In this document: piece by piece, positions 1-64,000 of the stretch
Position numbering within the stretch: position 1 is the first letter of the stretch
Layout: every line of letters starts with the position of its first letter
NCBI GenBank assembly: GCA_977017645.1
Contig: OZ360227.1
Coordinates: forward strand, 131,316,001-131,380,000
Source: Torpedo marmorata
Lineage: Eukaryota
DNA: 64,000 bases
Reading direction: 5' to 3'
Notes under the pieces: model-generated
Database searches by the model: none
Seen by the model: the letters and a program-made list of their open reading frames with translations, nothing else
Told to the model about the DNA's origin: nothing
Made by a program: the position numbers and the translations under genes

Positions 1-705
1 GCCAAATTATGTGAATGTAAGTTTCCAAGATACTGAAATTAAGGCTCTACAAGTGATTAACTCTCCATTGCGCCTAAAGAAGCGAATCACTGCTGTTGGA
101 AAGATGTTCTGATTCATGTTGAGGATGTCAAAAATCTCTGTCACTCAGTATCACTGTAACATTCCTTCTTTGGAATATGTATCCAAGTTCAAGCAAGTAG
201 CTATCAAGTTCACCTATCCCTTCATACATTCTAGAATTGGGTGATGTTCCTCAACAAGGTTTTTTGCATTTTGCCTGCCACATGTCAACTTCATACAACC
301 GTTATACGTTCCCAGGCCCTCCTTAACTGTTGTGGACAAGTAGTTGGTGAGAGAATAAGGTCAGTTTTACTATTTAACGGCAACAGAAAAGTAAATGCAA
401 TTTTGGACATTTTTGTTCATTTTCCTAAACGTTTTAAAGATTTGTCAAGTGTGTTTTCGCAGAGTGACCCTGAAATTGAAAGAAGATTAGTATTGATATT
501 TCAACTGGAAATTAAGAGTATTCAATTTACTGCCCATTATTAACTGGAACAAGAAATTAAATTCAAGAATGAGCGCAAACAATCTTTATGTGTGTGAATT
601 GAGCAATATGAACAAAGTTCCACACTTTTTGTCCAAAGAATTCATTTAAGTAAGTTCCGTCTAATCCCTCCAGAGCAATTAGAACAGTCATATATGTCGT
701 CATAC

Positions 706-729
706 CTGTTGTGGATGGTGATACAGTTC
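706..729 (-). CDS. Microexon B, unit 1 (phase 1: RTVSPSTT)
   Basis: tctctttcacag|GAACTGTATCACCATCCACAACAG|gtatga; first codon completed by the C-ending exon A of unit 1. Confidence 0.65.
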
Positions 730-2160
730 CTGTGAAAGAGAATAATATTAAAGTTAAAATGGAACTATCAGATGCAGAATTTTGCATGTCGTTCAGATTG
801 CAACAAAGGCATGTCATTCTCAGATAATGGGGCTGTTTTGGTTATATGTCTCAGATCTTCAAAACCCAACTTAGAGAGAGGATGTTATCGACTGCAATTG
901 ACGTTGAGAGGCAGAACATTGTATTTCAATCACGAGTGATTGAAACTTCATGTCAGCAAACATTCTTGTGAAGCAGGTGAACACATTATTCACCATACAG
1001 CACAATCAATGCTGTGAAGAGTATGTTTTCAGGTCATGATACCTGCATTGAAAATCAACTGATGGAAGTTTTAGAATTGCTGCTCACTGTGGCAATGGAT
1101 TAGAAAACTGGTAGAACATATTCAATCATCTTTCACAGGATCCATTTGCATCTCACTGCAGCTCCGTTAAGAACCTGTCTGTAACCGTACAGATCCGTTC
1201 ATTGCTCTTACATTTCCATCTGGCAGGATAGATGTGCTGAGTTTAACCTTGGCTGCCGTAAATCAGTTTTACAAGATAAACATTGTCGAGGTGCTTACTT
1301 AAAAATTGACATTTAGGTACAAAGATTAACCCAATAGAGATCTCATTTCCTTCAAAAATGAGACCATTTAAGAGCATTTTACGTTCATATCTTTCTGCTC
1401 TTCAATGGATTTGCCTGTGCGAGTGCCTCTATATTGCTTCATAACATGGATAATCGCTGCTGAAACAACAGGCAACAAATGGATACCAACAAACATATGT
1501 TCATCAAACACAACTGAAAGGGGAATAATTATTAAATAATTCATTCCTATTGGTTGCGATATTGCTTCTTAACTGGAGAAATTACATTTCCCAGGGAAGT
1601 GCTGAAGAGACAGACAGTTTTGACCCTCGGGATATCATGAGCGTCACTTTGAGAAAATATGCACCAATGAAATTGATAGTGAAATCTGGCATGTTCCCTC
1701 TTGTTTCCTCTCCTTTTCAATTGATGGATAATGTGTGATGGCAATTCCGACTACTTGATGTACTTGAACATTGATGAACGGTGATTACTAACACTAATTT
1801 GCATCGAAATATTGAACTTAATCATGTTAGTTAGTGCTTTGAGATTACAGCACAATGTAGACTCATGTGGTTTTCAGCAAAAGAATATTCCCCATCTCTT
1901 GTAAAGTCAAAGCATTGAATATGATTGCAAAGATCATTTTCCTGTGTGCATGGAACATTACAGATAAAATTCACCATTTGTAGTTTGAGGAATCGTAAGC
2001 AGGCAACTAAATTTCTTGTAATCTCAGTGCCTGTCTTGTAATTGTGAAATTTCCAGAGAGGAATTTTTTAAAATACAAAGTTCAAGAAATACTTTTCTAA
2101 TACCAAAAGGCCTTATCATTGCATCATGGAACAATCACTGTGAAAATATACTGCTCTTAC

Positions 2161-2184
2161 GTGTTGGGCCTCCTGTAACTGCAC
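2161..2184 (-). CDS. Microexon A, unit 1 (GAVTGGPT)
   Basis: tctcttttacag|GTGCAGTTACAGGAGGCCCAACAC|gtaaga. Confidence 0.65.
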
Positions 2185-3202
2185 CTGTAAAAGAGAATAT
2201 TGTACAATTTAGCTCAAACATCAAATGTTCAACATAATCTAAATATGCAGATTGTATTTGATTATGGGCCACTTGTAATGCACTTCATTCTCATTAAAGT
2301 ATTGGCTAAAAAATTCCTTTATATTTAGTTAATAGCACGCAGTGCCTGGGCTTTATCCCAATGACCATGCTGGTTATTTAAGTTTACTCTCCATCATCCT
2401 GCCGGCCCTTCTCATACCCAAGTAAATAATTATTCCCCATGTGGCACAATCAGTGGGTTGAACAGTTGATAATCAGCTCTTTTATTCTGACATAAAAGCC
2501 AAATTATGTGAATGTAAGTTTCCAAGATACTGAAATTAAGGCTCTACAAGTGATTAACTCTCCATTGCGCCTAAAGAAGCGAATCACTGCTGTTGGAAAG
2601 ATGTTCTGATTCATGTTGAGGATGTCAAAAATCTCTGTCACTCAGTATCACTGTAACATTCCTTCTTTGGAATATGTATCCAAGTTCAAGCAAGTAGCTA
2701 TCAAGTTCACCTATCCCTTCATACATTCTAGAATTGGGTGATGTTCCTCAACAAGGTTTTTTGCATTTTGCCTGCCACATGTCAACTTCATACAACAGTT
2801 ATACGTTCCCAGGCCCTCCTTAACTGTTGTGGACAAGTAGTTGGTGAGAGAATAAGGTCAGTTTTACTATTTAACGGCAACAGAAAAGTAAATGCAATTT
2901 TGGACAGTTTTGTTCATTTTCCTAAACGTTTTAAAGATTTGTCAAGTGTGTTTTCGCAGAGTGACCCTGAAATTGAAAGAAGATTAGTATTGATATTTCA
3001 ACTGGAAATTAAGAGTATTCAATTTACTGCCCATTATTAACTGGAACAAGAAATTAAATTCAAGAATGAGCGCAAACAATCTTTATGTGTGTGAATTGAG
3101 CAATATGAACAAAGTTCCACACTTTTTGTCCAAAGAATTCATTTAAGTAAGTTCCGTCTAATCCCTCCAGAGCAATTAGAACAGTCATATATGTCGTCAT
3201 AC

Positions 3203-3226
3203 CTGTTGTGGATGGTGATACAGTTC
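3203..3226 (-). CDS. Microexon B, unit 2 (GTVSPSTT)
   Basis: cacag|GAACTGTATCACCATCCACAACAG|gtatga. Confidence 0.65.
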
Positions 3227-4656
3227 CTGTGAAAGAGAATAATATTAAAGTTAAAATGGAACTATCAGATGCAGAATTTTGCATGTCGTTCAGATTGCAA
3301 CAAAGGCATGTCATTCTCAGATAATGGGGCTGTTTTGGTTATATGTCTCAGATCTTCAAAACCCAACTTAGAGAGAGGATGTTATCGACTGCAATTGACG
3401 TTGAGAGGCAGAACATTGTATTTCAATCACGAGTGATTGAAACTTCATGTCAGCAAACATTCTTGTGAAGCAGGTGAACACATTATTCACCATACAGCAC
3501 AATCAATGCTGTGAAGAGTATGTTTTCAGGTCATGATACCTGCATTGAAAATCAACTGATGGAAGTTTTAGAATTGCTGCTCACTGTGGCAATGGATTAG
3601 AAAACTGGTAGAACATATTCAATCATCTTTCACAGGATCCATTTGCATCTCACTGCAGCTCCGTTAAGATCCTGTCTGTAACTGTACAGATCCGTTCATT
3701 GCTCTTACATTTCCATCTGGCAGGATAGATGTGCTGAGTTTAACCTTGGCTGCCGTAAATCAGTTTTACAAGATAAACATTGTCGAGTTGCTGACTTAAA
3801 AATTGACATTTAGGTACAAAGATTACCCAATAGAGATCTCATTTCCTTCAAATATGTGACCATTTAAGAGCATTTTACGTTCATATCTTTCTGCTCTTCA
3901 ATGGATTTGCCTGTGCGAGTGCCTCTATATTGCTTCATAACATGGATAATCGCTGCTGAAACAACAGGCAACAAATGGATACCAACAAACATATGTTCAT
4001 CAAACACAACTGAAAGGGGAATAATTATTAAATAATTCATTCCTATTGGTTGCGATATTGCTTCTTAACTGGAGAAATTACATTTCCCAGGGAAGTGCAG
4101 AATAGACAGACAGTGTTGACCCTCGGGATATCATGAGCGTCACTTTGAGAAAATATGCACCAATGAAATTGAAAGTGAAATCTGGCATTTTCCCTCTTGT
4201 TTCCTCTCCATTTCAAATGATGGATAATGTGTGATGGCAATTCCGACTACTTGCTGTACTTGAACATTGATGAACGTTGATTACTATCACTAATTTGCAT
4301 CGAAATATTGAACTTATTCATGTTGGTTAGTGCTTTGAGATTACAGCACAATGTAGACTCATGTGGTTTTCAGCAAAATAATATTCCCCATCTCTAGTAA
4401 AGTCAAAGCATTGAATATGATGGCAAAGATCATTTTCCTGTGTGCATGGAACATAACAGACAAAATTCACCGTTTGTAGTTTGAGGAATCCTAAGCGGGC
4501 AACTAACTTTCTTGTAATCTCAGTGCCTGTCTTGTAATGGTGAGATTTCCAGAGAGGAATTTTTTAAAATACGAAGTTCAAGAAATACTTTTCTAATACC
4601 AAAAGGCCTTATCATTGCATCATGGAACAATCACTGTGAAAATATACTGCTCTTAC

Positions 4657-4680
4657 CTGTTGGGCCTCCTGTAACTCCAC
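4657..4680 (-). CDS. Microexon A, unit 2 (GGVTGGPT)
   Basis: ttacag|GTGGAGTTACAGGAGGCCCAACAG|gtaaga. Confidence 0.65.
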
Positions 4681-5701
4681 CTGTAAAAGAGATTATTGTA
4701 CAATTTAGCTCAAACGTCAAATGTTCAACATAATCTAAATATGCAGATTGTATCTGATTATAGGCCACTTGTAAAGCACTTCATTCTCATTAAAGTATTG
4801 GCTAAAAAATTCCTTTATATTTAGTTAATAGCACGCAGTGCCTGGGCTTTATCACAATGACCATGCTGGTTATTTAAGTTTACTCTCCAACATCCTGCCG
4901 GCCCTTCTCATACCCAAGTAAATAATTATTCCCCATGTGGCACAATCAGTGGGTTGAACAGTTGATAATCAGCTCATTTATTCTGACATAAAAGCCAAAT
5001 TATGTGAATGTAAGTTTCCAAGATACTGAAATTAAGGCTCTACAAATGATTAACTCTCCATTGCGCCTAAAGAAGCTAATCACTGCTGTTGGAAAGATGT
5101 TCTGATTCATGTTGAGGATGTCAAAAATCTCTGTCACTCAGTATCACTGTAACATTCCTTCTTTGGAATATGTATCCAAGTTCAAGCAAGTAGCTATCAA
5201 GTTCACCTATCCCTTCATACATTCTAGAATTGGGTGATGTTCCTCAACAAGGTTTTTTGCATTTTGCCTGCCACATGTCCACTTCATACAAAAGTTATAC
5301 GTTCCCAGCCCCTCCTTAACTGTTGTGGACAAGCAGTTGGTGAGAGAATAAGGTCAGTTTTACTATTTAACGGCAACAGAAAAGTAAAGGCAATTTTGTA
5401 AAGTATTGTTCATTTTCCGAAACGTTTAAAGATTTGTCAAGTGTGTTTTTGTTGCGTGACCCTGAAATTGAAAGAAGATTAGTATTGATATTTCAACTGG
5501 AAATTAAGAGTATTCAATTTACTGCCCATTATAAACTGGAAAAAGGACTTAAATTCAAGAATGGGCGTAAACATTCTTTATGTGCCTGAATTGAGCAATA
5601 TGAACAAAGTTCCACACTTTTTGTCCAAAGAACACATGATATTAAATAAGTTCCGTCTATTCCCTCCAGAGTAATCAGAACAGTCATATATGTCGTCATA
5701 C

Positions 5702-5725
5702 CTGTTGTGGATGGTGATGCAGTTT
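5702..5725 (-). CDS. Microexon B, unit 3 (QTASPSTT)
   Basis: cacag|AAACTGCATCACCATCCACAACAG|gtatga; preceded by a C-ending exon A. Confidence 0.65.
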
Positions 5726-7145
5726 CTGTGAAAGAGAATAATATTAAAGTTAAAATGGAACTATCAGATGCAGAATTTTACATGTCGTTCAGTTTGCAAC
5801 AAAGGCATGTCATTCTCAGATAATGGGGCTGTTTTGGTTATGTGTCTCAGATCTTCAAAACCCAACTTAGAGATCGACTGCAATTGACATTGAGAGGCAG
5901 AACATTGTATTTCAATCACGAGTGATTGAAACTTCATGTCAGCAAATATTCTTGTGAAGCAGGTGAACATATAATTCACCATACAGCACAATCAATGCTG
6001 TGAAGAGTATATTTTCAGGTCATGATACCTGCATTGAAAATCAACTGATGGAAGTTTTAGAATTGCTGCTCACTGTGGCAATGGATTAGAAAACTGGTAG
6101 AACATATTCAATCATCTTTCACAGGATCCATTTGCATCTCACTGCAGCTCCGTTAAGAACCTGTCTGTAACCGTTCAGATCCGTTCATTGCTCTTACATT
6201 TCCATCTGGCAGGATAGATGTGCTAAGTTTAACCTTGGCTGCCGTAAATCAGTTTTACAAGATAAACATTGTCGAGGTGCTTACTTAAAAATTGACATTT
6301 TGGTACAAAGATTACCCAATAGAGATCTCATTTCCTTCAAATATGTGACCATTTAAGAGCATTTTACGTTCATATCTTTCTGCTCTTCAATGGATTTGCC
6401 TGTGCGAGTGCCTCTATATTGCTTCATAACATGGATAATCGCTGCTGAAACAACAGGCAACAAATGGATACCAACAAACATATGTTCATCAAACACAACT
6501 GAAAGGGGAATAATTATTAAATAATTCATTCCTATTGGTTGCGATATTGCTTCTTAACTGTAGAAATTACATTTCCCAGGGAAGTGCTGAAGAGACAGAC
6601 AGTTTTGACCCTCGGGATATCATGAGCGTCACTTTGAGAAAAGATGCACCAATGAAATTGAAAGTGAAATCTGGCATGTTCCCTCTTGTTTCCTCTCCTT
6701 TTCAATTGATGGATAATGTGTGATGGCAATTCCGACGACTTGCTGTACTTGAACATTGATGAACGGTGATTACTATCACTAATTTGCATCGAAATATTGA
6801 ACTTAATCATGTTAGTTAGTGCTTTGAGATTACAGCACAATGTAGACTCATGTGGTTTTCAGCAAAAGAATATTCCCCATCTCTTGTAAAGTCAAAGCAT
6901 TGAATATGATTGCAAAGATCATTTTCCTGTGTGCATGGAACATTACAGATAAAATTCACCATTTGTAGTTTGAGGAATCCTAAGCAGGCAACTAAATTTC
7001 TTGTAATCTCAGTGCCTGTCTTGTAATTGTGAAATTTCCAGAGAGGAATTTTTTAAAATGCGAAGTTCAAGAAATACTTTTCTAATACCAAAAGGCCTTA
7101 TCATTGCATAATGGAACAATCACTGTGAAAATATACTGCTCTTAC

Positions 7146-7169
7146 GTGTTGGGCCTCCTGTAACTGCAC
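7146..7169 (-). CDS. Microexon A, unit 3 (GAVTGGPT)
   Basis: ttacag|GTGCAGTTACAGGAGGCCCAACAC|gtaaga. Confidence 0.65.
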
Positions 7170-8190
7170 CTGTAAAAGAGATTATTGTACAATTTAGCTC
7201 AAACATCAAATGTTCAACATAATCTAAATATGCAGATTGTATCTGATTATGGGCCACTTGTAATGCACTTCATTCTCATTAAGGTATTGGCTAAAAAATT
7301 CCTTTATATTTAGTTAATAGCACGCAGTGCCTGGGCTTTATCTCAATGACCATGCTGGTTATTTAAGTTTACTCTCCATCATCCTGCCGGCCCTTCTCAT
7401 ACCCAAGTAAATAATTATTCCCCATGCGTCACAATCAGTGGGTTGAACAGTTGATAATCAGCTCTTTTATTCTGACATATAAGCCAAATTATGTGAATGT
7501 AAGTTTCCAAGATACTGAAATTAAGGCTCTACAAGTGATTAACTCTCCATTGCGCCTAAAGAAGCTAATCACTGCTGTTGGAAAGATGTTCTGATTCATG
7601 TTGAGGATGTCAAAAATCTCTGTCACTCAGTATCACTGTAACATTCCTTCTTTGGAATATGTATCCAAGTTCAAGCAAGTAGCTATCAAGTTCACCTATC
7701 CCTTCATACATTCTAGAATTGGGTGATGTTCCTCAACAAGGTTTTTTGAATTTTGCCTGCCACATGTCCACTTCATACAAAAGTTATACGTTCCCAGCCC
7801 CTCGTTAACTGTTGTGGACAAGCAGTTGGTGATTGAATAAGGTCAGTTTTACTATTTAACGGCAACAGAAAAGTAAAGGCAATTTTGTAAAGTATTGTTC
7901 ATTTTCCGAAATGTTTAAAGATTTGTCAAGTGTGTTTTCGTTGCGTGACCCTGAAATTGAAAGAAGATTAGTATTGATATTTCAACTGGAAATTAAGAGT
8001 ATTCAATTTACTGCCCATTATAAACTGGAAAAAGGACTTAAATTCAAGAATGGGCGCAAACATTCTTTATGTGCCTGAATTGAGCAATATGAACAAAGTT
8101 CCACACTTTTTGTCCAAAGAACACATGATATTAAATAAGTTCCGTCTATTCCCTCCAGAGTAATCAGAACAGTCATATATGTCGTCATAC

Positions 8191-8214
8191 CTGTTGTGGA
8201 TGGTGATGCAGTTT
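8191..8214 (-). CDS. Microexon B, unit 4 (ETASPSTT)
   Basis: Consensus exon B with intact cag and gtatga sites. Confidence 0.65.
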
Positions 8215-9632
8215 CTGTGAAAGAGAATAATATTAAAGTTAAAATGGAACTATCAGATGCAGAATTTTGCATGTCGTTCAGATTGCAACAAAGGCATGTC
8301 ATTCTCAGATAATGGGGCTGTTTTGGTTATATGTCTCAGATCTTCAAAACCCAACTTAGAGATCGACTGCAATTGACGTTGAGAGGCAGAACATTGTATT
8401 TCAATCACGAGTGATTGAAACTTCATGTCAGCAAACATTCTTGTGAAGCAGGTGAACACATTATTCACCATACAGCACAATCAATGCTGTGAAGAGTATG
8501 TTTTCAGGTCATGATACCTGCATTGAAAATCAACTGATGGAAGTTTTAGAATTGCTGCTCACTGTGGCAATGGATTAGAAAACTGGTAGAACATATTCAA
8601 TCATCTTTCACAGGATCCATTTGCATCTCACTGCAGCTCCGTTAAGAACCTGTCTGTAACCGTACAGATCCGTTCATTGCTCTTACATTTCCATCTGGCA
8701 GGATAGATGTGCTGAGTTTAACCTTGGCTGCCGTAAATCAGTTTTACAAGATAAACATTGTCGAGTTGCTTACTTAAAAATTGACATTTAGGTACAATGA
8801 TTACCCAATAGATCTCATTTCCTTCAAATATGTGACCATTTAAGAGCATTTTACGTTCATATCTTTCTGCTCTTCAATGGATTTGCCTGTGCGAGTTCCT
8901 CTATATTGCTTCATAACATGGATAATCGCTGCTGAAACAACAGGCAACAAATGGATACCAACAAACATATGTTCATCAAACACAACTGAAAGGGGAATAA
9001 TTATTAAATAATTCATTCCTATTGGTTGCGATATTGCTTCTTTACTGTAGAAATTACATTTCCCAGGGAAGTGCTGAAGAGACAGACAGTTTTCACCCTC
9101 GGGATATCATGAGCGTTACTTTGAGAAAATATGCACCAATGAAATTGAAAGTGAAATCTGGCATGTTCCCTCTTGTTTCCTCTCCTTTTCAATTGATGGA
9201 TAATGTGTGATGGCAATTCCGACTACTTGCTGTACTTGAACATTGATGAACGGTGATTACTATCACTAATTTGCATCGAAATATTGAACTTAATCATGTT
9301 AGTTAGTGCTTTGAGATTACAGCACAATGTAGACTCATGTGATTTTCAGCAAAAGAATATTCCCCATCTCTTGTAAAGTCAAAGCATTGAATATGATGGC
9401 AAAGATCATTTTCCTGTGTGCATGGAACATTACAGATAAAATTCACCATTTGTAGTTTGAGGAATCCTAAGCAGGCAACTAAATTTCTTGTAATCTCAGT
9501 GCCTGTCTTGTCATTGTGAAATTACCAGAGAGGAATTTTTTAAAATACAAAGTTCAAGAAATACTTTTCTAATACCAAAAGGCCTTATCATTGCATAATG
9601 GAACAATCACTGTGAAAATATACTGCTCTTAC

Positions 9633-9656
9633 CTGTTGGGCCTCCTGTAACTGCAC
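9633..9656 (-). CDS. Microexon A, unit 4 (GAVTGGPT)
   Basis: Consensus exon A with intact cag and gtaaga sites. Confidence 0.65.
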
Positions 9657-10678
9657 CTGTAAAAGAGATTATTGTACAATTTAGCTCAAACATCAAATGT
9701 TCAACATAATCTAAATATGCAGATTGTATCTGATTATGGGCCACTTGTAATGCACTTCATTCTCATTAAGGTATTGGCTAAAAAATTCCTTTATATTTAG
9801 TTAATAGCACGCAGTGCCTGGGCTTTATCTCAATGACCATGCTGGTTATTTAAGTTTACTCTCCATCATCCTGCCGGCCCTTCTCATACCCAAGTAAATA
9901 ATTATTCCCCATGTGGCACAATCAGTGGGTTGAACAGTTGATAATCAGCTCTTTTATTCTGACATAAAAGCCAAATTATGTGAATGTAAGTTTCCAAGAT
10001 ACTGAAATTAAGGCTCTACAAGTGATTAACTCTCCATTGCGCCTAAAGAAGCTAATCACTGCTGTTGGAAAGATGTTCTGATTCATGTTGAGGATGTCAA
10101 AAATCTCTGTCACTCAGTATCACTGTAACATTCCTTCTTTGAAATATGTATCCAAGTTCAAGCAAGTAGCTATCAAGTTCACCTATCCCTTCATACATTC
10201 TAGAATTGGGTGATGTTCCTCAACAAGGTTTTTTGCATTTTGCCTGCCACATGTCAACTTCATACAACAGTTATACGTTCCCAAGCCCTCCTTAACTGTT
10301 GTGGACAAGTAGTGGGTGAGAGAATAAGGTCAGTTTTACTATTTAACGGCAACAGAAAAGTAAATGCAATTTTGGACAGTTTTGTTCATTTTCCTAAACG
10401 TTTTAAAGATTTGTCAAGTGTGTTTTCGCAGAGTGACCCTGAAATTGAAAGAAGATTAGTATTGATATTTCAACTGAAAATTAAGAGTATTCAATGTACT
10501 TCCCATTATTAACTGGAACAAGAAATTAAATTCAAGAATGAGCGCAAACAATCTTTATGTGTGTGAATTGAGCAATATGAACAAAGTTCCACACTTTTTG
10601 TCCAAAGGATTCATGATATTAAATAAGTTCCGTCTATTCCCTCCAGAGCAATCAGAACAGTCATATATGTCGTCATAC

Positions 10679-10702
10679 CTGTTGTGGATGGTGATGCAGT
10701 TT
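10679..10702 (-). CDS. Microexon B, unit 5 (QTASPSTT)
   Basis: Consensus exon B; preceded by a C-ending exon A. Confidence 0.65.
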
Positions 10703-12133
10703 CTGTGAAAGAGAATAATATTAAAGTTAAAATGGAACTATCAGATGCAGAATTTTGCATGTCGTTCAGATTGCAACAAAGGCATGTCATTCTCAGATAA
10801 TGGGGCTGTTTTTGTTATGTGTCTCAGATCTTCAAAACCCAACTTAGAGAAAGGTTGTTATCGACTGCAATTGACGGTGAGAGGCAGAACATTGCATTTC
10901 AATCACGAGTGATTGAAACTTCATGTCAGCAAACATTCTTGTGAAGCAGGTGAACACATTATTCACCATACAGCACAATCAATGCTGTGAAGAGTATGTT
11001 TTCAGGTCATGATACCTGCATTGAAAATCAACTGATGGAAGTTTTAGAATTGCTGTTCACTGTGACAATGGATTAGAAAACTGGTAGAACATATTCAATC
11101 ATCTTTCACAGGATCCATTTGCATCTCACTGCAGCTCCGTTAAGAACCTGTCCTGTAACCGTACAGATCCGTTCATTGCTCTTACATTTCCATCTGGCAG
11201 GATAGATGTGCTGAGTTTAAGCTTGGCTGTCGTAAATCAGTTTTACAAGATAAACATTGTCGAGTTGCTTACTTAAAAATTGACATTTAGGTACAAAGAT
11301 TACCCAATAGAGATCTCAATTCCTTTAAAAATGTGACTATTTAAGAGCATTTTATGTTCATATCTTTCTGCTCTTCAATGGATTTGCCTGTGCGAGTGCC
11401 TCTATATTGCTTCATAACATGGATAATCGCTGCTGAAACAACAGGCAACAAATGGATACCAACAAACATATGTTCATCAAACACAACTGAAAGGGGAATA
11501 ATTATTAAATAATTCATTCCTATTGGTTGCGATATTGCTTCTTAACTGTAGAAATTACATTTCCCAGGGAAGTGCTGAAGAGACAGACAGTTTTGACCCT
11601 TGGGATATCATGAGCGTCACTTTGAGAAAATATGCACCAATGAAATTGAAAGTGAAATCTGGCATGTTCCCTCTTGTTTCCTCTCCATTTCAATTGATGG
11701 ATAATGTGTGATGGCAATTCCGACTACTTGCTGTACTTGAACATTGATGAACGGTGATTACTATCACTAATTTGCATCGAAATATTGAACTTAATCATGT
11801 TAGTTAGTGCTTTGAGATTACAGCACAATGTAGACTCATGTGGTTTTCAGCAAAAGAATATTCCCCATCTCTAGTAAAGTCAAAGCATTGAATATGATTG
11901 CAAAGATCATTTTCCTGTGTGCATGGAACATTACAGATAAAATTCACCATTTGTAGTTTGAGGAATCCTAAGCAGGCAACTAAATTTCTTGTAATCTCAG
12001 TGCCTGTCTTGTAATTGTGAAATTACCAGAGAGGAATTTTTTAAAATACAAAGTTCAAGAAATACTTTTCTAACACCAAAAGGCCTTATTATTGCATAAT
12101 GGAACAATCACTGTGAAAATATACTGCTCTTAC

Positions 12134-12157
12134 GTGTTGGGCCTCCTGTAACTGCAC
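12134..12157 (-). CDS. Microexon A, unit 5 (GAVTGGPT)
   Basis: Exon A variant ending CAC|gtaaga. Confidence 0.65.
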
Positions 12158-13174
12158 CTGTAAAAGAGATTATTGTACAATTTAGCTCAAACATCAAATG
12201 TTCAACATAATCTAAATATGCAGATTGTATCTGATTATGGGCCACTTGTAATGCACTTCATTCTCATTAAGGTATTGGCTAAAAAATTCCTTTATATTTA
12301 GTTAATAGCACACAGTGCCTGGGCTTTATCCCAATGACCATGCTGGTTATTTAAGTTTACTCTCCATCATCCTGCCGGCCCTTCTCATACCCAAGTAAAT
12401 AATTATTCCCCATGTGGCACAATCAGTGGGTTGAACAGTTGATAATCTGCTCATTTATTCTGACATAAAAGACAAATTATGTGAATGTAAGTTTCCAAGA
12501 TACTGAAATTAAGGCTCTACAAGTGATTAACTCTCCATTGTGCCTAAAGAAGCTAATCACTGCTGTTGGAAAGATGTTCTGATTCATGTTGAGGATGTCA
12601 AAAATCTCTGTCACTCAGTATCACTGTAACAATCCTTCTTTAGAATATGTATCCAAGTTCAAGCAAGTAGCTATCAAGTTCACCTATCCCTTCATACATT
12701 CTAGAATTGGGTGATGTTCCTCAACAAGGTTTTTTGCATTTTGCCTGCCACATGTCCACTTCATACAACAGTTATACGTTCCCAGGCCCTCCTTAACTGT
12801 TGTGGACAAGTAGTTGGTGAGAGCATAAGGACAGTTTTACTATTTAACGGCAACAGAAAAGTAAATGCAATTTTGGACAGTTTTGTTCATTTTCCTAAAC
12901 GTTTAAAGATTTGTCAAGTTTGTTTTCGTAGCGTGACCCTGAAATTGAAAGAAGATTAGTATTGATATTTCAACTGGAAATTAAGAGTATTCAATTTACT
13001 GCCCATTATTAACTGGAACAAGAACTTAAATTCAAGAATGAGCGCAAACAATCTTTATGTGTGTGAATTGAGCAATATGAACAAATTTCCACACTTTTTG
13101 TCCAAAGAATTCATTTAAGTAAGTTCCGTCTATTCCCTCCAGGGCAATCAGAACAGTCATATATGTCGTCATAC

Positions 13175-13198
13175 CTGTTGTGGATGGTGATGCAGTTT
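13175..13198 (-). CDS. Microexon B, unit 6 (ETASPSTT)
   Basis: Consensus exon B, splice sites intact. Confidence 0.65.
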
Positions 13199-14626
13199 CT
13201 GTGAAAGAGAATAATATTAAAGTTAAAATGGAACTATCAGATGCAGAATTTTGCATGTCGTTCAGATTGCAACAAAGGCATGTCATTCTCAGATAATGGG
13301 GCTGTTTTGGTTATTTGTCTCAGATCTTCAAAACCCAACTTAGAGAAAGGTTGTTATCGACTGCAATTGACGGTGAGAGGCAGAACATTGTATTTCAATC
13401 ACGAGTGATTGAAACTTCATGTCAGCAAACATTCTTGTGAAGCAGGTGAACACATTATTCACCATACAGCACAATCAATGCTGTGAAGAGTATGTTTTCA
13501 GGTCATGATACCTGCATTGAAAATCAACTGATGGAAGTTTTAGAATTGCTGCTCACTGTGGCAATGGATTAGAAAACTGGTAGAACATATTCAATCATCT
13601 TTCACAGGATCCATTTGCATCTCACTGCAGCTCCGTTAAGAACCTGTCTGTAACCGTACAGATCCGTTCATTGCTCTTACATTTCCATCTGGCAGGATAG
13701 ATGTGCTGAGTTTAACCTTGGCTGCCGTAAATCAGTTTTACAAGATAAACATTGTCGAGGTGCTTACTTAAAAATTGACATTTAGGTACAAAGATTACCC
13801 AATAGAGATCTCATTTCCTTCAAATATGTGACCATTTAAGAGCATTTTACGTTCATATCTTTCTGCTCTTCAATGGATTTGCCTGTGCGAGTGCCTCTAT
13901 ATTGCTTCATAACATGGATAATCGCTGCTGAAACAACAGGCAACAAATGGATACCAACAAACATATGTTCATCAAACACAAATGAAAGGGGAATAATTAT
14001 TAAATAATTCATTCCTATTGGTTGTGATATTGCTTCTTAACTGTAGAAATTACATTTCCCAGGGAAGTGCTGAAGAGACAGACAGTTTTGACCCTTGGGA
14101 TATCATGAGCGTCACTTTGAGAAAATATGCACCAATGAAATTGAAAGTGAAATCTGGCATGTTCCCTCGTTTCCTCTCCTTTTCAATTGATGGATAATGT
14201 GTGATGGCAATTCCGACTACTTGCTGTACTTGAACATTGATGAACGGTGATTACTATCACTAATTTGCATCGAAATATTGAACTTAATCATGTTAGTTAG
14301 TGCTTTGAGATTACAGCACAATGTAGACTCATGTGGTTTTCAGCAAAAGAATATTCCCCATCTCTAGTAAAGTCAAAGCATTGAATATGATTGCAAAGAT
14401 CATTTTCCTGTGTGCATGGAACATTACAGATAAAATTCACCATTTGTAGTTTGAGGAATCCTAAGCAGGCAACTAAATTTCTTGTAATCTCAGTGCCTGT
14501 CTTGTAATTGTGAAATTACCAGAGAGGAATTTTTTAAAATACAAAGTTCAAGAAATACTTTTCTAATACCAAAAGGCCTTATCATTGCATAATGGAACAA
14601 TCACTGTGAAAATATACTGCTCTTAC

Positions 14627-14650
14627 CTGTTGGGCCTCCTGTAACTGCAC
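14627..14650 (-). CDS. Microexon A, unit 6 (GAVTGGPT)
   Basis: Consensus exon A, splice sites intact. Confidence 0.65.
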
Positions 14651-15544
14651 CTGTAAAAGAGATTATTGTACAATTTAGCTCAAACATCAAATGTTCAACA
14701 TAATCTAAATATGCAGATTGTATCTGATTATGGGCCACTTGTAATGCACTTCATTCTCATTAAGGTATTGGCTAAAAAATTCCTTTATATTTAGTTAATA
14801 GCACGCAGTGCCTGGGCTTTATCCCAATGACCATGCTGGTTATTTAAGTTTACTCTCCATCATCCTGCCAGCCCTTCTCATACCCAAGTAAATAATTATT
14901 CCCCATGTGGTACAATCAGTGGGTTGAACAGTTGATAATCAGCTCTTTTATTCTGTCATAAAAGCCAAATTATGTGAATGTAAGTTTCCAAGATACTGAA
15001 ATTAAGGCTCTACAAGTGATTAACTCTCCATTGCGCCTAAAGAAGCTAATCACTGCTGTTGGAAAGATGTTCTGATTCATGTTGAGGATGTCAAAAATCT
15101 CTGTCACTCAGTATCACTGTAACATTCCTTCTTTGGAATATGTATCCAAGTTCAAGCAAGTAGCTATCAAGTTCACCTATCCCTTCATACATTCTAGAAT
15201 TGGGTGATGTTCCTCAACAAGGTTTTTTGCATTTTGCCTGCCACATGTCAACTTCATACAACAGTTATACGTTCCCAAGCCCTCCTTAACTGTTGTGGAC
15301 AAGTAGTTGGTGAGAGAATAAGGTCAGTTTTACTATTTAACGGCAACAGAAAAGTAAATGCAATTTTGGACAGTTTTGTTCATTTTCCTAAACGTTTTAA
15401 AGATTTGTCAAGTGTGTTTTCGCAGAGTGACCCTGAAATTGAAAGAAGATTAGTATTGATATTTCAACTGAAAATTAAGAGTATTCAATTTACTGCCCAT
15501 TATTAACTGGAACAAGAAATTAAATTCAAGAATGAGCGCAAACA

Positions 15545-17113
15545 TTTCATTGTTAAATGTAGATTATAAAATAATGGCAAAAATTTTAGCAAATAGATTA
15601 GCTAAATATTTACCAAATCTAATACATTCAGATCAAGCTGGATTTATTAAGAATAGATATTCGAAAGATAATATAGCTAGATTGATAAGTTTGATTAATG
15701 TATATAAGAAGAAACAAGATTTACCATTGGTGGTAACATTGGATGCAGAGAAGGCTTTTGATAGAGTAGCGTGGAAATTTTTATTTAAAGTTTTGGAAAA
15801 ATTTGGATTTGGAGATAATTTTATAAATTGGATTAAAACTATATATAAAGAACCTATGGCCAAAGTAGTTACAAATTGACAAGTATCACAAAAATTTTTG
15901 TTATCAAGATCAACAAGACAGGGATGTCCTCTGTCACCTGCTTTGTTTGTTTTGGTAATAGAACCTTTAGCTGAAATGATTAGAGAAGTTATAAATATAA
16001 TGGGAATAAAAGTTGGTAGGGAAGAACATAAGATTAGCTTATTTGCAGATGATGTATTAATATATATGACGAAATCTGTTGCATCACTTCAACGATTGGC
16101 TATAATATTGACAGAATATGGTGAGATATCTGATATAAAATTAATTCAGATAAAAGTGAGATTTTGGCTTTATCTCAAGGGGATTATACTAGATGTAAAG
16201 AAGTTACAGACTTTAAATGGACTAAAGAAAGTATTAAATATTTGGGAGTTAAAGTGGATACAAAATTGGAAAATCTGTATAAATTAAATTATATACCTTT
16301 ATTCATGAAAATAAAAAAAGATTTAGAACTTTGGAAAGACTTACCTATAACTTTGATGGGAAGAGTAAATTGTATCAAAATGATTGTTTTTCCAAGAATT
16401 CAATATCTTTTTCAATAGATTCCTTATGGTATTCCAAATAAATTTTTTAAGGATTTAAAATTTGTTGTTAGGAAATTTTTATGGAAAGGAATGTTGGCAA
16501 GAGTAAGTATAGATAAATTAACATGGAACAATGAGATGGGAGGGTTACAACTTCCCAATTTTCAGTATTATTATAAAGTAGCTCAATTAAAGTTTATTAA
16601 TGAATTTTTTGATTCGACTAAATCGTCTGCTTGGATTAATATAGAATTGAATAATATAGGAGAAATACATAAAGAAGAGATTATTTATAAATGGAATTCT
16701 AAATTGTTGTCAGTTAAAAAGAAAAACACACCAATTATTAAACATTTGTTGGAAATTTGGTCACAGGTAGATAAAGAAATAGGTCGAAAAGGATCAATTT
16801 CTTTAAATACATCAATATACCAAAATCCGCTTATACCATTTTCTATGGATAATCAGTTACTCAAGTTATGGTTTCAAAAGGGAATTAAGACTTTAAAAGA
16901 TTGTTTTGAAGCTGGTAGATTTATTACTTTTCAAAGGTTAAAAGAAAAATTTAATATATTAGATAATACAATGTTAGTTTATTTTCAAGTTAAAGCTTTT
17001 TTGACTGAGAAATTAGGGAATGAATTAGTAGCACCAAGACAAAATGAATTGGAATTGTTAATTACTAAAGTTAATATTAATAGGTTTATATCACAAATGT
17101 ATAAACTGTTTCA
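15545..17113 (+). mobile_element. L1-clade LINE internal fragment (ORF2 RT region), truncated at both ends, 17-bp TSD
   Basis: RT motifs ISLLNVDYKI, LDAEKAFD, RQGCPLSP, LFADD, KYLG, with stops and a frameshift. Flanked by aagaatgagcgcaaaca at 15528-15544 and 17114-17130. Collinear with about 44887-46462 of the inner L1. Confidence 0.96.
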
Positions 17114-17258
17114 AAGAATGAGCGCAAACAATCTTTATGTGTGTGAATTGAGCAATATGAACAAAGTTCCACACTTTTTGTCCAAAGAATTCATGATATT
17201 AAATAAGTTCCGTCTATTCCCTCCAGAGCAATCAGAACAGTCATATATGTCGTCATAC

Positions 17259-17282
17259 CTGTTGTGGATGGTGATGCAGTTT
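17259..17282 (-). CDS. Microexon B, unit 7 (ETASPSTT)
   Basis: Consensus exon B, splice sites intact. Confidence 0.65.
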
Positions 17283-18708
17283 CTGTGAAAGAGAATAATA
17301 TTAAAGTTAAAATGGAACTATCAGATGCAGAATTTTGCATGTCGTTCAATTGCAACAAAGGCATGTCATTCTCAGATAGTGGGGCTGTTTTGGTTATATG
17401 TCTCAGATCTTCAAAACCCAACTTAGAGAGAGGATGTTATCGACTGCAATTGACGTTGAGAGGCAGAACATTGTATTTCAATCACGAGTGATTGAAACTT
17501 CATGTCAGCAAACATTCTTGTGAAGCAGGTGAACACATTATTCACCATACAGCACAATCAATGCTGTGAAGAGTATGTTTTCAGGTCATGATACCTGCAT
17601 TGAAAATCAACTGATGGAAGTTTTAGAATTGCTGCTCACTGTGGCAATGGATTAGAAAACTGGTAGAACATATTCAATCATCTTTCACAGGATCCATTTG
17701 CATCTCACTGCAGCTCCGTTAAGAACCTGTCTGTAACTGTACAGATCCGTTCATTGCTCTTACATTTCCATCTGGCAGGATAGATGTGCTGAGTTTAACC
17801 TTGGCTGCCGTAAATCAGTTTTACAAGATAAACATTGTCGAGGTGCTTACTTAAAAATTGACATTTAGGTCCAAAGATTACCCAATAGAGATCTCATTTC
17901 CTTCAAATATGTGACCATTTAAGAGCATTTTACGTTCATATCTTTCTGCTCTTCAATGGATTTGCCTGTGCAAGTGCCTCTATATTGCTTCATAACATGG
18001 ATAATCGCTGTTCAAACACCAGGCAACAAATGGATACCAAACATATGTTCATCAAACACAACTGAAAGGGGAATAATTATTAAATAATTCATTCCTATTG
18101 GTTGCGATATTGCTTCTTAACTGTAGAAATTACATTTCCCAGGGAAGTGCTGAAGAGACAGACAGTTTTGACCCTTGGGATATCATGAGCGTCACTTTGA
18201 GAAAATATGCACCAATGAAATTGAAAGTGAAATCTGGCATGTTCCCTCTTGTTTCCTCTCCTTTACAAATGATGGATAATGTGTGATGGCAATTCCGACT
18301 ACTTGCTGTACTTGAACATTGATGAACGGTGATTACTATCACTAATTTGCATCGAAATATTGAACTTAATCATGTTAGTTAGTGCTTTGAGATTACAGCA
18401 CAATGTAGACTCATGTGGTTTTCAGCAAAAGAATATTCCCCAACTCTAGTAAAGTCAAAGCATTGAATATGATGGCAAAGATCATTTTCCTGTGTGCATG
18501 GAACATTACAGATAAAATTCACCATTTGTAGTTTGAGGAATCCTAAGCAGGCAACTAAATTTCTTGTAATCTCAGTGCCTGTCTTGTAATTGTGAAATTA
18601 CCAGAGAGGAATTTTTTTAAATACAAAGTTCAAGAAATACTTTTCTAATAGCAAAAGGCCTTATCATTGCATAATGGAACAATCACTGTGAAAATATACT
18701 GCTCTTAC

Positions 18709-18732
18709 CTGTTGGGCCTCCTGTAACTGCAC
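18709..18732 (-). CDS. Microexon A, unit 7 (GAVTGGPT)
   Basis: Consensus exon A, splice sites intact. Confidence 0.65.
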
Positions 18733-19754
18733 CTGTAAAAGAGATTATTGTACAATTTAGCTCAAACATCAAATGTTCAACATAATCTAAATATGCAGAT
18801 TGTATCTGATTATGGGCCACTTGTAATGCACTTCATTCTCATTAAGGTATTGGCTAAAAAATTCCTTTATATTTAGTTAATAGCACGCAGTGCCTGGGCT
18901 TTATCTCAATGACCATGCTGGTTATTTAAGTTTACTCTCCATCATCCTGCCGGCCCTTCTCATACCCAAGTAAATAATTATTCCCCATGTGGCACAATCA
19001 GTGGGTTGAACAGTTGATAATCAGCTCTTTTATTCTGACATAAAAGCCAAATTATGTGAATGTAAGTTTCCAAGATACTGAAATTAAGGCTCTACAAGTG
19101 ATTAACTCTCCATTGTGCCTAAAGAAGGTAATCACTGCTGTTGGAAAGATGTTCTGATTCATGGTGAGGATGTCAAAAATCTCTGTCACTCAGTATCACT
19201 GTAACATTCCTTCTTTAGAATATGTATCCAAGTTCAAGCAAGTAGCTATCAAGTTCACCTATCCCTTCATACATTCTAGAATTGGGTGATGTTCCTCAAC
19301 AAGGTTTTTTGCATTTTGCCTGCCACATGTCAACTTCATACAACAGTTATACGTTTCCAAGCCCTCCTTAACTGTTGTGGACAAGAAGTTGGTGAGAGAA
19401 TAAGGTCAGTTTTACTATTTAATGGCAACAGAAAAGTAAATGCAATTTTGGACAGTTTTGTTCATTTTCCTAAACGTTTTAAAGATTTGTCAAGTGTGTT
19501 TTCGCAGAGTGACCCTGAAATTGAAAGAAGATTAGTATTGATATTTCAACTGAAAATTAAGAGTATTCAATTTACTGCCCATTATTAACTGGAACAAGAA
19601 ATTAAATTCAAGAATGAGCGCAAACAATCTTTATGTGTGTGAATTGAGCAATATGAACAAAGTTCCACACTTTTTGTCCAAAGAATTCATGATATTAAAT
19701 AAGTTCCGTCTATTCCCTCCAGAGCAATCAGAACAGTCATATATGTCGTCATAC

Positions 19755-19778
19755 CTGTTGTGGATGGTGATGTAGTTT
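19755..19778 (-). CDS. Microexon B, unit 8 (ETTSPSTT)
   Basis: cacag|AAACTACATCACCATCCACAACAG|gtatga. Confidence 0.65.
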
Positions 19779-21208
19779 CTGTGAAAGAGAATAATATTAA
19801 AGTTAAAATGGAACTATCAGATGCAAAATTTTGCATGTCGTTCAGATTGCAACAAAGGCATGTCATTCTCAGATAATGGGGCTGTTTTGGTTATGTGTCT
19901 CAGATCTTCAAAACCCAACTTAGAGAAAGGTTGTTATCGACTGCAATTGACGTTGAGAGGCAGAACATTGTATTTCAATCACGAGTGATTGAAACTTCAT
20001 GTCAGCAAACATTCTTGTGAAGCAGGTGAACACATTATTCACCATACAGCACAATCAATGCTGTGATGAGTATGTTTTCAGGTCATGATACCTGCATTGA
20101 AAATCAACTGATGGAAGTTTTAGAATTGCTGCTCACTGTGGCAATGGATTAGAAAACTGGTAGAACATATTCAATCATCTTTCACAGGATCCATTTGCAT
20201 CTCACTGCAGCTCCGTTAAGAACCTGTCTGTAACTATACAGATCCGTTCATTGCTCTTACATTTCCATCTGGCAGGATAGATGTGCTGAGTTTAACCTTG
20301 GCTGCCGTAAATCAGTTTTACAAGATAAACATTATCGAGGTGCTTACTTAAAAATTGACATTTAGGTACAAAGATTACCCAATAGAGATCTCATTTCCTT
20401 CAAATATGTGACCATTTAAGAGCATTTTACGTTCATATCTTTCTGCTCTTCAATGGATTTGCCTGTGCGAGTGCCTCTGTATTGCTTCATAACATGGATA
20501 ATCGCTGCTGAAACAACAGGCAACAAATGGATACCAACAAACATATGTTCATCAAACACAACTGAAAGGGGAATAATTATTAAATAATTCATTCCTATTG
20601 GTTGCGATATTGCTTCTTAACTGTAGAAATTACATTTCCCAGGGAAGTGCTGAAGAGACAGACAGTTTTGACCCTCGGGATATCATGAGCGTCACTTTGA
20701 GAAAATATGCACCAATGAAATTGAAAGTGAAATCTGGCATGTTCCCTCTTGTTTCCTCTCCTTTTCAATTGATGGATAATGTGTGATGGCAATTCCGACT
20801 ACTTGCTGTACTTGAACATTGATGAACGGTGATTACTATCACTAATTTGCATCGAAATATTGAACTTAATCATGTTAGTTAGTGCTTTGAGATTACAGCA
20901 CAATGTAGACTCATGTGGTTTTCAGCAAAAGAATATTCCCAATCTCTTGTAAAGTCAAAGCATTGAATATGATTGCAAAGATCATTTTCCTGTGTGCATG
21001 GAACATTACAGATAAAATTCACCATTTGTAGTTTGAGGAATCCTAAGCAGGCAACTAAATTTCTTGTAATCTCAGTGCCTGTCTTGTAATTGTGAAATTT
21101 CCAGAGAGGAATTTTTTAAAATACGAAGTTCAAGAAATACTTTTCTAATACCAAAAGGCCTTATCATTGCATAATGGAACAATCACTGTGAAAATATACT
21201 GCTCTTAC

Positions 21209-21232
21209 CTGTTGGGCCTCCTGTAACTGCAC
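21209..21232 (-). CDS. Microexon A, unit 8 (GAVTGGPT)
   Basis: Consensus exon A, splice sites intact. Confidence 0.65.
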
Positions 21233-22250
21233 CTGTAAAAGAGATTATTGTACAATTTAGCTCAAACATCAAATGTTCAACATAATCTAAATATGCAGAT
21301 TGTATCTGATTATGGGCCACTTGTAATGCACTTCATTCTCATTAAAGTATTGGCTAAAAAATTCCTTTATATTTAGTTAATAGCACACAGTGCCTGGGCT
21401 TTATCTCAATGACCATGCTGGTTATTTAAGTTTACTCTCCATCATCTTGCCGGCCCTTCTCATACCCAAGTAAATAATTATTCCCCATGTGGCACAATCA
21501 GTGGGTTGAACAGTTGATAATCAGCTCTTTTATTCTGACATAAAAGCCAAATTATGTGAATGTAAGTTTCCAAGATACTGAAATTAAGGCTCTACAAGTG
21601 ATTAACTCTCCATTGTGCCTAAAGAAGCTAATCACTGCTGTTGGAAAGATGTTCTGATTCATGGTGAGGATGTCAAAAATCTCTGTCACTCAGATATCAC
21701 TGTAACATTCCTTCTTTAGAATATGTATCCAAGTTCAAGCAAGTAGCTATCAAGTTCACCTATCCCTTCATACATTCTAGAATTGGGTGATGTTCCTCAA
21801 CAAGGTTTTTTGCATTTTGCCTGCCACATGTCTACTTCATACAACAGTTATACGTTCCCAAGCCCTCCTTAACTGTTGTGGACAAGTAGTTGGTGAGAGC
21901 ATAAGGACAGTTTTACTATTTAACGGCAACAGAAAAGTAAATGCAATTTTGGACAGTTTTGTTCATTTTCCTAAACGTTTAAAGATTTGTCAAGTTTGTT
22001 TTCGTAGCGTGACCCTGAAATTGAAAGAAGATTAGTATTGATATTTCAACTGGAAATTAAGAGTATTCAATTTACTGCCCATTATTAACTGGAACAAGAA
22101 CTTAAATTCAAGAATGAGCGCAAACAATCTTTATGTGTGTGAATTGAGCAATATGAACAAATTTCCACACTTTTTGTCCAAAGAATTCATTTAAGTAAGT
22201 TCCGTCTATTCCCTCCAGAGCAATCAGAACAGTCATATATGTCGTCATAC

Positions 22251-22274
22251 CTGTTGTGGATGGTGATGCAGTTT
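22251..22274 (-). CDS. Microexon B, unit 9 (ETASPSTT)
   Basis: Consensus exon B, splice sites intact. Confidence 0.65.
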
Positions 22275-23702
22275 CTGTGAAAGAGAATAATATTAAAGTT
22301 AAAATGGAACTATCAGGTGCAGAATTTTGCATGTCGTTCAGATTGCAACAAAGGCATGTCATTCTCACATAATGGGGCTGTTTTGGTTATGTGTCTCAGA
22401 TCTTCAAAACCCAACTTAGAGAAAGGTTGTTATCGACTGCAATTGACGGTGAGAGGCAGAACATTGTATTTCAATTACGAGTGATTGAAACTTCATGTCA
22501 GCAAACATTCTTGTGAAGCAGGTGAACACATTATTCACCATACAGCACAATCAATGCTGTGAAGAGTATGTTTTCAGGTCATGATACCTGCATTGAAAAT
22601 CAACTGATGGAAGTTTTAGAATTGCTGCTCACTGTGGCAATGGATTAGAAAACTGGTAGAACATATTCAATCATCTTTCACAGGATCCATTTGCATCTCA
22701 CTGCAGCTCCGTTAAGAACCTGTCTGTAACTGTACAGATCCGTTCATTGCTCTTACATTTCCATCTGGCAGGATAGATGTGCTGAGTTTAACCTTGGCTG
22801 CCGTAAATCAGTTTTACAAGATAAACATTATCGAGGTGCTTACTTAAAAATTGACATTTAGGTACAAAGATTACCCAATAGAGATCTCATTTCCTTCAAA
22901 TATGTGACCATTTAAGAGCATTTTACGTTCATATCTTTCTGCTCTTCAATGGATTTGCCTGTGCGAGTGCCTCTATATTGCTTCATAACATGGATAATCG
23001 CTGCTGAAACAACAGGCAACAAATGGATACCAACAAACATATGTTCATCAAACACAACTGAAAGGGGAATAATTATTAAATAATTCATTCCTATTGGTTG
23101 CGATATTGCTTCTTAACTGTAGAAATTACATTTCCCAGGGAAGTGCTGAAGAGACAGACAGTTTTGACCCTCGGGAAATCATGAGCGTCACTTTGAGAAA
23201 ATATGCACCAATGAAATTGAAAGTGAAATCTGGCATGTTCCCTCTTGTTTCCTCTCCTTTTCAATTGATGGATAATGTGTGATGGCAATTCCGACTACTT
23301 GCTGTACTTGAACATTGATGAACGGATTACTATCACTAATTTGCATCGAAATATTGAACTTAATCATGTTAGTTAGTGCTTTGAGATTACAGCACAATGT
23401 AGACTCATGTGGTTTTCAGCAAAAGAATATTCCCCATCTCTTGTAAAGTCAAAGCATTGAATATGATTGCAAAGATCATTTTCCTGTGTGCATGGAACAT
23501 TACAGATAAAATTCACCATTTGTAGTTTGAGGAATCCTAAGCAGGCAACTAAATTTCTTGTAATCTCAGTGCCTGTCTTGTAATTGTGAAATTTCCAGAG
23601 AGGAATTTTTTAAAATACGAAGTTCAAGAAATACTTTTCTAATACCAAAAGGCCTTATCATTGCATAATGGAACAATCACTGTGAAAATATACTGCTCTT
23701 AC

Positions 23703-23726
23703 CTGTTGGGCCTCCTGTAACTGCAC
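23703..23726 (-). CDS. Microexon A, unit 9 (GAVTGGPT)
   Basis: Consensus exon A, splice sites intact. Confidence 0.65.
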
Positions 23727-24744
23727 CTGTAAAAGAGATTATTGTACAATTTAGCTCAAACATCAAATGTTCAACATAATCTAAATATGCAGATTGTATC
23801 TGATTATGGGCCACTTGTAATGCACTTCATTCTCATTAAAGTATTGGCTAAAAAATTCCTTTATATTTAGTTAATAGCACGCAGTGCCTGGGCTTTATCT
23901 CAATGACCATGCTGGTTATTTAAGTTTACTCTCCATCATCTTGCCGGCCATTCTCATACTCAAGTAAATAATTATTCCCCATGTGGCACAATCAGTGGGT
24001 TGAACAGTTGATAATCAGCTCTTTTATTCTGACATAAAAGCCAAATTATGTGAATGTAAGTTTCCAAGATACTGAAATTAAGGCTCTACAAGTGATTAAC
24101 TCTCCATTGTGCCTAAAGAAGCTCATCACTGCTGTTGGAAAGATGTTCTGATTCATGGTGAGGATGTCAAAAATCTCTGTCACTCAGATATCACTGTAAC
24201 ATTCCTTCTTTAGAATATGTATCCAAGTTCAAGCAAGTAGCTATCAAGTTCACCTATCCCTTCATACATTCTAGAATTGGGTGATGTTCCTCAACAAGGT
24301 TTTTTGCATTTTGCCTGCCACATGTCTACTTCATACAACAGTTATACGTTCCCAAGCCCTCCTTAACTGTTGTGGACAAGTAGTTGGTGAGAGCATAAGG
24401 ACAGTTTTACTATTTAACGGCAACAGAAAAGTAAATGCAATTTTGGACAGTTTTGTTCATTTTCCTAAACGTTTAAAGATTTGTCAAGTTTGTTTTCGTA
24501 GCGTGACCCTGAAATTGAAAGAAGATTAGTATTGATATTTCAACTGGAAATTAAGAGTATTCAATTTACTGCCCATTATTAACTGGAACAAGAACTTAAA
24601 TTCAAGAATGAGCGCAAACAATCTTTATGTGTGTGAATTGAGCAATATGAACAAATTTCCACACTTTTTGTCCAAAGAATTCATTTAAGTAAGTTCCGTC
24701 TATTCCCTCCAGAGCAATCAGAACAGTCATATATGTCGTCATAC

Positions 24745-24768
24745 CTGTTGTGGATGGTGATGCAGTTT
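24745..24768 (-). CDS. Microexon B, unit 10 (ETASPSTT)
   Basis: Consensus exon B, splice sites intact. Confidence 0.65.
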
Positions 24769-26198
24769 CTGTGAAAGAGAATAATATTAAAGTTAAAATG
24801 GAACTATCAGATGCAGAATTTTGCATGTCGTTCAGATTGCAACAAAGGCATGTCATTCTCAGATAGTGGGGCTGTTTTTGTTATGTGTCTCAGATCTTCA
24901 AAACCCAACTTAGAGAAAGGTTGTTATCGACTGCAATTGACGGTGAGAGGCAGAACATTGCATTTCAATCACGAGTGATTGAAACTTCATGTCAGCAAAC
25001 ATTCTTGTGAAGCAGGTGAACACATTATTCACCATACAGCACAATCAATGCTGTGAAGAGTATGTTTTCAGGTCATGATACCTGCATTGAAAATCAACTG
25101 ATGGAAGTTTTAGAATTGCTGCTCACTGTGGCAATGGATTAGAAAACTGGTAGAACATATTCAATCATCTTTCACAGGATCCATTTGCATCTCACTGCAG
25201 CTCCGTTAAGAACCTGTCTGTAACCGTACAGATCCGTTCATTGCTCTTACATTTCCATCTGGCAGGATAGATGTACTGAGTTTAAGCTTGGCTGCCGTAA
25301 ATCAGTTTTACAAGATAAACATTGTCGAGTTGCTTACTTAAAAATTGACATTTAGGTACAAAGATTACCCAATAGAGATCTCAATTCCTTTAAAAATGTG
25401 ACTATTTAAGAGCATTTTATGTTCATATCTTTCTGCTCTTCAATGGATTTGCCTGTGCGAGTGCCTCTATATTGCTTCATAACATGGATAATCGCTGCTG
25501 AAACAACAGGCAACAAATGGATACCAACAAACATATGTTCATCATAAACAACTGAAAGGGGAATAATTATTAAATAATTCATTCCTATTGGTTGCGATAT
25601 TGCTTCTTAACTGTAGAAATTACATTTCCCAGGGAAGTGCTGAAGAGACAGACAGTTTTGACCCTTGGGATATCATGAGCGTCACTTTGAGAAAATATGC
25701 ACCAATGAAATTGAAAGTGAAATCTGGCATGTTCCCTCTTGTTTCCTCTCCATTTCAATTGATGGATAATGTGTCATGGCAATTCCGACTACTTGCTGTA
25801 CTTGAACATTGATGAACGGTGATTACTATCACTAATTTGCATCGAAATATTGAACTTAATCATGTTAGTTAGTGCTTTGAGATTACAGCACAATGTAGAC
25901 TCATGTGGTTTTCAGCAAAAGAATATTCCCCATCTCTAGTAAAGTCAAAGCATTGAATATGATTGCAAAGATCATTTTCCTGTGTGCATGGAACATTACA
26001 GATAAAATTCACCATTTGTAGTTTGAGGAATCCTCAGCAGGCAACTAAATTTCTTGTAATCTCAGTGCCTGTCTTGTAATTGTGAAATTACCAGAGAGGA
26101 ATTTTTTAAAATACAAAGTTCAAGAAATACTTTTCTAATACCAAAAGGCCTTATCATTGCATAATGGAACAATCACTGTGAAAATATACTGCTCTTAC

Positions 26199-26222
26199 CT
26201 GTTGGGCCTCCTGTAACTGCAC
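26199..26222 (-). CDS. Microexon A, unit 10 (GAVTGGPT)
   Basis: Consensus exon A, splice sites intact. Confidence 0.65.
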
Positions 26223-27239
26223 CTGTAAAAGAGATTATTGTACAATTTAGCTCAAACATCAAATGTTCAACATAATCTAAATATGCAGATTGTATCTGAT
26301 TATGGGCCACTTGTAATGCACTTCATTCTCATTAAGGTATTGGCTAAAAAATTCCTTTATATTTAGTTAATAGCACACAGTGCCTGGGCTTTATCCCAAT
26401 GACCATGCTGGTTATTTAAGTTTACTCTCCATCATCCTGCCGGCCCTTCTCATACCCAAGTAAATAATTATTCCCCATGTGGCACAATCAGTGGGTTGAA
26501 CAGTTGATAATCTGCTCATTTATTCTGACATAAAAGACAAATTATGTGAATGTAAGTTTCCAAGATACTGAAATTAAGGCTCTACAAGTGATTAACTCTC
26601 CATTGTGCCTAAAGAAGCTCATCACTGCTGTTGGAAAGATGTTCTGATTCATGGTGAGGATGTCAAAAATCTCTGTCACTCAGTATCACTGTAACATTCC
26701 TTCTTTAGAATATGTATCCAAGTTCAAGCAAGTAGCTATCAAGTTCACCTATCCCTTCATACATTCTAGAATTGGGTGATGTTCCTCAACAAGGTTTTTT
26801 GCATTTTGCCTGCCACATGTCCACTTCATACAACAGTTATACGTTCCCAGGCCCTCCTTAACTGTTGTGGACAAGTAGTTGGTGAGAGCATAAGGACAGT
26901 TTTACTATTTAACGGCAACAGAAAAGTAAATGCAATTTTGGACAGTTTTGTTCATTTTCCTAAACGTTTAAAGATTTGTCAAGTTTGTTTTCGTAGCGTG
27001 ACCCTGAAATTGAAAGAAGATTAGTATTGATATTTCAACTGGAAATTAAGAGTATTCAATTTACTGCCCATTATTAACTGGAACAAGAACTTAAATTCAA
27101 GAATGAGCGCAAACAATCTTTATGTGTGTGAATTGAGCAATATGAACAAATTTCCACACTTTTTGTCCAAAGAATTCATTTAAGTAAGTTCCGTCTATTC
27201 CCTCCAGAGCAATCAGAACAGTCATATATGTCGTCATAC

Positions 27240-27263
27240 CTGTTGTGGATGGTGATGCAGTTT
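27240..27263 (-). CDS. Microexon B, unit 11 (ETASPSTT)
   Basis: Consensus exon B, splice sites intact. Confidence 0.65.
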
Positions 27264-28693
27264 CTGTGAAAGAGAATAATATTAAAGTTAAAATGGAACT
27301 ATCAGATGCAGAATTTTGCATGTCGTTCAGATTGCAACAAAGGCATGTCATTCTCACATAATGGGGCTGTTTTGGTTATTTGTCTCAGATCTTCAAAACC
27401 CAACTTAGAGAAAGGTTGTTATCGACTGCAATTGACGGTGAGAGGCAGAACATTGTATTTCAATCACGAGTGATTGAAACTTCATGTCAGCAAACATTCT
27501 TGTGAAGCAGGTGAACACATTATTCACCATACAGCACAATCAATGCTGTGAAGAGTATGTTTTCAGGTCATGATACCTGCATTGAAAATCAACTGATGGA
27601 AGTTTTAGAATTGCTGCTCACTGTGGCAATGGATTAGAAAACTGATAGAACATATTCAATCATCTTTCACAGGATCCATTTGCATCTCACTGCAGCTCCG
27701 TTAAGAACCTGTCTGTAACTGTACAGATCCGTTCATTGCTCTTACATTTCCATCTGGCAGGATAGATGTGCTGAGTTTAACCTTGGCTGCCGTAAATCAG
27801 TTTTACAAGATAAACATTGTCGAGGTGCTTACTTAAAAATTGACATTTAGGTACAAAGATTACCCAATAGAGATCTCATTTCCTTCAAATATGTGACCAT
27901 TTAAGAGCATTTTACGTTCATATCTTTCTGCTCTTCAATGGATTTGCCTGTGTGAGTGCATCTATATTGCTTCATAACATGGATAATCGCTGCTGAAACA
28001 ACAGGCAACAAATGGATACCAACAAACATATGTTCATCAAACACAACTGAAAGGGGAATAATTATTAAATAATTCATTCCTATTGGTTGCGATATTGCTT
28101 CTTAACAGTAGAAATTACATTTCCCAGGGAAGTGCTGAAGAGACAGACAGTTTTGACCCTTGGGATATCATGAGCGTCACTTTGAGAAAATATGCACCAA
28201 TGAAATTGAAAGTGAAATCTGGCATGTTCCCTCTTGTTTCCTCTCCATTTCAATTGATGGATAATGTGTGATGGCAATTCCGACTACTTGCTGTACTTGA
28301 ACATTGATGAACGGTGATTACTATCACTAATTTGCATCGAAATATTGAACTTAATCATGTTAGTTAGTGCTTTGAGATTACAGCACAATGTAGACTCATG
28401 TGGTTTTCAGCAAAAGAATATTCCCCATCTCTAGTAAAGTCAAAGCATTGAATATGATTGCAAAGATCATTTTCCTGTGTGCATGGAACATTACAGATAA
28501 AATTCACCATTTGTAGTTTGAGGAATCCTAAGCAGGCAACTAAATTTCTTGTAATCTCAGTGCCTGTCTTGTAATTGTGAAATTACCAGAGAGGAATTTT
28601 TTTAAATACAAAGTTCAAGAAATACTTTTCTAATAGCAAAAGGCCTTATCATTGCATAATGGAACAATCACTGTGAAAATATACTGCTCTTAC

Positions 28694-28717
28694 CTGTTGG
28701 GCCTCCTGTAACTGCAC
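28694..28717 (-). CDS. Microexon A, unit 11 (GAVTGGPT)
   Basis: Consensus exon A, splice sites intact. Confidence 0.65.
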
Positions 28718-29735
28718 CTGTAAAAGAGATTATTGTACAATTTAGCTCAAACATCAAATGTTCAACATAATCTAAATATGCAGATTGTATCTGATTATGG
28801 GCCACTTGTAATGCACTTCATTCTCATTAAAGTATTGGCTAAAAAATTCCTTTATATTTAGTTAATAGCACGCAGTGCCTGGGCTTTATCTCAATGACCA
28901 TGCTGGTTATTTAAGTTTACTCTCCATCATCTTGCCGGCCATTCTCATACTCAAGTAAATAATTATTCCCCATGTGGCACAATCAGTGGGTTGAACAGTT
29001 GATAATCAGCTCTTTTATTCTGACATAAAAGCCAAATTATGTGAATGTAAGTTTCCAAGATACTGAAATTAAGGCTCTACAAGTGATTAACTCTCCATTG
29101 TGCCTAAAGAAGCTCATCACTGCTGTTGGAAAGATGTTCTGATTCATGGTGAGGATGTCAAAAATCTCTGTCACTCAGATATCACTGTAACATTCCTTCT
29201 TTAGAATATGTATCCAAGTTCAAGCAAGTAGCTATCAAGTTCACCTATCCCTTCATACATTCTAGAATTGGGTGATGTTCCTCAACAAGGTTTTTTGCAT
29301 TTTGCCTGCCACATGTCTACTTCATACAACAGTTATACGTTCCCAAGCCCTCCTTAACTGTTGTGGACAAGTAGTTGGTGAGAGCATAAGGACAGTTTTA
29401 CTATTTAACGGCAACAGAAAAGTAAATGCAATTTTGGACAGTTTTGTTCATTTTCCTAAACGTTTAAAGATTTGTCAAGTTTGTTTTCGTAGCGTGACCC
29501 TGAAATTGAAAGAAGATTAGTATTGATATTTCAACTGGAAATTAAGAGTATTCAATTTACTGCCCATTATTAACTGGAACAAGAACTTAAATTCAAGAAT
29601 GAGCGCAAACAATCTTTATGTGTGTGAATTGAGCAATATGAACAAATTTCCACACTTTTTGTCCAAAGAATTCATTTAAGTAAGTTCCGTCTATTCCCTC
29701 CAGAGCAATCAGAACAGTCATATATGTCGTCATAC

Positions 29736-29759
29736 CTGTTGTGGATGGTGATGCAGTTT
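29736..29759 (-). CDS. Microexon B, unit 12 (ETASPSTT)
   Basis: Consensus exon B, splice sites intact. Confidence 0.65.
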
Positions 29760-31189
29760 CTGTGAAAGAGAATAATATTAAAGTTAAAATGGAACTATCA
29801 GATGCAGAATTTTGCATGTCGTTCAGATTGCAACAAAGGCATGTCATTCTCAGATAGTGGGGCTGTTTTTGTTATGTGTCTCAGATCTTCAAAACCCAAC
29901 TTAGAGAAAGGTTGTTATCGACTGCAATTGACGGTGAGAGGCAGAACATTGCATTTCAATCACGAGTGATTGAAACTTCATGTCAGCAAACATTCTTGTG
30001 AAGCAGGTGAACACATTATTCACCATACAGCACAATCAATGCTGTGAAGAGTATGTTTTCAGGTCATGATACCTGCATTGAAAATCAACTGATGGAAGTT
30101 TTAGAATTGCTGCTCACTGTGGCAATGGATTAGAAAACTGGTAGAACATATTCAATCATCTTTCACAGGATCCATTTGCATCTCACTGCAGCTCCGTTAA
30201 GAACCTGTCTGTAACCGTACAGATCCGTTCATTGCTCTTACATTTCCATCTGGCAGGATAGATGTACTGAGTTTAAGCTTGGCTGCCGTAAATCAGTTTT
30301 ACAAGATAAACATTGTCGAGTTGCTTACTTAAAAATTGACATTTAGGTACAAAGATTACCCAATAGAGATCTCAATTCCTTTAAAAATGTGACTATTTAA
30401 GAGCATTTTATGTTCATATCTTTCTGCTCTTCAATGGATTTGCCTGTGCGAGTGCCTCTATATTGCTTCATAACATGGATAATCGCTGCTGAAACAACAG
30501 GCAACAAATGGATACCAACAAACATATGTTCATCATAAACAACTGAAAGGGGAATAATTATTAAATAATTCATTCCTATTGGTTGCGATATTGCTTCTTA
30601 ACTGTAGAAATTACATTTCCCAGGGAAGTGCTGAAGAGACAGACAGTTTTGACCCTTGGGATATCATGAGCGTCACTTTGAGAAAATATGCACCAATGAA
30701 ATTGAAAGTGAAATCTGGCATGTTCCCTCTTGTTTCCTCTCCATTTCAATTGATGGATAATGTGTCATGGCAATTCCGACTACTTGCTGTACTTGAACAT
30801 TGATGAACGGTGATTACTATCACTAATTTGCATCGAAATATTGAACTTAATCATGTTAGTTAGTGCTTTGAGATTACAGCACAATGTAGACTCATGTGGT
30901 TTTCAGCAAAAGAATATTCCCCATCTCTAGTAAAGTCAAAGCATTGAATATGATTGCAAAGATCATTTTCCTGTGTGCATGGAACATTACAGATAAAATT
31001 CACCATTTGTAGTTTGAGGAATCCTCAGCAGGCAACTAAATTTCTTGTAATCTCAGTGCCTGTCTTGTAATTGTGAAATTACCAGAGAGGAATTTTTTAA
31101 AATACAAAGTTCAAGAAATACTTTTCTAATACCAAAAGGCCTTATCATTGCATAATGGAACAATCACTGTGAAAATATACTGCTCTTAC

Positions 31190-31213
31190 CTGTTGGGCCT
31201 CCTGTAACTGCAC
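31190..31213 (-). CDS. Microexon A, unit 12 (GAVTGGPT)
   Basis: Consensus exon A, splice sites intact. Confidence 0.65.
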
Positions 31214-32230
31214 CTGTAAAAGAGATTATTGTACAATTTAGCTCAAACATCAAATGTTCAACATAATCTAAATATGCAGATTGTATCTGATTATGGGCCA
31301 CTTGTAATGCACTTCATTCTCATTAAGGTATTGGCTAAAAAATTCCTTTATATTTAGTTAATAGCACACAGTGCCTGGGCTTTATCCCAATGACCATGCT
31401 GGTTATTTAAGTTTACTCTCCATCATCCTGCCGGCCCTTCTCATACCCAAGTAAATAATTATTCCCCATGTGGCACAATCAGTGGGTTGAACAGTTGATA
31501 ATCTGCTCATTTATTCTGACATAAAAGACAAATTATGTGAATGTAAGTTTCCAAGATACTGAAATTAAGGCTCTACAAGTGATTAACTCTCCATTGTGCC
31601 TAAAGAAGCTCATCACTGCTGTTGGAAAGATGTTCTGATTCATGGTGAGGATGTCAAAAATCTCTGTCACTCAGTATCACTGTAACATTCCTTCTTTAGA
31701 ATATGTATCCAAGTTCAAGCAAGTAGCTATCAAGTTCACCTATCCCTTCATACATTCTAGAATTGGGTGATGTTCCTCAACAAGGTTTTTTGCATTTTGC
31801 CTGCCACATGTCCACTTCATACAACAGTTATACGTTCCCAGGCCCTCCTTAACTGTTGTGGACAAGTAGTTGGTGAGAGCATAAGGACAGTTTTACTATT
31901 TAACGGCAACAGAAAAGTAAATGCAATTTTGGACAGTTTTGTTCATTTTCCTAAACGTTTAAAGATTTGTCAAGTTTGTTTTCGTAGCGTGACCCTGAAA
32001 TTGAAAGAAGATTAGTATTGATATTTCAACTGGAAATTAAGAGTATTCAATTTACTGCCCATTATTAACTGGAACAAGAACTTAAATTCAAGAATGAGCG
32101 CAAACAATCTTTATGTGTGTGAATTGAGCAATATGAACAAATTTCCACACTTTTTGTCCAAAGAATTCATTTAAGTAAGTTCCGTCTATTCCCTCCAGAG
32201 CAATCAGAACAGTCATATATGTCGTCATAC

Positions 32231-32254
32231 CTGTTGTGGATGGTGATGCAGTTT
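32231..32254 (-). CDS. Microexon B, unit 13 (ETASPSTT)
   Basis: Consensus exon B, splice sites intact. Confidence 0.65.
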
Positions 32255-33684
32255 CTGTGAAAGAGAATAATATTAAAGTTAAAATGGAACTATCAGATGC
32301 AGAATTTTGCATGTCGTTCAGATTGCAACAAAGGCATGTCATTCTCACATAATGGGGCTGTTTTGGTTATTTGTCTCAGATCTTCAAAACCCAACTTAGA
32401 GAAAGGTTGTTATCGACTGCAATTGACGGTGAGAGGCAGAAGATTGTATTTCAATCACGAGTGATTGAAACTTCATGTCAGCAAACATTCTTGTGAAGCA
32501 GGTGAACACATTATTCACCATACAGCACAATCAATGCTGTGAAGAGTATGTTTTCAGGTCATGATACCTGCATTGAAAATCAACTGATGGAAGTTTTAGA
32601 ATTGCTGCTCACTGTGGCAATGGATTAGAAAACTGATAGAACATATTCAATCATCTTTCACAGGATCCATTTGCATCTCACTGCAGCTCCGTTAAGAACC
32701 TGTCTGTAACTGTACAGATCCGTTCATTGCTCTTACATTTCCATCTGGCAGGATAGATGTGCTGAGTTTAACCTTGGCTGCCGTAAATCAGTTTTACAAG
32801 ATAAACATTGTCGAGGTGCTTACTTAAAAATTGACATTTAGGTACAAAGATTACCCAATAGAGATCTCATTTCCTTCAAATATGTGACCATTTAAGAGCA
32901 TTTTACGTTCATATCTTTCTGCTCTTCAATGGATTTGCCTGTGTGAGTGCATCTATATTGCTTCATAACATGGATAATCGCTGCTGAAACAACAGGCAAC
33001 AAATGGATACCAACAAACATATGTTCATCAAACACAACTGAAAGGGGAATAATTATTAAATAATTCATTCCTATTGGTTGCGATATTGCTTCTTAACTGT
33101 AGAAATTACATTTCCCAGGGAAGTGCTGAAGAGACAGACAGTTTTGACCCTTGGGATATCATGAGCGTCACTTTGAGAAAATATGCACCAATGAAATTGA
33201 AAGTGAAATCTGGCATGTTCCCTCTTGTTTCCTCTCCATTTCAATTGATGGATAATGTGTGATGGCAATTCCGACTACTTGCTGTACTTGAACATTGATG
33301 AACGGTGATTACTATCACTAATTTGCATCGAAATATTGAACTTAATCATGTTAGTTAGTGCTTTGAGATTACAGCACAATGTAGACTCATGTGGTTTTCA
33401 GCAAAAGAATATTCCCCATCTCTAGTAAAGTCAAAGCATTGAATATGATTGCAAAGATCATTTTCCTGTGTGCATGGAACATTACAGATAAAATTCACCA
33501 TTTGTAGTTTGAGGAATCCTAAGCAGGCAACTAAATTTCTTGTAATCTCAGTGCCTGTCTTGTAATTGTGAAATTACCAGAGAGGAATTTTTTAAAATAC
33601 AAAGTTCAAGAAATACTTTTCTAATACCAAAAGGCCTTATCATTGCATAATGGAACAATCACTGTGAAAATATACTGCTCTTAC

Positions 33685-33708
33685 CTGTTGGGCCTCCTGT
33701 AACTGCAC
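33685..33708 (-). CDS. Microexon A, unit 13 (GAVTGGPT)
   Basis: Consensus exon A, splice sites intact. Confidence 0.65.
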
Positions 33709-34602
33709 CTGTAAAAGAGATTATTGTACAATTTAGCTCAAACATCAAATGTTCAACATAATCTAAATATGCAGATTGTATCTGATTATGGGCCACTTGT
33801 AATGCACTTCATTCTCATTAAGGTATTGGCTAAAAAATTCCTTTATATTTAGTTAATAGCACGCAGTGCCTGGGCTTAATCCCAATGACCATGCTGGTTA
33901 TTTAAGTTTACTCTCCATCATTCTGCCGGCCCTTCTCATACCCAAGTAAATAATTATTCCCCATGTGGTACAATCAGTGGGTTGAACAGTTGATAATCAG
34001 CTCTTTTATTCTGTCATAAAAGCCAAATTATGTGAATGTAAGTTTCCAAGATACTGAAATTAAGGCTCTACAAGTGATTAACTCTCCATTGCGCCTAAAG
34101 AAGCGAATCACTGCTGTTGGAAAGATGTTCTGATTCATGTTGAGGATGTCAAAAATCTCTGTCACTCAGTATCACTGTAACATTCCTTCTTTGGAATATG
34201 TATCCAAGTTCAAGCAAGTAGCTATCAAGTTCACCTATCCCTTCATACATTCTAGAATTGGGTGATGTTCTTCAACAAGGTTTTTTGCATTTTGCCTGCC
34301 ACATGTCAACTTCATACAACAGTTATACGTTCCCAAGCCCTCCTTAACTGTTGTGGACAAGTAGTTGGTGAGAGAATAAGGTCAGTTTTACTATTTAACG
34401 GCAACAGAAAAGTAAATGCAATTTTGGACAGTTTTGTTCATTTTCCTAAACGTTTTAAAGATTTGTCAAGTGTGTTTTCGCAGAGTGACCCTGAAATTGA
34501 AAGAAGATTAGTATTGATATTTCAACTGAAAATTAAGAGTATTCAATTTACTGCCCATTATTAACTGGAACAAGAAATTAAATTCAAGAATGAGCGCAAA
34601 CA

Positions 34603-36171
34603 TTTCATTGTTAAATGTAGATTATAAAATAATGGCAAAAATTTTAGCAAATAGATTAGCTAAATATTTACCAAATCTAATACATTCAGATCAAGCTGGA
34701 TTTATTAAGAATAGATATTCGAAAGATAATATAGCTAGATTGATAAGTTTGATTAATGTATATAAGAAGAAACAAGATTTACCATTGGTGGTAACATTGG
34801 ATGCAGAGAAGGCTTTTGATAGAGTAGCGTGGAATTTTTTATTTAAAGTTTTGGAAAAATTTGGATTTGGAGATAATTTTATAAATTGGATTAAAACTAT
34901 ATATAAAGAACCTATGGCCAAAGTAGTTACAAATTGACAAGTATCACAAAAATTTTTGTTATCAAGATCAACAAGACAGGGATGTCCTCTGTCACCTGCT
35001 TTGTTTGTTTTGGTAATAGAACCTTTAGCTGAAATGATTAGAGAAGTTATAAATATAATGGGAATAAAAGTTGGTAGGGAAGAACATAAGATTAGCTTAT
35101 TTGCAGATGATGTATTAATATATATGACGAAATCTGTTGCATCACTTCAACGATTGGCTATAATATTGACAGAATATGGTGAGATATCTGATATAAAATT
35201 AATTCAGATAAAAGTGAGATTTTGGCTTTATCTCAAGGGGATTATACTAGATGTAAAGAAGTTACAGACTTTAAATGGACTAAAGAAAGTATTAAATATT
35301 TGGGAGTTAAAGTGGATACAAAATTGGAAAATCTGTATAAATTAAATTATATACCTTTATTCATGAAAATAAAAAAAGATTTAGAACTTTGGAAAGACTT
35401 ACCTATAACTTTGATGGGAAGAGTAAATTGTATCAAAATGATTGTTTTTCCAAGAATTCAATATCTTTTTCAATAGATTCCTTATGGTATTCCAAATAAA
35501 TTTTTTAAGGATTTAAAATTTGTTGTTAGGAAATTTTTATGGAAAGGAATGTTGGCAAGAGTAAGTATAGATAAATTAACATGGAACAATGAGATGGGAG
35601 GGTTACAACTTCCCAATTTTCAGTATTATTATAAAGTAGCTCAATTAAAGTTTATTAATGAATTTTTTGATTCGACTAAATCGTCTGCTTGGATTAATAT
35701 AGAATTGAATAATATAGGAGAAATACATAAAGAAGAGATTATTTATAAATGGAATTCTAAATTGTTGTCAGTTAAAAAGAAAAACACACCAATTATTAAA
35801 CATTTGTTGGAAATTTGGTCACAGGTAGATAAAGAAATAGGTCGAAAAGGATCAATTTCTTTAAATACATCAATATACCAAAATCCGCTTATACCATTTT
35901 CTATGGATAATCAGTTACTCAAGTTATGGTTTCAAAAGGGAATTAAGACTTTAAAAGATTGTTTTGAAGCTGGTAGATTTATTACTTTTCAAAGGTTAAA
36001 AGAAAAATTTAATATATTAGATAATACAATGTTAGTTTATTTTCAAGTTAAAGCTTTTTTGACTGAGAAATTAGGGAATGAATTAGTAGCACCAAGACAA
36101 AATGAATTGGAATTGTTAATTACTAAAGTTAATATTAATAAGTTTATATCACAAATGTATAAACTGTTTCA
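34603..36171 (+). mobile_element. Second copy of the 1.57-kb L1 ORF2 fragment (duplicated together with its host unit)
   Basis: Same junctions, same TSD (34586-34602 and 36172-36188) and same stops and frameshift as 15545-17113; offset 19058 bp. Confidence 0.96.
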
Positions 36172-36316
36172 AAGAATGAGCGCAAACAATCTTTATGTGT
36201 GTGAATTGAGCAATATGAACAAAGTTCCACACTTTTTGTCCAAAGAATTCATGATATTAAATAAGTTCCGTCTATTCCCTCCAGAGCAATCAGAACAGTC
36301 ATATATGTCGTCATAC

Positions 36317-36340
36317 CTGTTGTGGATGGTGATGCAGTTT
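36317..36340 (-). CDS. Microexon B, unit 14 (ETASPSTT)
   Basis: Consensus exon B, splice sites intact. Confidence 0.65.
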
Positions 36341-37769
36341 CTGTGAAAGAGAATAATATTAAAGTTAAAATGGAACTATCAGATGCAGAATTTTGCATGT
36401 CGTTCAATTGCAACAAAGGCATGTCATTCTCACATAGTGGGGCTGTTTTGGTTATATGTCTCAGATCTTCAAAACCCAACTTAGAGAGAGGATGTTATCG
36501 ACTGCAATTGACGGTGAGAGGCAGAACATTGTATTTCAATCACGAGTGATTGAAACTTCATGTCAGCAAACATTCTTGTGAAGCAGGTGAACACATTATT
36601 CACCATACAGCACAATCAATGCTGTGAAGAGTATGTTTTCAGGTCATGATACCTGCATTGAAAATCAACTGATGGAAGTTTTAGAATTGCTGCTCACTGT
36701 GGCAATGGATTAGAAAACTGGTAGAACATATTCAATCATCTTTCACAGGATCCATTTGCATCTCACTGCAGCTCCGTTAAGAACCTGTCTGTAACCGTAC
36801 AGATCCGTTCATTGCTCTTACATTTCCATCTGGCAGGATAGATGTGCTGAGTTTAAGCTTGGCTGCCGTAAATCAGTTTTACAAGATAAACATTGTCGAG
36901 TTGGTTACTTAAAAATTGACATTTAGGTCCAAAGATTACCCAATAGAGATCTCATTTCCTTCAAAAATGTTACCATTTAAGAGCATTTTACGTTCATATC
37001 TTTCTGCTCTTCAATGGATTTGCCTGTGCGAGTGCCTCTATATTGCTTCATAACATGGATAATCGCTGTTCAAACACCTGGCAACAAATGGATACCAACA
37101 AACATATGTTCATCAAACACAACTGAAAGGGGAATAATTATTAAATAATTCATTCCTATTGGTTGCGATATTGCTTCTTAACTGTAGAAATTACATTTCC
37201 CAGGGAAGTGCTGAAGAGACAGACAGTGTTGACCCTCGGGATATCATGAGCGTCACTTTGAGAAAATATGCACCAATGAAATTGAAAGTGAAATCTGGCA
37301 TGTTCCCTCTTGTTTCCTCTCCTTTACAAATGATGGATAATGTGTGATGGCAATTCCGACTACTTGCTGTACTTGAACATTGATGAACGTTGATTACTAT
37401 CACTAATTTGCATCGAAATATTGAACTTATTCATGTTGGTTAGTGCTTTGAGATTACAGCACAATGTAGACTCATGTGGTTTTCAGCAAAAGAATATTCC
37501 CCATCTCTTGTAAAGTCAAAGCATTGAATATGATGGCAAAGATCATTTTCCTGTGTGCATGGAACATAACAGACAAAATTCACCGTTTGTTGTTTGAGGA
37601 ATCCTAAGCAGGCAACTAAATTTCTTGTAATCTCAGTGCCTGTCTTGTAATGGTGAGATTTCCAGAGAGGAATTTTTTTAAATACGAAGTTCAAGAAATA
37701 GTTTTCTAATACCAAAAGGCCTTATCATTGCATCATGGAACAATCACTGTGAAAATATACTGCTCTTAC

Positions 37770-37793
37770 CTGTTGGGCCTCCTGTAACTGCAC
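37770..37793 (-). CDS. Microexon A, unit 14 (GAVTGGPT)
   Basis: Consensus exon A, splice sites intact. Confidence 0.65.
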
Positions 37794-38326
37794 CTGTAAA
37801 AGAGATTATTGTACAATTTAGCTCAAACGTCAAATGTTCAACATAATCTAAATATGCAGATTGTTTCTGATTATGGGCCACTTGTAATGCACTTCATTCT
37901 CATTAAAGTATTGGCTAAAAAATTCCTTTATATTTAGTTAATAGCACACAGTGCCTGGGCTTTATCTCAATGACCATGCTGGTTATTTAAGTTTACTCTC
38001 CATCATCCTGCCGGCCCTTCTCATACCCAAGTAAATAATTATTCCCCATGTGGCACAATCAGTGGGTTGAACAGTTGATAATCAGCTCTTTTATTCTGAC
38101 ATAAAAGCCAAATTATGTGAATGTAAATTTCCAAGATACTGAAATTAAGGCTCTACAAGTGATTAACTCTCCATTGCGCCTAAAGAAGCGAATCACTGCT
38201 GTTGGAAAGATGTTCTGATTCATGTTGAGGATGTCAAAAATCTCTGTCACTCAGTATCACTGTAACATTCCTTCTTTGAAATATGTATCCAAGTTCAAGC
38301 AAGTAGCTATCAAGTTCACCTATCCC

Positions 38327-38458
38327 GGGGGGGTGTCACGTGATGACGTGAGGTGGAGATGGGTTATTACACCTCTCCCAACGGATTTAATTAAAAATAG
38401 ACAAAAAGAAAGTTAGTGTTATTAAGATAAAGTTAAAGTGTGGAGGAAAGGTTCAGGG
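38327..38458 (+). promoter_or_regulatory. L1 5'UTR / putative internal promoter with E-box and CRE-like motifs
   Basis: gggggggtgTCACGTGA TGACGTgagg at the extreme 5' end, 132 nt before the ORF1 ATG. L1s are known to use internal promoters; the motif function is inferred. Confidence 0.4.
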
Positions 38459-38703
38459 ATGTCCAGTAAAAGAATGAAGGAAGGGAAATTAAAGAAAACA
38501 GTGTTAAGGGAAAGTTTAGGTCAGGAGAAAAATCGGCCTACCTTGGTGTTGGAGCCTCGGGAACAAGCTCCTCTCCCCCCGCGGAAGACACAGAAGAAGA
38601 TGGCGAAGGTACCTGGAGCACCAACGCCGCCCTCCCGGGGAACTGGGGAAAATGGCGCTGGGGCCCGGAGTTGTAAAGAACTACAACTTCCGGTCGGGCA
38701 ACT

Positions 38704-41322
38704 TCAGAATCAGAATCAGAATCAGAATTTATTGTCATGAACAAGTCATGAAATTCAGTGCTTTGCGGCAGCATCACAGTGCAATTAACATTCATATTAA
38801 CCATTCTAACGACATTACTATATAAAAAAAATTATAAACAATAGTGCACTAGTGTCTTTGGTTCATTGATTGTTCAGGAATCTGATGGCAGCGGGGAAGA
38901 AGCTGACATTGTGCCGTTGAGTGCTCGTCTTTAGGCTCCTGTACCTTTTCCCCGATGGAAGCAGCGTGAAGAGGGCATGGCCTGGGTGGTGGGGGTCCTT
39001 GAGGATAGAGGCTGCTTTATTAAGACATCGCCTCATGTAGATGTCCTCGATGGAGTGAAGTTTGGTGCCCGTGATGTCACAGGCCGAGTTAACAACCTTC
39101 TGGAGTTTGCTCTTGTCCTGGGAGTTGGCGCCACCATACCAGGCAGTGATGCAACCAGCTAGAATGCTCTCCACGGTACACCTGTAGAAGTTCACGAGAG
39201 TCTTTGGCGACATACCGAATCTCCGCAATCGCCTCACAAAGTATAGCCGCTGACGAGCCTTCTTTGTGATTGCATCAACGTGGATGCTCCAGGACAGATC
39301 CTCGGAGATGTTGACACCCAGGAATTTGAAGTTCTTGACCCTCTCCACGACTGAGCCCTCGATGAGGACTGGGTTGTGTTCCCCTGACTTCCTCCTGAAG
39401 TCCACAATCATCTCCTTGGTTTTGCTGACGTTGAGCTCAAGGTTGTTGTCATTACACCATTCAATGAGCTGATCTATCTCCCTCCTGTACGCTTCCTCAT
39501 TGGCGTTTGTGATTCTGCCGACAACTGTGGTGTCATCGGCAAACTTGTATATGGCATTGGAATTGTGCCTGGCCACACAGTCATGAGTGTATAACGAGTA
39601 GAGTAGTGGACTAAGCACGCATCCTTGGGGTGCGCCTGTGTTGATAATCAGTGAGGAGGAGACGTTGTTTCCAATTCGTACTGACTGTGGTCTTCCGATG
39701 AGAAAGTCAAGGATCCAGTTGCAAAGGGGGCTACAGAGGCCTAGAGTTTGTAGCTTCTTGACCAGCACTGAGGGAATAATGGTATTGAAGGCCGAGCTGT
39801 AGTCTATGAAGAGCAGCCGTATGTATGAATTGCTGTTTTCGAGGTGATCCAGAGCTGAGTGGAGAGCCAGCGATATTGCATCTGCTGTGGAGCGATTGTG
39901 ACGATAGGCGAATTGCAGTGGGTCCAGATCTTTGCTTAGGTATGTGTTAATTCTGGCCATGACCAGCCTCTCAAAGCATTTCATCACAGTAGAAGTTAGT
40001 GCTACTGGGCGATAGTCGTTGAGGCAGCTCACACTACTCTTCTTGGGCACCGGGATGATTGATGCCCTTTTGAAGCAGGTGGGAACCTCTGACTGCCGCA
40101 ATGAGAGGTTGAAAATGTCCGTGAACACTCCGGCTAGTTGGTTGGCGCAGATTTTCAATACCCTGCCAGGTACGCCGTCAGGGCCTGACGCCTTGCGAGG
40201 GTTCACCCTCTTGAATGATGTTCTGACGTCGCCCTCAGAGACAGATATCACAGGGTCCTCTGCCCTCTCAGGGATTCTATTAGGCACTGTTTTGTTCTTC
40301 TTCTCAAAGCGGGCATAGAAGGTGTTCAGCTCATTGGGTAGTGAAGCATCACAGCCGTCTATAGTGTTCGCCCTCGTTTTGTAGGCTGTAATGGCCTGCA
40401 CTCCCTGCCATAGCTGGCGTGTATCTGTCTCTGTCTCTAGCTTCCTTCGGAATTGCCACTTTCCTTCAGAGATGGCCTTCCGCAGGTCGTGCCTGGACTT
40501 TTTGTAAAGATCCCGGTCCCCGTCTTTAAACGCCCTTGTTCTCGTCCTCAGCAGGTTGCGAATTCTTTGATTCATCCAGGGCTTCTGGTTGGGGAACACC
40601 CGGTATTTGCGCGTGTGCACACACTCATCCACGCAGGTCTTGATGAAGTCGGTGACACCTGTTGCATATTCATTTATGTCTATGGCTGAGTGCTTGAATA
40701 TGTTCCAGTCCACCGAGTCAAAGCAGTCCTGCAGACGCTCCTCTGCCTCCCTTGACCACACTTTCGCTGTCCTCTCCACTGTTGCTCTGGTCTTTAGTCT
40801 CTGCTTGTACGCCGGGAGTAGAAGTACAGCCAGGTGATCAGACTTGCCGAAGTGCGGTCGTGGTATCGCTCGGTATGCGTTCTTCACGGTGGTGTAGCAG
40901 TGGTCGAGTGTGTTGGTTCCCCTGGTCTCGCAAGTGATGTGTTGGTGGTAGTTTGTCAGTGACTTCTTCAGATTGGCCTGATTGAAATCTCCCACAATGA
41001 TCGGGAAGGCATCAGGATGTGCTGTCTCATGGCTGTTTATCACTGTGCTCAGTCCCTCCAGTGCCAGCCTGACGTTAGCCTGGGGCGGAATGTACACTGC
41101 GACCAGGATGATGGCGGTGAACTCCCTCGGCAGATAGAATGGGCGACACTTGATCGCCAGATGTTCTAGGTCGGGGGAGCAGGACTGGGACATGACCGTC
41201 ACGTCTGTGCACCACGATGAATTGATGATGACACACACGCCGCCTCCCCTGGTTTTTCCAGACGCCAGTGTTCGGTCAGCGCGATGGAGTGTGTAGCCCT
41301 TGGGCTGTAGCGCCGTGTCCGG
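38704..41322 (-). mobile_element. 5'-truncated Rex1/Babar-type LINE nested in L1 ORF1
   Basis: APE motifs RGGGVC, KCRPFYLPREF, VYIPPQA, GDFN, GKSDH; RT motifs YRPVALT, FIDYSSAF, PQGCVLSP, KFADD. The 3' end is AATAAA followed by (TTCTGA)4 at 38727-38704. No real TSD (only a 2-bp tc overlap). Confidence 0.92.
38863..41322 (-). CDS. Rex1-type endonuclease-reverse transcriptase, open from the truncation point to the stop but lacking its N-terminus
   Basis: ORF track 38863..41406. The residues before PDTALQP come from the antisense strand of L1 ORF1, not from this element. Confidence 0.85.
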   Translation of the reverse strand, partial: PDTALQPKGYTLHRADRTLASGKTRGGGVCVIINSSWCTDVTVMSQSCSPDLEHLAIKCRPFYLPREFTAIILVAVYIPPQANVRLALEGLSTVINSHETAHPDAFPIIVGDFNQANLKKSLTNYHQHITCETRGTNTLDHCYTTVKNAYRAIPRPHFGKSDHLAVLLLPAYKQRLKTRATVERTAKVWSREAEERLQDCFDSVDWNIFKHSAIDINEYATGVTDFIKTCVDECVHTRKYRVFPNQKPWMNQRIRNLLRTRTRAFKDGDRDLYKKSRHDLRKAISEGKWQFRRKLETETDTRQLWQGVQAITAYKTRANTIDGCDASLPNELNTFYARFEKKNKTVPNRIPERAEDPVISVSEGDVRTSFKRVNPRKASGPDGVPGRVLKICANQLAGVFTDIFNLSLRQSEVPTCFKRASIIPVPKKSSVSCLNDYRPVALTSTVMKCFERLVMARINTYLSKDLDPLQFAYRHNRSTADAISLALHSALDHLENSNSYIRLLFIDYSSAFNTIIPSVLVKKLQTLGLCSPLCNWILDFLIGRPQSVRIGNNVSSSLIINTGAPQGCVLSPLLYSLYTHDCVARHNSNAIYKFADDTTVVGRITNANEEAYRREIDQLIEWCNDNNLELNVSKTKEMIVDFRRKSGEHNPVLIEGSVVERVKNFKFLGVNISEDLSWSIHVDAITKKARQRLYFVRRLRRFGMSPKTLVNFYRCTVESILAGCITAWYGGANSQDKSKLQKVVNSACDITGTKLHSIEDIYMRRCLNKAASILKDPHHPGHALFTLLPSGKRYRSLKTSTQRHNVSFFPAAIRFLNNQ

Positions 41323-43287
41323 CGGACCCACTGCGCATGCGCGGAACGACGCGCATGCGCGAAGACGCTCGAGAACTGTCAGCCACAGCTGACAGTGACA
41401 GATCAACGCTAACGCTCAGCTGTGATGCTGAGCAGGACATTCTAACGTCGGCAGATCCAGGGAAAAGAAGAAGAGAGGAACAAGAAGAACATGAAGGGGA
41501 AGAAGGATTACAAGAGATGGAGGGAGAGGGGGAGGAAGAAGAAAGTGATGAAGAGGAGGCTCCAATGCTTTTACGTGGGCAAGAGTTAGCAAAGTCAATA
41601 ATAGAAGCAATGGACAGATTAACAAAAGAAGTTGCATCACTAAATCAACGTATGCAATATGGATTTAAATCAATTAGGGAAGAAATAAAAGCTATTAAAG
41701 AAGATATGAAGAAGCATTCAATCATTGTGGATAAAGTGTCATCGAGGGTTAAGAAAATTGAGGAAAAGGTTGAGGAACACGACGAAGATTTGGTGAACTA
41801 CAAAGACAGAGTGGACAAAGTGGAAGATTCGTTCACGGGTTGGGAGCCTCAAAAGAACAAAATGTTACAAAAATTAGATGTATTAGAAAATCAAAGCCGA
41901 AGAAATAATATTAAAATTGTGGGACTGCCCGAGGATTTTGAAGGAACCAATCCAACTACTTTTTTTCAAGACTGGATCCCGCAGACCTTAGGAAAGGATC
42001 ACTTTCCGAATGGACTTGAACTGGACAGAGCCACAGGGATAGCAGGAGGAAACCGTATCCTGATCAAAGGCCACGCTCAATTCTAATTAGATGCCTAAGA
42101 TATCAGGATAAGGAAAAAATATTGAAATTGGCTATTCAAAAGGCAAGAATTCAGCAGGGCCCGATGAGAATCGATAAGAGCAGGGTATTTTTCTACGCGG
42201 ATTTGAGTTCGGTAATCATAAAGAAACGGAAGGAATTTAATCCGGCAAAAGCAGTTTAGTGGGGAAAAGGTTATAAATTTTCTTTTAGGTATCCTGCGAC
42301 ATTGAGAGTGCAGTCAGCAGAGAACCAATCAATGTTCTTTACTGATCCCCAAGAAGCTTTACATCATGCAAATATGCTTCCGGACTCAAAGAAAGGTCAA
42401 GATTTTACAGAGCGTCACCAAATCATCTGACTGGCTTAAAATTGCTCTCGTCAAGAGTTTTGGAACATGTCAATGGGGTAGTAACTGATGAAGATTAAGT
42501 TAATAGGAATCTTGGAGTTGTTTGACGAAGAGACGATAACATAATTTGTTCGGAATCTGTATGGGGGAGGTGGACTTCTGGTCTTCCTCGACCTAGTCGC
42601 GCGTCATTTTAGTGGCGAGGGCCACTTCCCGAGCAATGGAGGGGGGTAGTACTGGTGTAAATTTACCAGTATTATATATAGGGGGTTCTCTAGTTCTCTA
42701 TTCTCTTTTTATATCCTTTTCTCTTTTTTCTTCTAAGGAGATGTCAAATAGTTTACAGATGTGGGGGGGGAGCCAGTGGATCCGAGGGAGAGAAAGTTAT
42801 TGTACATCAGCAATGGCGGACAGTAAATTAATAAATGTAGTTAGTATTAATATAAATGGGCTCAATAACCCTATTAAAAGGAAGAAAACTTTAGCGTACA
42901 TCAAAAAATTGAATGCAGACATAGCTTTATTACAGGAGACGCATCTGACTGATTTAGAACATCAGAAGTTGAAAAGAGATTGGGTTGGTCAAGTGGTGGC
43001 GTCTTCATTTAATTCCAAGGCTAAAGGGGTCGCTATTCTAATTAATAAGAAGCTGCCCCTTAAAATACTTTCAGTGGTTACTGATGGGTCAGGAAGATAC
43101 GTCTTAATAAACTGTCAGTTATACTCAGAAATGTGGACTCTTAGACCAGTGTTCTTTATAGGGGTTTTTTTTCTTATCTTAATATTTCTTTTTTTCATTC
43201 TAATAGAGGAGGACATATGTATGCAAATGAGTAAGAGGGATACGCTGGTGGATCTGATTGACAGGGAAGGATTATTATTATTTTATT

Positions 43288-46200
43288 ATGGGGGATTCTA
43301 AGAGTATAAACTTAGTTAGTATTAATATAAATGGGCTTAACAATCCAATTAAAAGGAAAAGAACTTTGACATATATAAAGAAATTGAAGGTAGATATAGC
43401 CTTTTTACAAGAAACTCATTTGACGGATGTTGAACATCAGAAATTGAAAAGAGATTGGGTAGGACATGTTGTAGCTTCATCATTTAATTCTAGAGCAAGG
43501 GGAGTTGCTATTTTAGTTAATAAAAAGTTGCCCTTCAGGATACAATCGACAGTGATAGATACGGCAGGTAGATATGTTTTGATTTATTGCCAAATTTATT
43601 CAGAATTTTGGACTCTTATGAATTTGTATGTGTCAAATCCAGATGATGAACAGTTTATTCAAGATGCTTTTTTACATTTATCAGATGCCAAAGATAATAT
43701 TTTAGTTGGTGGTGATTTTAATTGTTGTTTAAATGCAATAATGGATAAAACTTCCAAAACAGCTGTTAGACCAAAAATAGTGAAGAAGATAGTTAATTTG
43801 ATGGAGGATTTAAATTTGGTGGATATTTGGAGAAAATTAAAGCCTAGGGAGAAGGACTATTCATTCTACTCATTTAGATGTAATTCTTTTTCAAGGATAG
43901 ATTTATTTTTATTGTCTTCACAACTTCAGGAAAGAATAACACAGATATCTTATAAAGCAAGAATAATTTCGGATCATTCACCTTTATTAATGACGTGTAT
44001 AATTCCAGAGAAAGAAAAAACTATTTATAACTGGAGATTTGATTCTTTATTATTGAAAAGGAAGGATTTTTGTGAATATATGAGACGAGAAATTCAGGAA
44101 TTTTTAAGAGTAAATAATAATTCGGTAGATGATAAATTTATGGTATGGGAAGCTTTGAAAGCTTATTTAAGAGGTTTAATAATAAGTTTTTCAGTAAAGA
44201 TAAAAAAAGATTATTTGAGAGAAGAAGAAAAATTAGAGAAGGAGATTGAAATTATGGAAAAAGATTCACAGAGAAACCGGTCTATTCTTAAGAGGAACCG
44301 TTTAGTAAGGAAGAAATTACATTATAATTTATTGCAAACGCGTAAGACTGAAAAATTGATAGTACGGACAAAACAAAGATATTATGAACTAGGGGAAAAG
44401 GCACACAAGGTGTTATCATGGCAATTGAAAAAAGAGCAAGTTTCTAAAACAATTAATGCTATAAGGAAGAGAAATACGGGGGTAATAACATATAAGCCAC
44501 AAGAAATAAATGAATCTTTTAAAGAATATTATCAGAATTTATATAGATCTGAGACAGATCAAGATGAAACGAAGATAAATAGATTTTTATCTAAAATTAC
44601 TTTACCTAAATTGACTGTTCAAAGTAAATATTCTTTGGATTTACCTTTTACGATGAGAGAAGTTACTGAAGCAATATCGACGTTGAGAAGTGGTAAATCT
44701 CCAGGTGATGATGGATTTCCAGTAGAATTTTATAAAGAATTTAAAGATTTATTGATACCTTTGTATATGGAGGTATTGAATCAAGTTAAGGAAACTCATT
44801 TATTACCGAAGACATTTTTAAATGCTATTATTACGGTTATACCAAAGAAAGATAGAGATGTATTAAAAACAGAATCTTATAGGCCTATTTCATTGCTAAA
44901 TGTAGATTATAAGATAATGGCGAAAATTTTAGCAAATAGATTAGCTAAATGTTTACCACATTTAATACATTCGGATCAAGCCGGATTTATTAAAAATAGA
45001 TATTCGAAAGATAATATAGCTAGATTGTTAAGCTTAATTAATGTATATAAGAAGAAACAAGATCTACCACTGGTAGTAACACTGGATGCAGAAAAGGCAT
45101 TTGATAGAGTAGAGTGGAATTTTTTATTTAAGGTTTTGGAAAAATTTGGATTTGGAGATAATTTTATAAATTGGATTAAAACTATATATAAGGAACCTAC
45201 GGCTAAAGTAGTTACAAATGGACAGATATCGCAAAAGTTTTTGTTATCAAGATCAACACGACAGGGATGTCCTTTATCACCTGCTTTGTTTGTGTTGGTA
45301 ATAGAACCTTTAGCAGAAATGATTAGAGAAGATATAAATATAATGGGAATAAAGGTTGGTAGGGAAGAGCACAAGATTAGTTTGTTTGCAGATGATGTAT
45401 TAATATATATGACAAAATCTGTTACATCACTTCAACAATTGGCTATTATATTGACAGAATATGGTGAGATATCAGGATATAAGATTAACTCAGATAAAAG
45501 TGAGATTTTGGCTTTATCACAAGGGGATTATACTAGATGTAAAGAAGTTACAGACTTTAAGTGGACTACAGAGAGTATTAAATATTTGGGAGTTAAAGTA
45601 GACACAAATTTGGAAAATTTTTTATAAATTAAATTATACACCTTTATTTATTAAAATAAAAAAAGATTTAGAGCTTTGGAAAGACTTACCTATAACGTTG
45701 ATGGGAAGAGTAAATTGTATTAAAATGAATGTTTTTCCAAGAATTCAATATCTTTTTCAATCGATTCCTTATGGTATTCCAAATAAATTTTTTAAAGATT
45801 TAAAATTTATTGTTAGGAAATTTCTATGGAAAGGAAAGTTAGCAAGAGTAAGTATAGATAAATTAACATGGAATTATGAAATGGGAGGATTACAACTTCC
45901 TAATTTTCAACATTATTATAAAGTAGCTCAGTTAAAATTTATTAATGAATTTTTTGATTTGGATAAAACTTCTGCTTGGATTAATATAGAATTGAATAAT
46001 ATGGGAGAAATACATAAAGAAGATATTATTTATAAATGGAACCCGAAATTAATATTACTTAAAAAGAAAAAAACACCAATTATTAAACATTTGTTGGAAA
46101 TTTGGTCGCAAGTAGATAAGGAGATAGGTCAAAAAGGATTAATTTCTTTAAATACACCAATATATCAGAATCCACTTTTACCATTTTCTATGGATAATCA

Positions 46201-47080
46201 ATTACTTAAGTTATGGTTTTTAAAGGGAGTTAAGACATTAAAAGTTTGTTTTGAAGCAGGTAAATTTGTTACCTTTCAGAGGTTAAAGGAAAAATTTAAT
46301 ATATTAGATAATACAATGTTAGTTTATTTTCAAGTTAGAGCTTTTTTGATTGAAAGATTAGGGAATGAATTAACAGTATTAAGACAAAGTGAATTGGAGT
46401 TATTAATTACCAAAGTTAATGTTAATAAATTTATATCACAAATGTATAAGTTGTTTCAAAGAAAGATGTCTAAGGTAGGAGAGCATAAGTCTAGACTGAA
46501 ATGGGAGTTTGATTTGAATGTTAATATAGATGAAAAACATTGGAAAGATTTATGTAAACTAAGTATGACAAAAGTTATCAATGTGAGATATAGATTAGTA
46601 CAATATAATTTTTTTCATCAATTGTATTTGACACCTAGAAAATTGAAGAAATTTAACCCAGCGTTATCAGATACGTGTTTCAGATGTAAAACTGAAATAG
46701 GATCTTTTGTACATTGTACATGGTCATGTTCAAAGATTCAAGATTTTTGGTTGAAAGTTAAGAATTTTTTAGAAAGAATTTTTAATGTTGAAATTGCAAT
46801 GGATCCTATGTTATTTTTATTCGGAGACATTAAAAAATTTAGTATTAGACATAAATTGAATATGTATCAAGTAGAATTTTTACGTATAATATTAGCAATT
46901 TCAAAAAAATGTATAGCTATTACTTGGAAATCGGATGTTGATTTAAATTTAGAACGATGGTATGCAGAGTTACGGTCATGTATACCATTGGAAAAAATTA
47001 CCTATAATTTACGAAATAAATATCATTCTTTTTTAAAAATTTGGGGCCCATATACGAGGATTATGGGTTTAACATTGTGA
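43288..47080 (+). pseudogene. Inner L1 ORF2, complete length with a single frameshift
   Basis: MGDSKSINLVSININGLN.. through EN and RT (LFADD) to 45627, a frameshift in the T-run near 45618-45623, then a continuation with CFRCKTEIGSFVHCTWSC to TGA at 47080. Confidence 0.93.
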
Positions 47081-47230
47081 ATTCTCTGGATATTAGACCT
47101 ACCGGCGAAACAACCTCTAAGATATATTAGTGTTTTTTTTTTAAGCTTATTGACTCCTCGCTCTATCTTTCTATCTCTACTTTCTCTTTTATCTTTACTA
47201 TTATTATTTTATATAAATTTTAATTAGATT

Positions 47231-47277
47231 AGGGGGGTATAGGGGTTAGGGAGGGGAGGGTGGGATGAGGGGGGGAG
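47231..47277 (+). other. G-tract (G-quadruplex-capable) in the inner L1 3'UTR
   Basis: aggggggtataggggttagggaggggagggtgggatgagggggggag; a similar tract lies at about 50976-51014 in the outer L1. Polypurine tracts are a known L1 3'UTR feature. Confidence 0.6.
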
Positions 47278-50200
47278 AAAATGTAATCACATGTATTTTT
47301 TAAGAATTATATGCAAGTTATTTTATGTAATGTGTGATTTAAAATTTAAATAAAATAAAAAAAAAAAAAAAAAAAAAAAGAAATGTGGACTCTTATGAAT
47401 ATATATGTGCCGAATACGCAAGATGATCAATTTATTCAAGATTCGTTTATGCATCTGTCAGAGGCATACGATAATATTTTAATTGGTGGAGATTTTAATT
47501 GTTGCTTGGACCCAGTAATGGATAAAACATCCAAATCAATTATTAGAACTAAAACTGCAAAGAGAATTCTAACGATGATGGAAGACCTGAATCTAACTGA
47601 TATTTGGAGGAAGTTGAATCCGAGAGAAAAAGATTACTCCTTTTATTCCTCTAGACATGATTCTTATTCTAGAATAGACATGTTTTTGCTGTCATCACAA
47701 TTACAGGATAGGGTGACTCAAGTACAATATAAGGCTAGATTAATTTCTGACCACTCGCCTTTATTAATGTCGTGCATAATTCCAGAAAAAGAAAAAATTA
47801 TATATAAATGGAGGTTTAACTCTTCTTTACTAAAGAGAGTGGATTTTTGTAAATATATAAGAAGAGAAATCCAAGAATTTTTAAAGATTAATACGGATTC
47901 CATGGAAAACAAATTTATTATTTGGGATGCTTTGAAGGCTTATATAAGAGGTCAGATAATAAGTTACTCAGCAAAAGTTAAGAAGGAAAATATTCAGGAA
48001 TTGGATAATTTGGAGAAGGAGATTGAAATTTTGGAGAAGGATCTACAAAAGAAGAGATCAGAAGAAAAGAAGAAAGATTTAATTGGGAAAAAGTTATATT
48101 ATAATATGTTACAAACACATAAATTGGAAAAACTAATTGAAAGGACTAAGCAAAGGTACTATGAACTGGGAGAAAGAGCTCATAAAGTTTTAGCCTGGCA
48201 ATTAAAGAAGGAACAAACCTCTAGAACTATACCGGCTATAAAAAAGAATTCTAAGAAAATAACTTATAAACCGCGAGAAATAAATGATTCTTTCAAAGAT
48301 TTTTATTTGAATTTATATACATCTCAAGCCGATAAAGATGATTCTAAAATTAACAAATTTTTATCCAAAATTAAGATGCCCAGGTTAGATACACTTAGTA
48401 AAGAATCCTTAGATTCACCATTTACGATGAGGGAAGTCGATGGGGTTCTTAGTTCTTTGACAAGTGGGAAATCTCCGGGGGAGGATGGTTTCCCATCAGA
48501 GTTTTATAAGAAGTTTAAGGACTTATTGATTCCTCCTTCTATGGAGGTGTTAAAACAAATAACGGAAACCCATTCTCTACCGGAATCCTTCACCAATGCA
48601 TTAATAACAGTTATACCGAAAAAAGATAGAGACTTGTTGAGAACAGAATCGTATAGACCAATATCGTTGTTAAATGTGGATTATAAAATAATGGCAAAAA
48701 TTTTAGCAAACAGAGTGGCTAAGTTCTTACCAGACTTAGTCCATGGAGATCAGGCAGGCTTTATTAGAAACAGATATTCAAAAGATAATATCGCTAGATT
48801 AATTAGTCTAATAAACGTGGCACAAAAAAGAGAAGAACTGTCATTAGTATTAACATTAGATGCTGAAAAGGCTTTTGATAGATTAGAGTGGAATTATTTA
48901 TTTAAGGTACTGGAAAAATTTGGTTTTGGAAATACATTCATTAATTGGATTAAAACTATATATAAAGAACCGTCTGCTGGAGTGGTCACAAATGGTCAAA
49001 TATCTTCAAAATTTTCCTTAACCAGGTTTACTAGACAAGGTTGTCCTTTATCGCCAGCATTGTTTATTTTAGCAATAGAACCTTTAGCCGAATTAATTAG
49101 ACAAGATAGTAAGATTGCAGGTATTAAAGTTGGTAAGGAAGAACACAAAATTAGTTTGTTTGCAGATGACGTATTGATATATATGACAAAACCTATTAAT
49201 TCTCTAACACAATTGTCGGTTTTATTGAAAGAATTTGGGGGAATATCTGGTTACAAGATTAACTCGGATAAAAGTGAAATTATGCCTTTAACACAAGGGG
49301 ACTATAGCGATTGTAAAGAAATTACACAATTTAAATGGGCAAAGGGAGGAATTAAATATTTGGGAATAAAGATTGATACAAAATTATCCAATTTGTATAA
49401 ATTAAATTATTTACCACTATTTGTGAATATAAAAAAGGATTTGGAGTGATGGAAGGATTTGCCTATAACTTTAATGGGAAGGGTAAATTGTATTAAAATG
49501 AACGTTTTTCCGAGAATTCGGTATCTTTTTCAATCAATTCCTTATGAAATCCCTCAGAAGTTTTTTAAGGATTTAAATTTAATTATTAGGACATTTTTGT
49601 GGAAAGGAAAGTTGGCGAGAGTAGGATTGGAGAAATTAACCTGGAACTACGAAATGGGTGGTCTAAAGCTTCCTAATTTTCAATATTATTATAAAGCAGC
49701 CCAACTAAAATTTATTAACGAATTGTTTGATTTAGGGAAGCTCTCTGCTTGGATGAGAATAGAATTAAATAACATAGGAGAGGATTTGAAAGAAGAAGTC
49801 ATTTATAAATGGAATTCTAAATTATTATTAACAAGAGGGAAAAATTCTCCTATTTTTAGGCACTTGTTAGAAATATGGAATAGAGTGGATAGAGAAATAG
49901 GAGCGAAAGGATCAATTTCTCGAAGAATGCCTCTATATCAAAATGAACTTATTCCATTTACTGTTGATAATCAACTATTTAAAATTTGGTACCAAAAGGG
50001 AATTAAGGAAATAAATGATTGTTTTGAAGCTGGTAAATTTATTACGTTTCAGAGAATGGAAGATAAATTTAGTGTAGCAAATAATACAATCTTTGCTTAT
50101 TATCAAATTAGGGCGTTTTTAGGGGAAAGGTTGGGCCGCGGTTTGATCTTACCAAGACAGACTGAATTGGAATTATTAGTTACTAATGGAGGTGTGCCTA

Positions 50201-51613
50201 AATTTATTTCTCAAATGTACAGATTGTTACAGAGGAAACTTCCTAAAACAGGAATTCATAAATCAAGATTAAATTGGGAAAAAGATTTGAATATAACAAT
50301 AGATGAAAAACACTGGAAAAAATTATGTAAACAAAGTATGACGAAGATTATTAATGTTAGATATAGATTGGTGCAATATAATTTTTTTCATCAACTATAT
50401 TTAACACCTAAAAGACTAAAGAAATTTAATCCGACATTATCTGGTTTATGTTTTAGATGTAATAAAGAGGAAGGTTCTTTTGTACATTCTACATGGTTTT
50501 GTCCAAAAGTTTATGATTTTTAGTTGAAAGTTAAAAATCTTTTAGATAAAGTATTAGGAACTACACTTCCAATGGATCCTATGATATTTTTGTTTGGAGA
50601 TATTGAAGGAACCAGTGTTGGAGTGAAATTTAATATGTACCAGACGGAGTTTTTGCGTGTTGCTTTGGCCGTTTCTAAGAAATGTATTGCCACTACATGG
50701 AAGTCGGATGTAGATTTGGGGTTGGAAAGATGGCACGCAGAATTGCGTTCTTGCATACCACTCGAAAAAATTACATATAATTTACGTGATAAGTATCATT
50801 TCTTTTTGGAAGTATGGAGCCCATATATAAAAATTGTGGGTTTAAGGAGTTGAAGATATCTGGACATCGGGTCTGGCTGGTGAGCCTATCCTCCACAATA
50901 AGATCAGTTTATAGTTGTTCTTTTTAGATTGATATTCTCCTTACTCTATCCTTTTCTTCTTCTTTCTTTCTTTTCGGGAGGGTAAGGGAGGGGAGGGTGG
51001 GAGGGAGGGGGGGTGAAAATGTATCACATGTAATTTGAGAAATTTGTGTTTTAAACTGTGTATTGTGTGATTTAAAAATTATAAATAAAATATTTAAATA
51101 AATTTTAAAAAAGTTCACCTATCCCTTCATACATTCTAGAATTGGGTGATGTTCCTCAACAAGGTTTTTTGCATTTTGCGTGCCACATGTCCACTTCATA
51201 CAACAGTTATACGTTCCAAGGCCCTCCTTAACTGTTGTGGTCAAGTAGTTGGTGAGAGAATAAGGTCAGTTTTACTATATAACGGCATCAGAAAAGTAAA
51301 TGCAATTTTGGACAGTTTTGTTCATTTTCCTAAACGTTTACAGATTTGTCAAGTGTGTTTTCGTAGCGTGACCCTGAAATTGAAAGAAGGTTAGTATTGA
51401 TATTTCAACTGGAAATTAAGAGTATTCAATTTACTGCCCATTATTAACTGGAACAAGAACTTAAATTCAAGAATGAGCGCAAACAATCTTTATGTGTGTG
51501 AATTGAGCAATATGAACAAAGTTCCACACTTTTTGTCCAAAGAATTCATGATACTAAATAAGTTCCGTCTATTCCCTCCAGAGCAATCAGAACAGTCATA
51601 TATGTCGTCATAC

Positions 51614-51637
51614 CTGTTGGGGATGGTGATGCAGTTT
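51614..51637 (-). CDS. Microexon B, unit 15 (ETASPSPT)
   Basis: cacag|AAACTGCATCACCATCCCCAACAG|gtatga; lies between the L1 nest and the Gypsy element. Confidence 0.65.
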
Positions 51638-51945
51638 CTGTGAAAGAGAATAATATTAAAGTTAAAATGGAACTATCAGATGCAGAATTTTGCATGTCGT
51701 TCAGATTGCAACAAAGGCATGTCATTCTCACATAATGGGGCTGTTTTGGTAATATGTCTCAGATCTTCAAAACCCAACTTAGAGAAAGGTTGTTATCGAC
51801 TGCAATTGACGGTGAGAGGCAGAACATTGCATTTCAATCACGAGTGATTGAAACTTCATGTCAGCAAACATTCTTGTGAAGCAGGTGAACACATTATTCA
51901 CCATACAGCACAATCAATGCTGTGAAGAGTATGTTTTCAGTTCAT

Positions 51946-52195
51946 TGATAGGCCTATCAATAAGAACTCAAATACTATGAGTGTGAACGAACCATAGGCT
52001 TTTATTACCTTAAAACAGTGCAGTAGTTTCCTGCAGATCTGACCCGGACTGAGGGAGTGGCCGTGGCACAGTGGCCTTCATTCAGGTGAAGAAAGGGGAG
52101 GGATTACCTGGACACCCAAGGGAGGGGAGGGAGTAGACATCGGGACAGCCTGCAGTACATACCTATACCACACTACTAAACAGTGGTTTACCACA
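51946..52195 (-). repeat. Gypsy 3' LTR
   Basis: Direct repeat of 56157-56406; about 7 mismatches by eye. Confidence 0.95.
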
Positions 52196-52210
52196 TTCAC
52201 CCCTCCTTTT
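52196..52210 (-). other. Polypurine tract
   Basis: Minus strand AAAAGGAGGGGTGAA directly before the 3' LTR TGTGG. Confidence 0.85.
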
Positions 52211-52300
52211 TAAAAAAGAGTCCAGCGGGGTGACGCGACCACTCTAACTATGTTACAGAAAAGAAAACCATACAGAATTATATACAAGCAATTTCACAGG

Positions 52301-55300
52301 TCAAGGCGATCCGGCGGTCGAATTTTCCGCTGTGACCTGCGTAGTGGCGGGGCGGGTTGTGGTGATGGGGGGATGGTAGGGTTGTCTGTGCAGTCGCCTC
52401 CTGCCTGGCTTCTTGAAGTGTCTGTGGTCCCGGCGAGGGGGCTGGCTCTGACGCACTGGGTGGGGAATTAGGGGGGGTTGCAGCAGGTGGTCTTGCCCGT
52501 CGGGATGTTCTTCCGGTGCCTCAGCGGGCGCCAGATCCCGAATCGAGACAGTGTCCTCTCGCCCATCCGGGAAGACCACGTATGCATATTGTGGGTTGGC
52601 GTGCGCCAACTGCACCCTCTGGACTGCCGGCTCATATTTGCTGCTCCGAAGGTGATTGCGGAGCAGCACTGGTCCCGGGGACGTCAGCCAGGCAGGTAGG
52701 GCAGTTCCGGTGGTCGACTTCCTGGGGAAGGAAAAAAATCGTTCATGAGGGGTTGCGTTGGTGGAAGTGCACAGCAGGGACCGGATAGAATGGAGGGCTT
52801 CGGGGAGGACATCCTGCCAGCGGGAGACCGGCCATCCTTTGGACTTGAGAGCCAGGAGCGCCGCCTTCCAGACAGTCGCGTTCTCCCTTTCCACCTGTCC
52901 ATTTCCCCGGGGGTTGTATCCGGTGGTCCTGCTAGTGGCGATGCCTCGGGCCTGCAGGTACCGTCGCAGCTCCTCACTCATGAAAGCTGCTCCCCGGTCG
53001 CTATGGATATAGTTTGGGAAACCAAACAGCGTGAATACCTGGTGGAGAGCTTTTATGGTAGAGGTAGCCGACGTGTCGGGGCAGGGGATGGCGAAGGGGA
53101 ACCGCGAGTACTCATCAATGATATTCAAGAAGTACACGTTGCGGTTCATGGAGGGGAGGGGGCCCTTGAAGTCAATACTGAGACGTTCAAAAGGGCGGGT
53201 GGCTTTGATCAGCTGTGCCTTGTCGGGGCGGTAGAACTGGGGTTTGCACTCCGCGCAAACCCGGCAACTGCTGATCATTGTCCTGACCTCTTCCAGGGAG
53301 TATGGCAGGTTCTGTGACTTCACAAAGTGAAAGAGCCTGGTAATTCCTGGGTGGGCGTGTAATCGGTCGATCTGCGCGCTGGCGCATGATCCCCGGGATA
53401 GAGCATTGGAGGGCTCATTGAGCTTCCCGGACCGGTAAAGGATGTCGTAATTGTAGGTGGAGAGTTCTATTCTCCACCTCATGATCTTATCATTTTTGAT
53501 CTTACCCCGCTGCTGGTTGTTGAACATAAATGCCACCGAGCGTTGGTCGGTCAGCAGGGTAAAATGCTTGCCGGCGAGATAGTGCTTCCAGTGCCTGATT
53601 GCTTCCACTATGGCCTGGGCTTCCTTCTCCACCGCGGAGTGCCGAATTTCGGGGCCTTGAAGGGTCCGTGAGAAAAACGCCACCGGCCTTCCCGCCTGGT
53701 TGAGGGTAGCAGCAAGCGCGAAGTCCGATGCGTCGCTCTCTACCTGAAAAGGTGTCTCTTCATCCACCGCGTGCATTGTTGCTCGCGCAATGTCCCCTTT
53801 TATAAGGTCAAACGCCTCACGTGCCTCCGAAGCAAGGGGAAATGCGGTGGATTTCACCAGGGGTCGGGCCTTATCCGCATAATTTGGAACCCACTGTGCA
53901 TAATATGAGAAGAACCCGAGGCATCGTTTGAGTGCTTTGGGTGTGGAGGGAAGTGGAAGTTCCAGCAGGGGCCGCATGCGGTCGGGGTCGGGTCCAATCA
54001 CCCCGTTCTCTACCACATACCCCAAAATAGCGAGGCGGGTGGTACCGAACACACATTTTTCTTTATTATATGTCAGGTTTAGTGCTTTGGCCGCCTGCAG
54101 GAACCTCCGGAGGTTGTTGTCGTGGTCCTGACGATCCAGACCACAGATGGTAATATCATCCAGGTACGGGAAAGTGGCCTTAAGTTTATAATGGTCCACA
54201 ATCCTGTCCATCTCCCGTTGGAATACCGATACCCCATTCGTGACCCCGAAAGGAACACAAAGGAAATGGAACAGCCTACCATCTGCCTCGAACGCAGTGT
54301 ACGGCTGGTCCTCCTTTCGGATAGGGAGCTGGTGATATGCGGATTTCAGGTCTATGGTGGAAAAGAACCTATATTGGGCTATCTGATTCACTATATCCGC
54401 TATTCGTGGTAGCGGATATGCGTCCAACTGTGTGAATCGATTAATAGTCTGACTGTAATCCACCACCATCCTACTCTTGGCCCCTTTTACTACGACTACC
54501 TGTGCCCTCCAGGGACTATTACTCCTCTCAATAATCCCCTCCTGTAATAATCTCTGCACCTCCGTCTTGATAAACGCCCTGTCGCCCGAACTGTATCGCC
54601 TGCTCTTGGTTGCCACAGGCTTGCAGTCAGGGGTTAGGTTGGCGAATAGCGACGGGGGCGAGATCTTAAGAGTGGAGAGGCCACAGGTAGTCTGGGGCGT
54701 GTTACTCAGGAACTGGTGGTTTGCTACAGTGATCGCAGGGTGGGGACCGTCATACCGCATCGTGACACTCCGTAAGTGGCTCTGAAAATCAAGGCCTAAT
54801 AACACAGGTGCACACAAACGATTCATAATAAACAAAGAAAATTGGCGATACTCAGTCCCTTGTACCACAATATTTGCCACACAAGCCCCCCGGATGTCTG
54901 TTGTGTGTGCCCCAGACGCCATGGCCACCCTCTGGCTTACCGGTATGGTAGTGAGGCCACAGCGCTGGACAGTGTCCGGGTGGATGAAGCTCTCCGTACT
55001 GCCCGTATCGAAGAGACAGGTGGTTTTGTGCCCCTCCACCAGGATGTCCATCATGGATCTCGATAGCTGGTGGGGAACACTCTGGTCAAGAGTGACTGAT
55101 GCCAGGGTTGGTATGTAGTCATCTTGATCTGCCGTTGTTAAAGATGGCCGCTCCCGTGGATTGCACGTGTCGCTGCTGCTCGCGCTGCAAGATGGCGGTG
55201 GTAGTAATGCCGGAAGTAGAGACGCAGGCCTACTAGATGGCGGCGCCGGAAGTGCCAGCATCAAAGATGGCCGCCTCCACTCTTCGCACGAGGTCTTCGC

Positions 55301-56131
55301 CGGAAGTGCCAGCAGGTAAGATGGCCACTCCCGCAGCTCGCATGCGGAGCTGCTCGGACCCGGGCGCGACTTGGAGCGGCAGGCCTTCGCGTAATGGCCT
55401 TTCTTGCCGCAGCTAGAACAAGTCGCATCGCGGGCCGGGCAGCGTTTCCTCGGGTGTTTATCGAGCCCGCAGAAGTAACACTTCTCGGGCTCGCGGTTAA
55501 CGGCAGCGGCGGTGAGGATCGCGGTAGCGATCGGATCGCTACAAACGGCGGCGGCAGTCAGTTCGTTGGCAGGGCTGGGGGATGGGGCTGACCACGCTGC
55601 GGGCTGGGGGTCGCGCACCTGCATGGCGTCGGAGTTCCGCAGCGCGGACGCCAGCGTGTGGACCATCGAGACCGCCCCACGAAAGTCCAGGTCGGCGTGC
55701 TCCAGCAGCCTCTGGCGCACGTATACCGACCTGATCCCCATGATGAAAGCGTCTCTCTCCAACACTCCAACGTGTTCCTCAGCCGTTAGAGCTTTACAGT
55801 CGCAAGCTCGTGCTAGCGACTGTATGTCCCTGACATACTCTACGGTCGACTCCCAGGCTCGCTGCTTCCGCGAAAAGAGTCTATACCTCGCGTTGACTGG
55901 AGTCAGGTAGATTCTTTTCAGTGCATCCATCGCCTCCGTATAGGTTCTACAGTCTCTCACCGTTGAGAATACCCGAGAGCTCACCCTGGACACGAGGACC
56001 CTTTGTTGCTGCTCCTCGCTTTCAGCTTCGATGGTGAGCATAAAGGACTCTAGCCAGTATTCAAATGAGTTACTGGCATCAGGAGCTAGATGATCGATGT
56101 CCAGACGGTCCGGTCTTAGAGCCCCTTCCAT
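52301..56131 (-). CDS. Gypsy Gag-Pol polyprotein, 1276 aa
   Basis: Tandem Cys-His knuckles CYFCGLDKHPRKRC and CSSCGKKGHYAKAC; protease LFDTGS; RT IDLKSAYHQ and YLDD; RNase H ESDASD; integrase HPG..CRVC, IDEYSRF, IHSDRG, GQVERE. Confidence 0.95.
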   Translation of the reverse strand: MEGALRPDRLDIDHLAPDASNSFEYWLESFMLTIEAESEEQQQRVLVSRVSSRVFSTVRDCRTYTEAMDALKRIYLTPVNARYRLFSRKQRAWESTVEYVRDIQSLARACDCKALTAEEHVGVLERDAFIMGIRSVYVRQRLLEHADLDFRGAVSMVHTLASALRNSDAMQVRDPQPAAWSAPSPSPANELTAAAVCSDPIATAILTAAAVNREPEKCYFCGLDKHPRKRCPARDATCSSCGKKGHYAKACRSKSRPGPSSSACELREWPSYLLALPAKTSCEEWRRPSLMLALPAPPSSRPASLLPALLPPPSCSASSSDTCNPRERPSLTTADQDDYIPTLASVTLDQSVPHQLSRSMMDILVEGHKTTCLFDTGSTESFIHPDTVQRCGLTTIPVSQRVAMASGAHTTDIRGACVANIVVQGTEYRQFSLFIMNRLCAPVLLGLDFQSHLRSVTMRYDGPHPAITVANHQFLSNTPQTTCGLSTLKISPPSLFANLTPDCKPVATKSRRYSSGDRAFIKTEVQRLLQEGIIERSNSPWRAQVVVVKGAKSRMVVDYSQTINRFTQLDAYPLPRIADIVNQIAQYRFFSTIDLKSAYHQLPIRKEDQPYTAFEADGRLFHFLCVPFGVTNGVSVFQREMDRIVDHYKLKATFPYLDDITICGLDRQDHDNNLRRFLQAAKALNLTYNKEKCVFGTTRLAILGYVVENGVIGPDPDRMRPLLELPLPSTPKALKRCLGFFSYYAQWVPNYADKARPLVKSTAFPLASEAREAFDLIKGDIARATMHAVDEETPFQVESDASDFALAATLNQAGRPVAFFSRTLQGPEIRHSAVEKEAQAIVEAIRHWKHYLAGKHFTLLTDQRSVAFMFNNQQRGKIKNDKIMRWRIELSTYNYDILYRSGKLNEPSNALSRGSCASAQIDRLHAHPGITRLFHFVKSQNLPYSLEEVRTMISSCRVCAECKPQFYRPDKAQLIKATRPFERLSIDFKGPLPSMNRNVYFLNIIDEYSRFPFAIPCPDTSATSTIKALHQVFTLFGFPNYIHSDRGAAFMSEELRRYLQARGIATSRTTGYNPRGNGQVERENATVWKAALLALKSKGWPVSRWQDVLPEALHSIRSLLCTSTNATPHERFFSFPRKSTTGTALPAWLTSPGPVLLRNHLRSSKYEPAVQRVQLAHANPQYAYVVFPDGREDTVSIRDLAPAEAPEEHPDGQDHLLQPPLIPHPVRQSQPPRRDHRHFKKPGRRRLHRQPYHPPITTTRPATTQVTAENSTAGSP

Positions 56132-56156
56132 CAGATTTTTATTAAGGTAATAAAAT

Positions 56157-56406
56157 TGATAGGCCTATCAATAAGAACTCAAAGACTATGAGTGTGAACG
56201 AACCATAGGCTTTTATTACCTTAAAACAGTGCAGTAGTTTCCTGCAGATCTGACCCGGACTGAGGGAGTGGCCGTGGCACAGTGGACTTTATTCAGGTGA
56301 GAAAAGGGGAGGGATTACCTGGACACCCAAGGGAGGGGAGGGAGTAGATATCGGGACATCCTGCAGTACATACCTATACCACACTACTAAACAGTGGTTT
56401 ACCACA
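56157..56406 (-). repeat. Gypsy 5' LTR
   Basis: Minus strand TGTGGTAAACC...TGATAGGCCTATCA; contains AATAAA; lies 25 nt upstream of the gag ATG. Confidence 0.95.
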
Positions 56407-57533
56407 GTCATGATACCTGCATTGAAAATCAACTGATGGAAGTTTTAGAATTGCTGCTCACTGTGGCAATGGATTAGAAAACTGGTAGAACATATTCAAT
56501 CATCTTTCACGGGATCCATTTGCATCTCACTGCAGCTCCGTTAAGAACCTGTCTGTAACCGTACAGATCCGTTCATTGCTCTTACATTTCCATCTGGCAG
56601 GATAGATGTGCTGAGTTTAAGCTTGGCTGCCGTAAATCAGTTTTACAAGATAAACATTGTCGAGTTGTTTACTTAAAAATTGACATTTAGGTCCAAAGAT
56701 TACACAATAGAGATCACATTTCCTTCAAAAATGAGACCATTTAAGAGCATTTTATGTTCATATCTTTCTGCTCTTCAATGGATTTGCCTGTGCGAGTGCT
56801 TCTATATTGCTTAATAATATAGAGAATCGCTGCTCAAACACCAGGCAACAAATGGATACCAACAAACATATGTTCATCAAACACAACTGAAAGGGGAATA
56901 ATTATTAAATAATTCATTCCTATTGGTTGCGATATTGCTTCTTAACTGTAGAAATTACATTTCCCAGGGAAGTGCTGAAGAGACAGACAGTGTTGACCCT
57001 CGGGATATCATGAGCGTCACTTTGAGAAAATATGCACCAATGAAATTGAAAGTGAAATCTGGCATGTTCCCTCTTGTTTCCTCTCCTTTTCAAATGATGG
57101 ATAATGTGTGATGGCAATTCCGACTACTTGCTGTACTTGAACATTGATGAACGTTGATTACTATCACTAATTTGCATCGAAATATTGAACTTATTCATGT
57201 TGGTTAGTGCTTTGAGATTACAGCACAATGTAGACTCATGTGGTTTTCAGCAAAAGAATATTCCCCATCTCTTGTAAAGTCAAAGCATTGAATATGATGG
57301 CAAAGATCATTTTCCTGTGTGCATGGAACATAACAGACAAAATTCACCGTTTGTAGTTTGAGGAATCCTAAGCAGGCAACTAACTTTCTTGTAATCTCAG
57401 TGCCTGTCTTGTAATGGTGAGATTTCCAGAGAGGAATTTTTTAAAATACGAAGTTCAAGAAATACTTTTCTAATACCAAAAGGCCTTATCATTGCATCAT
57501 GGAACAATCACTGTGAAAATATACTGCTCTTAC

Positions 57534-57557
57534 CTGTTGGGCCTCCTGTAACTGCAC
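57534..57557 (-). CDS. Microexon A, unit 15 (GAVTGGPT)
   Basis: Consensus exon A, splice sites intact. Confidence 0.65.
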
Positions 57558-58574
57558 CTGTAAAAGAGATTATTGTACAATTTAGCTCAAACGTCAAATG
57601 TTCAACATAATCTAAATATGCAGATTGTATCTGATTATGGGCCACTTGTAATGCACTTCATTCTCATTAAAGTATTGGCTAAAAAATTCCTTTATATTTA
57701 GTTAATAGTACACAGTGCCTGGGCTTTATCTCAATGACCATTCTGGTTATTTAAGTTTACTCTCCATCATCCTGCCGGCCCTTCTCATACCCAAGTAAAT
57801 AATTATTCCCCATGTGGCACAATCAGTGGGTTGAACAGTTGATAATCAGCTCTTTTATTCTGACATAAAAGCCAAATTATGTGAATGTATGTTTCCAAGA
57901 TACTGAAATTAAGGCTCTACAAGTGATTAACTCTCCATTGCGCCTAAAGAAGCTAATCACTGCTGTTGGAAAGATGTTCTGATTCATGTTGAGAATGTCA
58001 AAAATCTCTGTCACTCAGTATCACTGTAACATTCCTTCTTTAGAATATGTATCCAAGTTCAAGCAAGTAGCTATTAAGTTCACCTATCCCTTCATACATT
58101 CTAGAATTGGGTGATGTTCCTCAACAAGGTTTTTTGCATTTTGCCTGCCACATGTCTACTTCATACAACAGTTATACGTTCCCAAGCCCTCCTTAACTGT
58201 TGTGGACAAGTAGTTGGTGAGAGCATAAGGTCAGTTTTACTATTTAACGGCAACAGAAAAGTAAATGCAATTTTGGACAGTTTTGTTCATTTTCCTAAAC
58301 GTTTAAAGATTTGTCAAGTGTGTTTTCGTAGCGTGACCCTGAAATTGAAAGAAGATTAGTATTGATATTTCAACTGGAAATTAAGAGTATTCAATTTACT
58401 GCCCATTATTAACTGGAACAAGAACTTAAATTCAAGAATGAGCGCAAACAATCTTTATGTGTGTGAATTGAGCAATATGAACAAAGTTCCACACTTTTTG
58501 TCCAAAGTATTCATTTAAATAAGTTCCGTCTATTCCCTCCAGAGCAATCAGAACAGTCATATATGTCGTCATAC

Positions 58575-58598
58575 CTGTTGGGGATGGTGATGCAGTTT
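58575..58598 (-). CDS. Microexon B, unit 16 (ETASPSPT)
   Basis: Exon B variant ..TCCCCAACAG|gtatga. Confidence 0.65.
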
Positions 58599-59965
58599 CT
58601 GTGAAAGAGAATAATATTAAAGTTAAAATGGAACTATCAGATGCAGAATTTTGCATGTCGTTCAGATTTCAACAAAGGCATGTCATTCTCAGATAATGGG
58701 GCTGTTTTGGTTATATGTCTCAGATCTTCAAAACCCAACTTAGAGAGAGGATGTTATCGACTGCAATTGACGTTGAGAGGCAGAACATTGTATTTCAATC
58801 ACGAGTGATTGAAACTTCATGTCAGCAAACATTCTTGTGAAGCAGGTGAACACATTATTCACCATACAGCACAATCAATGCTGTGAAGAGTATGTTTTCA
58901 GGTCATGATACCTGCATTGAAAATCAACTGATGGAAGTTTTAGAATTGCTGCTCACTGTGGCAATGGATTAGAAAACTGGTAGAACATATTCAATCATCT
59001 TTCACAGGATCCATTTGCATCTCACTGCAGCTCCGTTAAGAACCTGTCTGTAACCGTACAGATCCGTTCATTGCTCTTACATTTCCATCTGGCAGGATAG
59101 ATGTGCTGAGTTTAACCTTGGCTGCCGTAAATCAGTTTTACAAGATAAACATTGTCGAGTTGCTGACTTAAAAATTGACATTTAGGTCCAAAGATTACCC
59201 AATAGAGATCTCATTTCCTTCAAATATGTGACCATTTAAGAGCATTTTACGTTCATATCTTTCTGCTCTTCAATGGATTTGCCTGTGCGAGTGCCTCTAT
59301 ATTGCTTCATAACATGGATAATCGCTGCTCAAACAACAGGCAACAAATGGATACCAACAAACATATGTTCATCAAACACAACTGAAAGGGGAATAATTAT
59401 TAAACAATTCATTCCTATTGGTTGCGATATTGCTTCTTAACTGGAGAAATTACATTTCCCAGGGAAGTGCTGAAGAGACAGACAGTTTTGACCCTCGGGA
59501 TATCATGAGCGTCACTTTGAGAAAATATGCACCAATGAAATTGAAAGTGAAATCTGGCATGTTCCCTCTTGTTTCCTCTCCTTTTCAAATGATGGATAAT
59601 GTGTGATGGCAATTCCGACTACTTGCTGTACTTGAACATTGATGAACGTTGATTACTATCACTAATTTGCATCGAAATATTGAACTTATTCATGTTGGTT
59701 AGTGCTTTGAGATTACAGCACAATGTAGACTCATGTGGTTTTCAGCAAAATAATATTCCCCATCTCATGTAAAGTCAAAGCATTGAATATGATGGCAAAG
59801 ATCATTTTCCTGTGTGCATGGAACATAACAGACAAAATTCACCGTTTGTAGTTTGAGGAATCCTAAGCAGGCAACTAACTTTCTTGTAATCTCAGTGCCT
59901 GTCTTGTAATGGTGAGATTTCCAGAGAGGAATTTTTTAAAATACGAAGTTCAAGAAATACTTTTC

Positions 59966-62255
59966 ATTTTGTGAAACAAATTTAAACTCCGTGTCTGATA
60001 AATTTGTAATATGGGAAACTTTGAAAGTATATTTAAGAGGTCAAATCATAAGTTACTCTTCAAAAATTAAAAAGGATTATATGAGAGAAATAGACCAATT
60101 AGAAAAAGAAATAACGATTCTGGAAAAGGATTTACAAAAGATGAGCTCTGTAGATAAACGTAGACAACTAACCAATAAAAAACTTCAATATAATATGTTA
60201 CAGACTTATAGAATGGAGAAGACTATTATAAGAACTAAGCAAAGATATTATGAGTTAGGAGAACGCTCACATAAAGTATTAGCATGGCAGTTAAAAACAG
60301 AACAGGCATCAAGAACAATTAATGCAGTTAAAACTGAGGCTGATGTTATTAGTTATAAGCCTCAAATAATAAACAATTCTTTTAAAAAATTCCATTCTGA
60401 TTTATATAAATCAGAATCTCTGCAAGATGATAGTAAAATTGATGGATATCTATCACAGATATATTTACCAAGTTTAAACACGCAAGAGCAATTAGAATTA
60501 AGTACCCAGTTTACGCAGAGGGAAGTGAAAGATGCAATGAGTTCATTACAAAGTAATAAAGCACCGGGGGAGGATGGTTTTCCACCAGAGTTTTATAAAG
60601 AATTTAAGGAATTATTAATTCCTATTTTCATGGATATGTTACAACAAGCATCTGTGACGCATACACTTCCAGAAACTTTTTCTACTGCAATAATTACAGT
60701 AATACCAAAAAAAGATAGAGACCCTTTGAAACCTTCATCGTATAGGCCAATTTCATTAATGAATGCAGATTATAAGATTGTGGCGAAAATCTTGGCAAAT
60801 AGGATAACAAATTTTTTGCCAAAATTAGTAAACATGGATCAAACAGGCTTTGTAAAAAATAGACAAGCAGCTGACAATGTAGCAAGGTTACTTAGTATTA
60901 TTCATTTAGCTCAAAAAAGGAAAGTACTAAGTGTAGCAGTGGCACTAGATGCAGAGAAAGCTTTTGATAGATTGGAGTGGGACTTTTTGTTTAAAGTATT
61001 GGAGAAATTTGGATTTGGGAAGACTTAAATAGATTGAATTAAAGCATTATATAATGCTCCAAAAGCTAAAGTAGTGACTAATGGACAAATATCAACTTTG
61101 TTTTGCCTGACAAGTTCTAGCCGACAGGGATGCCCGTTGTCACCAGCTTTATTTATATTAGCTATAGAACCGTTAGCAGAGGCAATTAGAAGTGATTTGG
61201 CAATTAAGGGATTTACAGTTGGTCAAAAGCAACATAAAATTAGTTTATTTGCGGATGATGTTTTAATATACTTGACGGAGCCTGAGACTTATTTGCAAAG
61301 ATTACATTTTAAATTGGAGGAATATGGGAAAGGCTCTGGTTATAAGATAAACTGGGATAAAAGTGAAATTATGCCCCTTACAGAGGGAGATTATACTTTA
61401 TGTAAAAGAAGTACCCAGTTTAAATGGCCACATAAGGGAAATAAATATCTTGGGGTTCGAACAGATAATAAATTAAAAAATTTATATAAATTGAATTATA
61501 TACCATTGCTTAAAAAAATTAAAGAAGACTTGGAGAAATGGATTAATTTATCCATCACACTGATTGGAAGAGTTAACTGTATTAAAATGAATATATTTCC
61601 AAGGATACAGTACTTGTATCAAACTATACCTATTTTATTACCACAGGCTTTTTTTCAGGATTTAAATAAACAAGTGCGAACATTTCTTTGGAAAGGTAAA
61701 ATGTCAAGAGTTTCTATGGAACGTCTAACATGGAAATATGAACTGGGGGGTCTACAACTCCCTAATTTTAAGAATTATTATCGAGCGGCACAAAGGAGAT
61801 TTGTTACTTCTTTTTTTGAAAGTGAAGGAAGACCTGCATGGGTTGGAATAGAGCTTGGTGAAATAGGAGAAAGGGCACCAGAAGAATTTATATACAAATG
61901 GAACTCAAAATTATTGATAGGTGCTAAAGAAACGCCGTTGTTAAAACATTTGATTAATGCTTGGAACAAGATTAATGATGAGATAGGGATGAAAGGAATC
62001 ATATCACCCAAAATGTCTTTGATACAGAATAATCTTATACCATTTACAAAAGATAATCAATTTTTAAATATATGGTCACAGAAAGGAATATAGAAGATAG
62101 AAGATTGTTATGAAGGGAACCAGCTGATGTCGTTTGTACAATTACGGAATAAATATGGAATACCCAATAACACTCTCTTTTGTTATTTTCAATTAAGAGG
62201 TTATTTAAGAGAAAAACTAGGTCCAGATATGTTGTTACAAGATTGTAGTGAGGTA
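59966..62255 (+). mobile_element. L1 ORF2 internal fragment of a third subfamily; no TSD, no tail, replaces ~0.8 kb of the array
   Basis: WETLKVYLRG..YRPISLMNADYK..LDAEKAFD..RQGCPLSP..LFADD with in-frame stops. The left flank stops at unit position ~2097 (acttttc) and the right flank resumes at unit position ~397 (gcaattttgg). Confidence 0.93.
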
Positions 62256-62567
62256 GCAATTTTGGACAGTTTTGTTCATTTTCCTAAACGTTTAAAGATT
62301 TGTCAAGTGTGTTTTCGTAGTGTGATCCCGAAATTGAAAGAAGATTAGTATTGATATTTCAACTGGAAATTAAGAGTATTCAATTTACTGCCCATTATTA
62401 ACTGGAACAAGGACTTAAATTCAAGAATGAGCGCAAACATTCTTTATGTGCGTGAATTGAGCAATATGAACAAAGTTCCACACTTTTTGTCCAAAGAATA
62501 CATGATATTAAATAAGTTCCGTCTATTCCCTCCAGAGCAATCAGAACAGTCATATATGTCGTCATAC

Positions 62568-62591
62568 CTGTTGTGGATGGTGATGCAGTTT
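62568..62591 (-). CDS. Microexon B, unit 17 (xTASPSTT)
   Basis: Consensus exon B, intact within the most diverged unit. Confidence 0.65.
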
Positions 62592-63926
62592 CTGTGAAAG
62601 AGAATAATATTAAAGTTAAAATGGAACTATCAGATGCAGAATTTTGCATGCCGATCAGATTACAACAAAGGCATGTCATTCTCAGATAATGGGGCTGTTT
62701 TGGTTATGTGTCTCATATCTTCAAAACCCAATTTAGAGAGAGGATGTTATCGACTGCAATTGACGTTGAGAGGCAGAACATTGTATTTCAATCACGAGTG
62801 ATTGAAACTTCATGTCAGCAAACATTCTTGTGAAGTAGGTGAACACATTATTCACCATAACAATGTGTGAAGAGTATGCTTTCAGGTCACGATACCTGCA
62901 TGGAAAATCACTGATGTAAGTTTTAGAATTGCTGCTCACTGTGGCAATGGATTAGAAAACTGATACAACATATTCAATCATCTTTCACAGGATCCATTTG
63001 CATCTCACTATAGTTCCGTCAAGAAGCTGTCCTGTAACCGTACAGATCCGTTCATTGCTCTTACACTTCTATCTGGCACAAGAGATGTGCTGATTTAAGC
63101 TTGGCTGCTGTAAATCAGTTTTACAAGGTAAACATTGTCGAGTTGCTTACTTAAAAATTGACATTTGGGTCCAAAGATTACCCAATAGAATTCTCATTTC
63201 CTTCAAGAATGTGACCATTTAAGAACATTTACGTTCATATCCTTCTGCTCTTCAATGGATTTGCCTGTTCTGGTGCTTCTATATTGCTTCATAACATGAA
63301 CAATCACTTCTCAAACAATAGGCAACAAATGGATACCAACAAACATATGTTCATCAAACACAACTGAAATGTGGAATAATTATTGAATAATTCATTCCTG
63401 TTGGTTGTGATATTGCTTCTTAACTGTAGACATTATATTTCCCAGGGAATTGCTGATGAGGCAGACAGTGTTGACCCTCGGGATATCATGAGCATCACTT
63501 TGAGAAAATATGCACCAATGAAATTGAAAGTGAAATCTAGCATTTTCCCTCTTGTTTCCTTCCTTTTCAATTGATGGATAATGTGTGGTGGCAATGCTGA
63601 CCACTTGCTGTACTTGAACATTGATGAACGTTGATTACTATCACTAATTTGCATCGAAATATTGAGCTTATTCATGTTGGTTAGTGCTAGGAGATTAGAG
63701 CACAATGTAGATTCATGTGGTTTTCAGGAAAATAATATTCCCCATCTCTTGTAAAGTCGAGGCAGTGAATATGATTGCAAAGATATTTTTTTCTTTGTGC
63801 ATGGAACATTACAGACAAAATTCACCGTTTGTTGTCTGAGGAATTCTCAGAAGGCTACTAAGTTCATTGTAATCTCAGTGCCTGTCTTGCAATGGTGAGA
63901 TTTCCAGAGAGGAATTCTTTAAAATA

Positions 63927-64000
63927 CAGGTGCCTAACCTTTTATCCGGAATTCCGAAAACCGGAAACCTCCGAAAACCAAACTTTTTTTCATGGATGTC
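63927..64000. mobile_element. Probable left end of a pogo/Tigger-like (Tc1-mariner superfamily) DNA transposon or MITE
   Basis: The unit sequence stops at TA (63925-63926), followed by CAGGTG..TTATCCGGAATTCCGAAAACCGGAAACCTCCGAAAACC. TA target, CAG terminus and short CCGAAA subterminal repeats resemble Tigger4/Zombi ends from memory. The other TIR is outside the window. Confidence 0.6.

Follow-up and report, generated by a model that had tools for sequence, protein, structure and literature searches.

Muc13 of chicken and its zebrafish homologue have been described with a PTS domain that is split into near-identical exons, each of which holds one repeat; this multi-exon arrangement was regarded as the ancestral vertebrate design, and control of mucin length by splicing was proposed (Lang, Hansson and Samuelsson, 2006, PMC1552070). 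The chicken gene, which is interrupted by an assembly gap, is reported to have at least 12 repeats of 20 amino acids on one reported exon type, and Muc13 adjoins HEG with the same polarity. For human MUC13 and other mammalian mucins, the same paper places PTS, EGF, SEA and membrane domains beside HEG; a single large exon holds the PTS domain, whose length varies by VNTR inside that exon. A further system is SmPoMuc of Schistosoma mansoni, a schistosome-specific multigene family in which a 27-bp exon lies within ∼1-kb genomic repeats of up to 20 copies with introns >93% identical; it shows concerted evolution and splicing variation, and trans-splicing was proposed (PMC2576457, PMC4015677).

A stretch of 64 000 nt from Torpedo marmorata (contig OZ360227.1, positions 131,316,001 to 131,380,000), referred to as the window, was analysed; positions are numbered from its first base and the numbering is continued beyond both ends. 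We consider it highly likely that the 2.5-kb tandem array in the window is the coding middle of MUC13 in a cartilaginous fish, with 24-mers as microexons. The 24-mers are very probably genuine microexons, belonging to a known gene and representing a finer-grained variant of a known design. The locus resembles chicken and zebrafish Muc13 (PMC1552070) in the gene itself, in its HEG neighbour and polarity and, at the genomic level, in the placing of each repeat on its own near-identical exon. It differs from chicken Muc13 in having 8-amino-acid microexons of two alternating types on a 2.5-kb cassette, with introns homogenised to 97–100% and 50 intact copies in 133 kb. The domains and the HEG neighbour are shared with the mammalian mucins, whereas the single large PTS exon is not. 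The likeness to SmPoMuc, a microexon in kilobase-scale repeats under concerted evolution, is one of design only and implies no homology; the schistosome repeats are described with one exon each, while here a single MUC13-type locus carries two exons per cassette.

Structure of the microexon array

Between positions 706 and 62591 the minus strand carries 15 copies of segment A and 17 of segment B, all of 24 nt and flanked by AG and GT, with no indels and no more than two substitutions per copy; this recount agrees with the initial annotation, which had given the same numbers with GT/AG intact. A search of the plus strand of the window found no A or B segments. The A segments (2161..57557, minus strand, phase 1) read GAVTGGPT and have their first bases at 57557, 37793, 33708, 31213, 28717, 26222, 23726, 21232, 18732, 14650, 12157, 9656, 7169, 4680 and 2184. 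The B segments (706..62591, minus strand, phase 1) read ETASPSTT and have their first bases at 62591, 58598, 51637, 36340, 32254, 29759, 27263, 24768, 22274, 19778, 17282, 13198, 10702, 8214, 5725, 3226 and 729. In three of the 15 A copies in the window, and in 8 of the 21 in the whole array, the last base is C where the others have G, and the donor is weakened as a result.

Each unit measures 2495 bp, a period beyond the reach of Tandem Repeats Finder, and 48 bp of it (∼2%) are predicted to be coding, in frame between host exons. In the reference cassette (26223..28717, minus strand, 2495 bp), exon A (28717-28694) is followed by an intron of 1430 nt, exon B (27263-27240) and an intron of 1017 nt. 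The A-to-B introns measured 1418–1431 nt (n = 14) and 12 of 14 B-to-A introns 1017–1022 nt, in line with first estimates of ∼1431 and ∼1018 nt; the other two are 2608 nt long because a LINE fragment lies inside. Among 17 uninterrupted units the pairwise difference was 0.0–3.3%, introns included. The units at 31213 and 26222 differ by 0.0% and those at 33708 and 28717 by 0.2%, a multi-unit duplication, and a LINE-bearing block is found again 19 kb away with 98.9% identity across 9 kb.

The near-identical array extends past the window to 77 kb in all and comprises 21 A and 23 B copies, six of each lying below base 1; AG and GT are kept in all 44. When diverged copies are added, 50 microexons with intact splice sites are spread over 133 kb, 18 of them outside the window (2 above, 16 below). 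The upstream end departs from the alternation of A and B, A exons being absent near 64.8 kb and 60 kb.

Several transposons interrupt the array. A LINE fragment (15544..17114, plus strand) with a 16-bp target duplication lies within a B-to-A intron, and its copy (34602..36172, plus strand) occupies the same cassette position, brought there by block duplication 19 kb away; we take both to be L1/Tx1-like. A 12.8-kb retrotransposon nest (38326..51111, no strand assigned) with a target duplication of ∼15 bp lies in one B-to-A intron. An A-to-B intron holds an LTR retrotransposon (51944..56410, minus strand), presumably Gypsy-like, with 256-bp terminal repeats that are 96.9% identical. A further LINE fragment (59965..62256, plus strand) occupies the site of ∼800 bp of cassette that would have contained one A exon. 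An apparent sparing of exons by transposons was rejected as evidence, since exons and splice signals make up only ∼4% of the unit and one insertion removed an A exon.

The host gene is MUC13

The A-B repeat is open in all three frames, and its phase therefore could not be fixed from the window alone. The flanking exons supply it: a signal exon at +114,975 (minus strand), 51 kb above the window, ends in phase 1, and the first EGF exon, at −46,127, begins in phase 1, as the initial annotation had read the segments. The annotation had also predicted minus-strand host exons on both sides, and these were located, with the signal peptide above and EGF, SEA, EGF, EGF, juxtamembrane and cytoplasmic-tail exons 46–93 kb below (minus strand). 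The whole window (1..64000) lies inside MUC13 (minus strand), which spans at least 207 kb. The predicted model has 58 exons, all GT-AG (first SEA exon, 107 nt; third EGF exon, 118 nt), and encodes 651 amino acids in 1954 nt over 194 kb with no stops. If all 50 microexons were used, the predicted stalk would have 400 amino acids, 45% of them S or T and 57% S, T or P. The segments are predicted to encode the PTS stalk of a membrane mucin, in keeping with the secreted or membrane glycoprotein suggested initially; the protein is not the very large one envisaged, as comparison with orthologs suggests about 750–780 amino acids for the full protein with membrane span and tail.

The putative signal peptide shares 17 of 26 residues with sawfish mucin-13-like. 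Candidate signal exons at +184,155 and +154,341 were rejected for want of such an ortholog match, and a hydrophobic segment at +230,379 appeared by eye to be the antisense of a retrotransposon ORF. The EGF exons match EGF-type Pfam models. The first SEA exon reached E 0.0025 against PF01390, below the cut-off as a 35-amino-acid piece, and the third SEA exon gave no match; the sawfish ortholog passes the SEA cut-off and its EGF-SEA-EGF alignment with the model shows 59% identity over 219 amino acids. A GSII motif is present in the model, which we assume to bear on SEA cleavage. The cytoplasmic-tail exon is identical to the sawfish tail at 20 of 42 positions (E 5e-08). No position for the transmembrane exon, which would be expected in the 13 kb that separate the juxtamembrane exon from the tail exon, came from protein searches of the genome; a search with the sawfish membrane-and-tail segment gave no match and also missed a known 38-nt exon, so that this query was uninformative. 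With the EGF-1 frame as query, a word-index search of proteins returned no candidate, and the first SEA exon gave weak leads only in the Atlas (unnamed clusters at 0.89–0.91 and one SEA cluster at 0.89).

The upstream gene on the same strand is HEG, the tail exon of which is 83–86% identical to shark and ray HEG. An integrin-beta gene lies downstream of MUC13 on the same strand (131.067–131.093 Mb); ITGB5 would be the expected neighbour there. No second MUC13-like locus was found among the scored genome candidates. A search of sequencing runs gave three matches, none of them listed as RNA; two runs presumed to be RNA cover an intronic repeat and no exons, and are uninformative on expression. 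Anatomy, frame, orthology and neighbouring genes are shown by these data.

Orthologs in sharks and rays

The orthologs compared are predicted database protein models named mucin-13-like (including XP_051884989.1, XP_067890600.1, XP_059503344.1 and XP_072903621.1) from sawfish, stingrays, devil rays, horn shark and zebra shark. Among 1.84 billion representatives the best single-stretch match to the third EGF exon was the sawfish model (79%), the top-ranked entry being a 4303-amino-acid protein matched in 23 stretches at 39%. All six genomic matches of the sawfish protein fell in the MUC13 locus, on both sides of the array. The EGF-SEA-EGF part of the model showed 36–59% identity to nine of nine shark and ray MUC13-like proteins and 27% to skate HEG.

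The database models share the domain order, and their stalks are Thr-rich, with a period of 8 or 16 amino acids in five of seven and of 15 or 22 in the other two; the terminal unit of the sawfish stalk resembles the last microexon of the array. Their stalks differ in being shorter (51–311 amino acids; Hemitrygon 258, Mobula 311) and in their repeat sequences. Isoforms differ by whole units: in horn shark 11 of 12 length differences from the longest isoform are multiples of 8, the twelfth isoform differing in the tail, and in zebra shark all three non-zero differences are multiples of 8. In two stingrays, which have 7- and 8-amino-acid units, 1 of 12 differences is a multiple of 8, and the differences fit sums of 7 and 8. 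These isoform ladders of relatives lend indirect support to splicing of the units. The design has precedents: multi-exon Muc13 stalks were reported for chicken and zebrafish (PMC1552070), and such repeats already stand in these models.

Conservation and alternative explanations

Exon bodies are no better conserved than introns across the array. The initial annotation had named as evidence against itself orthologous arrays in which the 24-mers and their GT/AG were no more conserved than the rest of the unit. Within the present array this applies in part: 5 of 48 columns are variable in exon bodies against 203 of 2395 (8.5%) in introns, and 1 of 52 in splice signals. The exon substitutions alter residues in phase 1. 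Of seven diverged paralogs found by intron similarity, five keep AG, GT and 24 nt, where ∼2.3 were expected from rough divergences (P ∼ 0.04), and two have lost the acceptor. Exon identity exceeded that of both flanks in 3 of 10 comparisons among diverged paralogs (A-type 0 of 6; B-type 3 of 4, one narrowly), and on one contig from a related organism the donor G of the last microexon is altered.

These patterns bear on how many of the copies are used. Most of the 44 homogeneous copies could be passengers in MUC13, expansion having outrun the splicing machinery, such that few microexons enter the mRNA and the stalk is far shorter than 400 amino acids. The lack of a purifying signal on exon bodies, the weakened donors in 8 of 21 A copies, the ortholog stalks of 51–311 amino acids and the database isoforms of relatives without many units are consistent with this; set against it are AG and GT in 44 of 44 copies, the near-invariant splice columns (1 of 52) and the stalk models of 258 and 311 amino acids in Hemitrygon and Mobula. 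We consider it rather unlikely; it is compatible with MUC13 microexons and limits the length of their stalk. That the array is an intronic satellite in MUC13, the 24-mers being splice-like by chance and never used, is very improbable, even though exon and intron columns vary alike and the A and B copies, being near-identical, weigh as 1 observation and not 32. With approximate splice matrices and the scores of A and B themselves as thresholds, the minus strand of the unit contained two segments that passed and the plus strand none, whereas 2000 dinucleotide-resampled units gave none with two segments, 3 with one of 24 nt and 16 with one of 15–45 nt in multiples of 3. A non-coding satellite would lack coding content, and here 48 of 2495 bp per unit appear to fit in frame between host exons. 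Apart from the 24-mers, scans of the interval from the signal exon to the EGF-1 exon gave a weak S/T-rich candidate at −21491 and no further stalk-coding exon. Orthologs have 8-amino-acid-periodic stalks in that place, and the closing unit of the sawfish stalk is similar to the last microexon.

The dead copies, the numerous transposons inserted and the residue-changing substitutions might instead suggest that MUC13 is a decaying pseudogene in which the array drifts freely; 651 codons without a stop over 194 kb, GT-AG in 58 of 58 exons and the single MUC13-like locus among the scored candidates leave that reading little probability. Negligible is the probability of a phase-0 reading in which the segments would belong to another gene and encode a Gln/His-rich repeat (VQLQEAQQ KLHHHPQQ). 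That frame is open in both A and B, and of five changes in the diverged copy at 87869 it leaves four silent; the reading was ruled out by the phases of the flanking host exons, the copy at −45044 has a phase-0 stop, ortholog stalks are Thr-rich, and first-position changes among Thr, Ala, Pro and Ser codons would look silent in the shifted frame. An assembly artefact, with units over-expanded or collapsed, would affect the count and not the design; two units differ by 0.0%, but most pairs differ by 1–3% and carry distinct variants and insertions, and an artefact of this kind is improbable.

Proposed mechanism and significance

For the preferred reading, a MUC13 gene with microexons, transcription of the minus strand would join the signal exon at +114,975 to as many as 50 symmetric 24-nt exons in phase 1, which would contribute 8 residues apiece. 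The 24-mers, spliced into mRNA, would encode a Thr/Ser/Pro-rich stalk of up to 400 amino acids, followed by the EGF, SEA, EGF, EGF, membrane and tail exons. As every exon has 24 nt and phase 1-1, copies could be gained, lost or skipped without frameshift. Unequal crossing-over involving one or several cassettes probably both expanded and homogenised the array; stalk length would then be set by cassette number and varied further by exon skipping. As is usual in the family, the stalk would be O-glycosylated and belong to the epithelial glycocalyx.

The coding core of a gene can take the form of a kilobase tandem repeat resembling a satellite, a practical point for repeat masking and for the annotation of large genomes. 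On the preferred reading the multi-exon Muc13 design would reach the cartilaginous fishes, where it would be pushed to microexon scale (24 nt, ∼2% of the cassette coding); its presence there supports the ancestral status proposed in 2006, and the idea left open in PMC1552070, that splicing determines mucin length within one individual, becomes easy to test. We suggest, tentatively and at somewhat less than even chance, that epithelial MUC13 in sharks and rays is adjusted in height and sugar load, 8 residues at a time, through the skipping of different combinations of its dozens of interchangeable 24-nt exons. If so, the A exons with weakened donors would be points designed for skipping, and a single animal would produce stalks of graded length that depend on its tissues or state of infection, in addition to inherited variation in cassette number. 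It would be a vertebrate counterpart of the polymorphic-mucin device of the schistosome, kept across elasmobranchs while the repeat sequence was replaced in each lineage.

Organization of the tandem array

Fuzzy searching of the window located 15 copies of A and 17 of B, the two 24 nt segments (candidate microexons) of each ∼2.5 kb cassette, all on the minus strand. Every copy was indel-free, 24 nt long and bounded by AG and GT, with 0–2 substitutions, reproducing the counts and intact splice sites of the initial annotation; the same search found neither segment on the plus strand of the window. The cassette is 2495 bp and the array introns are 1418–1431 nt and 1017–1022 nt, except for two of 2608 nt each, which contain a LINE fragment. 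The sequence covered comprised the window, 200 kb above it, 80 kb below it and one separate 401-base stretch, from a 6.2 Gb genome; numbering is continued beyond the window ends (contig position = 131316000 + window coordinate). The homogeneous array extends from 62591 to -14266 and contains 21 A and 23 B copies. A profile built from seven copies, with a cut of 10 bits, located six diverged minus-strand copies with AG, GT and the 24 nt length preserved (first bases 87869, 80644, -23979, -25397, -29768 and -45044) and two that have lost the acceptor (79579 and 112563, minus strand). No plus-strand site exceeded 10 bits with this profile, and the sole other match (155053, minus strand, 11 bits) lacked GT and was discarded.

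The array is interrupted by retrotransposons, provisionally assigned to families (LINE, LTR): one LINE fragment occurs twice, another has replaced an A exon, and a 12.8 kb nest and an LTR element are also present. The LTR retrotransposon (51944–56410) has a 1287 aa open frame, and its terminal repeats share 96.9% identity; this pair could give a minimum age for the cassette in which it lies. The nested insertion holds two LINE copies (42600–50845), head to tail and ∼75% identical. Two near-identical 287 aa frames at 156260–157924, on opposite strands with overlapping starts, are two copies of a single repeat element in inverted orientation.

Chance occurrence was assessed with approximate splice matrices and thresholds derived from the scores of A and B themselves; under these settings two such segments arose in 0 of 2000 resampled units, and one of 24 nt in 3 of 2000.

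The host gene

The A–B repeat is open in all three frames, therefore the phase must be taken from the host gene. Flanking host exons, which the initial annotation had suggested seeking, were found on the minus strand around the array. The signal peptide exon (+114975, 79 nt) ends in phase 1 and the EGF-1 exon (-46127, 117 nt) starts in phase 1, in agreement with the phase 1 reading first proposed. EGF-1 is followed on the same strand by the first SEA exon (-46717, 107 nt), an exon between the first and third SEA exons (-50120, 56 nt), the third SEA exon (-65722, 104 nt), which has the GSII motif, EGF-2 (-69549, 135 nt), EGF-3 (-75385, 118 nt), a juxtamembrane exon (-79392, 38 nt) and a cytoplasmic tail exon (about -92525 to -92686). 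In single-exon Pfam searches the EGF exons gave EGF-type matches and the first SEA exon matched SEA (E = 0.0025); the third SEA exon had no match. The transmembrane exon should lie within the 13 kb preceding the tail exon. The model from signal to juxtamembrane exon comprises 58 exons, GT–AG in 58/58, and 651 aa without a stop, of which 50 microexons contribute 400 aa (57% S/T/P).

Compared with a contig from a related organism (∼95% identical), six of the seven differences listed in the first SEA exon change a residue; because only 17 of the 24 differences with that contig are listed, this is a hint only of fast evolution. The related contig, with pieces on either side, lacks the intronic repeat that lies between the last microexon and EGF-1; this repeat is therefore probably a recent insertion.

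A search of 1.84 billion representative sequences with the EGF-3 exon gave four matches: single full-length stretches in Pristis pectinata (sawfish, 79%) and Leucoraja erinacea (skate, 58%), both named 'mucin-13-like', a 4303 aa protein (39%) and a 929 aa protein (53% over 17 residues). The sawfish protein matched the genome at least six times, always within this locus and on either side of the array. Four of the five skate-protein matches were also local, the weakest being the tail exon; the fifth, on another contig, was weak and contained a stop. Identity over the modelled EGF–SEA–EGF region was 59% to sawfish, 52–55% to other rays and the skate and 36–49% to sharks, against 27% to skate HEG, values that make a ray the probable source. 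On that strand, ∼130 kb past the tail exon, lies an integrin-beta gene; ITGB5 we take to be the other Muc13 neighbour. The upstream gene is HEG (best eight matches, sharks and rays, 83–86%), and Muc13 next to HEG in the same polarity is a known arrangement (PMC1552070). To judge from sequence, the locus is MUC13 of cartilaginous fish, the sequence features of that membrane mucin having been found other than the membrane exon. Host exons, frame and orthology bear out the initial view of the 24 nt segments as microexons of a mucin-like repeat.

The S/T-rich region of HEG (254785–260610, minus strand) forms a single 1942 aa open frame that includes a 21 aa tandem repeat, about 35–40 copies by eye. 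The stalk of this related neighbour is one giant exon, the opposite construction to that of MUC13.

Are the 24 nt segments spliced?

Four indirect lines of support, from the genome and from database models, indicate that the 24-mers are probably spliced in. MUC13 needs a stalk, and scans between the signal and EGF-1 exons found no stalk exon besides the microexons, save one weak S/T-rich candidate (-21491, 48–51 nt) left out of the model; this counts for the 24-mers being spliced. Among seven ortholog proteins examined, the stalk period was 16 aa in sawfish, horn shark and Mobula birostris, 8 aa in zebra shark and M. hypostoma, 15 aa in Hemitrygon and 22 aa in Hypanus. Length differences between database isoforms, which are predicted models judged by protein length rather than exon coordinates or read support, were multiples of 8 in 11 of 12 cases in horn shark and in all three non-zero cases in zebra shark. 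The stingrays gave 0 of 3 (Hypanus) and 1 of 9 (Hemitrygon), their differences of 7, 8, 15, 22, 29, 30 and 38 being sums of 7 and 8. Isoform numbers could be inflated by mis-mapping among identical exons. Diverged paralogs located via intron similarity were intact in 5 of 7 cases against ∼2.3 expected (P about 0.04, on divergences set roughly by hand). The M. birostris model stalk has a non-repeat, intron-like stretch among 8 aa units, which suggests a mis-annotated microexon array.

The conservation anticipated for the 24-mers and their splice sites held, among 17 units, for the splice signals (1 of 52 columns variable; introns, 203 of 2395), but not for the exon bodies, which were as variable as introns (5 of 48) with changes that alter residues. 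Also against splicing, paralog comparisons gave exon identity above that of both flanks in just 3 of 10 cases, 8 of 21 A copies have lost the G preceding the donor, and one contig from a related organism has an altered donor at the last microexon. Tolerance of such changes is to be expected in a low-complexity stalk, and with that tolerance the counter-evidence would bear on the number of copies used more than on the reality of the design.

The A copies that end in C are concentrated towards the downstream side, in that half of the array (2161–12157, on to -10319), and three of the four B copies starting with G come after one of these; where the two meet, the junction codon is Gln, Arg or Gly, not Glu.

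Array turnover and known systems

The 17 full units are 0.0–3.3% apart, introns included. A two-unit duplication shows differences of 0.0% and 0.2%, and the LINE-bearing block recurs 19 kb away with 98.9% identity over 9 kb (0.5–3.1% difference per unit). Copies at the array edges are 14–33% diverged. Unequal crossing-over with homogenization would fit similar core units with diverged edges. Each microexon is 24 nt with phase 1 at each end, so that any copy may be gained, lost or skipped without frame change; the upstream losses of A exons and the dead copies show that copy loss is tolerated.

Precedents for this design exist in Muc13 of other vertebrates. Lang et al. (2006; PMC1552070) describe at least 12 repeats of 20 aa in chicken Muc13, each encoded by its own near-identical exon and backed by ESTs. 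By their unpublished analysis zebrafish Muc13 is similar, and they proposed that the multi-exon design may be ancestral and its length perhaps controlled by splicing. SmPoMuc genes carry a 27 bp exon within ∼1 kb repeats of >93% identity (PMC2576457 and PMC4015677). The accessible portion of PMC4948705 names Muc13 solely in its references. In pigs, MUC13 is reported to be associated with how susceptible the animal is to an enteric bacterium (PMC3440394). The literature searched, in the portions accessible and subscription papers aside, yielded no elasmobranch account of a multi-exon Muc13 stalk.

The gene would encode a type I membrane mucin with a glycosylated stalk; at 651 aa modelled and roughly 750–780 aa predicted for the whole, this mucin is not the 'very large' protein first envisaged. 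Stalk length would be set by cassette number and, probably, exon skipping. The 24 nt grain, the two-exon cassette with homogenized introns and the count of 50 appear to be new, as does the sign that units of 7–8 residues may be general in sharks and rays.
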